64,000 nucleotides of DNA from Monocercomonoides exilis PA203 (taxonomy: Eukaryota; Protista; Preaxostyla): positions 620,001 through 684,000 of the forward strand of contig LSRY02000036.1 in the NCBI GenBank assembly GCA_001643675.2, written 5' to 3'. The notes beneath the pieces are model-generated. The model was given only the letters and a program-made list of their open reading frames with translations, was not told the origin of the DNA and did not search any database. Made by a program: the position numbers and the translations under genes. Positions 1 to 64,000 of the stretch are shown piece by piece. Every line of letters begins with the position of its first letter. Within the stretch, counting starts at the first letter, position 1.

Positions 1-1054
1 GCGAAGCAAGCATCGATGCAACAAATGGGTTAGGAATGGCAGCACGCATCTTCGCCATCTCTGCTTCTTGGGCCTGCTTAAAGGGGGACACAGGAAGTGG
101 AGAAGAAGTGATAGTCTTAAAGGCGTTTGTTGGAAGAGGTGGAAGTGTTTTTGTTGAAGGTGATGGAGTGGCCAAAAAAATGTTGAATACAGATGAAGAT
201 TCAGGGGTTGAGGAAACAGATTTGCATTTAGCAACAGACTGTTCCAAAGAAGTTGAAGCAGAAGGAGTTGAAAATGAGCTTGAGGCAAGTGAAGCTTTTG
301 AGTTTAAGGAATGAGAAGATGATGTTGGAGTTTCACAGTTAGATGGAGAAGATGAATGAACTAAGTTTTTTTCATTATGATTTGAAAATGGATTTTCTTG
401 CTGTAAATTAGGGCGTGGAGGCGTAAACACGGAAGAAGCTGGACTTAAACAAGAATTATTATGTACAAGTGTAATATTATTAAGTCCATTATTGCGTAAA
501 TCTTTATTTGAAGCAGAAAGAAGAGGAGATTCTTTAATTTGAATGTTTTCACGAGGAGGAGATATTACCGGTGAAAATGCCGCAGCCCCTGACGCGGATA
601 TAGTTTTATTATTACAGAAGCAATTTGTTATTCCGTTTGTCGATGAGCTTGAAAGACTTTGCTGTAATGAAATATCTGCATCCTTATCTTCAAAAAAATG
701 GATAAATTCCCTGAATATACTCATTCTACTTTGATCGTCAATTTCACGTCGAAGTATAAAGCTATGTGCGAATTTTTCTCCTTTCCAAGGCCCAGAATCA
801 GCCTCACATGAGCATTGGATGAATACAAAGGGCTCGAATCTGTTAGATAATAAGGAATAAACATTCACATGGTTATCCTTATAGCTCTTATTGCTTTCAT
901 CGATTTGTTGAAGTCCAAAAAATGTTTTTGTGGTTCCTTTGCGCAAAACTAATTTAATTGCATCCACAGAATAGAGTTCAGACAGTCTTTTCAGATCAAA
1001 TACAGCTTCTTTATAAAACAAATTAATAAACTCCTTTGCAACGGTCCCTTCCAT
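1..1054 (-). CDS. NTF2-like domain protein with Ser/Pro-rich tail (G3BP/Bre5-like layout); 3' end lies outside the window
   Basis: ATG at 1054 opens a frame with no stop to position 1, so it is absent from the ORF track. N-terminus MEGTVAKEFINCFYKEAVFDLKRLSELYSVDA...FFGLQQI...PFVFIQCSCE...KFAHSFILRRE...MSIFREFIHFF follows the NTF2 pattern (A..F...Y..., L..lY...a, G...I, F...F.L, I...f.f), then S/P-rich low-complexity sequence. Confidence 0.6.
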   Translation of the reverse strand, partial: MEGTVAKEFINLFYKEAVFDLKRLSELYSVDAIKLVLRKGTTKTFFGLQQIDESNKSYKDNHVNVYSLLSNRFEPFVFIQCSCEADSGPWKGEKFAHSFILRREIDDQSRMSIFREFIHFFEDKDADISLQQSLSSSSTNGITNCFCNNKTISASGAAAFSPVISPPRENIQIKESPLLSASNKDLRNNGLNNITLVHNNSCLSPASSVFTPPRPNLQQENPFSNHNEKNLVHSSSPSNCETPTSSSHSLNSKASLASSSFSTPSASTSLEQSVAKCKSVSSTPESSSVFNIFLATPSPSTKTLPPLPTNAFKTITSSPLPVSPFKQAQEAEMAKMRAAIPNPFVASMLAS

Positions 1055-1163
1055 AAACAAACTATAAAAATGTTTGATAAATAAGAAAAATAATGATTGA
1101 AATAAGACTGCAATCACTTATGGGTAATTTTCGAATAAAAAAATATTGGCATATGGATCAAAA

Positions 1164-2492
1164 ATGAATAAAGATCCTGAGAATCCTAAGGATCCTGAAA
1201 TTGTAGAGAATAAAGAAATACAATCTTCATCGAAATCTGAAGAAAAAGATGAAAATGAGGAAGAGGCACCAAAGCCAAAGCAAGTGATTAGATTTGTTCC
1301 TCGGAAAGCGGTTCGTTTCAGAGCTAGAGCGCCTCCTCCACCATCAGAAGCACCAAAAGTTCCAAGTCAATTTTCACAATTTACAGATAATATGATGCAA
1401 AAGATTTTGATGCAATTAAGCCATGAAGACAAACTCAAAGCTGCACTTGTTTGTTCAAAGTGGCGCGATTTGATTTGGGGAATGACGACAAGTGTTTGAA
1501 GTCTTTCACTATAAACCATTTTAAACATGATGTTTGCATATATATTTTTAAAGATTGATTTGACAGGTACAACAGCAAAAGCGTTTGCAATTGGACGTTC
1601 ACTTTCCAGATTCACTTCATTGAAACAAATAAAATTGCCATTGCAAAGTGCAGACATATTATGTCGAACAGTGGCACAAACATGCCCTAACCTTGAAGTT
1701 CTTCTTTTTTCGCATCCAGTTCGTGATGTTAACATTGCCGCATCGCAGAAACTTGCTGATCTCACATCTTCTCTTCGGCGAGGAATTGCGCAGGGTTTTA
1801 AACTTCGGCACACATCCGCTTCATCAAGCGATAAAGATAGTGCTTCAAGTGATGATTCTAAAAAGTCATCAGACATGAGTTCATTAGTGCAGATTACTCC
1901 TCCTAACAAGCACATTAGACAATTGTCTTCAACATCTCCATCAACCCCGTCGCCAATCCTTGGAACATCATATGGGGTGCTGACGCCTTCTCCTACATCG
2001 TCTGCATCCGCAACATCCACTTCTGGTTCTGTTCTGGATCCTTTGTCGTCTCCAGTCAAAGCTTCATCAGAAACAAAAGAAAAAACAGAAGATAATTCTG
2101 AAAAAGAATCTGATTCAAGTGATTCATCATCACCTTCTTCTTCTTCTTCTTCTTCTTCTTCTTCTTCTTCTTCTTCTTCTTCTTCTTCTTCTTCTTCTTC
2201 TTCTTCTTCTTCTTCTTCTTCTTCTTCGTCTGTATCTGAAGATTCTTCCTCTTCTTCCTCTTCCTCCTCTTCCTCCTCCAGTGCCACGCCCTCACTCCCA
2301 CCAGGAGTGTTCAACAAGATGACTGATGCCACCGCCAAGCTGCTATCGTCGTCTGCCACTCATCTGCACACCCTCGACCTCTCCTTCTGCTCTTCCCTTT
2401 CAGACGCTGGATTGGGCTTCTTCATCCGCAACTGCCCTGCCCTAAAGGTGCTCAACCTCAAGGGGTCGCTGAAGATATCTGACAGAGTTTGC

Positions 2493-2545
<53 letters not shown>

Positions 2546-3371
2546 ATTTTCAAAATTAATAATGTATTCTTCTATTGACATATGTATTATTAACTGCATG
2601 ATGTTCTCTATAAAGGCTCTTTATGCTCTCTTTACTCCTTCTCCTAAACTAACATCATCATCATCTTCCTCTTCTTCTTCCTCTTCTTCCTCTTCTCCTT
2701 CCTCTCAACAACAACTCCCACCATCTTCTCTGACCTCTTCTCTTCTCAACCCCACTCTTTCTTCATCTCCAATCACTCCATCTCGAACACCTTCTTCTTC
2801 TTCTTCTTCTTCTCTTTCCTCCTCCTCCTCCTCTTCTTCTTCTTCTGATCCTTCTTCTTCTCTCATCCAGCCCCCCTCCCTCACCTTCCTCGACATCTCC
2901 CAGTGCTCCTGCATCACTCCCCAGGCACTCACCATGTTCTCTCAGTCTCGCTCTCTCTCCTGCCTCCTCCTCAACAACGCCACTCAGTTCACCCCTGACG
3001 AGCTCAAAAGAGTCGTCAGACCTTTGAGGATTGCTAATTCTTCCTCTTCCTCTTCCTCTTCCTCTTCCTCTTCTTCTTCTTCCTCTTCCTCTTCTCAATT
3101 TCCTTCTCCAAAGACGTCACCTGTGTTGGCGCCTGTTCCATTCAGCAGCACTCAGACAAGAGGAATGTCCAGACTGAAGAGACTGGAAATGAGTGGAACT
3201 GGTTTGTTTTTATATTATTTATTTATTTTATTTTATTTTATTTTATTTTATTTTATTTTATTTTATTTTTAACTAATCTTATCATAAATTTCTTTTTTTT
3301 TCTATTTCTTTATCCTCTTTTCTATTTGAATATTCCAATATAACATCCCCACAAATTTCTCCTTCATATTA

Positions 3372-3409
<38 letters not shown>

Positions 3410-3755
3410 CTCACTCACTCACTCTCTCTCCTCACCCACAATAACATTAACACATCCAGCATTGAATGACGATGCCCTCTCATTCATCGTCCAGCGTGCC
3501 CCTCTCCTTCGCAACTTGAATGTCTCATTCTGCGCAGCCATCACTTCTGCCTCTCTCTCAGTCATCGCTGAGTCTCTGGCTTTCTTAGAAACACTGAATA
3601 TTTCTGGATGCATTGGCATCACAAGCAAAGCAGTGAAGGCGTTTAAAGACGAAGCAGAAGGCAAAGGGCACCACATTAATGTTATCTTCGAAACAAAGAG
3701 GAAAAGCGGAAGTGAGAGTCCTGATCCTCGAGAGGAAAACATTCAAAATACTTGA
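1164..3755 (+). CDS. F-box/leucine-rich-repeat (FBXL-type) protein, 4 exons (1164-1493, 1554-2486, 2616-3201, 3460-3755)
   Basis: F-box motif FSQFTDNMMQKILMQLSHEDKLKAALVCSKWRDL. Cys-type LRRs LHTLDLSFCSSLSDAGL, LTFLDISQCSCIT, LRNLNVSFCAAIT, LETLNISGCIGIT. Three GT-AG introns join the ORF pieces in frame. Long poly-Ser inserts. Confidence 0.85.
2136..2225 (+). repeat. Coding (TCT)~30 microsatellite encoding poly-Ser
   Basis: Perfect TCT run inside exon 2 of the F-box/LRR gene. Confidence 0.95.
2494..2543. repeat. Intronic (TATT)n microsatellite
   Basis: Directly visible in intron 2487-2615. Intron 3202-3459 carries (TTTTA)n and (CT)n tracts. Confidence 0.9.
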
Positions 3756-3902
3756 ACTGTTTTAAATTTTGCTTTATTATGTTATTGATTATTGCATTTA
3801 TTTTCATATCACCTGTAAAAGCGTTGTTCTTGCGCTTTTAAAAAATCACGAGTAAAATCGAACTTTTTTAAAGGAAAAGGTTATGGCTACATTTTTGATC
3901 AA

Positions 3903-4868
3903 ATGCCTTTCTCTATTGTTGCTCTTGTTGCTGTGGTCTTTTGGGCTGCAGCTCATTTCTTGTTTTTTTCAAAATTATTTTTTGCATATAAAAAATTGCT
4001 TCCAAAATTCAGCGAAGAAACTCATTATTCATTTTCGAGAATTACATATTTTGTGCCTTTGTGCATTGTACAATTGATTGCTATCTTTTTCTCACACTCA
4101 AAAAGCGCGATGATATCGTCATCAACTTTAAAAAATCCTGCTTTCTGTGTTTTTGCGTTGATTGCCACTGGATTGAGCCATTATCACTTCATCAGACTTT
4201 TCTTTAAAAAATGTTCACCAACTGATGCCGAACAAGACATGTCCATGATTGAATATTATTTAGAAATAGTATTTATGTTGATTTCCCTGCAACAGCATCT
4301 TTTGCGACCAGTTCTCATCCATTCATTTTTTATATCAATATGTTCAATTTTTCTTGAAATCTCAAATATCTCGTTATTCGAAGAAAAAGAAGCATATAAC
4401 GATAATGATGACAACAATCAATCACAATCTTCTTCTTCTTCTTCTGATTCTGGTTCTATTTCTCAAAATTCAATGTCAACAACAAGTCACACTTCATTCA
4501 TAAAACCCTTATCCACAACACCTCTCTTTTTAATATATGGAGCAACGTTCGTTATCTTTCGGATTGTAGCATTCATATTTGTGGTTATAAAAGAAACGTA
4601 TGCCTTGACTTTTTTCTTTTTAAATCCATTTTATTTTCACAAAAAATACAATATCTTTTATTGAAAATTTTTTAATAGATTTCACAATTTTTGCTTATTC
4701 CCAGGCATTGGTTCACTCTTTTTATGGATACTGTCTCTTGGAATATTTTCTGTCAACTTCATTGAAATGGCACACATTATAAGAATGATCACACGCTTCA
4801 AAGATGTTGCTGAGCATCTAACAACTATCGGAAATGCATTAACTAAATTAAAAAGGAAAGCGCAATGA
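3903..4868 (+). CDS. Multi-pass membrane protein, TLC (TRAM/LAG1/CLN8)-like, 2 exons (3903-4597, 4679-4868)
   Basis: Several hydrophobic segments. TLC-like motifs IFLEISNISL and TFVIFRIV, and a C-terminal VNFIEMAHIIRM. Intron GTATGC...TAG (4598-4678) restores frame to TGA at 4866-4868. Confidence 0.55.
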
Positions 4869-5148
4869 ATAATCCTCGTATTTACATCTTTTGTTTATAT
4901 TCAAAAAAATAGCTAATATCTCTATCAATTTTTACCTTTTTTTTCCGCAAAATACCAAAAATAAAGCAATATTTTGCATAACTTGGATTTTAATTTTAAA
5001 ATAATAATATGGCTGATGATGTGCGAGACAATTGCATTTAAAACTCGTTTATGTTCCAAAATCAATAAAAACAAATCGTCAACTCTTCACAACGCAAAAC
5101 GACTATAAATGCCACAGTCTCAAAGGAAAATTCTGTAAGATGATTCAA

Positions 5149-5632
5149 TTACATCTTTTTAAGTCCCTCATAAGCCTCTTTGATTTGTTTCAATTTCTTT
5201 TCGCAATTTTTGCAATCTGGGTGTGTTTGTGGATTGCTAAAATAAAATGGTACATACCAAAATTAACTTCACTAACAATAGAAATGCACACTATTTTACA
5301 GTTAATTCGTCATATGCATCGCGAATTTGACTTGATGATGCATCCTTTTTAACTTCAAGCCAACGGTAATACTTTGTCGGTGCAGAGTTGTATTGTTTAA
5401 CAAACAATAATGCTCCTCCAATAACAAGAGCTCCAATAATAACCAAGAGAATTACAAAGAAAACATTTGAAAGCTTGTCTGTTGAGACATCTGTTGGGTT
5501 GACTTGTTTCACTGTCTTTTCGACTTTTTTCGCATGTTTTTGCTTTGCGATTTTATCGCTTTTCCTTGCACGCTCTTTAACTTTGTAATCCGGTTTATAT
5601 TGTGGAGTAACTGGCCTGTTGTTACGATACAT
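5149..5632 (-). CDS. Small single-TM protein with C-terminal J-like domain, 2 exons (5632-5292, 5236-5149)
   Basis: TM segment VFFVILLVIIGALVIGGALLFV, then KYYRWLEVKKDASSSQIRDAYDELTVK. A 55-nt GT-AG intron (5237-5291) continues it as YNPQTHPDCKNCEKKLKQIKEAYEGLKKM-stop. Confidence 0.75.
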
Positions 5633-5747
5633 TTAGATCTATACCCATTCACTCTCCTTTGACATTTTAAAATTTTTTGTATTTCAAAGGTACAAATGAC
5701 AAAACAAAGAAATTAACAAACATATTAACCATACAATATATTACAGT

Positions 5748-8700
5748 TTATTTTTGAAGAAAAGAATTAAGCTGGACAGGTATCTCTGATTCCGATAATA
5801 TTCTCCTTATCCCACTTGGCAATTCTCGAAAGTCATAACTCTGGTGCAAAAAACGAATTCGGAATTTAAAAAAAATCCAAAACAAAAATTTGTTAAGCGA
5901 AAAAACTTATCAAAAAAATGCACACATCGTCGGGTATTCCCATAACTTTCCTTACACTGTTGACTATTAGATTATTTGGTGAATCAATCTTGCCACTTCG
6001 TACCCTTAAATCGCAAATACCACAAAATAAATGAATAAAATAAAATAAAATAAAATAAATATAATTTAAAAAAATTATCTTGAGTGTATAAGAAGACGCA
6101 TACAGAACTGCAAATCCGTGGAACACTGCCTCCACAATGAAACCCGCGTCCTTCATCCTCGGCATTCGATCAGCCGCCACTCCTTCTTCTCCTTCCTCTC
6201 TCTCTTCATTGCCTCTCAGTGTGAGCATCAGCGGGGCGGGTGTGGCTGCTTTGCTTTTGATGTCCTTTTGGAGCAGCTGTGCGGACGAGGCGAAATGGCG
6301 GGGCAGACCTTGGATGACATCTCGGATGGCACTCAGACACTCGCTGAAGCGCTTCAGAGAGGACTCGTCACGCTCGGGGGATGTGTGGAGGAGATCGTGG
6401 GCACTTGGGAGGAGAATGGGGGAAGAAGGGAAAGGGGAAGAAGGGAAAAGAGAAGAAGAAGAAGGAAGTTGAGATGAGCAGGTGTGTTGTTTGTTTGGGA
6501 AAAGGATGGATAAAAATATTAATCGAAAAAATAAAAAATAACATTATTGTTGGTAAAAAACAATAATTCATAAGATTAAAGAGAAATACAAAAAAGCATC
6601 CAATCACTTTTTACAAAAGAACAGAAAGAAAGAAAGCAACCTCAAATATTTTATCCACATTAAATATTCTTCATACCGATAGACATAAACGAGCAATCTG
6701 TTCAAAAAGAAAGGAGAGCCATGAAACAGCAAGAAGACGACAAAAGGCACAGAAGGTGTTAGCAGAATGTCAGAGCTGTATTTTTCGTGTGCCACAAGAA
6801 GAGATTCATAGAAAGAGAGAAATGCATCAATGAAAAGGGCGCTGAGGTTGGTGAAGTGCCAAAGAAAAGGCGGATGTGAGCCGAACTGCTGCTGAGAGGC
6901 GATGTCAGAAGAAAGAGAATAAGAAGGAGAAGGAGAAGAAGGAGAAGAAGAAAATGAAGAAGAAGAAGAAGATGATGATGATGAATACTGCGAGGGAGAG
7001 AAAGAGAGGCCATTTAATGAACTGTTAGTGGATGTGAAGTCTGTGTGTGGTGGATACAATCCATTGGATGTCTGAGTTGTTTTGTCAGCACTTGCCAACC
7101 GGCTGCCCATGAAATTGAGGCAGCAGTGTGTGCAGAAGGAGTCAATGAACATGGCCAGCTGGTGGCAAGTGAGTCGATAGCCCTCCAAAGTGCTGAGGGG
7201 AACAGAAGAGAAGACGGAATGTGAGGGAAGAGGAGGGTCTGATTGAACAGCAGCGCTGCCAGGGCGAGAAAGGAAGGAGGACGGGGTGATTGGCGAAGAG
7301 GAAGCAGAGGTGAGAAGAAGGGTTGACTGGGGTGTGATGGCAGGGGAGATGGCTGGGGTGATGGAGGGAGGGATGGACAGTGGGCCAGATGAAGAAGAGA
7401 AAGAAGAAGAAGATGATGATGATGATGAAAATGAGTGAAGAGCAAGAGCCTTCCTCTGAGCAGATATGGCAGCAAGCGAAGGAGAAAGGCCAAGGGCGAG
7501 CCAGTTGAGCAGCAGCGACACGACGCAGCGGATGGCAGCCACGTTGAAAGTGACAGCAGTCTGCTCGGCAGACGAGTGGGAGATGAGAGGGAGAGTGAGA
7601 GAGGCCTTGGTGAGGCAGAGGGGGCGGAGGACGAGGCGGAAGAGGGAAGGGAAAGGGAGCGGGTTGATGTGCGAAATGAGGCTGAGGAGGAGCGACGTGC
7701 GGATTGTGTGGAAGAAAAGAGAAGTGGACTCTGAAATGGAAAGGGCTGAAGGAGCGCTTTTTGCGGCGCTGGTGGAATCTTCAGTGTTTGTGTTGGAAGT
7801 GCCATTTCTTTCGTTGTTTCTGCTATTGCTGCTGCTGCTGTTGCTAAAACGCTCAGAAAGAGAAGAAGGCCGCTTCATCATCCGCATCAGCTGTGTCAGC
7901 TCTGTGCTGCTGTCTTCTTCGGAATACTCGTCTTCTCCACTCTCATCACTTTCGCCTTCATTCTCTGCAGTGGCATCGCTATCTGCAGTGATATTTCTTC
8001 TTCTTCCACTTCTTTTTTGCCTTCTGCCCCCAAACTCAGCAATCGTCTGCTTTCTGATGGACATCTGCCTTTCCAGTGCGAAGAACAGACTCGATCCCCA
8101 AAAGGGGCCATTCCACGTCTTCAGAAAGGAGAAGAGGAATCTGTCGATTTCGAGTGGGTGCTCCTGCATCTCCTGCTGTGTCTGCACAACAAGAGAGAGG
8201 AAACGGCACTGCTTCGACAGCTGGGCAGTGTCCAGGTGCACGTCAAACAGAGCGGGAAGACGCATCCGCAGAAACTGTGTTAGACGACTGGAGATGCCAT
8301 CTGATATTAAATTAATAAAAAAAATTGTATTGTTTAAAAAAAGAATTATGATAAATTGAAAATAAATAAATAAACAAATTCATAAATAAAAGCGATAAAA
8401 TCATTAAAATTTTATATGGAAAAAAAAAAAACGTTAATAGAAACGCAAATAGATACCGTCAGCAGTGAGCATCAGAGCGTGTCTCCAGAAAGGATGCGAC
8501 AGGACGACGCCTGCTCTGTCTGGCCATCTGAGCTGGTCTGTGTGAGTGGCCAGCTCTGCCAGCGACGAGAACGCATCAGGAAACAGCAGCTTTCTTGGTG
8601 GGAGACGGATGTTTGCAGCCATCACGACAGAAGGCGACAGAGAGCGAGAGAGTGAGCGAGAAGGAGAATCCCTCCCCGACGACACAGACGAGGCAGATGG

Positions 8701-10642
8701 CTCAGACTCCAGCCTTTGCCTCCTCGTCGGCTCCTCTGCCTCGTCTGCCTCACTCAGGTCTTTCTTCCGTGTGCTTCTCCCTCGTTCACGCCGCCGCTCT
8801 TCGCGGTGCATCTCTCGCACTTTCTCCTTCGCCCACTCTCTGTCCTTGTCCACTCCTCCGCTTCTGCCCCCAAAATAACCCAAAAACGATGCAGACGGCA
8901 CGCTTCCTGCTTGCAGGCTCTCTGCCAGCGCTTCAGAGGCAATCAGCTGACGCTGCGGATACAGCGACATGTGTGTAACTGCCTCAGCAAGTGACATCTG
9001 TGCCACATTTCCCAGCGCCCCCCTGCTTTTTGTGGGAGGTCTGCCTCTTCCCCTTCCTCTCCCTCTGCCTTGTCCTCTTCCACTGACTCCACTGGCACTG
9101 CTTTGAGATGCTCCGAAGGGCAGCTGAGGAAACAGAAGAGAAGAAGAAGGGTTGATTGCAGAGAGCATTCTGATGTGCGATTGCTGGACGGAAGAAGAGC
9201 CGGTTGAGTTGAGTGAATGAGATGTGGTTGTGGATGATGTTGATGAAGAAGATAATGTGACAACAGCAACTGGAAGAGAGAGAGGAATAAGGCTGTCATC
9301 GAGAACTTCGCTTATATGACCATCGTTTGCGTCTCCATTCATTGATGTCGTTTGAGTTGAGTCAGATTGATCTTTCGATGAAGTGGCATTTGTTTCTGAA
9401 GAATGAAATCGTCCACCTTCTTTGGAACTTTCGCTTCTTCCTCCTCTTCCCCTGCCCCTGCCCCTTCCCCTTCCTCTCCATCTACTTCCACCACCTCTCT
9501 CTCCTTGTAACTGAAGTGCTCGCACGCGCATTGGGTCTTTCCGATAAGCAGCCTCGAGTGCAGGGGGAATGAACAGCTGTGGTTGTGCTTTTGACAAAGG
9601 ATCAGAAGACGAAGAAATAAGCTCTGTTGTTGTGGAAGTTAAATCTGTCGTGTTGTTGGTTTTGTCTGATGATGATTGATAGAAATATCCGTGTGGTGTG
9701 TATACTGAAAGAAGAGAAGATAAGCTTGCTTGTGAGAGTTCTGTTGACGAAAAAGAAAGATGTGACTCAGAATCAACTTGAAAATCGTGGAATTCACCAG
9801 TGTGTAGTTGATGGATCCAGGCATACCAGGACATGTGCTCAAACTTAAAAATTAAATGGGAGAGGGAGAAAAAATAAAGACATATTTCATTTTCCTTTAA
9901 AAATATCTTTCTTTAAACAGACTTTAAATGGTGCTGCAATTTTTTGTGATATGCGTGAGAACTTCTTTGCATTTGCGCTTCCAATAAAGCAATCAAAAAG
10001 ATGCTGAAGAGATAAAAGAGCGATATTATCTCTATCATCTTCGATGAGCTTTGAACTATTTTTATACAAAATAGAAATGCTTTATCTGAAAAAGAAAAAA
10101 TTTAGGAAAGACAAACAGTTGTTGTATACGATCAGGCCGAACGTGTCTACGTTCAGTAATTAAGTATAGAATATGACATGCCGGTTTTCTTTTGAAAAAT
10201 TGCAAAAAAGAGAAAAATATTAAATATCGTCACAGCCAAAGAATAATCGCAAACCTTAAACTGTCGTATTCAAGAAGCTGGAAAAAAACTTCATATATAC
10301 TTCGAATATTGCGAACGCCATCAATAAAATCAATGACCATTGTCATCCACTTCAAACACCATTTTATGACAGAATAGTGAAATTCTGCCATCATTCCGCA
10401 AAGTTCCAAAATTGAAACTTCAGTAACGCATCCTTTTGGATTTAAAGATTGCAAAATCTTTATTATCTCTTTCTCTTGATCTCCTATAAGAAGCCAAAAA
10501 AATAAACTTTTATGTTCTTTTTAAATTGTCACAAGCCTGAAATACGCAATGCATCTGGTATTCCTCTGATTAACATATGAATTTCTGTTTGATCTAGCCC
10601 CTCTGAAACACCTTTTTTCAGGAGACTTTCGAAATAATCCAT
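5748..10642 (-). CDS. CENPI: Centromere protein I (CENP-I/Mis6/Ctf3) homologue, about 9 exons, roughly 1,300 aa with low-complexity insertions
   Basis: The spliced product shows Mis6/CENP-I motifs in order: EGLDQTEIHML; KWCLKWMTMVIDFID..NIRSIYEVFFQLL..DSLRKPACHILYLITERRHVRPDRIQQL; FSSLAELATHTDQLRWPDRAGVVLSHPFWRH; QQEMQE..IDRFLFSFLKTWNG; LLTPSVPFVVFLLF..SPFFLNRL. All junctions are GT-AG and in frame. Stop TAA at 5748-5750. Family recognised by eye. Confidence 0.75.
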
Positions 10643-10721
10643 TTTAAATTTTTACAAAGAATTAATTAGAAGATTAAGGTGTTGATCTTGATTCCCATAC
10701 GCTTAAGATAGAAGGTCAAAG
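10643..10721. promoter_or_regulatory. Probable compact bidirectional promoter (79 bp) between CENP-I and the NEK kinase
   Basis: Divergent ATGs at 10642 (-) and 10722 (+). Promoter function is inferred from geometry only. Confidence 0.5.
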
Positions 10722-13700
10722 ATGTCTTCACCGGATGATTGTGTGTTATTTTGAAGTATTTTGTTGTATGTTTCATTTGCAAAAATATATCTTATAATTT
10801 TAGATGAGCTTGGACCGCTTATCGGCAAAGGAGCTTTCAGTCAAGTGTACAAACTTATCAGAAGATCTGATGGCAAAGAATTTGCTGTGAAACAAATTGA
10901 TTTATATAAAAGCGATGGACAAGAAATTGCATTTCTACAAAATTTCGATTCACCATTTATTGTGAAGTATGTTGAATCGTTCAAGGATGCACATTGCCTT
11001 TACATCATCATGGAATTTTGCGAACATGGTAACTTGCGAGAATTTATTCAAGAAACAAAAGCAAAGGGACTTAGAGTGTCGGAGGAAGTTTGTTTAGATT
11101 AAATTGATTTGTTTTTTTGTCTGAGGTTTATATGAATAATTCAAAAATAAAACAAAAATTTTAGAAAGCGTGGCAATTCTTGGCATCTGCCACAGTTGGT
11201 TTAAATACACTTCATGTGCGGGGAGTTATTCATAGAGATTTGAAACCTGAAAACTTCTTCTTGGACGCACGATTTAATGCAAAGATCGGTATTTCATTTA
11301 TTCTCTTTGTGCTTTGCATTGGATTTTAATTAAATTTTAAAAACATCAATTTTTAACAGGTGATCTTGGTGTAGCTAGAGAATTACATTCGCCAGAAGAA
11401 ATGGCACAAACAAGAGCTGGAACACCGTTTGATCACTTAGTTTTAATCTTTATGATTTTCGTAATTCTTCCATATTTTTGTTCTTTACAGACTTTACTTC
11501 AGCCCAGAAGTCAACTTGATGGAAAAGTTTGAGCTTTTTCTTTTTGGCTGATTATCATTTTCCCGATTATTCTCGATTTAAATTACAATTAATTTTTATT
11601 CATAGATATACTCAACCTGCTGATATTTACTCTCTTGGTGTGTGCCTGCTTGAGCTTCTGACGTTAGAGCAATGCAATCCATTTTTGGTGTTTTCTGCAT
11701 CCGCACCCGACTCCTCAAAACCATCTCGCCCATACGATGATATTCTGAAGGAGTGTTTGGATAAGATTTCTTCAGAGTACTCAGACACAATCAAAGAGCT
11801 GCTGTTCCACATGCTCGCAAGAGTTTGACTATTTTTTTGTATTGATTTTTTTTTATTGAAGAATTGTATATTTTTTTATTTTTGATGATATTATTCTAAT
11901 TCCAATAATTATTATAATGACTTTTCCCCCTCAAATATTATCCAGGCACCAGACAAGCGACCCACCGCCCAGCAGATTCTGGACTCTCCCCGTGTGGCTG
12001 AAGAAGTCAAGAAACTCGAGTCGACTGGCCTGTCCACTGCAGCCACTGCTGCACAGGCAGGCACCATTGTGCCGACGATGTATGATGCATCCAAGTCAGT
12101 GGATGGGTCAGAGCCATACATCCAGAGCAGCTCATCCTCGCCCTCTGGTGTGCTCTTCCAAGGTCCATCGATGCCGTTCTTTGCGAAGATGCAGTCGCCC
12201 ACCCCGCGATATTCTGGCGCAGACCTCCCGCGTATCCACGCAGCACTGAAGAAGATGGAGTACCCACCCATGTTTGTGGACGATGATGCTCCCGAAAGGG
12301 ATGATCTGATTGATCGTGTGAAGAAGAACGTGGTGAATGAGATTTCTGCACTTGCCACTGCCTTGTCATCTGCCACTGAGAAGCACGTGAAGCAGCTGGT
12401 AGAAGAAGGCTTTTACCAGACGATGACTCGCTTCCTGTCGCCGTGTGGGAGCGAAGAGGGAGCTGACCAGGCGATTGTATCGCTGATCTGCCGGTGCTGT
12501 GTGTATGTGTGGAACTTCAAGGCATCCATCGTCTCTCCCTTCCAGCAGCAAGGGCTGGCTTCTGCACCTTCTTCTTCCTCCTTCTCGTCGTACACACTCA
12601 CAAAGGAGCAGGAAGAGGCGAGCGAAGTGAAGCAGTTTGTGGAGCGGCTGCTGGGCGAGCTGAGCGTCTCAACAGTAACCACCACGAACTACATCCTCAC
12701 AGCTGTGCATAGGTTCCTCCAGCAGTCCTTGCCAACAGCCATTGCGCGTGCGACAGAGGCAGAGAGAGATGCGACGATCAAGTTCTGCCGGCGGCTGGTG
12801 AGGAAGCTGAACAAGAAGCTGGACTCGACGTCGGGTGAGGTGGTGGAGCGGGCAGTGAAGATGATGTATCTCATCTGCATCCGGACGATGTCTGTGTCAA
12901 GTGGCGACAAACACCCACTCTTTGACACGATGAATGCGCTGCCGCGGTCGAAGAAGGGGAAGAAGTACAAGTCGACAATGGGCACACTCAGCTCAGAGAA
13001 CGGAGAAGAGGACGAGAACGACTCAGACGATTCGTCAGGTGATTTGGGCAATGACGACGATGACGATGAGGAGAACGAGAACGAAGGGAAAGCACTGCTG
13101 ACGACGGGGCTGCTGGACCCAGCGAATGCGTCGAAGTCGTCGGGCATTCAGCAACTGGTGTTTGTGTGTGAAACAACACCCAACGACGAGGTGAAGCTGT
13201 ATGCTGCTATCTGCCTGGTGCATCTCTTCCAGATGCAGAAGATTCCGAGCGAGCTTACATTCACTGTGGACACTGTGATGGACAAAGTGAAGAGGCAGGG
13301 CGAGTGGGTCACTAACTGCCTGGGGGCACTCAGAACACTCGCTGGAAAACATGGTTTGTTTGATTATTTATTAGAATTTTGAACTATTTTAAAAAATATT
13401 CTTATAATTTTTGATATATTTATTTATTAATTAATTAATTTGCTTATTTCATTGCTTGCTTGTTGTTAATTCAACAGAAAATCACTCGTTCCTTCTGACT
13501 GATCAATTCTTCAATCACGTGCCAAACCTTCTGAAGTTTGTTTTCTATCTGTTTTCATTTCTCTTCAATAACTTTATTAATTTTCTTCATTCATTTCCCA
13601 ATTTTTGATGCAGTGGTTCATATCCAGTTGTTGGCCACACATTTTCTGTTCTGTTTGCGCTGGTGAAGTTTGGAGAGCACGACAAAGCGAAGCCGTTCAT

Positions 13701-13803
13701 CAAGAAGGCTGTGCCTGATGCGCGTCTGCAGGTGTTTGTGAACCATCCTGATGAGCTGGTGAAGCACAATGCGAGGAAACTGGAGGCTGAGCTGAAGAAG
13801 TAG
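10722..13803 (+). CDS. NEK (NIMA-related)-type Ser/Thr kinase with C-terminal helical (ARM/HEAT-like) region, about 9 exons
   Basis: Spliced kinase domain: IGKGAFSQV, AVK, IIMEFCEHGNL, HRDLKPEN, GDLGVAR, AQTRAGTPLYFSPE, ADIYSLG, DKRPT. All catalytic motifs are intact; DLG and GTP.Y.SPE are NEK-like. Ends at TAG 13801-13803. Confidence 0.85.
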
Positions 13804-13936
13804 AAGTGGTTGAGATGGAGTTACAGAGAAGGGAGACTGCTATGAATGTGATGAGTGTGATGGCTCTGTTGATTGATTGTTGTTTGAGAGGAAGAAGAAG
13901 AGAAGAGGATTAAAATAAAAGAAAAGAAAAGAAAAA

Positions 13937-13959
13937 TAGATAGATAGATAGATAGATAG
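13937..13959. repeat. (TAGA)n microsatellite downstream of the kinase
   Basis: Directly visible tetranucleotide run. Confidence 0.85.
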
Positions 13960-14730
13960 CTCTTGTTATGAAGACTTCTGAATAATGAGGGCTTATCTGT
14001 TGTACAGAAAACGAGATAAATGCCTGTAGAAATTATGTTTGAGAAAGAGAAAGAGAAAGAGAGAATTTGAACGGAGCTGTTTTTTTAATGACATGAATAT
14101 TTTTTTGTTTGCCTTAATCCTCTTTGTTTACTATCTTTTTTATAAAAATTCACAATTTTCTTTTTCTTTCTTTTCTTTTTTTGGTTGTTTTGATTTCATT
14201 AAATGAGATTACTGTGCTAATTTTCCCCACCTAAAAAACGTGTATCTATTTTTGTCGTGTTCGAAAACTCATCCTTGCTTCTTCCTTTTGATTATTATTG
14301 TGATTGTTATTATTCACAGAAATATGTATGGATGGCATGAGAAATGACACTTTGGAAACACATTCAATTCTTCCGTTTCTCTTCAAATCACATCTTTTTT
14401 CGCTTGTTTTCGTCATTTCTTTTGGTAGTTACAATATTAATTTACCAGAGAGGAAGTTTCAAAAACTTTTTTTTATTTTTTTTACAATTAAAAAAAAAAA
14501 AGCTAGTTTTTCAATGTGTAAATAACTATCAAATTTGCACATATGAAATAAATTACAACACAAAGCATGCAAATTGGTATTAGAATGCCTTGCAATAATC
14601 AAACATTTACAAACGACTATCAGAAATAAGTTCTTCATATTTCCAACTAAAAATCGCTAATCACACAAAAAAAACTTGTTCCATATCGAACAATAATATC
14701 CGTTCTGTCACAGTTGATATACATCTATTT

Positions 14731-17230
14731 TTAGTTTTCAGCTGCTTTTCCTCCGTCGCTTTCGAACTCTGCCTCAAAATCGCTGGAGTCGATTGCGTCG
14801 TTGTCTTCAAGCGAGTCCTCTTCATCCAAATCATCATCGTCTTCATCATCCTCATCATCATCTGTGTCTTCTTTGACTTCCTCTCTTTCTTCCTTCGGCC
14901 AGCCCTGCTTGCCCCACTCGGCATCAATGAAATGCTTCAGCGCTTCGGCTGTTCGGAAGTAATCGTTGTCTTCGCCATTGTATATCTTCGCATTCAAAGC
15001 CATTCGAAGGAGATCAGCACGGAACTGCGAGGGAAGCATGTAATACGACTCTGTCTTCAGTCTGGCTTTGATGACAGTCAAATCTGTTGAAAAAAGCACA
15101 AACACAATGAATTAACATTTGAAAGCAAAGAAAAAAATAAATTGAAAAATAGAGTTAAGCAATATAAAACAAATGGAAACAAATAAGATTTATATAAGAC
15201 ATGAAAAAATTGTAATGAAAACAATTAAATAAATATGATAAATATTTCAGACTCATTTCCAAAAATTAATATGAAATCCATATCAACTCGAAGCACACCA
15301 ATCGGGTTCTTCACGCACTGATAGTAATCAGCAACGTCCTTCTCCTTGACAGGCTCCAGGAACGGCCACGAGAGTGTCATGTCGCGTGAGATTTTGTCGT
15401 AGAAGATTCCATATTTGATGTGGCACTGCGTGACATAGCCACGGGTGAGGGGGCGATAGCGGGGTCGGTGGATCTGGGCCAGTGTCGACTGGAAGAGCGG
15501 AGAGAGACGAGACTCGGGTGATGTGGAGCGGGAGGAGGGAGAAAAACTGCGCGACTCGGAAAGAGGAAGCATTGGATCGGATGAAGAAGATGGAGGAGAA
15601 GAAGGGGAGGAAGGAGAAGAAGGAGAGGAAGGTCTAACTGAGTCGAAAGAATAAGAAGATTGAGAATATGAAGTGTTTTGTGATGGAGATGCAGGAGCGG
15701 AAGAAGAAGAAGAAGAAGCGAATGGAGTTGTATGGCCAGAGTGTGACGTGGGCAGGGAAGATGAAGTGGGACGTTGAGGTTCTTCTTCCGAAGCAGAAGA
15801 AGAGTGAGTCGATGAAGAGGAAGAGGAAGAAGAAGATGCTGATCCAGATTTTTGAGACTGCTCGTATTCCTGCTGTGTCTCTCCGTTTGTTAAGTTCAGC
15901 GGCTGAGGAGGGCTTTCCCAGTTTGGAACGGATGTGGTTGGAGTCAGTCCAAGATCATCAGCCGGGTGCAATGGGCGTAAAACATCGACTTGAAAGAATC
16001 TGAGCAGAATTGCCATTCATAAAAAAAAAAATAATAATAATAATAAGTTAATAAATAATTTATTAATTATTACAGGCAGTGGTTTGAGCCAGTACAAGAT
16101 GAATTCATAGGAAATAAATTTTAAGGTATTATTTAAAATATATCAAATAAAATTTTAAAAAAAATATTAATAACGAATCTAACATGAGAAGCAAACTGTG
16201 CCTCTGGTGAGGGAATAACAATGACGCCTCCATTGAGAGACCGCGGGATGGCCGAGTTGATCAGGTCTGTCGACACCACAATCCTCTTCATTGTCCTCTT
16301 TGGTGGCGGAAACACAGTGCCGCAATTGGAGAACTGTGATATCTTCTCCATAATGGCTCGCCTCTGCCTCTGGATCATGTCCGTTGGCCGAAGATAATTG
16401 ATGTGAGGATGGATCAAAAACTCCATCAGCGTCGATTCATCATAATCCTTGATGTACCCTTCCCACATTTCTCTGGGCATTTGTATGTTTGATGAAAATC
16501 CTTGCTTACTGAAATATCCAACTGCATGGTTATCAGCATATGTAAGTAAAAATTTTAGCCCAATACAACGGGCGTATTCTTTGGCGTGCGCCATAAGCCG
16601 TGATCCGTATCCTCGAACTTGCTCGTTTGCATCAACTGCACAAAAGGCAATTTCGCCTAATCCGGTCTGAGGAAACGCTCGAATTGTAATTCCGGCAACG
16701 ACTTGTATTCTGTTTTTCAAGCATATCACAGAATGATGACGACGATCAAATATTAATCGCGTAATGTACTCTCTCGGCATTTTTGGAAGTTGCCTCGCAA
16801 AAAGATTTTTTAGAGCGACAAGTAATACAAGTGACTGAGTTGATCCAACAGATTCGATTGATGAGCTAACATTTGAAGATGAATGTTGATAATGTCTGTT
16901 TGGGTACTTACTGTCGTTTCTACAAAGTACAAATCTTATAACTCCGTTGGCTTCATCAAAAATTTGCCTCCTTTCCCGAAGAGGAAGTGTTGGATTTAAA
17001 TAAGTTTGGAAAATTGTTTGCTTTTGGTACGGCTGTGGTTCAGCTAGTGTTGATTCATAAGAAATAGAATTTTTAAGAGGCAAGGGTTGAGGATAATCAA
17101 CGTAATGAAAAGGTGGATCTTCAGATGTTTTTGAAAAATCAAAAGTTATTTCTTCTTTATCAAAGGTATTTTGAGTAATCTCTTCATCATCTTTAGTAAT
17201 GCCTGTTTTATTTGGACATGACTTTTGCAT
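14731..17230 (-). CDS. GCN5: Histone acetyltransferase GCN5 (GNAT + bromodomain), 3 exons (17230-16197, 15999-15299, 15083-14731)
   Basis: LKNLFARQLPKMPREYITRL, EIAFCAV..EQVRGYGSRLM, FLLTYADNHAVGYFSKQGF, GYIKDYD. Bromodomain SWPFLEPV..DYYQCVKNPIDL...NAKIYN. Acidic tail. Confidence 0.95.
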
Positions 17231-18044
17231 CTAGATTATTTATAATCCAAACGTCAGGGATAAAATGCAAAAAAAATTTTTCTTTCAAAGAGTTATATAT
17301 AATTTTTTTTTCAAAAAAGAAAATTTTCGGATTTGGGACAGAATTCTTGCATTTATGAAAGATTAAATGATTTGTTCTTAAATTTATCGGTTATTGGATA
17401 ATTATAATTCTAACATCACCGTGCAATATTAAGAGTAATAATTTTTAAAATTATAAAAAAAAAATTCGAAAGAACTGTGTGGAACAAAATTCTTCAATCA
17501 AAATATATTGTCCCAAATTATATGTCTGATAATAATTGATGTCGTTTATTCTATCAAATTTTTCGATGGAAAAAACATATTTTTAAAAAAAGCGCATTTT
17601 TAAAAAAAAAAACATTAGTTTTTTCTGTGTTTTAAATATTAATAAGGTTGTTTGTCATTGGGAAGAGATTTTGTATTTAAATAAAAATTCATGATATATG
17701 TTTTTGAAAAAACAGTTTTTTCTCATATGGGGGGAAATATGGACTTTCAAGCTTTTTTTGTACAAAGCATGAAATAATTGTTTCACTTATAACATTATTA
17801 AACTTAATCAGATTTCAAAATAAATTTGATTTTTATTTTTGAATGCAAACGCCATTGATATAATAACATTATGTTGTGTGACATCACATGCATTTCAAAA
17901 AATAAACTCATTTTTTTCAATTTTTTTTCATTACAAAAACTTCATCTTTGGTATGTAATCATTCAATGAAAATGCATGAAGTCAATTATTTTGTCCCAAA
18001 TAAAGATGAAGATGTTTCCAATTGGACTTTTCATTTTTCAGTGT

Positions 18045-18045
<1 letters not shown>

Positions 18046-18098
<53 letters not shown>

Positions 18099-18117
18099 CG
18101 TTGTTGTTGTTGTTGTT
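18046..18117. repeat. T53 homopolymer followed by (TTG)n
   Basis: Directly visible in the AT-rich intergenic region. Confidence 0.9.
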
Positions 18118-19610
18118 ATAAAAGGGAAATTTTCGAACAGATAATTTTGTTAGAAATAATATGAATTCAGAAATAATATCATAAATATTCAAATTAATTC
18201 TGATAAGTTTGAACATCATTTTCAGATCGTTTTGTAATGTATTTTTCTATAACAATGTATTTTGTGAAATTTGTGACAAAAATACAACGCTGTTTTTAAA
18301 GTTTTCTCACCAAAGATAAACAACCTTTGAAATACCAATACCACGAAAAAAGTTGTGAAATCAAAAAATTACACCTATCAATGAAAAATCTTTTCCCACA
18401 ATTTCATATTTTTCTAAGAATTTTTTTGTACGGTCTAAGCTGGATATTATAACAACCGGTTTTGCATAAATTTCTGTGACAATTACAGTTTTTGATTATA
18501 TGCGATCTCACCTAGCACAGAAAAAAAGTTAAATAAATAAATAATTAATTAATTTTGATTCAATTTTTTCCATTTTTTGAATATTACTTAGTAATTCATA
18601 TTTTTCTCTTTTAATTGCAAATTTAATCATTAATTGACATTGTTTAATCATTTTATTCCATTTTTTTGGATAATCGAAACTGTTAGATTTTTGATCAAAA
18701 AAAACGATTTGAAAATGAAAAAAAATTCACAATATCAAGCCAAATGTGATTATACAATTTTCGCTCTGTGATTATATGCGATGATAAATGAATGAAAAAT
18801 TGGCAAATAATGTCGGTGCATGGAAAATTGTTTCCACAAACGAATATGACTGCAAGCGATGTGATTTCATCCTGTTTTGACTGAACTCGAATTTTCATTG
18901 TTTGCTGACATGAAATTAGTATTTAAGAATTTTTCCAAAAGAGGAGCATCTGCTGTAATCTAGTTCGTATATAATTACAAATAATTGAACAAAATTGAAT
19001 GTGACTATGTCCAATCTTTGTAATATTTTGAAAACTGCAAGATCATGATCATTGAGATGATAAAGATCACGAAATGAAGAAAAAAATAATAATTATTTCA
19101 ATATTTTCCTTGGAGTTTTTTTCTCTAATTCCAAAAAAGAAGATTTGATACTCAGTGCAGTAAAAAAATGTTATCCATATTTTACAGTTCGAAAATATTT
19201 TTGTATTTTTTATTTTTATTTCTTTTAACTTTTTAAAGAGTTGATGCATGCATAAATGTGATATTCTTTAAAATGCTTACAATAAACATTAGAAACTGTT
19301 TCATTGCAATTCATCTTGTGAGAATTATCCTGATGTTGTTATTAACAGAAAAAATGGTGATGCTAAAAGCACCATAAAACACACACGCCTCTTCCACAAA
19401 AAATTGAAAACAAAAGTCAAAATGAGAAAAATAAAAAATTGTTTTTGAAACATTTTGATTCTGATTCGAAGAAAGTCGAAAAATGGAAAGCAGACTGAAC
19501 TCACTGGGATAATTCACATCCTGCTCTCCACTTCCCATTCAACGAATAATACTCAAAGAAGAAAGCAAAGAAAGCCCTTCTCAAAAGAATGCCAACCAAT
19601 ACGACCATCA

Positions 19611-22600
19611 TCACAAGTATTTTCGGCTTTTCCTCCCTTCTTCTTTGCTTATCGATTCGCTCATCCCATCTTCTTCCTCTTCTTCCTCTTCCTCTTCGTC
19701 TCGCAAAGAATCGCAGATTGCATCTGTCAGTGTCACCATCACTGCCCCAGCTGGAAAGTGCCCAATCAGCTCTCGCTTCATCCCACTCAGAGAAGGCCTG
19801 TCTGCCTCATTCCACGAGATACACAGCCTCCAAAACTCCAAATATGGTGTGTCCTTCACCAGCCCCACATTCGGCATTTCTCCATTCGCAATCTTCTGCC
19901 CAGCTGCCTCTGCCTCATACTCCCCGAACGGGATCTGGAGCGTCAGGCACTCCCACAGCATCATCCCGACCGAGAATGCCACCGACTTCTCTGTTGCCCC
20001 CATCTTCTTGTTCATCTGCAGCTCTGGCGCCTTCCACCTCAGACACTCTTTCTTGAAATTGTCATCCTCATCCTCAAATGCAGACGAGGGCAGAGAGTCA
20101 TCCTCCTCCTCCTCCTCATCACTGGCAGATGTCGCAACAGTTGACGAGGAGATGGATGAGGAATCGGAATCATCGTCAGATGAGAAGTCGGAGTGCATCA
20201 CGATGCAGATGACCATGTGCTCAGAGAATAGCACAATGTGTGGGCTCAGATTGGCAAGTGACTGAAGAGGGTTGTCCATCTCGGAAAATGAGTGGAGGGC
20301 GAGATTGGCCACCCAGAACAAGACCTGGGCAGCTGTTTGCTCTCTTTCCTGCAAAGTGCCTATCGCCATCTCCTTCTTCTCATTCCTCCCATGAAGCAGC
20401 ATGAACAGCGAATCCCTCAGATCCACAATCAATTTCTCATGAGGTGATGAGCAGGCCATTGCATCCACCAGATTCGACATCGATGAGGTGGTTGGACACA
20501 AATCCTCCCCACGAACAAAGGTGGATTCTGTATCTGAAGTGTCTGTGGTTGAAGCGGATGAAATGGATGGTGATGGAGTTCGCTTCCTTGAAACATCATC
20601 TTTTTCTTCCTCAACCTTTTCTAATGCCCATTCAGGAATCTTGTCTGAATCTCTGCCCAGGATGTATTCAGTCGATCCGCTCTCAGACAGAAGATGCTCT
20701 GATGACTCCGAGTGTCCCAAGCTCTTCGCATACACCCTCTTCTTGATCCTTTCCTCATTTTTCTTCTCTGCTTCCCTTTCTGCTCTCCTCCACTGCTCCT
20801 CAGGAGACATCTCCATCGTCACCATCTCAAATGCCTTTGGATCTTTTCTGATGTTATCATTCACAATCTCTCTCAGATCTTCTGCTTCATTCTTCACCTT
20901 CTTCCATCGAACAATGAATATCACAGAAATAATCAGAACAATCAACAATATCACAACAAGCACAACAACAATCAACAACCAATACGATTTCCCTTCTTTT
21001 CCTCCTTCAACAATCCTTTCATCCCCATTTGCCTTGGGATCACTTCTGTTCTTCAGAATGAAAGAATCAGTTGCAGACAACCGCTTTCCATACACAATCA
21101 TCACAGACACCTCCGTCTCATCTGGGATCGACGAAAGATTTCTCGAAGGCACCATCCCAACTGCTTCCGTTTCGCTCACAAACCCATCTTCTGCAAAATG
21201 ATATGTCTCAATCAGGTCTGTATCTCCAGCTGACAAAATCAGTCGGAATGACAAATCGCATGGCAGAAGAAGTGCTCCCTTGAATTGAATTTCAGTCCCA
21301 CATCCATTTTCGCTGGCCGAAGCCTCTTCCAGCTTGGGAACGAAGAAGGGCGATTCACTTTCTCCTGCTATCCCTTCCAGGCTGCATCCATCATCCAGAA
21401 TCCACAGCGAAGAATTGGGCATCACCCCATCTCCTCCCTTCAAACTGGAAATGGTCAGCGAAGCAGAATCTGAACAGATGATATTTCGACGAAGTGATGG
21501 ATATTTCTGAATAAATGGATTGGTATTATCAAATCTTCCATCTTTGATGTTCATAGCACCTCCATATAAGGTTATTCCTCCCTTTGAGGAGTTGCTGATT
21601 GTTGTGTCTCTCACAACAGCTGAACTGCTCGAGAAATCAATTACAGACCCATTCCATCTGCAAATTTCATCCATTTCATTATTTGTCTTTTCGAAATTAC
21701 CAATGAGATTTCCCACAAACACACACGAGTCAAGAAATATTTTGTTTGCATTTGCCACTGACACTTGGCTTCCTTTTTGCAACTCTGATGTGCATTCACG
21801 AAAAGAGCAGTTCAGCATCTCAAAGTCGGTCATTGGTTGAGTTGTGCAAATAATGCAGGATCCAGATGATGTTTTGATGATGTTTGAGAATGATGATTGC
21901 ATCAATGAAAAAACAAGTGAAGAGTTGATTGCTTCGAATGAGATGAGGCTTCTATCTTGCAAAGAGATATTTGTGGCTGACAACTTCGAAATTCCCACAT
22001 TTTCACACTTTCCACATTCAAACATTGAACTCTTGCATTCCACATCGCTGACTGACAAATCTTCAAATGTTGCTCTTTCTGAACTCAAAATCTGGAATAC
22101 AGGTTTTGAGAATATCAAATGTCCAACACCACATCGATCTGCTTCAAACAGCCCATCTTCAACAACAACAAGAGAACAATCAAAAAGGATCTGTGAATTC
22201 TCCTCTGATCTGTTCTCTATCAGGAATGAAACAGATTCGAGAATAAGAGACCCACTCAGTTGGTGCATCAAACACGAGCAGCCAATATTCCCCGTTCCTT
22301 CAAAAACAAATTTCACTCTCTCCAATCGAGCAAACTCCGAAGTTTTCACAACTCCCTCACCTCCCAAATTTATCTCCCAGATTTTTATCTCAGCATTTCT
22401 GTTCGCTTCCATCGACTTGATCGTCACACTCTCAGCTGAGCACGAACCAGTTAATCTGGTTTCATTCCAGACATACAGCTGCGAATAATCCGATGGGATG
22501 ATGTGGCTCACCCCAACATTCAGCGATGAACATGCTCCCTTCATTTCCCCACAGTTCTTGCCGTCGCTGTTGTTTCCCAGAATCGAAGATACAAATATGA

Positions 22601-25600
22601 ATTCACTCCTGAACACAAACACTCTCCTCAGCAGATCCTCTTCATCTCCATAATTGTCTGCTGCGCATCCCCATATCGCCAGCTCCTTCACAAATGGCTC
22701 TCCAAAGTTGATCAGGAACTGCCACTCCGAAATCTGAGTGTCAAGGTCAGTGCACTTCACAAACACATCTCTCCCCTTCGATGCAACATTCCCTTGGAAT
22801 GTGATGTTCGACAGCACAAATGGCAATGCCTTCTGTGAGACACTCTGCGATTTCAAAAACAGTCCTCCGCCTCTCCCAATATTCGAACAGAAACAGTCTG
22901 TCACGTTTGTGTGATTCATCTCCAAACTCCCCTTCTCATCGAGAAGGAAAAACACCCCTCCTCCTTCATTCGAACTTGCTGATCCACAGCCATCAATTGT
23001 TGAGTTCTCCATTTTCAATCTCACTTCCTTTGACACATCACAACAAAGCATCGAAGGGTTGTTTGACACGCTGTGCTTCACATTCATAAATGTGCATTTG
23101 TCAAACAGAATATTCCACACTTCTTCTGCATTTTCATTTCCACTTGAAGAGACCACACTTTCTCTCATCACAATTGCACTTTTCCCACTCAAAAAAATAT
23201 CTTCAAAGTTCACATCGCTCATGGTTGTCACACAATCAGTTGATATGCTCATTATCTCATGAATCGTTGAGAATCCAGTTATTTCTGTCTTTTCAATCGA
23301 AACAATTCCTTTTGATGCACTTATCAGCACAAATGCTAATTCACCTTCAGCATCATCTTTCATGTGAATTGAGCAACGCACAACACTCGTTTTGATTGCA
23401 TCGAAGCCCGACTGGATGAGAATGCTTGCCTCATTGTCAAAGACAGTCGGAATCAGAATCCCCACTTCTTTGAACTGAACAACTCCTCTGCACTCAACAA
23501 CAACATTCCCATTTCCTTCAATCTCTTTCACAAATTGGATTTTGTCTGATTCTCCATCTGTTCCTTCCAGCATCACCCCACTCACACTCATTTCACTCCT
23601 CACATCACAAGTCCCCTGAACAACAATCGATTCAATCTCTGAGTCACTCCCTCGCTTCACCCCATAATCAACCGATCCACATGGATACTCCAACAGTCCA
23701 CACACAACCACATTGTTTCCTCCTCTTGCAACAAGCACACTCGTTCCAATCTCTTTCCAGAAATAGATCAGTGGGATTGCACATTCCTTGTTTCCCCCAT
23801 CAAACCCTCTCATCGAGTCTTCTGTCAATATCTCCAGTCTATCTTTCACAAATGGCAGTGTTTCGTTCTTGATGCTGCTGATAAGCGATGGAGATGAAAC
23901 AAACAAGTCCTTTCCAAACTTCGCATTGTTCGGCTTATCGGATGAAAAAGTTGGAGAGGATATCACAAAATCTGTCTCACCCATTTCACTCAACAAGTTC
24001 AACATTATTCCTCCTCCATATCCAACACTTCCCTCTCCATATGGTGCTGTGCAACAATAAAACTTACACCCACTCACCACAAGACTCGTTTTTGAAAATG
24101 CCTCACAAAAGAGTGCACCTCCTCCTATCTCATTTCCTTTTCCTTCAACAGCACATCCTTCGAATGAACAGTCATTTATTTCCACTTTGAAATCTCTTCC
24201 ATCATTATCATCCTTATTGTTCGAAACACTTACACATCCTCCACTTCCCTGTGAGCGAACAATCGATGAAAATGTGCATCCTGACATCTCATGGATATTT
24301 CCATTGTGACACTCAACAACACATCCATCCCCAAACGTGATTTCTCCAAAATCACTTTTCGTCATATTCATCGAAGACACACTTTCAGCATTCCCTTCAA
24401 CAACGAATAACGATGAACCCCACTTGGCACCTCTTTCACATCCAAAACCAATCACTTCCACAATCCCTCCAACAGCCTTCACAAACACGGTCGAAATAGC
24501 CTCTGCGCCTCCCTCCATCCCGCATTTGCTCAGTGTGAGCTTCCCCAAACAACACTCAAACACACTTTCATGAAAGGTCAGCGATCTCTTCAAAGAAAAG
24601 ATAATACCAGTCATTGACACAGGCACTGCATTTGCAATAAATCCACTTTGAGCTCCCTCCTTCTGATCAGAAACATCACACTTCACATTTTCCATTTTTC
24701 CTTTGATGCTCCATTCATTCGAAGTCAAACTCAGTTCTTCCTCAAAGACAAATGGCTCAAGAAGTGCAACATCCTTTTTCTTCCCTTCAAAATGGACTGA
24801 TGCTGCCTTGGAGATTGTGCAGCATGGAAACTCTTCGAATCCACACTTCGAAAAATCATGGCTCAACGATCCTCCTCCAACAAATCCACATCCTGAAAAA
24901 TTATTCCACAAATACAATACCAGCGGAATGGCAAATGCTTCGTTCAATGAGGATCTCTCAAATCCATTCAATTTTGTCAAGTTATTCAAATCAACTCCAA
25001 ATCCAATTGAGCTTCTGTCAATCACACTCCAAAGATCATTTGCATTGATAAAGATTTCTTTCCCTTCTCTCGCATCACATCCAGAAAACAATACCTCCTT
25101 CAAGATGAATGAGCTTGCTTCATCATCCAAATGAAGATAAATCCCTCCTCCATATCCACACTCTCCACCTGCTGTTTGCATCGCCTTGCAATTAGTGAGC
25201 CCGAACAAATCGTTTTCATCATTTAAAGATGTTGTTTTTGCTGAGTCTGCCTCTGTCAGGTTTCCCACAGTGAATGATGATCCTTCTTTCATCTCAACCC
25301 ACAACCCTCCTCCGTTTCCTCCATTAATCTCACACTCTCTCATCATCCCTCCGACTATTTCCAGTGAGCAATCTCTCCCAAGTGTGCATTCAATTGCCCC
25401 TCCATTTCCTTCAATTCCTTTGAATCCACTTATCGTGTTGTTTGTGAGCTTCAGAAACTTGGAGGAATTTGTGGAAATTACTCGAATAGATCCTGACTGC
25501 AAATCTGTTTGTAAAGATGCTTTCACTGAAAGTGTTGAATCTTTAATCGAAAAAGATGCTCCATTCTCCACTCCAAACAAAACACTATTTGTTGTCGAGC

Positions 25601-28600
25601 TAATATCCTCAATATTCATGGAAGTGAATGTTCCTGCAGCATTGCTTTCATCAAGATTAATCAGCGGATAGTTCCCAATAGTCAAGTGCAACACAACAAA
25701 CGATGATACAGAGACCTCTCCTGCTGTTGTTGACAAAAATACATAAGATAACGCTGATTGGGAGCCTTGAAATGTCAGTGAGCAATCTTCAAGCGAAAAT
25801 GATTGTGAGGTGGAACTGAAGAATATTTCATGATTTGGAAGAGCAGAAGGAATGGAGAAAATCAATGTTCTCAAATTCGTATTAGTGTTGACTGTTATCA
25901 TGCCTTCTCCACTTCCATCACATTCATCAATCACCTTCCATCCGCTGTTTTCATCATTCCCCTGGATTGTGTGCTTGAAGGAGTCGAATGTCAGCTCCTC
26001 TTCCATTGCAATCATCCCATCAACAACAATCTTCTTTTCCTCTTCTTGCCTTGTCAGCGAATGTTTCAGAGTCAGACAGGGAAACTCAGCATATCCACAA
26101 TGGGAGTGATCAAATGCATCAACATTGCTTGCAACAACCTCTTCTGGCAAAGAAATCAGATACACACACAGCGGTATTGGAATCGTTTCATCTCCATTGT
26201 GGAATCCCCGAATTTTGTTTATTGTGGAATTTGAAGCAGTTAATGAAGTGATCTTCCCACTTGTTGCAGTCGTCCCCAGATCGATCGAGTCAACAAAAAT
26301 ATCACTTCCCCATTTCGCCCTGTTCCCTTCAAATGCTGATGAAATCAGAAATTCTGCACTTGTATCTTTCACTTTCAGCCCAATCCCTCCTCCTCTCCCT
26401 TGAGTGGTCGAGGCATAACAGTTCTTCACAAACCCTCCATTCATCGTCAATGAGCCAATATTCCCCACTTCAATCATTATTCCCCCTCCAAAAACAGAAT
26501 CTTCACTTCCACAGCCATCAATTGTACATCCTTCAAGTGTTATCGAAAATGACCCTTCACCTGAACTTATCAACGATGATCCAGCTGTTGTCCTCACAAT
26601 GTTGCTAAATGTGCAGTTATCCAGAGAGAATGAAACTGACGATCCTTGAGAAAGAGATATCGCACTTGTGGTACTGAATGTTTGCAACCATCTCACATCT
26701 TTCATTTTCAACTCTCCACCATCAACTTTCACAAGTGAGTTTTGAATGCTCCTCTCTTCTGAATGAGCTGCATCCATCGAAATGTTCATTCTCTTCACAT
26801 CCATCAATCCTCTTCCCTGAATCTCAAATAATCTACTTCTTCGATTATTTTCAACTGACGAGTTGTGAACAACTGACAGATCGCTCACAGTCAATTCCCC
26901 TGTTCCAATACAAAATAGACTCAGTCCACTTCCCTCAAATTTTGTTTCAATGGCAGAGCCAGATGGGGAAACTCCACTCAAAGAGATCGTTTTCTCTCCA
27001 ATGTCAACTCCTTTTCCTTCCACAACTGTTCCACTCAACACCTTCATTTCCTCCACAAACCCTACGATCAATTGTGAAAGGCAATGGCTGATTGTTAGAC
27101 AGGCATAACTCTCATTCAATCCACAGCTATATGTATCTTTCGCTTTGGATTGAGTCAATTTGGAGGAGACAAATCTGCATTTCCCACCATTGTTTGGCAA
27201 CCATTCACTTTTATCGCCTCCAGCATAATATCTATTTTCATCTATTCGCGATGAAAAGCACCAAAAAGCTTGAGATTTATTATCATAACTTAAAATAACC
27301 ACATCATTTCCAAATGAGGCACTATTGTTGTGAAAATAACAAAAGTAAAGAAAATTCCCAATTTTTTCATTTAGGGAAATGCAGCAACCGCCTCCCATAT
27401 ATTCGCAAAGGCAATTTAAAAAAAGGCAGTTTTTCAATACTATTTTTTCGTTAACACCACAATCATATCCACCACCTCCTCCATTTTTTGAGCTGTGAGC
27501 GCTGCAATTTTTAAACGAACAATCCAAAATACAATCTTCTGTATTTATTGTTTTTGTACTGTAAATTCCAACTCCCCCTCCATCATTCCCTGACCAGCAA
27601 TCTTCGAACAAACAATTTTCCAAATATGGCTGAATACATATTCCTGATATCTCAACTCCAGCTCCTCCCCAATCTGTCGATGAAGCACAGAAGCACTCTT
27701 CAAACACAGAATGCTTCACAGTGCATTCTCCAATATTCAGAACATAAATGCCTCCACCTCTTGTGGATGTTGCTTTGCATTTCACAAAAGATGAATTCTC
27801 CACAGTGAGCGTTGCGTTTGGATTATCATGAACATACAGTGCTCCACCGCAATCAGCAGAACATTCAATCCACTCTGCATTTTTGAATGTCTGTGTTTCT
27901 GTTGTTGGCAGTCTATCTGTATTCCTAATTCTCCAATCTCTTCTTTCGTTGCGATGAAATGTGCAATTGCTGCACAAAAACACTCCCGATCCCTGTGTTC
28001 CACTCGCTATCCCTCCTTTAAGCACATTCATTGAGCTCATCACAATGCTATCTTCCATGTGGCTTTCAGTGATTGAGTCTTCACTTTTCATCTTTTCATC
28101 GGCTTTGTTCATCTCAGTCACATTCGCAAAAGTGCATTTTTTCACAACTTCGCTGAATCCTTCCCCATTCCTCAAAATGCTCCCTTTCCCACAAAACGCA
28201 ATGTTCCTCCACTCACAGTTTTCTATCTGCACACACGAACTTGCTTTTTGCATCTCCACAACACTATTCGACAAGGAATAACAAGAGCTGCTCATCAGCG
28301 ATGAATTCCTCAAAATACAAAACCCCCAATTGCAAATCGTCGAAGACGAAAGATTCCCTTTTTCAGTCAGCAGGCAACATCCAAAACTCAGCGCAGATTG
28401 CTCCCCAACAAAAAACGAACACTTTTCTCTTGATCGATAAATGCAAACATTCTCCACTCCCATTGAAGAGTTGTGCATGCTGCACATTGTCTTCACAATG
28501 CATTCTTCGTTTCTGTTTTGTCTTCCTTCAAGCATCCCCATCCAGCATTGGAGTTGTTCCTCATTCTGGTCAGGTAGTTGACATCTTCCCCATGCACCAA

Positions 28601-28634
28601 TCACCAATTCAAGGCAAACAACAAGAACTTGCAT
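19611..28634 (-). CDS. Giant type I membrane protein (3007 aa): signal-like N-terminus, Cys/Gly-rich beta-helix-like modular ectodomain, TM, cytoplasmic degenerate tyrosine-kinase-like domain
   Basis: Single uninterrupted ORF. Recurrent GGG/GGA[ILV] and FxxN/FxxC motifs. Five D/NxxxCGxxxxP/AC modules. TM YWLLIVVVLVVILLIVLIISVIFIV. C-terminal LRWKAPE..SVAFSVGMMLWECLTLQIPF..DRPS kinase C-lobe motifs without HRD or DFG. Confidence 0.85.
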   Translation of the reverse strand: MQVLVVCLELVIGAWGRCQLPDQNEEQLQCWMGMLEGRQNRNEECIVKTMCSMHNSSMGVENVCIYRSREKCSFFVGEQSALSFGCCLLTEKGNLSSSTICNWGFCILRNSSLMSSSCYSLSNSVVEMQKASSCVQIENCEWRNIAFCGKGSILRNGEGFSEVVKKCTFANVTEMNKADEKMKSEDSITESHMEDSIVMSSMNVLKGGIASGTQGSGVFLCSNCTFHRNERRDWRIRNTDRLPTTETQTFKNAEWIECSADCGGALYVHDNPNATLTVENSSFVKCKATSTRGGGIYVLNIGECTVKHSVFEECFCASSTDWGGAGVEISGICIQPYLENCLFEDCWSGNDGGGVGIYSTKTINTEDCILDCSFKNCSAHSSKNGGGGGYDCGVNEKIVLKNCLFLNCLCEYMGGGCCISLNEKIGNFLYFCYFHNNSASFGNDVVILSYDNKSQAFWCFSSRIDENRYYAGGDKSEWLPNNGGKCRFVSSKLTQSKAKDTYSCGLNESYACLTISHCLSQLIVGFVEEMKVLSGTVVEGKGVDIGEKTISLSGVSPSGSAIETKFEGSGLSLFCIGTGELTVSDLSVVHNSSVENNRRSRLFEIQGRGLMDVKRMNISMDAAHSEERSIQNSLVKVDGGELKMKDVRWLQTFSTTSAISLSQGSSVSFSLDNCTFSNIVRTTAGSSLISSGEGSFSITLEGCTIDGCGSEDSVFGGGIMIEVGNIGSLTMNGGFVKNCYASTTQGRGGGIGLKVKDTSAEFLISSAFEGNRAKWGSDIFVDSIDLGTTATSGKITSLTASNSTINKIRGFHNGDETIPIPLCVYLISLPEEVVASNVDAFDHSHCGYAEFPCLTLKHSLTRQEEEKKIVVDGMIAMEEELTFDSFKHTIQGNDENSGWKVIDECDGSGEGMITVNTNTNLRTLIFSIPSALPNHEIFFSSTSQSFSLEDCSLTFQGSQSALSYVFLSTTAGEVSVSSFVVLHLTIGNYPLINLDESNAAGTFTSMNIEDISSTTNSVLFGVENGASFSIKDSTLSVKASLQTDLQSGSIRVISTNSSKFLKLTNNTISGFKGIEGNGGAIECTLGRDCSLEIVGGMMRECEINGGNGGGLWVEMKEGSSFTVGNLTEADSAKTTSLNDENDLFGLTNCKAMQTAGGECGYGGGIYLHLDDEASSFILKEVLFSGCDAREGKEIFINANDLWSVIDRSSIGFGVDLNNLTKLNGFERSSLNEAFAIPLVLYLWNNFSGCGFVGGGSLSHDFSKCGFEEFPCCTISKAASVHFEGKKKDVALLEPFVFEEELSLTSNEWSIKGKMENVKCDVSDQKEGAQSGFIANAVPVSMTGIIFSLKRSLTFHESVFECCLGKLTLSKCGMEGGAEAISTVFVKAVGGIVEVIGFGCERGAKWGSSLFVVEGNAESVSSMNMTKSDFGEITFGDGCVVECHNGNIHEMSGCTFSSIVRSQGSGGCVSVSNNKDDNDGRDFKVEINDCSFEGCAVEGKGNEIGGGALFCEAFSKTSLVVSGCKFYCCTAPYGEGSVGYGGGIMLNLLSEMGETDFVISSPTFSSDKPNNAKFGKDLFVSSPSLISSIKNETLPFVKDRLEILTEDSMRGFDGGNKECAIPLIYFWKEIGTSVLVARGGNNVVVCGLLEYPCGSVDYGVKRGSDSEIESIVVQGTCDVRSEMSVSGVMLEGTDGESDKIQFVKEIEGNGNVVVECRGVVQFKEVGILIPTVFDNEASILIQSGFDAIKTSVVRCSIHMKDDAEGELAFVLISASKGIVSIEKTEITGFSTIHEIMSISTDCVTTMSDVNFEDIFLSGKSAIVMRESVVSSSGNENAEEVWNILFDKCTFMNVKHSVSNNPSMLCCDVSKEVRLKMENSTIDGCGSASSNEGGGVFFLLDEKGSLEMNHTNVTDCFCSNIGRGGGLFLKSQSVSQKALPFVLSNITFQGNVASKGRDVFVKCTDLDTQISEWQFLINFGEPFVKELAIWGCAADNYGDEEDLLRRVFVFRSEFIFVSSILGNNSDGKNCGEMKGACSSLNVGVSHIIPSDYSQLYVWNETRLTGSCSAESVTIKSMEANRNAEIKIWEINLGGEGVVKTSEFARLERVKFVFEGTGNIGCSCLMHQLSGSLILESVSFLIENRSEENSQILFDCSLVVVEDGLFEADRCGVGHLIFSKPVFQILSSERATFEDLSVSDVECKSSMFECGKCENVGISKLSATNISLQDRSLISFEAINSSLVFSLMQSSFSNIIKTSSGSCIICTTQPMTDFEMLNCSFRECTSELQKGSQVSVANANKIFLDSCVFVGNLIGNFEKTNNEMDEICRWNGSVIDFSSSSAVVRDTTISNSSKGGITLYGGAMNIKDGRFDNTNPFIQKYPSLRRNIICSDSASLTISSLKGGDGVMPNSSLWILDDGCSLEGIAGESESPFFVPKLEEASASENGCGTEIQFKGALLLPCDLSFRLILSAGDTDLIETYHFAEDGFVSETEAVGMVPSRNLSSIPDETEVSVMIVYGKRLSATDSFILKNRSDPKANGDERIVEGGKEGKSYWLLIVVVLVVILLIVLIISVIFIVRWKKVKNEAEDLREIVNDNIRKDPKAFEMVTMEMSPEEQWRRAEREAEKKNEERIKKRVYAKSLGHSESSEHLLSESGSTEYILGRDSDKIPEWALEKVEEEKDDVSRKRTPSPSISSASTTDTSDTESTFVRGEDLCPTTSSMSNLVDAMACSSPHEKLIVDLRDSLFMLLHGRNEKKEMAIGTLQEREQTAAQVLFWVANLALHSFSEMDNPLQSLANLSPHIVLFSEHMVICIVMHSDFSSDDDSDSSSISSSTVATSASDEEEEEDDSLPSSAFEDEDDNFKKECLRWKAPELQMNKKMGATEKSVAFSVGMMLWECLTLQIPFGEYEAEAAGQKIANGEMPNVGLVKDTPYLEFWRLCISWNEADRPSLSGMKRELIGHFPAGAVMVTLTDAICDSLRDEEEEEEEEEDGMSESISKEEGRKSRKYL
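19882..21301. repeat. Near-identical direct repeat copy 1 (copy 2 at 33458-34877, offset 13,576 bp)
   Basis: Identical shadow ORFs in the track (20444/34020, 20488/34064, 20712/34288, 21071/34647). By eye only one mismatch (19926 G vs 33502 A) up to 21301. Similarity then decays to about 21667. Confidence 0.9.
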
Positions 28635-29172
28635 TTTTCAGCCAAAATAATTGATAGATCATCCATCCATAATCCATCTTTTCGGTTCTGCACTATTATT
28701 TTTAAAGACACAAAAAGACTTAACAGCATTTATTCTCATATTTTTATTTCCATGTTACAACTTTTCCCCGCATTTTTGAATCTAATTGGCTTTGGAACAA
28801 ACTTTTCAAAATATGTCAATCCAAACAGAAGCATTCAAAAGGATAATAAAAGAAATCTCTGACCATACTTCTGAAACTTAATTACTGCTGTTGCTTTGAG
28901 AGCAATTTTCTTTCCGAGTGAACCCTGTTCTGCAAATGAAATTTTTTATCATTTATTTTTTCTCTGAATTTTTCAAAAATGTGCTTCTTGAATTTTTTCT
29001 TTTGGAAAATGACGCAACAAAATCATGGAAAAATAATAATGAAATAAAAAATGAAAATATAAAATAAAATCAAAAATAATATTTTTAATTCAAAATTTAT
29101 AATATTAAAGGTGAAAAGAAAAGAGATAAACTGGATCAATCCACAAAAAACAAAAATAACAACTCAGAAAAG

Positions 29173-32100
29173 ATGAATTCAAACTTCTTTCAAGCTCCTA
29201 AAAATCAGCATACTTTGCGTATTCTTGCTCATGATTCAACTCCACCCAAGCGCCTTATCTTTATTTTTGAAAATGGCAGCAATCTATTTTGCCATCCAAG
29301 CGAGATCAGCAAATTGCAGGCTATCCTCTCCTTTGATTCCGCAAAGGCAAAGGCACATGAAACATCGAAACGGAATAAATGCATGCAGCAGCACCGATAG
29401 AAATAAATAAAGAAAATCAATCATCATCGAAAAAATCAACAAGGGCCTTCGCTTTTGAAGAACGGAGAACAATTTTCATCTTTGATTGAAACAAGCACAT
29501 TCACAACAGAGCGAACGGAGTTTGCCATTTGAAAGAAATTGGCGCAATAGCTCATTTTGTTCGATATGTTGAGGCTTTCGCTTTGATCAGCTCGCTCTTT
29601 TAGCTTCAATTCGCAGTTTTTGATTAAATTTTTTGTGAACAACGCCCTTCATGGTACGTCCAAAAACATTTTTGGCACTGCTTTCTCCTTAGCATATAAA
29701 ATTAATGATGCGCTAAATAAAATAATTGCCACAAGAAATTCGAATCTCAACTCGAATAAACACAAAAAATACAAACTATCGGAATATCATGTTGTGCGTT
29801 TTTCTTAATCCAGCAAAAGCACACTTCCCGGAATGCAGCAAATATATGTCATATGAATCTTTGATCGTTTGAACGCTTTTGCTGCTCTGGACAGTTTTTG
29901 AGGGAAATTCTGTTTTTCATTCATCAGAAATATATGTTGGGCGAAAGATTTGATTTAAAATCGTTTTTTGTGTTAAGATGGAATGACTGGTGGATGAATA
30001 AGAGTCACGCATATACAAATAATTTTTTCGAATGCTTCAAGCTCGTGGTGGTGTGAATGGGATTGATTTGCTCAGTTGAGCGCGAATATGCATATTTCAC
30101 TTTCAAATTGAAATGAGGCATCCAAATCTTCGGTATCTCTGCAAACACTGTAAAGGACATAACGGATCTTTATATGTAGAAGCTGGTCACTTTGTTTTTG
30201 AGCGAGTTGATTTGGGGCTGAATTGATGGTGATTTATTTTCAAAGAATGACGAAAATTGACAGATACATACTTGCGCGAAGCTAAATCGCCTGAACCAAT
30301 GAGCATTATTGAGCGCACATCGGAGATAAAAACAATTTTGTTTGTTCATTCGTCATTTCATTTATATTAAATAAGTATTTTTTATTTTTTGAAACATTCA
30401 ACTTTAGCAGATCAATCCTTATCTTTCATGCTTGAATTTACAGCCCTGCGCGCATCTTTCTCAGGATTCACAAACGCCACAGCTATGCATCTATTTGCCA
30501 TCTGCGTTCCTGGTTGATGCATTTCGGGAATCACAAATTTTTGTTTTCAACAAAACCATTCAAATGACTTTAAATGAATCTCAACTGATTTATTTTCCAC
30601 TCCCAAAAGACGATTTGGAGCAGTCAAGGTGAAAATCTGCTGCACAAAAATTTGTGTTATTGAATCGAAATGCTTCATTAATTGAAATGGAAACAATCTG
30701 GAAGACAAATTGAAGAGCCAGAATTTGCCTTTGTCAAAAAATACAGGATGCGAAGTCAGCTTGGAATGCAGAGCGACTTTTCTTCTGAAATTGAAGGTTT
30801 CACAACGAAGCAGTTTGTTCAGGCTGCGAAGCAGGATCTTCTGAGATTTCCGCTTTTGATGCGCATTGTTTCTTCTCTCAGCCAGGAGCCTTTTCCTTTC
30901 GAGAGAAAGAAGCCATCACAAGAGCAGCCAGAAAAGTGCCTCTCGCTTCACCTCGCTAGCATTGTTCAATCATTTTGGCTTTCCAGATGTTGCAATGTTA
31001 AGTTCATTTCATTGGATTGGGAACAGAATAATTAGAAATTTCTTGAAAATGCTTCATTCAATTTCATCTGAGACTTCACATTTGATTTTCGCTGCGACGG
31101 AATACAAATACTTTTGGGCTGTTGTAAGTGCAGTAAACAAGCACTTTTATGAGGCCAAGAATTTCAGCGTATGCAGCAGGGCTGTTCAGAGGAAGAAGAT
31201 GGCAGAGAAACAGGGAATAGTGCTGCTGGCCTTTGTTGGAGATGCATCAATGGGAAAAGAAATACTGAAGATGATCAACACATCACTTGCTTCACACTCA
31301 GAAGAGCATCTGATAAGGAAATGGATTTTGGAATCGAAGTGAAGAAATGATAACCGAAGAAAGATGAAGAGAGATCGAAAAAGAGAATTCCAATTCTTTG
31401 AAAGATTACAAAAAGTTGTTGGATGAGGAAGAATTGAGCAATGCGGATGGCTCTATTATTGCTGCATGGTCAACAAAAACTGAAAACGTCTTTTTTGATA
31501 AAATCATCGCCTCGTGCAAATCCTAGAGCATGGTGTTGCTCATTTTTAGTTTTATTTGAGCAGCTGGGGAACATCTCTGGCTCAAGCAGAGAAAGATGGA
31601 TTTAGTAGCTTCTGCGGATTGTTTGAGCGCAATATCAGTTGGATTTTCTCTTTTGTTTGAAACTATTTTATTCTTAACCAAAGCGGAATCAGTGTTTTTG
31701 CAAAGTTGCATCATATATTTTTTGGCAAGTGGGAGTTATTGCAGCAGAATTTTCAGGATTGGTCAGAGAGAAGTTGAAGTATTTTGGTCGACTTTTTTCG
31801 AAACCAGTTCATGTTGCGTTCGATTTTCCTCTTCGCAAAGATTGCTGATATAATTTATTGAATTCATTGCAGCATTTGACTCAACATAAAGTGCAATAGA
31901 TTGGCTTTCACCAATGTGTTGCGCTTTCCATTTTAATTGGCCGTTAAATGCTGAGGAACGAATGAAATGCTTTTGAAAAAAAGAATGTGAGGAAAGGCAA
32001 AAGCATTGGACCAGAAGTGGCCTTGCCAGAAATGAGTGAAGGAAGAAGAACGCGATTGATTGATGATTCAAAAAGATGATCTTTGAAGAGATTGTTCATA

Positions 32101-32700
32101 TCAAATTTGCAAATATGAATGAGGCGTTTCTTTATCTTTGACAAGCCACGAGCAATTCAACGTTGTTTTTGTTGCATCAGTTTGTTCTTTGGATAAGCTG
32201 GAAGAAATCAGCAAGGCTGAAACAAAAAAGAAGAAAACCTCTTGTTCTTTGCACTTATTGCGATTCTTGGAAAAGAGAACACGAGAAAGGAAAAAAGAAG
32301 AGAAGAGAGTGAAAAAATAGGAAGAGGATTTATCGAACAAAAGTGAATTCGAATCAGTGATTGTTTTGAAGCTGAGGAAAGGTTTGCAAACAAAATAGCT
32401 TGTTTGACTTTTTTTTTCACGAGCTCTTCTTTTATTTTTATTTTATTTTGTTATTTCTCTCAATTTTTAAATTGTTTCTGGAAACAGAAAAGAGGTCACT
32501 CGAATAACTCTTGTTGATAGGCATGTGACATTTGAAGGCTCCAATGAAAGAAACATCCACAACTGATTGTTTCAGATTTCTTGCTATCTTTTGGATTTTT
32601 ATCGAATGTTTTCTGTGCAACAAGAATGAAGCCAATCGACAAAATGAGCAATGAACCGCTAATCTGGTAGATGCAAGGTCTAATCATTTATTTGCAACAA
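29173..32700. pseudogene. Probable decayed coding relics between the two receptor genes
   Basis: Visibly higher GC than flanking intergenic DNA and many short, overlapping, protein-like ORF fragments on both strands. No consistent splicing model and no recognisable family. Confidence 0.3.
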
Positions 32701-33231
32701 ACATTACAAAAGAAGCAAAATGAACATAAAAGGAGAAGAAATTGCCAATTGAAAAGCTTTTAATCTTCTTTGGCTGTTCCGTGATTTTCCTTGTGAAAAA
32801 TCATTTACTAATACTTTCATTTTTTGTTGCATACTGGATGTTTTATTGAAGAAATGCAGAAATCATCAATTGCTTATTTGCTCTGGGGGAAAAAAAAGAA
32901 AAAAGAATCGAATGAATAAGGAAAGAAATGCTTAAAAAGAACAAAAAGTGAATGCACAGCAGCAGAAAATGTTGCTGATAACACTTATTTGATGAACAAT
33001 TGTGTGAAGTGCATGACATTTCTGGATTAAAGAATGTGAAAGCACAACCGGTTTGAATTTCAATTTCTTGAATCTCATTTTCTTATCACCATTTTTTCTG
33101 ATTGGTTTTGTTATTTTCGTTCTTTCATCAATTTCTATTCAGCTCCATGGTGTGTTTTTTGCATTGATTGCGAATTTGCGAAAAGACGAATGAGCAACTG
33201 AATCTGAGGTTCTCCTTTTCAACTCTTTGAT

Positions 33232-36200
33232 TCATCTGTCAGTTTCATCTGTGAAATAGCTTTCTTCGTGGTGTGAGTCTTCGATATAGATCACTGCATC
33301 AGACATTGTGAGCATCACTTTCCCTTCTGGAAACCGCTGGATAAACTCTCTCTTCAGTGTTTGAAGAGAAAGACGTTTTTCAGACTCAGATGACAAGCAC
33401 AGCATAATTATGGATTCTAACGTTGACTCTTCTGTTGCCTTCAAATTAGGCCTCTCCCCATTCGCAATCTTCTGCCCAGCTGCCTCTGCCTCATACTCCC
33501 CAAACGGGATCTGGAGCGTCAGGCACTCCCACAGCATCATCCCGACCGAGAATGCCACCGACTTCTCTGTTGCCCCCATCTTCTTGTTCATCTGCAGCTC
33601 TGGCGCCTTCCACCTCAGACACTCTTTCTTGAAATTGTCATCCTCATCCTCAAATGCAGACGAGGGCAGAGAGTCATCCTCCTCCTCCTCCTCATCACTG
33701 GCAGATGTCGCAACAGTTGACGAGGAGATGGATGAGGAATCGGAATCATCGTCAGATGAGAAGTCGGAGTGCATCACGATGCAGATGACCATGTGCTCAG
33801 AGAATAGCACAATGTGTGGGCTCAGATTGGCAAGTGACTGAAGAGGGTTGTCCATCTCGGAAAATGAGTGGAGGGCGAGATTGGCCACCCAGAACAAGAC
33901 CTGGGCAGCTGTTTGCTCTCTTTCCTGCAAAGTGCCTATCGCCATCTCCTTCTTCTCATTCCTCCCATGAAGCAGCATGAACAGCGAATCCCTCAGATCC
34001 ACAATCAATTTCTCATGAGGTGATGAGCAGGCCATTGCATCCACCAGATTCGACATCGATGAGGTGGTTGGACACAAATCCTCCCCACGAACAAAGGTGG
34101 ATTCTGTATCTGAAGTGTCTGTGGTTGAAGCGGATGAAATGGATGGTGATGGAGTTCGCTTCCTTGAAACATCATCTTTTTCTTCCTCAACCTTTTCTAA
34201 TGCCCATTCAGGAATCTTGTCTGAATCTCTGCCCAGGATGTATTCAGTCGATCCGCTCTCAGACAGAAGATGCTCTGATGACTCCGAGTGTCCCAAGCTC
34301 TTCGCATACACCCTCTTCTTGATCCTTTCCTCATTTTTCTTCTCTGCTTCCCTTTCTGCTCTCCTCCACTGCTCCTCAGGAGACATCTCCATCGTCACCA
34401 TCTCAAATGCCTTTGGATCTTTTCTGATGTTATCATTCACAATCTCTCTCAGATCTTCTGCTTCATTCTTCACCTTCTTCCATCGAACAATGAATATCAC
34501 AGAAATAATCAGAACAATCAACAATATCACAACAAGCACAACAACAATCAACAACCAATACGATTTCCCTTCTTTTCCTCCTTCAACAATCCTTTCATCC
34601 CCATTTGCCTTGGGATCACTTCTGTTCTTCAGAATGAAAGAATCAGTTGCAGACAACCGCTTTCCATACACAATCATCACAGACACCTCCGTCTCATCTG
34701 GGATCGACGAAAGATTTCTCGAAGGCACCATCCCAACTGCTTCCGTTTCGCTCACAAACCCATCTTCTGCAAAATGATATGTCTCAATCAGGTCTGTATC
34801 TCCAGCTGACAAAATCAGTCGGAATGACAAATCGCATGGCAGAAGAAGTGCTCCCTTGAATTGAATTTCAGTCCCACCTCCATTTTCGCTGGCCGAAGCC
34901 CCTTCCAGCTTGGGAATGAAGAAGGGCGATTCCCTTTCTCCTGCTATCCCTTCCAGGCTGCATCCATCATCCAGAATCCACAGCGAAGAATTGGGCATCA
35001 CCCCATCTCCTCCCTTCAAACTGGAAATGGTCAGCGAAGCAGAATCCGAGCAGATAATGTTTCGACAAAGCGATGGATATTTTGCAATGAAAGGATTGTT
35101 GCCAAAGAATTCTCCTTTCTCTATCGTCACAGATCCTCCTCTCGCAGTCATCCCTCCCTTTGAGGAGTTGAAAATTGTTGTGTCTCTCACAACAGCTGAA
35201 CTGCTCGAAAAATCAATTACAGATCCATTCCATCTGCATATTTCCTCTATTCTGCCATTTTCAGAAGACTCCATTTTTCGATCTTCATCAACAACACCAA
35301 GGAAAATGCACAAATCAAAACACACATCAGAACAATTAACCACTGATACAATCGATCCTTTCTCCTTTTCGCTCAAGCATTTTCCAAATGAACAATTCGA
35401 AAGAACAACATTTTCCTCCAAATTCTGCATTTTCACAGCACTTCCACTTCTCAACAGCGTTATGTTCTGAGCATCAAGCTCCTTCATCTGCACTCTTGCC
35501 CTGCCACCAACTTCTATTGCATTTCCCTCTGATAATATATTAAGAATTTTGGTTTCTGATATAAAAGCTTTTGACTCACCAATGAATTCTATCAAAGGCA
35601 CTGATGTTTTCATTCTCACCATCTCGCACTTGTCCATCTCCAGTTCTCCACCTTCGACAGCCATTATTGAGTTTTTAATGAGATATCCAAATGATGAAGA
35701 TGAAAATTCGCATTCTCTCAACTCTGTTGTTCCGTTCTGCACTTTCAGAATGTGTCTGTGATTTGCTTCAAACATTTCTCCAAACTCAAATGCACATCTC
35801 TCTGCAACACACTCATTCACAAACACAATCACACTCCTTTCGTTTCCCATCTCTTGAATGGTTGCATTGAAATGGATTGTCGCCTTTGTCTTCTTCACTG
35901 ATTTCACGCACAAGTCTCCGATCACACATTCTCCACCAATGTCTCCTTCTCCATCAACAAAAATCATATTTGCAACACCTCTTTGAATGTGGCTCGCACT
36001 GCAGCTGATGCTTTTGCACGGATTTGTCTGTGCCCCGCACTGCCTGCTGTCTGTTCCTCCAACATTCGCAAACACCTGAACTGCAAAATAGAATGTGATC
36101 AATGGAATCAGATCAACATCTCCACCTCCACTCGCATCGCTCCCCCAAACAGAGTTGTTCAACTTCAGTGCTTCTTGGCTGAAGTCCAGTGAAAACAATG

Positions 36201-39200
36201 TTTCGTTGACCTGCGAATCAATCGAATTGCATCGGATGAACACATCCTTCCCCACGTGTGCATCATTCATCATGAATCGGATGTTCTCCATTATCAGCCC
36301 AAGTGGCGATGCTGGCATTTGATCTGGCACTCGATTTGGATCGAGTGCATCAATCATCATCCCTCCTCCCCTTCCATTGGCTGTCGAGCACACACACATC
36401 CCAAATGTGCATCCGCTCACTTTCAGCTCTGACTCTCCTCTCTTCAACAACACTCTCATCCCTCCTCCTTCCTCGCTCGTCTCGCTCATGCACTTTCTCA
36501 GCTCGCATCCTTCCACCACACACTCCACCCCAGCTGAGAACGATCCCACGCTCAACGCACATGCTCTGTTCTCTGTGCATGTGATGTTTGTGAATGAAGA
36601 GCCATTCACTCTCACTGTTTGCCTTGTGTTCACTCTTTCATTGCTGAGCAACACATTTGTTGGGGATGGCTGACTCAGCGATATCAGACTGCAACCAGAT
36701 ATGGTTGTGTTTGATATCGACACATTCACCACATCAACCATCATCACACCTTCTGTGAATTCCACAAACCCTTTTGCCAGACTGAACTGAGAAAGGGTAC
36801 AATCCTCAATTGCCACGCTCCCTCCATCTGCCTTCATCAAGCAATAATTTGTTTCCTTTGTTGCCTCCCCGCAAGCAAATGAGCAACAAAAAACAGAAAG
36901 GGCAGATGCTGTGGAGGAGAGTGAATGAATGAGCGAAGAGTGATGCAAAAGCTCGTTTGGCAGAGAAAAGGCAATTCTGGCAATGCTGAGGCTCACATTT
37001 GACTGAATCATCCCATCTTCGCTGCCATCTCCTTCTGTCACTTTTATTGTTGCTTTTCTCTCTTCGCCTTCAATCCACACACTCAGCCTCTCCGATAATG
37101 ACGATGATGACGATAACAACGAAATCGAGTTGCTGAGCTTCCCAGAATTTCTGATTGCTATTTTTGTTTCTTCTCTTCCAAGAGGCGAGCATCTCAATGA
37201 AACAAGATGATCAATTGATGAACATGGTGCTTCTGAGTTTCCGCACCCACTGAAGTCTCCTCCTCCATCTCCTGATACATATCCATTCCCACTCCAATTA
37301 TCCCACAAATACACTACCAGTGGAATCACATAAGTCTCTCCTGTGCTCGCTCTCTCCCATCCACACAACTCATCCAATGACCCCAACTCCTCATCACTCA
37401 TCTCCCATTTGAAGTTATCCTTATTCACAATCACACTGAGATCCCATCCCGAAACAAACAAATTTTTCCCTTTCCAGGCATTGCACCCAACAAATGTCAT
37501 GCTCTCCAATGAAAATATTTCAATCCTCTCATCCAAACTCACAAATATCCCTCCTCCAAATCCTTTTCCTCTTATTTCTTCCTCACTCGATGACACTTCA
37601 CAGTTTTTAAACTCTACCCCCTTCATCTTTATTCCGCCTCCACTTCCAACTGATATCATCATCCCTCCTCCTCTTCCATTTGAGTCTGTTTCATTCTCTG
37701 TCTTGCAACCATCAAATGTGGTTGACCCATTGATCACAACCTCTTCGTCTTTGCCAATTGAAATCTTCATTCCCCCACCACAACCATCTTTCTCCTCAAC
37801 ACCACACTCACTGAATGTGCTATTCGTGATTATTATAACATCAACAATATATGTGTCAGAATTCTTGCTTTCCTTTTTGGCGCAGCTCCTTTCCAAACAG
37901 CTTCCTCCTCCATTTCTCCTCGATATTCCAGTCAGAACACAATTTGAAAATTCTGCTGAACTTTCTCCACCACATCTGATTATTGGATCTGACAAGGTAT
38001 TTATTGATCCTTTGTTCGAGAAGCCTGTCATGTGCAGAACTCCTCCATCAATATGAAAGACACAGAATTCGATTTCATTCAGTGAGTTTTTGATGGCAGA
38101 TTCAATTGAGCAATCACTGACACTCAAAGCATTTGAAGAGGAAAGGATGAATGAAGAGGCTGGAGAAAGTGCTGATGGAAGCGAAAAGCACATATCTTTC
38201 AGCAATGCTGCCGATGAAATTTTGATCAAACATTTAGAGTCAAACTGAAGAGTAGGCGCAACAACCTCAACAGCAGTGTCTCCAATTGTGCCTGTCACAT
38301 TCCAAAACTGGCTCTCCATTACAACCTCTTCACAGAGCACAAATCCATTTTTGATTCGGATTGTTCTTGACACAGCCCCATACCACACCTCAACCACTCT
38401 CTTGATCGATGAGCACGGATACTGCTCCATTCCACATCTGCTGAAGTCCAAGCTTTTCTCTCCTCCAACAAATCCAACATCTCCTGCTTCCATCATAAAT
38501 GGAAGAAGTGGCGCACACTCCTCCCGGCACCTATCCTCAAATCCCAATAAGTCTCTATCTGACATGCCCTCATGCTCAAAGCCAAATGTGATGTGACTCA
38601 CAACATCTCTCAGACACTGTGCATTCACAAATATGTTGTTCCCTTTTTCTGCCTGGCAATTCTCAAAAGAAGCATAATGGATACAAAAGGCACTATTCTC
38701 ATCACACACATCCAAATAAATCGCTCCGCCAAACCCTCCAACTCCATTCGTATTTCCCAAGCAGCAACAATTGCTGAATGTAACATAATCAACATTCTCA
38801 TCAGCACTTTCGCTTGAGACATTCCCAATCTCCATTTGTGAGCCTTCATTGAGCTGAATCCACATCCCTCCTCCACATCCATCCTCGCACACACAATTCC
38901 TCATCATTCCTCCTGAGATGTTCATCTTCATCCCATTCACCAAATTCCCACAAATCACACTCCCATCTCCACTCATCCGAGAAATACCCTCAACCTCAAC
39001 ATCATTCATCTGAAAAAATAATGAGTGCTCTCCTCTGATCTCGAATACAGGAACGGATGAAAATGATATTTCACTGATCTCAACAGAGTCAAGAATGACA
39101 GATCCCATCTGAACGATCATTAGCGATGCTGATAATGCACAGCTTTCATCGTTTCTCAATGAAGTGATCACACACTCAACCAATTTCAACATCCCTTCTT

Positions 39201-41361
39201 CTACCAACACTTCCATCAGATGAGACGATGGATTCTCCATACAAATAAATTTGATTTTTCTGAAACTTCCCACTCCTGCTCCAATGGCTACCAACGATTC
39301 TCCATTTGGTGATCCATTATGAACAATCACTTGTGTTTTGTCTTTCCCCTCAAATGATACCTTCATTTTTCCAACATCTATTTTGTTTTCTTCATAATCC
39401 CCAACTTCAATTATCACTTCGTTGCTGCTTCCTTCTGCATCCAGCACACTCATTCCATATTCAATTGTTTTGCATCTCCTTCCATATTCATCTCCTGCCC
39501 TCACAAGCCCACAGGCCATGTGATCCAGTCCTTCCATTGAGTTCACAAACACTGGGTTGAAGAAGATCTTTGGAATCCAATTGTCGTATCCTGTTTCTCC
39601 TTTGACCACTCGATTGCTATTTGCACTTGTGCTTGAACGACAGTGTACAAACGATGTATCATTGATGTTTGTCCATCCCTGAACAACATAAACATCATGA
39701 CCCAGATTCATTGCAGTGTTATTCGAAAAAAAGCAAAACATAATCGGTGAATCATTGTCTCCTGTGGAATTTGACCAGCACATACCTCCTCCATTATACT
39801 CACTGTATCCACCACAAAGTGAACAATCAGATAAAATGGCAGTTCCATTTCTAAAAAATCCAACACTTCCTCCTCCACTATATTGAGTTGTGTTCTTTCT
39901 GCAACAAAAAAAGATGCTATTTTCAACAAGGCCCTGATTATCGTTGTGTTCAATCAATATCCCACCTCCAATATGTTTGGCTGAACTATTCGAGCAATTT
40001 GTGTTCTTCATTGAAAATGTTGAAACATAATAAAAGTCAATGCATCCTGACGAATCTTCTGCTGTGCAAGAATCAAAACTGGAAGATATAACATAGAGTT
40101 TTTTACCAGAAGATCTTGATGAAATAGCTCCTCCACACCAAGAGGAAAAGCATAAATAAAATTTGCACAAAGTTACGTTCAAAAAACCCGAAGAAGTGAA
40201 AAGTATTGCACCTCCATTAACTCTTGATGAATTGCCAGTTGAAATGTTCTTGAAATCGCAATCCACAAATGTTGCATCACCAGAGCTGATTGTTTGCCTT
40301 GTCATATTTTTGCTTCCAATTACAGGATCGACATTTTCTCTCCGAACACATTGAGAATAACTCGAATTCCAAGCCAAGAAATGCTTATATTCTGAACGCA
40401 TCCCTTCGATCAATCCTCCGCCAAGTGGAGAATCCACTTTCTCGACAACGCATCCAGCAAAAGAGTAATCATTTTTTGAATTGCCTATTGAACATTGATT
40501 ATTTTGGATTCTTGCACTTTGTGAGATATTCGAAAAATGGCAGTTGAAAACTGATATTTTCCAAATGTTTGCGCTTGCCAAAAGAGAAGTTGATCTTCCA
40601 AGAGAAAATGAAGAAAAAGCGGAATCAATTATTTTCAAGTCTTTTTTCTTAAATTCAGAACTTATTTTTTCACATCCAACAAATGATTGACAAATTTCTG
40701 CACATTCGGTACTGAAATAAGAAGTGTTGCTCAGAATCAAATACCCTTCATTTAATGTGAATAAATAATCGCTTGATGCTCCTCTTTGATGGATTGAACA
40801 ACAATGAACAAGAACTGTGGATAAATCGTTGATGAACATGAGAGATCTTCTCTCTTCTTTGAAAAAGGACAAATATTTCATTTCACAACTCGAATTGCCA
40901 AAATTGACCATCGCTATCATTATGGATCTTTGATTGTTAAAAACTCTTTTTGAATCACCAATTGTCTTCAGCTGACAATTCTCAAACACCAAATGATTGT
41001 CCATATTCTTTAATTCACTTCTTTTATCTTTTGATAAATATCCTCTCTGTTTTTGCATCAACCCTGGTGCTTCAGCATCATTATTAGGGATTTTGCCTTC
41101 ATTCGCTTTATTATTTGCACATGAGCCATGAAAATTTAATCCATCAAGAATTTCATATGAGTGGTCGTAGAATAATCCTTGATTCAAAATATGAGCATTT
41201 TGAGAATCGATAGCGCATTTTAAGTTAATGTGTTCACATTTGTCAACAATCTCAAAGCTGCTTAACAATGCAAGCAAAGAAGACAAAAGTACAAAATTCA
41301 TCTTGAATATAAATATGGGTAATAATTTTTCTTCAAAAGATGAATATCTGGGAAATAACAT
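33232..41361 (-). CDS. Giant type I membrane protein (2709 aa), paralogue of 19611-28634; likely start at 41301 (MNFVLLSSLLALLSS signal peptide)
   Basis: Uninterrupted ORF with four DxxxCG..C modules and GGAI/GGG motifs. The TM and pseudokinase region match the upstream paralogue; the ectodomain is divergent. Confidence 0.85.
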   Translation of the reverse strand: MLFPRYSSFEEKLLPIFIFKMNFVLLSSLLALLSSFEIVDKCEHINLKCAIDSQNAHILNQGLFYDHSYEILDGLNFHGSCANNKANEGKIPNNDAEAPGLMQKQRGYLSKDKRSELKNMDNHLVFENCQLKTIGDSKRVFNNQRSIMIAMVNFGNSSCEMKYLSFFKEERRSLMFINDLSTVLVHCCSIHQRGASSDYLFTLNEGYLILSNTSYFSTECAEICQSFVGCEKISSEFKKKDLKIIDSAFSSFSLGRSTSLLASANIWKISVFNCHFSNISQSARIQNNQCSIGNSKNDYSFAGCVVEKVDSPLGGGLIEGMRSEYKHFLAWNSSYSQCVRRENVDPVIGSKNMTRQTISSGDATFVDCDFKNISTGNSSRVNGGAILFTSSGFLNVTLCKFYLCFSSWCGGAISSRSSGKKLYVISSSFDSCTAEDSSGCIDFYYVSTFSMKNTNCSNSSAKHIGGGILIEHNDNQGLVENSIFFCCRKNTTQYSGGGSVGFFRNGTAILSDCSLCGGYSEYNGGGMCWSNSTGDNDSPIMFCFFSNNTAMNLGHDVYVVQGWTNINDTSFVHCRSSTSANSNRVVKGETGYDNWIPKIFFNPVFVNSMEGLDHMACGLVRAGDEYGRRCKTIEYGMSVLDAEGSSNEVIIEVGDYEENKIDVGKMKVSFEGKDKTQVIVHNGSPNGESLVAIGAGVGSFRKIKFICMENPSSHLMEVLVEEGMLKLVECVITSLRNDESCALSASLMIVQMGSVILDSVEISEISFSSVPVFEIRGEHSLFFQMNDVEVEGISRMSGDGSVICGNLVNGMKMNISGGMMRNCVCEDGCGGGMWIQLNEGSQMEIGNVSSESADENVDYVTFSNCCCLGNTNGVGGFGGAIYLDVCDENSAFCIHYASFENCQAEKGNNIFVNAQCLRDVVSHITFGFEHEGMSDRDLLGFEDRCREECAPLLPFMMEAGDVGFVGGEKSLDFSRCGMEQYPCSSIKRVVEVWYGAVSRTIRIKNGFVLCEEVVMESQFWNVTGTIGDTAVEVVAPTLQFDSKCLIKISSAALLKDMCFSLPSALSPASSFILSSSNALSVSDCSIESAIKNSLNEIEFCVFHIDGGVLHMTGFSNKGSINTLSDPIIRCGGESSAEFSNCVLTGISRRNGGGSCLERSCAKKESKNSDTYIVDVIIITNSTFSECGVEEKDGCGGGMKISIGKDEEVVINGSTTFDGCKTENETDSNGRGGGMMISVGSGGGIKMKGVEFKNCEVSSSEEEIRGKGFGGGIFVSLDERIEIFSLESMTFVGCNAWKGKNLFVSGWDLSVIVNKDNFKWEMSDEELGSLDELCGWERASTGETYVIPLVVYLWDNWSGNGYVSGDGGGDFSGCGNSEAPCSSIDHLVSLRCSPLGREETKIAIRNSGKLSNSISLLSSSSSLSERLSVWIEGEERKATIKVTEGDGSEDGMIQSNVSLSIARIAFSLPNELLHHSSLIHSLSSTASALSVFCCSFACGEATKETNYCLMKADGGSVAIEDCTLSQFSLAKGFVEFTEGVMMVDVVNVSISNTTISGCSLISLSQPSPTNVLLSNERVNTRQTVRVNGSSFTNITCTENRACALSVGSFSAGVECVVEGCELRKCMSETSEEGGGMRVLLKRGESELKVSGCTFGMCVCSTANGRGGGMMIDALDPNRVPDQMPASPLGLIMENIRFMMNDAHVGKDVFIRCNSIDSQVNETLFSLDFSQEALKLNNSVWGSDASGGGDVDLIPLITFYFAVQVFANVGGTDSRQCGAQTNPCKSISCSASHIQRGVANMIFVDGEGDIGGECVIGDLCVKSVKKTKATIHFNATIQEMGNERSVIVFVNECVAERCAFEFGEMFEANHRHILKVQNGTTELRECEFSSSSFGYLIKNSIMAVEGGELEMDKCEMVRMKTSVPLIEFIGESKAFISETKILNILSEGNAIEVGGRARVQMKELDAQNITLLRSGSAVKMQNLEENVVLSNCSFGKCLSEKEKGSIVSVVNCSDVCFDLCIFLGVVDEDRKMESSENGRIEEICRWNGSVIDFSSSSAVVRDTTIFNSSKGGMTARGGSVTIEKGEFFGNNPFIAKYPSLCRNIICSDSASLTISSLKGGDGVMPNSSLWILDDGCSLEGIAGERESPFFIPKLEGASASENGGGTEIQFKGALLLPCDLSFRLILSAGDTDLIETYHFAEDGFVSETEAVGMVPSRNLSSIPDETEVSVMIVYGKRLSATDSFILKNRSDPKANGDERIVEGGKEGKSYWLLIVVVLVVILLIVLIISVIFIVRWKKVKNEAEDLREIVNDNIRKDPKAFEMVTMEMSPEEQWRRAEREAEKKNEERIKKRVYAKSLGHSESSEHLLSESGSTEYILGRDSDKIPEWALEKVEEEKDDVSRKRTPSPSISSASTTDTSDTESTFVRGEDLCPTTSSMSNLVDAMACSSPHEKLIVDLRDSLFMLLHGRNEKKEMAIGTLQEREQTAAQVLFWVANLALHSFSEMDNPLQSLANLSPHIVLFSEHMVICIVMHSDFSSDDDSDSSSISSSTVATSASDEEEEEDDSLPSSAFEDEDDNFKKECLRWKAPELQMNKKMGATEKSVAFSVGMMLWECLTLQIPFGEYEAEAAGQKIANGERPNLKATEESTLESIIMLCLSSESEKRLSLQTLKREFIQRFPEGKVMLTMSDAVIYIEDSHHEESYFTDETDR
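33458..34877. repeat. Near-identical direct repeat copy 2
   Basis: See copy 1 at 19882-21301. Confidence 0.9.
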
Positions 41362-42551
41362 AATTATTCGTCAGTGTTTGCAACACAAAATAATGAGATT
41401 TATTCAATGAAGGAATTGAGAAATAACTTTTTTATTGTTATTCCATGCCATATCGTCTTATTTGATTCCAAAAAACATCTCTTTGCTAAATGTGGAACCA
41501 ATTGAAATATTTTGTGAGAACGAAGCATTTTAAGTTGAGCACAGAAAAGCATATGGCTGATCATTTTTGAAATCATATTTTTTCTGAAAAAATATTTAGT
41601 TTGAAAATTCGTTTTGCATATTTGTCAGTGAACATTTAAAAGTGATAACACCGTCTTCAAAAAAAAATGTCATTAATGCATTTTAAACGTGAGTCTTTTA
41701 AAACAATTGCAATTTATAAAATACTGGAATGATAATATTCAATTCATTGACAAACGAAAATTAAAAATTCGAAACTTCGAAAAAAGTTATGATTTCAAAA
41801 ATAATCACCCATATAAAGACAACTGTTTCGCTCTAGAAGTAGACCATTTCCTGTAAGCATTGAAGTCATTAACAAAGAAACAAAAATATCATTTTTCGTT
41901 ATTTTATTTTGAAACAGACGAATGGCAAAAGTGTTTGAGGCGATTGGTCAATGTTCTGGTAACAATAGTTTCAGTTTAATATTTCTAAAAATTTTATTAA
42001 AAATATCACATTGAAAAAGTTTTTGACAACATTCAAAATAATCCTGATAATTGAAATGGAATGATATTTTTCTCGATGTGAACCCAAGTTCATTGAGTTT
42101 TCAGGGAAAAATTAGAAACTGTAGTTTCAAAAATCTTTCAGACAATAATTATAATAATGATAACAAAGGTTCAACAAATATATACTGGCTCAAAAATGTT
42201 GTTTTCGTCGAAAGAGAATTTGTCATTTGATAAAGACATAAATACGAAATATTTATTTGTGATGAAACAAAGCTCAGTTTTGACATAGCCTTTGATTTTT
42301 TCAAACACTGAAATATTTCTGTCTCTTGATACCTCTCATCAAGCTGTTTTTTAATAATTAACATTTATATTTTTTGTAAATTAACTTATTCAGATCCTAT
42401 TCCATAATTATTTTTATAACCCATTATTACGTAAATAAATATTTTACCAATGTTCCAAATAATGTTTAATGAACAAATGGGATTTGAATTCTGGAATTAA
42501 TCAAAAACAAAGCAGGAAATAATTTATTTTTGGATTCAGTTACATTAGCCT

Positions 42552-44075
42552 ATGTCTATAATTGCATTTGGAAGCAATTTGTTAAATAGTAATTTTATTG
42601 TTTCGTCCTTGCTGATTGGCAGCGTAATTTTAATTGGCTTTGCAATTAGTTTATGTGCTCCGCTGGATGCTTTGTTAATCATTTTTCCAATTTCGGTGAT
42701 AATTTCATTATGTGCAACATTTCTTCTTTCGATGTTTTTCCACATAAGACAAGTTTGCTTCATAATTTTAAATATGCTATTAGTTTAACGAACTTCTTAT
42801 TTTTCCTTAAAGATATTACTTTTTATGCTTACGTTAATTTGGGCGATAAGGATATCTGTTCATCTATCATTACGTTTTTTTCGATGCAGAGAAGATAGAC
42901 GCTTGAATCCAATAAGAAATAAACCCTTCAGATCATTCGCGTTTTTTATTGTTTTGGGATTGTTTGCTTTTGCATATTGTGTTCCTTCGACTCTTGTTGA
43001 TTCAATTCGCGATATCAAACAAAAGTCTTTCAACTCAAGAGATGTTTTTGGAGTTTGTTTATGGTTGATAGGATTTACAATGGAAGTTATTTCAGATGCT
43101 CAATTAAATAGTTTTCGGAAGAAATTATCAAGCTATGGACGTATTTATCAAGGAGGTTTATGGAAATGGATGAGACATCCAAATATAGTTGGTGATGTAC
43201 TCTCTATTTGGGGCATCTTTATCTTGTCTTCTTCTGCGCTTTTGAGATATGAATGGTTTTCGATTCTCGCTCCATTATTTTTGACTACGATGCATTTGTT
43301 TGTCACTGGTATTCCTCCATTGGAGAGGGCAATGGCTTGGAAAGAATGGATGGATGGTGGGTTTATGTTGTGGCAGCAGTCAACAGGAAAATATCTCCCA
43401 TTTCTGGCCATGTGGCGATCAGCGAAGGCGAGAAAGCTGCAGAAAAAGCAAATGCAGCAGCTTCAAAAGCAGAATTCAAATGATAGCTTTTTGAATAAAA
43501 GGAATAATGAAAACGAGAAAAGAGAATTAAACAATATCGATAAGTGCTTTCAGAACATAGATGATGGTCGATTGAAGAAAAGAACCACTGAACTTCATCT
43601 GCCATTCCAAGGAAAGAGTGCAATGATGGGTCCATCATATACCGTTGGATATTCTTGCCCATCTAATCTCTATTACAATGATAGCGAAAATGAATATGCA
43701 TTCGAAGTATCTCGTCCTCCTATCACCGTCAGAGACAGGCACGCAAATGACAGAGATATTCTGCAAAAAACACATCAACACCAAACACATCACCATCACC
43801 ATTCATCACTTAGCAGACACGATTTCACTGTTGAGATATCTCCAAACTGCGTTAGAAAAACTGTGGGACAGTCAATTTATCCATTCTCAGCAACATCACT
43901 CCCTATTTGTTCATCAGCAACTCCAGAGCATTCTTCAGCCCTTCTCACACCAATGACCCTTCGCTCACAGAGAGTGCTAAATGTGTATGGCAATGCCGCA
44001 GGGAAAATGGGGAAGCAGATTGATAGATCAAGCATCTCTTCGCAACTTGGAGGAGAAGAAGGCGGAGGAATCTGA
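42552..44075 (+). CDS. DUF1295 / steroid 5-alpha-reductase-like membrane oxidoreductase with a long hydrophilic C-tail, 2 exons (42552-42752, 42813-44075)
   Basis: RQILLFMLTLIWAIR, REDRR, GFTMEVISDAQL..F, GLWKWMRHPNIVGD, VTGIPPLE. A 60-nt GTTTGC...AAG intron joins the frames. Confidence 0.8.
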
Positions 44076-44619
44076 TTCTTGAGAGTACCATCAATGTTTA
44101 TAGAGATCTTGTTTTGTCATTCCTTTCATTTTGAAGCATTAAAAAATATTTTAGTTGTTGAACTTTCTAGATTTTTGTGAAAATTTTCTGACAAAAAAAA
44201 AAAACATTGACAATTGTCATATTCGTTTGATGAGAAATGTACTTTTTTTTGATGAAGAGATAATATGAAATGAATGAAAAAATGAATTTATCATGAAAAG
44301 GAAGTCTTGTTACGCTTATGAAAGAGTATAGAAGTATAGAACATTGGTAAAGACGTACATTGAATTCTCAAATCTGCAAAGTTTGCATTTAGGCATTAAA
44401 AACATCGCCTATGAATTCATCAGAACACGCTATCGTGCCTATTCCGATATTGAAATGAATCCCAAAAGTCGCTCTTCCTCATTTAAAAATTCATTGAAAT
44501 AAAATATGATAATATCCAAAAGCAAAATATAATAATAATCTATAAATATTTAAATTATGACTTTCACAACAAATATTTATTATTATACGCTCACCCTCCG
44601 TTGATTTCCTGCCTTTATT

Positions 44620-46088
44620 TTATTGACTAACACAGCCAACTTGTTGACCTCCTGCTCCTCCTTCATATTCGTAGTCATCATCATCGGTATCTGTTGCTCT
44701 TCCTTCCTTTCCATCAGATCTTCTGTAGCCTCCTCTTCCCGAGCCACTGCTGGCAGTGTCTGGATCAATTTCAGTAAGTTCGCAAACTTCATGATCAGCA
44801 GTTGGCGCAGGTGGTTTAGCTGGAGTGAATATGATTTGCAAAATAGTCTGAGCCTCTTTTGTAAGTGTTCCCTTTTCAGGATAAACCACCTCAAAATGGA
44901 CAACAAGATCTCCTTTGCTCAAAGGATCGCGGTAGACAGGCATCCCTTCTCCTGCAACAATACGCACATCACCTGGCTTGATAATCTCTCCACCAGCAGC
45001 ACTAACCAAAAGCACACGCTTGTCGAGCGTCTCCACACAAAATGAGAACCCGCATAAAGCTTCGCCCAACGAAATTTTCTTTTTGATGTGAAGATCTGAT
45101 CCTTGTCGTTGAAACAATTCATGAGGTTTCTGATCAACAATAATCACAACATCGCCAGGCTCCATATCTGGCTCTTGATCCCCTTCATTCTCAAATACAA
45201 TTCGCTTGCCAGGCTCAGTCCCTGGCTCAACATGCACTTCAAGCACTTTTTTTGCACTAACAACACCTTCTCCTCCACATTCTTTGCATTTGTCTTTTTC
45301 TTTAATGGTTGTTCCTTTCCCGTTACATTGTGGGCAAGTTTCTTGTGATTGTTGAATAAATCCAGGGCCTAACTGTCTCATTACGAGTCGAACACCTTGA
45401 CCATTGCATCCTGAGCAAGTCTTTGAGCCTCCAGATTTCTTGGTTCCCTTTCCATCACACTCGCTGCACAAGACCTGCTTTGAAAGCTTCATTTTTTGAG
45501 TTTTTCCATGATAAAGGTCAGCCAGAGAGCATTGAATATGATGAACAACACTATCTCCCTTTCTTCTTCTTCTTCTGCTACCTCCACCTGGGAAAAATCC
45601 TCCCATTAAATGCTCGAATATTGATGTGGCAGGAGTGTATTCTTCTCCTTTAAGTCCATCTTCTCCATGACTTTAATATCAACAAAAATTTCAATGAAAT
45701 AAATCAATAAAATTCGATCCATTAATATAAATAACAAACGTATCATATATTTCCTTTTTTTCTGGATTCGAGAGGATTTCATAGGCCATTCCAATTTCTT
45801 TAAACTTTTCAGAAGCTTCCGGATTATCTTTCTAAGCAAGTAATAATAATTCATCAAAAAATGTTCATATTTCAATCAATATAAATGCGAAATAAAAACA
45901 ATAATACAGTAATTTTTTCAAAATTTCACAATCGTTTAATAGAAAGCTTTGCATTTATAAAGAATAAAGCACACGTTTTTATCTGGATGCCACTTTAAAG
46001 CCATCTTTCTATATGCCTTTTTAATATCATCTTGCGAAGCAGATGGATCAATTCCAAGTATATCGTAGAATTTCGTCTCCTTTACCAT
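44620..46088 (-). CDS. DNAJA: Type I DnaJ co-chaperone (DNAJA/Ydj1), 3 exons
   Basis: [28 protein letters not shown], then an intron, then [16 protein letters not shown]. Four CxxCxGxG zinc-finger repeats, C-terminal domain, and CaaX end CVSQ. Confidence 0.95.
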
Positions 46089-46261
46089 GTTTACAGATAA
46101 TTTATTATCTTTTATTGATCAATTGCCATAAAACAAATAAAATCAATTTGCTCATTGCAATTGTTTAATTGATAAAATAACTTTGGTCACAAATTGACAG
46201 AATAAAAGCTAATAATAAGGTTTTTGAAAAATTGAATGACCATAATAAATTATTTATTAAT

Positions 46262-49200
46262 ATGAAAAAGAAGGTTTGTTTATTTGTGTTTATACTTTTC
46301 AACAAATGCTATTTCCGATGAATCTGGCATCATTATTTTTTATATGCACTTTATTGTGCTGATCATTGAATGACTATTGTTATTAACCAGATTGATAATC
46401 GGATAAGAACTTTGATTGAAAACAACGTGAAGAAGAATCATAGATCATTTTTCGTAATTGTCGGTGATAGAGGAAAAGATCAGGTATGAGTTGGATTGAA
46501 ATTTTCATTTTTTAATCTTATATATCGATTTGATTTCTCAATTTAGGTTGTTAATCTTCATTACATTCTTTCACACGCTGCTATCCGACCAAGACCAACC
46601 GTATTATGGTGTTATAAAAAGGAACTTGCTTTGAGTAGGTATGAGCTGGTTTTTGTATTTCAATGTAGAAGATTTCTCTCTATTTTTTTTATTTTTTGTG
46701 AAATAGTCATAAAAAGAAACGTATGAAGCAAATAAAAAGAATGGCACTAAAAGGACTTGTCGACAAGGAAAGCGACAATCCATTTGAGCTTTTTATGTCT
46801 TCTACGCAAATTAGATGGTGCTATTATGCAGAAACTCATCAGATCCTTGGACAAACTTTTGGCATGTGCGTTTTGCAAGACTTTGAATCGATAACCCCAA
46901 ACCTTCTGGCTCGGACAATTGAAACAGTGGAAGGAGGAGGAATTGTTGTTCTTTTGTTGCAAACTATGACGTCTCTTCGCCAACTGTACACAATGACTAT
47001 GGAAGCTCACCAAAGATTTAAAACTCATTCTCACAACGATCTCGTTCCTCGCTTCAATGAACGATTTATTCTTTCTCTTGCTGCTTGCAAATCGTGTCTT
47101 GTCGTTGATGATGAACTCAACATACTCCCGCTTAGCAATCATATGCTTACGCTTCGGCCAATTGGAGAAAGGAAAAAAATGAGAGAGAGAGAATTTGAAG
47201 CGATGATGCTTGGTCGCAAGCCACAGAGCAACTCGAAAGCGAATGCAGGTGAACGAGAAGGGAAAATCTCTGAAGGAGAAGAAGGAGAAGAGGAAGAAAC
47301 AGAGGAAAGCATCGCAGAGAAAGAGAAGATGGAGAAGGAGGCTGTGATGAGAGAAGCAGAAGAGCTGACTTCTGAATGGAGCGGTGCGAAGGCCGTTGCT
47401 GCTGTTCTCGGAAGGCTTCTGCCACTCGCCAAAACTGCTGATCAATGCAGCGTGCTGAACCAAATGCTCCGGTCGCTTGCCTTTTCGCCTGTTGGTGCCG
47501 GTGCTGCGGTGCAGTCGTCTGAAACTGCTGCCTCTCCTCCCATCACCGTTTCAGTCACTGCTCCACGTGGGCGAGGGAAGTCAGCAGCGCTGGGGCTGGC
47601 TATTGCAGGTGGCGTGTGCCTGGGGTATTCATCGGTGGTGGTGTCTGCACCATCGCCAGAAAATGTTAGCACAGTGTTTGAGTTCGTGATGAAAGGGCTG
47701 GCTGCGCTGGATTATGCCGAGCACACAGACTTCGAGGCACGCAGATCCACGTTGGCGTCACAGATGAAGTGTGTTGTGGAGATACACGTCACCAAGACCC
47801 ACCGCCAGCGCATCTTTTATGTGGGGCCAGGCGCTCTGAACACAGTCGCCGCCGGGCAAGATCTCGTGGTGATCGACGAGGCAGCAGCGATTCCTCTGCC
47901 GCTGTTAAAAAGTGTGCTTTTGGGATCAGCCGACAGCAAACGCGGTAGAAGCCTCTCAGAACGTGCTGCAGGCGGTACTGGGAGAGACAGCGTGGGAGAC
48001 AGAGGGAGCGGAGTGGTGATTGTGTCGTCGACAATCAGCGGGTATGAAGGCACAGGGCGTTCGCTCTCGCTGAAGCTGATGCGCGAGCTGAGACGGATAA
48101 GCGTGCCCAATCCACAGCTGGCAGCAGCTCTATCACGGCCTTCGTTGAGAGAATCAGGCAAAAAGGCAGGCAAAGAAGAGGATGCAAAGCACAAGCCGTC
48201 CCAACAGCAGCAGAGCCAACAGGTGACGCAGGCACGGAGCCTTGTGGAACTGGAGCTATCTGCACCTATCAGATACTCCATGGGCGATGATGTGGAGTCC
48301 TGGCTAAACTCACTTCTGTGCTTGTCTGCTGCATATCCTGGTGCATCTGCTGGGGGAGCGTCTTCGTTGGCTGTCCCCAGCGCATCGCTTGCTTTCCCTC
48401 CTTCTCACTTGGCCATTCTGTCTGACCCTCCTTCGCCTGCTGAGTGTTCCTTGTACCAGCTGAACAGAGACACCCTCTTTTCATTTCACAGAGGAAGTGA
48501 GCTCTTCCTGCAGCAGCTGGTGTCTCTGTTTGTGTCCTCGCATTACAGAAACTCCCCCAACGACCTTCTTCTGATGGCTGATGCCCCGGCTCATCCACTT
48601 TTCGTCCTCCTGCCTCCTATCAGCAAGACTGCTAACACAATCCCGTTTATCATAACTGCTGTTCAGGTTTGGAATTTTTTAGTTATTTGTTTTTCTCTGA
48701 TGAAAGAGATTTCATTTCTTTATTTCATGTGTTTGTTATAAATTGCTTTTCGGTTTCAAACGAAAAAATTTGTTATCACTTTTATAAATTATGTGCAATG
48801 TTGTTTATTTCTGTTCAGATTGCGTACGAAGGATCCATTTCTCGTGACATTGTTCTTTCATCATTGGCGCGTGGGCAGCGAGCGTCGGGTGACATGATCC
48901 CGTGGACGATCTCCAACCAATACCAAGACCCTGCCTTTGCTGAGCTGTCTGGTGCAAGAATCATTCGCATAGCCACACAGCCACAGCTACAAGGGATGGG
49001 ATATGGGCTGAGGACGGTGGAGCTGCTGAGGAAGTGGATGGAACAGAACGTTGCGTCTGATGAGAGCGCAAGCATCACAGCGAATAGAGACATTGAGGCA
49101 ACTGCGTCTATTGTGCAGCAGACGGAACAAGATGATTCATCAAGCGATGATGATGAAGATGACGAAGACGATGATGAAGGAGAAAAGTTGGGACAGAAGA

Positions 49201-50243
49201 AGAGAATGAAGAAGGCTGATGGCACTTCTGTGGACGCTTCTTCTTCTTCTTCAAGTGGTTCATCAGATGCATCCACTCAGCTCTACACAGAACAACTTCT
49301 ACCACGTCCCACACTTCCACCTCTTCTCCTCCCTCTTTTCGGATCTTCCTCCTCCTCTTCCTCAGAGACAGTTGCACATCCTCCTCGCCTGCAGTGGCTG
49401 GGGACGGCACATGGGCTGACACTGCCTCTGCTCTCGTTCTGGCTGAAGACAGGAATGATACCACTTCACATCAGACAGACGCCGAATGAGCAGACGGGAG
49501 AGCATTCGTGTGTGATGCTGATGTCACTCAGACATCGTGTGAGCCACAAAAGGAAAGGAAACAAAAAGACAAAGGGAAAGAAGAAGAGCAGAAAAAGCAG
49601 CAAAAGCAGCAGCAGTGCTGATCATTCGATGAATGATTCTTCAGACGAGCAATCAGACGAAGAGGATGAAGAGGATGAAGACGAGGACGAAGATAACATC
49701 CAGTCCAACTGGCTCGAGGCATATTCTGCTGACTTTACGTCACGTCTGTGCACTCTGCTCTCATTCAGCTTTTCTTCATTCAGCACAGCACTTGCACTGT
49801 CTCTGGTTGATCCAAAGAAGCAGCTGGTGGGCTTACTCCAACGGCGCAGCGATGCAAACAAAGAGAAAGCAAACAGAAACGACGAGAAAGTGCAGGCAGC
49901 GTGGGAATCAGCATTTGCCGCTTCTTTTCCTCGTCTGAGTGCGAAGACGCTTCCGCTGCATTTGAGTGACTATGACATGAAGCGGCTGGAGAGCTATGGG
50001 AAAGACCTGGTGGACTTCCATCTTGTAATGGATGTCATTCCGACGCTGGCTGCTCTTTTCTTCACTCGACGATTTCGATGTGAGGCGACGCTGATCCAGC
50101 AGAGCCTGCTGGTGGCGATTGGGCTGCAGAGGAAAGGGATCGACGAGTTGGCGGAGGAGCTGACGCTGCCTGTTGAAACATTGCTGGTGCAGCTGCAGAA
50201 ACTCATCCGCAAAGTATACAGCGCTCTTCATGAGCTCAAATGA
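46262..50243 (+). CDS. NAT10: RNA cytidine acetyltransferase NAT10/Kre33, 5 exons
   Basis: MKKK, intron, IDNRIRTLIEN..HRSFFVIVGDRGKDQ, intron, VVNLHYIL. LQDFESITPNLLARTIETVEGGG. Walker A TAPRGRGKS, DEAAAIP, STISGYEGTGR, HYRNSPNDL. GNAT motif RIIRIAT.P..QGMGYG. Confidence 0.95.
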
Positions 50244-51111
50244 ATAATATGCATTTCATAATGTTTTTTTTAATAAAAATAAATAAACATCACTTCACTC
50301 AAACAAGAAAGTTGTGTGTTTTTTTGTAAAGCAAAAATCGACCTTTGTGCCACAATCAGCAAAGAATGAATGTCAATTTAATTCCAGCAAATACTTGTGA
50401 AATGGCTGAGTTTTCATTCACAATGTGAAAAATAAACTACAAATGAAAAAGAAAAAATCGAATTGAAATAAAAAAAAAAGAAAATTAAATAAAACTGTTA
50501 GTAGTTTTGAGTAAATTGAACGTGATTGATTTTTCTGTCTATTCTTCTCTCAATGATGAAATGCATATTTATGAAAAGAAACAAAAAGAAAAGTGCCACA
50601 TTAAATGCACATACACGCAATTTATTCTAATCAGATTTGAATGATAACAGAGCATGAAAAAAATGAATTCTTTTAACAACTTTCATCAAAAGAAGCATTT
50701 GCAAAAATAAAATTGTGGATAATTCTACAAAAAATTAATAGATTGTTATAAGTTGGCAAAGCTGTTTCCTGCTTTCGATTTCTGGAAATCAAGCTTTTAA
50801 ACAAAACATTATGAACCTGTGAAAAAAAAGAACCATTTCACAATCTTATAAATTCTCAAAAAAGGATAGTTTGATTTCGTCATCTTCACTGCAAACTTCT
50901 GTGAAAGAAAAAGAAACACAAAAGAAACGCAAAATTACTACAGCACAAATCTTTTGCACATTGCAATCTTATCTGTCATCGCCTTGCTCCATATCAGTTA
51001 TATCTTGTCTGCTATTTCCTTTCTCTCTCTCTTCCTCTCCCTATCTCCATCTATTTATCTATCTATTTATCTATCTGTTCATCTGTTTCTATCTCCCTCT
51101 TCTCCTCTCTT

Positions 51112-53967
51112 TTAATTTGGAATTCCCAAATAAACAGCACACTCTCTCATCCACTCACCGACAGTGGCACTCGAATGGTGCACAAACATAACAACAACAT
51201 CGCAAACACCTTCTTCTTCCTCAACACGTCGGACAGCTTCGTCCACCTTCAGAAATCGCCCCTTCTCTTCTTCTGCCGCCTTCCGCAGCTGCTCAACATC
51301 CGCCTCGTCTTTCTGTCCCTTTTCTTGTTCCTCTCCTCGATTCGCTTTTCTATTTTGACTCTTTTCCTTCTTTGAATCTTTCTCTCTTTTCTCTCTTTCT
51401 CGTTTTCTGATGTCTTTAAACAGTACACGCACGTTTCTCCTCTCCCTTTTCGCCCTCTCATTCATACACTGCAACAGCCACCCAGCTGAGCTGAGGATGT
51501 TGTGTGTGCATTCAGCCACAAGCACATCCAGTAACGCACTCATTGTGAATGGGAAGAAGGGCACCTGAATGGAGGAGTAGACTACTGGAGAAGAGGAAGA
51601 AGAGGAGGAAGAGGAAGAAGAATTGAATGTATTAAGAGACTTAACAGATGAAGCAGAAGAAGCAGAAGAAGCTGTCTGTTTGGAAGAAGATTGAGACGAA
51701 AGAAGAGAACTTGATGACGCGGCTGGTGAAGTGGGTAGGTCGAAGTTGAGAGTGGCTGTTTGTGAAGTGACAATTTCAGTCAAGTCCAAAAGAGACGACG
51801 AAGCGAATATGAATCTGCAGCAGTCGATTGCCAGTTTCTTTCTTCGGATGGCCAAAGAACGAGTGGTTGGCATTGAACTGGGTGGAGCATACACAAGAGA
51901 AGGCATTTGAGATGAGGAAGAGGAGGAAGAAGATGATGATGATGAAGTGTTTGTCCCCTGGCGAGCTGGCTGTGATGTGGAAGGAGGCTGTTTGGCGTCG
52001 ACTGAAGTGATTGAGTACGAGCGCACAGATTGAGATGAGTATGCAGTGGCAGATGTTGAAGGAGAGGAAAAGGAGTCTTCTTTGTTCTGTTTGGTCTTAT
52101 CAGAATTGCCTGTTGAAGACGAAGAAGGAGCCTGTGAATGAGTGGTTGATTGCGCAGGCAGAGGAAACGCGTAGCGATATGATCTGTGTGTAGATATCTG
52201 GATGAAGTGTAGAATGTCTGACAGCAGCGGAGAAGAAGGCAGCCCATACGATGCAACAGCAACAGAGGAGGAAGAGGCAGAGGCCGAGGCAGTCGCAAAG
52301 AGAGAAGCCTCAGGCGGGGGAGGGTAGACAAGCAGATGGGCAAAGAACGACTTGTGGTAGAGGAGGTCAGAAATCAGCTCCATCGCATCGCACATCAGAC
52401 ACTCTTCAGACTCCACTTCATCGATCGAGTGGAGGCGTCTGTCTTCTGTCCGCGAATAGACAACTTCCAGCTCTTCTGCTCGTGTTGGCAGTATTCCCAG
52501 CGCCTCGTCCCGCTTTCGCCGCTTCTTCCGCATCTTCAGCTTCTTCTTCCGCCATTCGGCTTCTTCTTCTGCACGTTTGGATATTGATTGCGTTTTATCT
52601 CCAGAAGCAGCAGAAGAAGCAGAAGCAGTAGAAGAAGAAGAAGCATATTCGATGGATAATTCATCTTCTGCCTCGTTTCTAGAATGTGACTGGCTTCTCC
52701 GCAAGTCGAGTATCTGCTGCATGCACCCGCTCACTCCTACACGCTGCTCAAAGAACAGAAGACGCTCCTCATCCCAATTGATAAGACGGCCCAGTGTGAT
52801 CAACGCAGAACACACAATCCTTCTGAAGTAGAATGAAGGAGCTGGCGAAAACACAGATTCTGTGGATGCAGAAGAAGAAGAAAGAGGAGGAGAACTGGTT
52901 GGATGCTGGCTTGAACTTTGATTTGTTTCATTTTTGGAATCTCTTTCTTGCTTTCTTCTTTCTGCTTCATCAGTCTTTGCCTTCATAATTACAGTGTACA
53001 TCGTCTCATCCGTGCGCCGCTCCAGCATTATTCTCCTGTTTTCTGATGAAATATCGCATGTTTAAATGGAAAAAGGATATGCACAAAAAAGAATAGTATT
53101 TGTTGACATATTCAAATTTTATCAAAAATATTTTTGTAAAAGCCAAACCTTCACAATCACTAAGGCACTGAACTGCCAAAAGATATTTGATTGCGTTCAT
53201 CTTTCGCTCATAGATTTCTTCTTCGTCGTCATCTTCATTTTTCTTCTTTTCCTTTGAGCTTTCTTCATAGAAAAGCCCCACACATTTTTTTATTCCCATC
53301 AATAGATTCAATAAAATAACATGAAGAGTAGTTGCATCGACAGGAACACCCTTCATTGCAAAAGCAACAGTCGTGCATGCAGACAACAGTGATTGATTTT
53401 CATATTTCTGTTCTTCTTGTGTCATCGGTTCTATCTCTGATACAGATTTTCGTACAAATGGTGAATAGCCGATATTTTCACTAACTGAAAGAATCATAAC
53501 TTCATATCGAGACTTTAAGTCTGTGGCTGTAAATAAAAGCTGAAACGGATTAGGTTCAGGAGTTGCTCCGACAAATATTGCACCTCGATAAGAGATTATT
53601 TCGAATATTCTGAGAATAGCCATCCTTTGAAGGGTAGTTGGCTCTGTTTTCTTAAAAATTTCAAGAAAACTTACATAGTTAGATGCGACAAATTCTCTAA
53701 GATCCGAGAAAATCATCAGCTTCATCATTGAGCTTATTCTTATTAGAGAACGTTCTTTTGTATCGTTATCTTGGGTAAAATAGTCTTTGACTAAATCTAA
53801 ATAAAAATTAATATTTTATTAGCAAATAATGAAAGAGTAAATGCTAAAATAAATTAAATGAAAGTCAAAAAACTTGTAACATGAATAAATAACGTGTCGC
53901 ATGAATCTGGGTTATAGTCAATATATATAAGGTTTGGATCATCAGGAGCAGATACGCATAACCCCAT
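51112..53967 (-). CDS. Hypothetical helical-repeat-like protein with Ser-rich inserts and N-terminal MGLCVS acylation motif, 3 exons
   Basis: ATG 53967 (MGLCVSAPDDPNL...). Two GT-AG introns join this exon to ORFs 53006-53728 and 51112-53028 in frame (..HVT|NLVKDY..; ..CE|ENRRIMLERR). Confidence 0.65.
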
Positions 53968-54762
53968 TTAAAAGTAGCAAAATAGCAGAGAGCTTCAATT
54001 CAACCAATTTAACGATTATTTTAAATGAATATCTGATCATTACCTTCATTTGTTAAATTTTTCAAAAAATTTATTATTCACAAACAAAAAAGACTATTCA
54101 CTAATTGTCTATGCATTGAAATAACTGAAGAGTTATTTTTGGAGAATGATTCGTTTTTTCCTTGAATAAGCTTATCTTTTTGGGGGGAAAAAAATGTGTT
54201 TAACTATATTTCTCCAAATTTTTCAATTAAGTTCGAAATCGTAATTCAAAATCGTTCACCTTGAAGAAAAAGATTCACAGTTGCTTAAAAATTAGTAGCT
54301 ATTTTTCAGTTGCTAAACCACATCGCAGAAATACTCATAAAAAGCTAACAAAAAAGGTTATCCAAATAAATCAATTTGCAAACTTATCACCCGACAATGA
54401 TTGATAAATGATGTAGCGCTTGCGAAGTGAATAAAACAACACACAAACAAAAATTATAATAAATATCCAAACCCCAAAAAAAAATTTATGAAATGGTAAA
54501 AACTATTCATTTTAAAAAACAAAGCGTTTTATATTTACATAAGAACCAATGTTAAGAACAGCAATTACTGAAGCTTGAAGAAAGATTCAGAATGATAAAA
54601 GAGGATTATTAAAGAATAGAAATGTGTTGCAGATGTTAATATTTGATGAGATAGCAATCATTAATAGAGGAAGATGATGAAAGAAATAGAACCGATGGAG
54701 TTGAGAGGTTTGATGTTGTGTAAATGAATAGAGAATGATTATTATTTTCAGCCAAACCAGTT

Positions 54763-57700
54763 TTATTTCCCAGATCTAATGACTGACGCGATATCTCTGT
54801 TTTTCATATCGCTAGCAGCCAGAATAGAGCCGAGAACAGCGACAACAACAGAAAGCACAACTGTAATGACGAACAGCTCAACAGGGAAGTGATATTCGAA
54901 TGGCATTTCTGAAAACATTGTCATCTGGACAGTCAGAATGATAGCCAGCGCAATACCGATGATTGTGCCGAAGATGATGCATGAAGTGACAAGAATAAGC
55001 GCTTCGTAGATGTAAATTCTGACTGTCTGCCACCCTGTCAGCCCGATCGACCGCAGCACACCAAACTCCCACCCGTTCTCTCTCACATTTGCTGTGAACG
55101 AGATCCATAGCACGAAGAAGCACAAAATGATGGCAATCACTCCAAACACGATGTAGAACACATCCAGCACAACCACCGTGTCCTGCACTGTTTTGATCAG
55201 GTCGGGCACATCTGTGCTGGACGAGTCCCCGTCTATCCCCACAAACACTGTGTCTGTGATTGCTGTGCGGATGTCGCTGGGCGTGTCGCCATTCAGCAGC
55301 ACAAACGCACTCTGCAGAGGAGTCGCAAACTTGTCAAACTCTTCTGCTTTCACCTGCTCAGAGGAGATAAGCGCGTCGTGCAGCAGCTCGCGGTACTGAG
55401 ATGACGGTATGACCATCGAAGACCCGCTGGCTGAGAGAGAGAAAGAGCCGAATGTCATTCCAGACGATTTCGTCATCACAGCCCTTGCCTTCACCAGATA
55501 GTTGAGCGACGTGATGGCAGCGCTGTTGTTGTGCCTCAAATACACCGTCAGTCTGAGCGGTGTGTTCATGTCAGCGTTGATGGAGCTCATCAGCCCTGAC
55601 GACACAACAGCATCGATGTAGTTGTGGTAGATCTGCTCGCTCGTGTTCTGCACTTTCTTCGGAAACTCGTTCTTCTTCTTCAGTTTGTCGGCTGTGGAGC
55701 GCACAACCTCTCTTTTCGGTCCGCTCAGCACGTTGATCGTGCCAGCGAACGGAATCTCGTTTTCGACATTCAAAGTGAGGTGTCTCTGGTCTGTCTCGAG
55801 GCTCTTCCACACATCCTGCTTTCCGTTTGTGATTGGCCAGCTCGCCACGTTCTTGTGCAGCTCGTCAATCACATAGAAGTCGTCGTACGTGCCTGACAGG
55901 AAGTCGCTGTCCACAGACACCACATTCACACTCGCTGAGTCCAGGTTGTTCAAATTCCCCATCTGAGTCATCACAATCGTCCGCTGTGCTGTCAGAGGAT
56001 ATGTCATGTATGTGTAGCCCTTCACGTTGTTGTTCGGAATGTCTTTGATCTTCCTCATTGCATCCAAAAGCTTGTCCTTCTCATGGGCTTCAGTGACTTT
56101 AGGAGCAGTGAAAATCAGGTCAGCGCCCATCCCAACACGAACCTGGTCCACAATCTGCTTCGACTGCAGAGCAAACTCAGAACCCACGAAGATCACAAAA
56201 GCCAGCGATGCTGTGAACATAATGGCAGTCTTTCTGTTCCTGTTGCGGTGTGACGAAAGCGCCTTCTTCACAAGTCCTCTGAAACGCATGTCGGTGCAGC
56301 ATACAAACGCATAAACCAGCAGACGCTCCATAAAAGGCTCGAAGAAGATTGAAACAAGAATCGTTCCAAAAAGCATGGCCAGCAGCACCCAAATGAAGAG
56401 GAACAGTACAGTCGCAATGTCACCCGTGTAGAATGCAGTTGGAATTCCGTAGAAAAGCATGAATCCCAATGCGATGATGAGGCAGGCCATGAAAATAGCC
56501 TCGAGCGACACGCCCATTTTGTGCAGGTTGGTGAAAGTGACACGCGTGTCTGAGTTCAGCTGGTGGTACAAGTCGAGCGAGTCTCTGAGTGTCGACGTGA
56601 CGGCACGCTGGATAGGGAAGAAGTTCGCAGCCAGCGGCATCAGCAGCCCCAGAACAACAGTCAGAATGGCAGCGACAGTTTCGTAAAACATCGGCATGTC
56701 ATAAAAAACAATGCCGCCCACAACTTTCACAGCAATCACCAAAAGAATCGCAGAAAATCCAATTCCTAGAATTGTTCCAGGAATGGCATACAGCTGGCTC
56801 TGTGTTACGAGAAGCAAGACGAGCTGCTTGGTGTTCATTCCGATGGCTCGAATCATCCCAAACTCATACGTCTTCTCTTCCACATCAGAAAGCATCAGCG
56901 TGTATATCAGAAGAGCACCCAGCCCGACGAGAATGATGATGGTGGACAGGAACATCTGGTCGAGGAACGTCCTCATCATGCTCAGCGTCTGCATCGCGGT
57001 GTATGTGCCCATCACAACAGACAGTGGTGACCCCACGCCCAGCGCCTGGTATATCTTGTCCGCCCTCCTTTTGATTTCCAGCGCTGTCTCGTCTGACTCC
57101 AGTGTGTAGATGTCTAGCCGGTTCTTGAAGTTTCCAACCAGCTGCAGCCAAAAGTCGCTCATGTCCACCCGCTTCAGGAAGTCGCGAAGAGGCGATGCAT
57201 AACTCTGGTATGTACTGTTTGGATGGGCACGCATTGTCCGATACGCCCCTTCAGCTAAAGAATCCATCATGTACTCTTTCTCAACCAAAAGCATGTTTCC
57301 CATTGAGATGTACTTGCCTTCGGTGTCTGTTATTGTGTCCACCACTAAATGTTTTGATTTGCATGTGGGATAAATGTTTCGATTATTAAAAGATATTAGC
57401 AATTAACACACAAAATATATATATACATTTATAAGTCGAAGAAGCAAATACAAGTCTCATAAAAATAAAAAAGAATAGCAAACATCCAAATGTCAATGAT
57501 CCATTTTTAAGAATATATGTGAAAACTTCTTTCAGTTCCTCTTTCGATAATGGTAAAATTTCACTTAATGAATCAAGCATGGGCACAATTAAATCAATCA
57601 TGTCGTCTGCATTGTTCAAACGGAACACAATTTTATTTCCTGGTCTAAAATTAAAACGAGTGACAAGTGTGCCTTCAAATTTTCAAAGAATAATTTAAGT

Positions 57701-58449
57701 TGAATGAGTAAAAGGAATTTGTTTCAGGATGTTTTGCAATGCATGGAGTTAAATTTCTTGATTAAAAATAATTGAGCAAACTCGTTGCGTGGCATTCATC
57801 TTTCAACAATGCCCTATGCTGCCAATTTCTTCCAATTCCAAGTTCTTTTTCTTTGTTTGTTTCTTGTATAAAAAGAGTACAACTTTCATTTTTGGAATCT
57901 GGGCGCGTGCTCAGGCACGCTCCAGGCAAAGGAATACGAGAAGAAATTCCAAGTACTTGATCATCATTTTCCAATAGTTTTTCTATTTCAGATACAGCAG
58001 CCATCTCTCCATTTGTTCCTGGAAGAATAGTCTGAAAAAATTTTTTGTAAAAAATTCTTATAACAGCTCAAATTGAACATAAATCATACAAAATCAGTTT
58101 GTGCAGATTGATCCTCCGCAATGTTCCAAAAAATAACTTTGTAAATTATAAATTAAATGTTATAAATAAACTTTAAGAATATTCTAAACCTGAAGTAAAT
58201 TTTAGAGCATTATATAAAACTCTATGCATTAAAATGATTTTTAAAGAAAATCATTTAAAATTGAACGTTATATAAATTTAGATAATTAAAAAAATTCACA
58301 ATTTCACACCCAATGAAAAGAACGACCAAAAACACGGTAGTAACACCAATACATGGAACTCGTTTGTTTCTTCTAAAAGAAGAAATAATATAACTAAATA
58401 CTAGATTGAACGAGCCGCAGCAGGACTTACAAGCTTGTTTGCAACCCAT
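54763..58449 (-). CDS. MacB/FtsX/LolE-type (type VII ABC) permease with two FtsX domains, 6 exons, about 1,070 aa
   Basis: N-terminal amphipathic segment plus TM (YIISSFRRNKRVPCIGVTTVFLVV). Two signature segments SDVEEKTYEFGMIRAIGM and ANVRENGWEFGVLRSIGL, each followed by TM pairs. Second-half start KKALSSHRNRNRKTAIMF. Five in-frame GT-AG introns at the 5' end. Confidence 0.8.
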
Positions 58450-58837
58450 TCACAACGGAGATAAAGTCTACCCTTTATAAATTTATTATTCTTTTTTCCG
58501 AGTAAAAATAAAATAGTTCCAACACTTTTAATAATGAAAAGGAGTAATTGATTCACTGCCAAAATGGAATCATGATATGAAATATTTTACTATTTCAATG
58601 TCAGTTACAATCTAAAAATTTGTAGTTTTCATTTCTTTCCAACATTTCAAAATTCCTTTTCAAAAATCAGCAAAAACTTGTTTATTTAAATAAAATGATG
58701 CAAATTTTTTCTCGCAAACGATATTAAAGAAGAATTTTTATCATTTTATTATTTGATAAATTTCCCCAAAGAAGTGGAAAACTGAATTATGTTCGTTAAA
58801 AAGTATTTTCAAATGATACGAAAGCTAACTTGTATAA

Positions 58838-59707
58838 TTAAGCCCATGTTGGTCCTTCCCATCCAGCAGCGCCTGCAGCTGGAGCATCACCTGCAACATC
58901 AGCCCAGCTCTGTCCAGCAGCTTCAGTTGAAGCCGGAGCCCAAGAAGCAGCTGAAGCCTCTTTCTCAACTGCCTGGATTGCCTTCTGTTCCTCTTCTGGA
59001 ATTTCTTCCTTCCTTCTGTCGTGAGCACCTTCTGCGACGGCTGGTGCCTCTTCCTCGATTTCATCAGCGTCTTCTTCTTCCTTCTTTCTATCAACTGTCT
59101 CTCTGTAGAAGAAGAGATCGGGCATCACATCCCAGTGCTTTTTGTATGAAAGGGTTCCACGGATGCGAAGAACTTCACGTGCAAGCAACCAGTAGATGAT
59201 GCCAATTTGCTTAATTCCCTTGTTGTTTGCTGGGATTGCAACATCGATGAAGCGCAATGGAGAATCAGAATCGCAAATTGCAATAACGGGGATGTTCACA
59301 TAAGAAGATTCGATGATTGGTTGGTGATCTGTAATTGGGTCTGTGACAACCAACAGACGGGGTTCGATAAATCTTTTTTGGATCTGGTTAGTGAAGGTAC
59401 CTGGTGTGTATCTGGTAGCGAGAGCTGTGCATCCTGTGTATTTAGCGAATTTAAGAACAGCACGTTGACCATAGTTTCTACCAGAAACAACACAGACATC
59501 GGCTGGGTTCTCAATTCCGCAAATGATGCGAGCAGCAAGACGGATCTTTTCCATTGTCATTTTTGGGTTGAAGATGTGAACACCCTCTGGGCTACGGGCG
59601 TACACATATGGAGTCATGTGTGTTGTAATTTTCTTGCATCCAATGTGCGCTTGGCACGCAAGAAGCATACGAACATCTTCTTCTTCAGGGGTGATTTTTG
59701 TTGTCAT
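58838..59707 (-). CDS. RPSA: 40S ribosomal protein SA (uS2)
   Basis: [60 protein letters not shown]. Intronless CDS. Confidence 0.98.
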
Positions 59708-60190
59708 CTTTTTCTGGTTGATTAAATGTTATAATCATTTTGTAAAGCAAATGTATGAAACGTAGTCAATGAATAACATCAAATATTTTTCTATCTCATA
59801 GAAAACAAAAAGAAATATTCACACTTCTTTAAATCTTAATTCCTCACTTGGTTTCCCCCCATATTTATATTTTTTCATTCTTTTTAACAGTTTTAATTAT
59901 TCGGAAAAGAGTTATGCTATTTGTTTTTGAAAATTTTTCGGTAAGTGGGCAGATAACGACCGGAAAAAAAAATCGATTGACATGTTTTTATTTATTTGTG
60001 CAATTTTCAATTAATGCAATTATGATATTTCGAAAGTGATTTTCGTATAACAGTGATTCAAAGCTGAGAAAACCTGTTTTTTTAAATCCAACAGTAATTT
60101 TAATTTTGCTAACTTCACCACCTTAAATAAAAAAACCCTAATCGGTTGATTAAATTAAAAGTTAATAGATGAATTTTGAATAGATTTTTT

Positions 60191-60295
60191 TTATTCAAAT
60201 GAACCAGGCTTATTCAAATGAACTCATGTTTATTCGAATAGATCAAGTTCATTTGAATAAACCGAGTTCATTTGAGATAGACTGAGTTCATTTGA
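60191..60295. repeat. Compound palindrome of 19-20 bp units (core TTATTCAAATGAAC) around a perfect central palindrome TATTCGAATA
   Basis: Forward units at 60191 and 60210. Centre 60231-60240. Reverse-complement units at 60247 (perfect), 60266 and 60286. Confidence 0.85.
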
Positions 60296-60929
60296 GTTAC
60301 GAAAATTAATTCAAAAAACAAATATTTTTTATGTCTATAAAATTGAATGTAAAAACTTTCAAATATTATTTGCATAATAATTATGTAATTTTGGAAATTA
60401 TTTTTGTTGTTTTCGACAAATTCCTTCAAAGATCAAAAGGATCAAAATATTTTAAAAACTAAAAATAATTCTTTGTCACCAATACATAATTTATAACGCA
60501 ACAACATCACATTCTTTGATTGTTAAACCTTTTGTGAATGTAATCCACATGCTTTAACAATTTTAAAAATTGATGAAAAGAAGAATTCCATGAATTATGA
60601 AATGAAAAGAAACATTTAATTTGCGCAAAATAAGTGAATTGAAATTATTCAGATTAATAAAATGGATTGCATCAACACATACATAAACAACTTGTTTTTG
60701 AACTTTAATTGATTCGAAAACATTAAAGGACTTGAAAAAAATTATCGGATAATATTTGAAATTGATATAATTTTTTTAAAAAAGATAAAAAAAACAAATT
60801 AATGAGTCTTCATTATTTCATTGAATAATGAATAAATTTCAACCGCTTTTCTCTTTCTATTTTGACGAGCTTCTCACACAAGCATTTCTTGTTTCATCGT
60901 TGTCTGCCTGTCTGGAACATGCGAAATTC

Positions 60930-63730
60930 TCCTCTGCTCAATCAAGCCATCTGAACAAAAGATCTCATACACAATGCATCGAATGGCAACAGCGTTGACT
61001 TGACAAATGTCTCGATGAGCAATATAGAGCTGATGTTCGGAAGCATTGAAGCTGTGTTGGTGCAGGCTGAGTGGAGAGGCGAGCTACAGATATTGAATGA
61101 AGATGGCAGTACAACAGTGCAACTGAAATGTTGCACGCTCCATTCGCTTCTCCAAAATGCACCATCTGAGCCCTCCATCATCAGCTGCATTGGAAGCGAG
61201 CCTTGTAGCGTGTCTGAACAAAACACATCGATGAAGAACTGTGGAAGCAGCGAAAGCGAGAAAGGTGGAGGAATGATCATGAGCTTGTGCGAAGGAAGCT
61301 TTTTCGAGTTCCGTTTTTCTGCTGTCTCTGGATGTTTCTGCTCAGAAAGTGGAAGAGGAGGAGCGATATTCCTGAATTGCTCGTCAATCGCGAGCGACAG
61401 TCCTTTGCCGTTCCTCTTGGAAAACACAACTTTCATGAACAACAAGGCGCTCACAGGACGAGACCTGTATGTGAGATGCACAAATATCAGATCTCAAATC
61501 AGCATCGAGCTCATCCAGCTCGACTTCAGACCTCCGTTTGTTCGGGATCTTACCATGTGGAGTTGCACCGAAACCAACTATTGCGAAGAGCAAGATCTTC
61601 TGCTGCTTGTAGTTGTGTATCAGAGCGAAACGATATTTGCATCTTTTTCAGTCGACAATGCCTCTGACACGCGCCAGTGTGGGAAAATGAGCGAACCATG
61701 CATTTCGTTGAATGTTGTGCTTCCCCACATAATTCCTTCGGCTTGCAGCAATTTGCTCATCGACAAAAGCGCTGTGGTGTCAGGAGAAGCAAGCACAAGC
61801 GATGTCTCAATCGAGCAGCTGGATGCGGAAGGCGTCAGGGGGAATGTTGTGCTGAACAGCAGCATCGGCAGCAAGACGAAAAACCTCGTTTCGTGCTCAT
61901 CGAGAGTGAAAATGGAATCTCTTTCGTTTTTGTTTGGAAGCGCTTTTTCTTCGACGCATTTGAGGTTGCTGTCGCTTGCTGATGTCAACTTGTTGATTGA
62001 CGATACAAAAAAACTTATGAAGATTCGAGCAGAAACTCTGAAATTGAACTGAATCGCTCAATTGTTGAAGTGAGCGGAAGAAGATTGTTAATGTCTTTCT
62101 TTTGTTTTGCTGGCCTCTGTCTTAGTACTTCATGTCTGGCAGCAAGTTGTGGGCAATATTTCTCGTGTGCATTTCTGAATTTCACAGATGTTAAATCTGG
62201 AGTGCTGATGGTTTTTCACGACTGGCAAAGCTGTCCTTTCAGCAGATGCTTATTTCAAGCTGCAAATTTTATTAATCTGCTCTCATTCTTCACAACTGCA
62301 AAGACTGCCAGCTCCAGAACATTCAGATGAGAGGCACTCGGAGTGGATCAAGCGTGATTGTGCTTTTCTCAGATGGTTCGGGAGGGCATTCAAACATCCA
62401 GGGCAATCATTTGGAATTCGATGATACTCGCGTTTCAAGTGAATCGTTGGTTTTTGTTGAATGCCAAGATTCAGATGTTGAGATGAATTTCTTGGCTGTT
62501 TCAAACACAGTGTTTGTGGATGGGTGCGCAGTAAGCGTGACATCGAATGCTTCGACATTCCATTTGAAGCACTCTTCATTACAAAACATAACCCGAGATT
62601 CGCTTGGCCCGTGCTGTTTGGCTGTCTCATCTTTGTGTTTTTGTTGCTGGAGTTGAAGAAATGCTCGAACAAAATGTGTGCTTCTTCGTATAAAAAATGT
62701 TGCATTGCGGCGTTGACAGATTTGACAGATACTTGCATGTCTTTGTGCGTATTCGACGGAGCAGCAAGCGCGTCAGAGCTGAGAACGAACGACAAGTGAT
62801 CAGAAGAGCTATGCCAGTGGAGCGGATCGATGGTTGATCTTCTCAATTGCTTGGTAGCAATTAAAGACACCACAATAACCAATTTGTCCAAGAGATGACT
62901 GTCGATCTCTGGTGGAAGCATCTCCACACTATTTATATTGTTTGCAAATAACAGCCCGAACGAAGCTGGCCATCTATCCGTAAGGAGTAGCATCGCGTGC
63001 TCTGGCCATGCACTACTGTTCATTCAAAGCCTGAAAGGCGGGGATGGCTTTCTTCAGAACTTCGACGTGAATTGCGGACGATGATTACACCTTCGAAGGC
63101 TTGGCCTGAGAAAGAGAATCAGTGCTTTTCATTCCACAGCTGGCTTCAGTGAAGTCTCGCCTGCAAGGCAGTACCCTAGCCGTTGATCTTACTGGATCCT
63201 TGCTCCTGCCCTGTGGCTTGGCTCTCCAGGTTGACTTATTCGATGGTTCGGTTCACAATCTCCAGTCGTATCCGCTGCGGTCAGAGGAGTTTGCAGGTGA
63301 AACAGAGTTTCACATAGCTATTCCAGCCTCAATTGTTACAACTGCGTATGAGGCAACAGAAGTGTCCGTGAAGATCTTATTTGGACGGACTGAATTTCTA
63401 GCCTCAACTGATTCATTCATTCTGAAAAACAGATGAAAGCATCAATCAAAAGGAGATGAAAGAATTGTTGAAGGAGGAAAGGTTGGAAAATCAATGATAA
63501 CATTTGTTGTTAAAGTTTTATTCGTTGTGATATTATTAATTGTACTTGTTGTTCATACAGCAGCAACTATTTGATGGAGGAGGGCAAAAGAAGAAGCGAA
63601 AAAATGCAAGGAGATTTTTAACGATATCATAAAGAAAAATCCAAAGGAAGTCGAGATGATGATGACTTAGACATCATTTGATGCTCATTGGAGGAGAGAG
63701 GAGAAGAATGCAGTGAAGAAGAATATTGAG
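60930..63730 (+). pseudogene. Truncated, frameshifted pseudogene of the giant beta-helix/pseudokinase receptor family
   Basis: Fragments collinear with the last module and juxtamembrane region of 19611-28634: SEKGGG, GRGGAIFL, LPFLLENTTFMNNKALTGRDLYVRC, DTRQCGKMSEPCISL, CQWSGSMVD, SLKGGDG, LFIPQL, GSLLLPC, TDSFILKNR-stop(63434)-..KGDERIVEGGK, TM, stop-WRRAKEEA. Several stops and frame changes. The pseudokinase part is not recognisable. Confidence 0.85.
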
Positions 63731-64000
63731 AGGCTTTGTGAAATAAATCGATAAATGAAAATAGAATATATCAACTTAACGGAGAAAGTAGTAAAGATGA
63801 AGCTGCTTCAATCTATCGATTCGACTGAGTGCTTCAGAAACATATGCTTTGTTTGTTGAGAATTACTCCGTGAACATCAAAAGAAACAAATTTTTGTTTT
63901 TGATATTTAATTACGTGATGATCACATTTTTTGTTAATGAGAAAAAACAATACAAAAGAATGATAACAAAATGATATATGCATACATTTCTAGCTCTTTT

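Follow-up and report, generated by a model that had tools for sequence, protein, structure and literature searches.

Two long receptor genes and their family

The window analyzed here, 64,000 nt of the genome of the gut protist Monocercomonoides exilis, contains two very long, similarly oriented open reading frames at a distance of 13.6 kb from each other. Gene A (ORF A; 19611..28634, minus strand) encodes 3007 aa, with a predicted beta-helix ectodomain, a single membrane span and a kinase-like tail, and gene B (ORF B; 33232..41361, minus strand) encodes 2709 aa with the same architecture; both were found at the sites and with the lengths given by the initial annotation. A hydropathy scan placed the membrane span of A at 20910..20978 (minus strand, aa 2553-2575), and the span of B (34486-34554, minus strand) is identical to it. 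The ectodomains of the two proteins share 20-45% of their residues. In the upstream flank of A (28635..32533, minus strand), ORFs do not exceed 158 aa. Within A, the interval 21448-22093 is represented by an RNA-library contig with one difference, and the exact proteins A and B had no match in public assemblies.

The ectodomain is predicted to fold as a right-handed parallel beta-helix (PF13229/pectin-lyase fold). In B, the repeat region at 36403..36846 (minus strand) matched PF13229 with 28.6 bits (cut-off, 25.9), and in A the same profile reached only 10.5 bits. A structural model of aa 2047-2557 of A had a pLDDT of 83 and a pTM of 0.80, and Foldseek paired it with phage tailspikes and polysaccharide lyases at probabilities of up to 1.0, with TM-scores of only about 0.3. 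The ectodomain look-alikes in the ESM Atlas (TIG, DUF1565, Chlam_PMP and Beta_helix) scored at most 0.88 and are leads only.

The tails carry the remnant of a kinase C-lobe, at 19767..20060 in A and 33346-33636 in B (both minus strand), which matched only positions 162-258 of the 258 in PF07714 (27.1 bits for A and 36.4 bits for B; cut-off, 23.1). PDB profiles of BTK, ILK, TAK1 and TNNI3K matched over the same part of the C-lobe. Since the motifs GxGxxG, VAIK, HRD and DFG were absent from all 25 family tails inspected, we classed the tail as a kinase remnant, or pseudokinase; the APE motif was kept in all 25. A kinase N-lobe was not detectable by sequence, and the model of the cytoplasmic tail, built from the 25-sequence alignment, had a mean pLDDT of 45, which is too low to assign a fold to the first ~290 cytoplasmic residues. 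A known parallel is integrin-linked kinase (PDB 3kmu and relatives), a pseudokinase scaffold of the TKL group, with which the tail shares C-lobe subdomains VIII to XI and the lack of catalytic motifs but from which it differs in having no N-lobe detectable by sequence. The dN/dS of the cytoplasmic part was 0.10 to 0.14, and such purifying selection implies that the remnant probably has a noncatalytic function.

A and B belong to the largest gene family of M. exilis, which has been published only as "tyrosine kinase-like." At an E value of ≤1e-5 the family comprises at least 521 proteins, a lower bound from 8000 scored candidates, and a first look at the DNA gave 1119 candidates. Among the 120 matches listed, all were MONOS_ proteins, and most carry PF07714. 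Previous studies identified the protein tyrosine kinase/TKL genes as the largest gene family of the species, overlapping the "unclassified repeats," and reported only their counts and chromosomal distribution (PMC6759080, PMC8767320). We saw no description of the receptor architecture or mosaic evolution of the family in either paper; PMC6759080 contains neither the term "transmembrane" nor the term "gene conversion," and none of the papers that we found describes conversion in this family.

A shared tract and its edges

Within these diverged genes lies a perfectly matching tract of 1375 nt, at 19927..21301 in A and 33503..34877 in B (both minus strand), at a fixed offset of 13576 nt. In the protein, the tract corresponds to the stalk next to the membrane, the span itself, the juxtamembrane helices, an acidic and serine-rich insert, and the kinase C-lobe as far as helix G. 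A near-identical block had been described earlier at slightly greater length (19882-21301 versus 33458-34877), and over that interval 1419 of 1420 nt are indeed identical, with a lone, synonymous mismatch at 19926. Identity at third-codon positions is 100% within the block versus 20-47% in the ectodomain, and the closest other copy in the 82 Mb of genome searched reaches 93% identity.

At the 3′ border, A and B mismatch only at 19926 within the 45 nt (19882..19926, minus strand) that precede the divergence of B's tail. All paralogues are about 96-98% alike in this stretch, so the 3′ end of the tract can be placed only at or before 19927. The tails beyond it, of about 89 codons for A (19611-19881) and 75 for B (33232-33457), diverge as the initial annotation had it, with a residue identity of about 41-54%.

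On the 5′ side, identity had been described as fading gradually upstream; it does drop, but in two distinct parts. The first is an extension of the tract in A (21302..21470, minus strand) that is near-identical to B, with four clustered mismatches, and the second is a subfamily-level similarity of 91-97% to several paralogues, which reaches about 21650. The four mismatches in the extension (21302, 21325, 21341 and 21357) are nonsynonymous and private to A; they are absent from every other copy in the genome, which leaves them with no donor, and one clean tract does not account for them. The same extension holds two alleles private to A and B together, at 21369 and 21444. In an alignment of 25 family sequences, invariant columns are abundant up to the motif AGQKIxNGERP and positions beyond it are hypervariable, with the switch falling within about three codons of the point where A and B part.

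Incongruent ancestry of the block and its flanks

Outside the block, the two genes have different relatives. The ectodomain of A is 93-98% identical at the nucleotide level to the genes at C32:863000 and C32:832500, and its C-terminal tail (19611..19881, minus strand; the region of kinase helices G to I) is 95-100% identical to that of eight other C32 paralogues, a similarity that continues into about 350 nt of 3′ flank. The 3.9-kb upstream flank of A is likewise 92% identical to that of the C32:863000 gene. The initial annotation had doubted a simple tandem duplication, and this ancestry bears it out: we rejected A and B as tandem duplicates because A and its 3.9 kb upstream form a 92% copy of the C32:863000 locus. 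By these nucleotide comparisons, A is part of a segmental-duplication unit of its own, whose end lies about 700 nt from the stop codon of B. Gene B is a three-way mosaic whose distal ectodomain, proximal ectodomain and tail differ in ancestry. Genes on C18, C5, C31 and C49 match the distal ectodomain with 82-85% identity, and the C32:331000 gene matches the proximal ectodomain with 93-98%; the C-terminal tail (33232..33457, minus strand) is about 60% identical at the nucleotide level to all C32 paralogues and has its nearest relatives (77-79%) among genes of contig C9.

Separate trees for block and flanks, as the initial annotation had called for, were incongruent. In the upstream tree, A grouped with 832500 and 863000 (support, 0.995), and 331000 was the partner of B; for the block's 5′ half, A and B came out as sisters that together grouped with 331000 (0.948); in the tail tree, A was nested in the common C32 type and B stood on a branch of length 1.13. 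Between A and 863000, dS was about 0.11 but rose to 0.38 over the replaced segment, against a background of 0.11 to 0.24 between close paralogues and saturation between A and B. Of 788 polymorphic sites overall, 358 distinguish A from B, and a run of 250 consecutive concordant polymorphic sites, as observed in the block, was reached in 0 of 10,000 permutations, so chance is excluded as the source of the identity. Fourteen alleles, spanning 21444 to 20351, are private to A and B, and from 20351 to 19927 the two genes have 0 differences, whereas every other paralogue has at least 9. Four results thus support the earlier proposal of recent gene conversion: the dS of 0 in the block, the alleles found only in A and B, the disagreement between trees and the outcome of the permutations. 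Judging from these sequence patterns, we consider it very probable that the 19927-21301 block is an ectopic (interlocus) gene-conversion tract, recent and nonreciprocal, between otherwise diverged family members.

The transfer probably ran from B as the donor to A as the recipient, although this direction is not secure. In its favor, the block's 5′ half is placed in the tree with 331000, the relative of B. The block is itself an older mosaic, and its 3′ part is uninformative or contrary: between 20351 and 20140, the relatives of A show 7 to 8 differences from the block, and 331000 shows 32. A pseudogene of the family in the same window had also been offered as a possible donor. The candidate, at 60994..63736 (plus strand), is a degenerate and distant family fragment with a partial ectodomain, a membrane span and a juxtamembrane region, no kinase part, and a frame break near 63060-63071; compared with the block, its residue identity is only 33-42% and its DNA matches are limited to two short ones, so it cannot be the donor.

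Two explanations would do without any exchange between the genes. The assembly was made with Canu from nanopore reads and polished with Nanopolish and ten rounds of Pilon (PMC8767320), and, with many hundreds of cross-mapping family copies, consensus building or short-read polishing might have equalized copies that truly differ; Logan contigs of the runs searched are broken by the repeat family into pieces of about 100 to 800 nt, none of which spans the block. However, the reads have an N50 of 8.9 kb (PMC8767320), compared with a block of 1.4 kb that has copy-specific flanks, and polishing does not raise 93% identity to 100% with sharp edges. The alleles private to A and B also speak against an artefact, as do comparable tracts in other gene pairs and an RNA-library contig from a separate study (21272-21399), which matches A exactly and links its private patch to the first 30 nt of the block with no differences. 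We regard an artefact as very improbable, although the figure of 100% may be slightly overstated because Pilon might remove a small number of real differences from copies this similar. The other explanation, an ancient duplicate kept identical by extreme purifying selection, could appeal to the strong constraint on the cytoplasmic core that its low dN/dS indicates. Its probability is negligible, given that the synonymous sites of the block are identical as well, that equally constrained paralogues differ from the block by 7-9% (dS, about 0.2 in the region), and that the trees are incongruent, with a block of dS 0 set within saturated flanks.

A probable repair origin and a proposed diversifying system

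Similar tracts abound nearby. A scan for perfect runs among 13 chromosome-mates found further stretches of 1380, 880, 494, 464, 437 and 301 nt, which fall at many positions in ectodomains, cores and tails. The core itself is conserved but not constant, with 73-89% residue identity across the family.

Under the mechanism that we infer for the A/B tract, one of the two genes, probably A, would have suffered a double-strand break in its conserved core, which would have been repaired with the core of the neighboring gene as the template, with about 1.4 to 1.6 kb copied. Copying would be limited to the stretch where both genes are alike, and the tract would comprise the stalk, the membrane span and the cytoplasmic core because copying halts where that likeness ends, near the start of the variable ectodomain on one side and at or just before the hypervariable C-terminal tail on the other. 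M. exilis has been reported to lack nonhomologous end joining and to have homologous recombination repair genes (PMC6759080), and the missing end joining may have contributed to this outcome.

The initial annotation had gone further and read the locus as a candidate diversifying receptor system. In a programmed form of such a system, the core would be a dedicated cassette, ectodomains would be swapped onto it, and expression would be regulated, for instance mutually exclusive, as in antigenic-variation families. The large archive of variants would suit such a system, as would the differing ancestry of the modules within one gene, the tract edges close to module limits, and a core dS held at about 0.65 to 1.0 versus saturation in most ectodomains and tails. 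Yet well-aligned ectodomains (58-64% residue identity) have a dS of about 0.9, the same as the core, and tract edges at the borders of the conserved core are expected from homology-limited repair by itself. Tracts also occur outside the core, with no common junction among the 13 paralogues, and each partner is a full gene set in flanks of its own, which makes neither of them a silent donor or expression site. Nor is diversifying selection evident on the exposed domain: ectodomain dN/dS was 0.37 to 0.48, no window was convincingly above 1, and pN lay well above pS only in windows at aa 2244-2343 of A (11.5 nonsynonymous versus 0.5 synonymous changes, too few to count). A dedicated system with a constant signaling module is not supported, and we consider programmed diversification quite unlikely. 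It is also unlikely, if somewhat less so, that the core serves as a selected, family-wide recombination handle that pairs beta-helix ectodomains with kinase-remnant tails anew; if it did, the handle would give a commensal gut protist without end joining a combinatorial repertoire of surface receptors. We found no support for a dedicated receptor-diversifying machine, and the A/B tract reads instead as one of many such patches left by ordinary DNA repair.

As a single event, another conversion tract in a multigene family is ordinary. This one is a clean and datable example, with 0 differences in 1375 nt versus about 5% between the parent duplicates, and the family forms a large part of that third of the M. 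exilis genome which is listed as "unclassified repeat." Core divergence is capped at a dS of about 0.8, and the ectodomains and the tail (kinase helices G to I) are far more variable; together with the missing end joining, this suggests that homology-only repair shapes the largest gene family of the species, a wider pattern that merits study at the level of the family.

The var genes of Plasmodium falciparum have a variable exon 1 and a conserved cytoplasmic exon 2, and their paralogues undergo ectopic recombination. The A/B family resembles them in its variable ectodomain, its conserved membrane-span and cytoplasmic segment, and its mosaics from ectopic recombination. Mutually exclusive expression and immune selection have been demonstrated for var genes; the ectodomain dN/dS measured here is 0.37. 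Further parallels come from the Gal/GalNAc lectin genes of Entamoeba (PMC3125142) and the transmembrane adenylyl cyclases of Trichomonas (PMC2914791), large membrane-protein families of anaerobic gut or mucosal protists in which, as in A and B, patches of paralogues overwrite each other. In both, conversion was found, as here, by GENECONV-type tests and mosaic ancestry, and the conserved domains of the Trichomonas cyclases show indirect signs of preferential conversion (PMC2914791). Unlike these cases, the M. exilis genes encode beta-helix receptors of 2700-3000 aa with a dead kinase remnant, present in many hundreds of copies in a commensal oxymonad.

Gene conversion between two giant receptor genes

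Codon alignment and fixed-offset comparison of two giant receptor genes, A (19611-28634, minus strand, 3007 aa) and B (33232-41361, minus strand, 2709 aa), confirmed the account of the initial annotation, which had described two ORFs with an identical internal block and divergent tails. The block matched perfectly over 1375 nt (19927-21301 in A and 33503-34877 in B, constant offset of 13576 nt); position 19926 was a single A/B mismatch, and 19882-19925 was perfect once more. Third positions were 100% identical in every 50-codon window within the block; in ectodomain windows, 12-57% of residues and 13-64% of third positions were identical. The tails were unlike over the final ~89 codons in gene A and the final 75 in gene B, and blastn of A against B returned a single alignment (1810 nt, 97%). 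Across the genome (82,301,135 bases, 101 contigs), the best other copies of the block were at most 93% identical, and all copies with 88-93% identity were located on the same 1.07 Mb contig, C32, of which the window is 620001-684000. The C32 copies of at least 88% identity form a chromosome-specific subfamily. They lie at 342, 502, 520, 591, 695, and 699 kb and also at 805, 844, 874, 906, and 926 kb; copies on contigs other than C32 are 79-83% identical.

In a polymorphic-site test on ten genes, aligned over 2.4 kb surrounding the block, A and B showed 250 consecutive concordant polymorphic sites, though they differed at 358 of 788, and this run was matched by 0 of 10,000 permutations. Fourteen alleles were private to A and B, all between 21444 and 20351; none lay in 20351-19927, where A and B had 0 differences and any other copy had at least 9. 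Trees of the block and its flanks (the initial annotation had proposed separate ectodomain and cassette trees) disagreed in topology: upstream (21800-21480), A grouped with the related genes 832500 and 863000 (0.995) and B with 331000 (genes named by C32 position); in the block, A and B were identical sisters; and in the tail, A fell among the copies of the common type, with B set apart by a branch of 1.13. The permutations, the private alleles, and the disagreeing trees uphold recent gene conversion, as had been suggested. The tract is real and dates from a very recent interlocus gene conversion.

Collapse of the 1.4 kb block during assembly is an unlikely source of the identity because the block is far shorter than the 8.9 kb read N50 of the assembly (PMC8767320). 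Ten rounds of Pilon (PMC8767320) could have erased a few true A/B differences, which would alter the age estimate and leave the interpretation unaffected. Logan contigs came from three runs of DNA and one of an RNA library; the family shattered them into short pieces, none of which bridged the block. A 2024 RNA library from a different study yielded two pieces that differed from A at no more than one position, one (21272-21399) including 30 nt of the block and the other (21448-22093) covering A-specific ectodomain. These pieces support the sequence of A at the 5' junction and suggest transcription of A, though the library may contain carried-over DNA.

Ancestry of the two genes and edges of the tract

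We compared eleven related genes from the same chromosome. The entire ectodomain of A was 93-98% identical in nucleotides to 863000 and 832500, and the 3.9 kb upstream of A (28635-32533) was 92% identical to the upstream flank of 863000, indicating a duplication unit far larger than the gene. The tail of A with about 350 nt of 3' flank was 95-100% identical in eight chromosome-mates. That A and B are duplicates of each other is ruled out, as A resembles 863000/832500 in its ectodomain and 863000 in its upstream flank, and B resembles other genes. The stretch 28635-32533 contains no ORF above 158 aa, and its first 2 kb are 90% identical to the flank of the 684001 gene.

By sequence similarity, B is a mosaic in which three lineages are combined. 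The proximal part of its ectodomain (about 37500-35400) was 93-98% identical to 331000; its distal ectodomain was 82-85% identical to genes of contigs C18, C5, C31, and C49; and its tail was about 60% identical to every C32 copy, with the best alignment (77-79%) to genes of contig C9. Relative to the C9 genes, B had no junction, with about 82% identity through core and tail alike. None of 16 candidates scored was a further C32 copy of the distal ectodomain. The relationships of the distal ectodomain point to inter-chromosomal exchange or relocation in the past of B. The subfamily of the distal ectodomain (37700-41300; 82-85% nucleotide identity) also has members on C25 and C36.

The 5' half of the block grouped (0.948) with 331000, to which the adjoining ectodomain of B is related, and 21301-20950 had 13 differences from 331000 versus 29-30 from A's relatives. 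This suggests that B was native at the 5' edge and that A was likely the recipient. The direction is only moderately secure because the block is an older patchwork in its own right, resembling 684001 in 20649-20352 and then 518277/863000 further 3', where A's relatives are nearer to it than 331000.

Upstream, the identity had been described as fading gradually. Similarity does continue beyond the block, but it is really an extension of the tract to 21470 plus background similarity: 5' of 21301, near identity runs to 21470 with two additional alleles private to A and B, broken at 21302, 21325, 21341, and 21357; past 21470, A and B are no more similar than any C32 paralogue; and by about 21650 A again resembles 832500/863000. 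The four differences are all nonsynonymous (A/B residues C/G, E/G, V/I, and S/R, respectively) and clustered (simulation, P value of about 8e-4). The A allele is private at three of the four sites and is shared by one other copy at 21341; no other genomic copy carries the patch of four, and the RNA-library contig 21272-21399 carries all four A alleles. The patch may have arisen by mutation in the course of repair synthesis, by patchy mismatch repair, from a donor since lost, or through selection on the stalk.

The 3' edge is no more than about three codons away from the family-wide switch from core to hypervariable sequence at 'AGQKIxNGERP' (25-sequence alignment), and DNA similarity to copies on other contigs spans about 19882 to 21075-21290. 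Homology-dependent repair would be confined to this conserved core, which would be enough to account for the internal position of the block. The plus-strand stretch 60994-63736 is a degenerate piece of a distantly related family gene (33-42% residue identity); it retains the membrane span with the juxtamembrane region and part of an ectodomain, its frame changes between 63060 and 63071, and a kinase part was absent from the 2.7 kb after it.

Protein architecture and gene family

The ectodomain has the fold of a right-handed parallel beta-helix. In B, it matched Pfam Beta_helix (28.6 bits versus a cut-off of 25.9), and an AlphaFold model of A aa 2047-2557, made from 24 family sequences, was all-beta (pLDDT 83, pTM 0.80). 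The best Foldseek matches of this model were phage tailspikes and polysaccharide lyases/glycosidases, with low TM-scores (about 0.3); a small Ig-like match was also among them. The sole strong hydrophobic span of A (aa 2553-2575) has the same sequence in B.

Within the 430 cytoplasmic residues, the kinase match was limited to the C-lobe (PF07714 positions 162-258), and profile matches to BTK, ILK, TAK1, and TNNI3K started at the APE motif. This motif was present in 25 of 25 family tails, and GxGxxG, a VAIK-like motif, HRD, and DFG were found in 0 of 25; their absence suggests catalytic inactivity, and we read the cytoplasmic part as a kinase remnant or pseudokinase. Its AlphaFold model was too poor for use (pLDDT 45). 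Its dN/dS of 0.10-0.14 reflects purifying selection and hence a function. In the 25-sequence alignment, invariant columns were abundant up to 'AGQKIxNGERP', and the final 80-90 or so residues, which correspond to kinase helices G to I in profile alignments to BTK, were hypervariable. This end resembles a second variable module, located in the cytoplasm. Among the 25 members sampled, residues after the motif (19611-19881 in A, 33232-33457 in B) are 28-46% identical between contigs, and the 390 residues ahead of them contain many invariant columns.

A word search with the cytoplasmic part of A matched at least 521 proteins (E <= 1e-5). All 120 matches listed were M. exilis proteins (MONOS_) with 69-89% identity across the cytoplasmic part, and the best were encoded on C32 (1,065,637 bp). 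In the literature, the family is labeled only as 'protein tyrosine kinases, mostly tyrosine kinase-like'. It is described as the largest in M. exilis, with 332 models in the first assembly, and as overlapping 'unclassified repeats', which make up 35% of the assembly (PMC6759080, PMC8767320). The nanopore assembly has 101 contigs and about 82.3 Mbp (PMC8767320). The text of PMC6759080 contains 0 occurrences of 'transmembrane' and of 'gene conversion'. The family is one of known yet poorly described giant receptors.

Selection, repair, and further tracts

In comparison with 17 genes from contigs other than C32, the core had a dS of 0.65-1.04 and a dN of 0.12-0.18, and most ectodomains and tails were saturated. 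Well-aligned ectodomain (58-64% residue identity) had a dS of about 0.9, the same as the core. The comparison suggests that the core may be homogenised family-wide. Ectodomain dN/dS was 0.37-0.48, and pN was well above pS only around A aa 2244-2343 (11.5 nonsynonymous versus 0.5 synonymous, too few to count). The proposed combination of variable ectodomain and conserved core is real at the family level, but nothing in this analysis indicates that diversification has a dedicated mechanism. M. exilis reportedly lacks non-homologous end joining and possesses a homologous-recombination set that is fairly complete (PMC6759080); given both, breaks in a family with many hundreds of copies would be expected to undergo ectopic templated repair.

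We scanned 13 C32 genes for perfect runs of 250 nt or more within less similar sequence. Examples lay in the ectodomains of 832500/863000 (1380, 880, 464, 403, and 359 nt) and of 518277/684001 (494 nt), in cores (437, 272, and 265 nt), and in the tail and 3' UTR of A/518277 (301 nt). Tracts of this kind are common among these 13 genes and not bound to the core. The perfect tracts of 832500/863000, together with their dS range, mark this pair as a second, denser conversion mosaic; 832500 and 863000 are 96% identical overall, and their dS varies between 0 and 0.85 over the length of the gene. C32 further holds two near-identical pairs in inverted orientation, 684001/697389 (99.94%, 8014 nt) and 904150/914500 (99.5%, 5582 nt).
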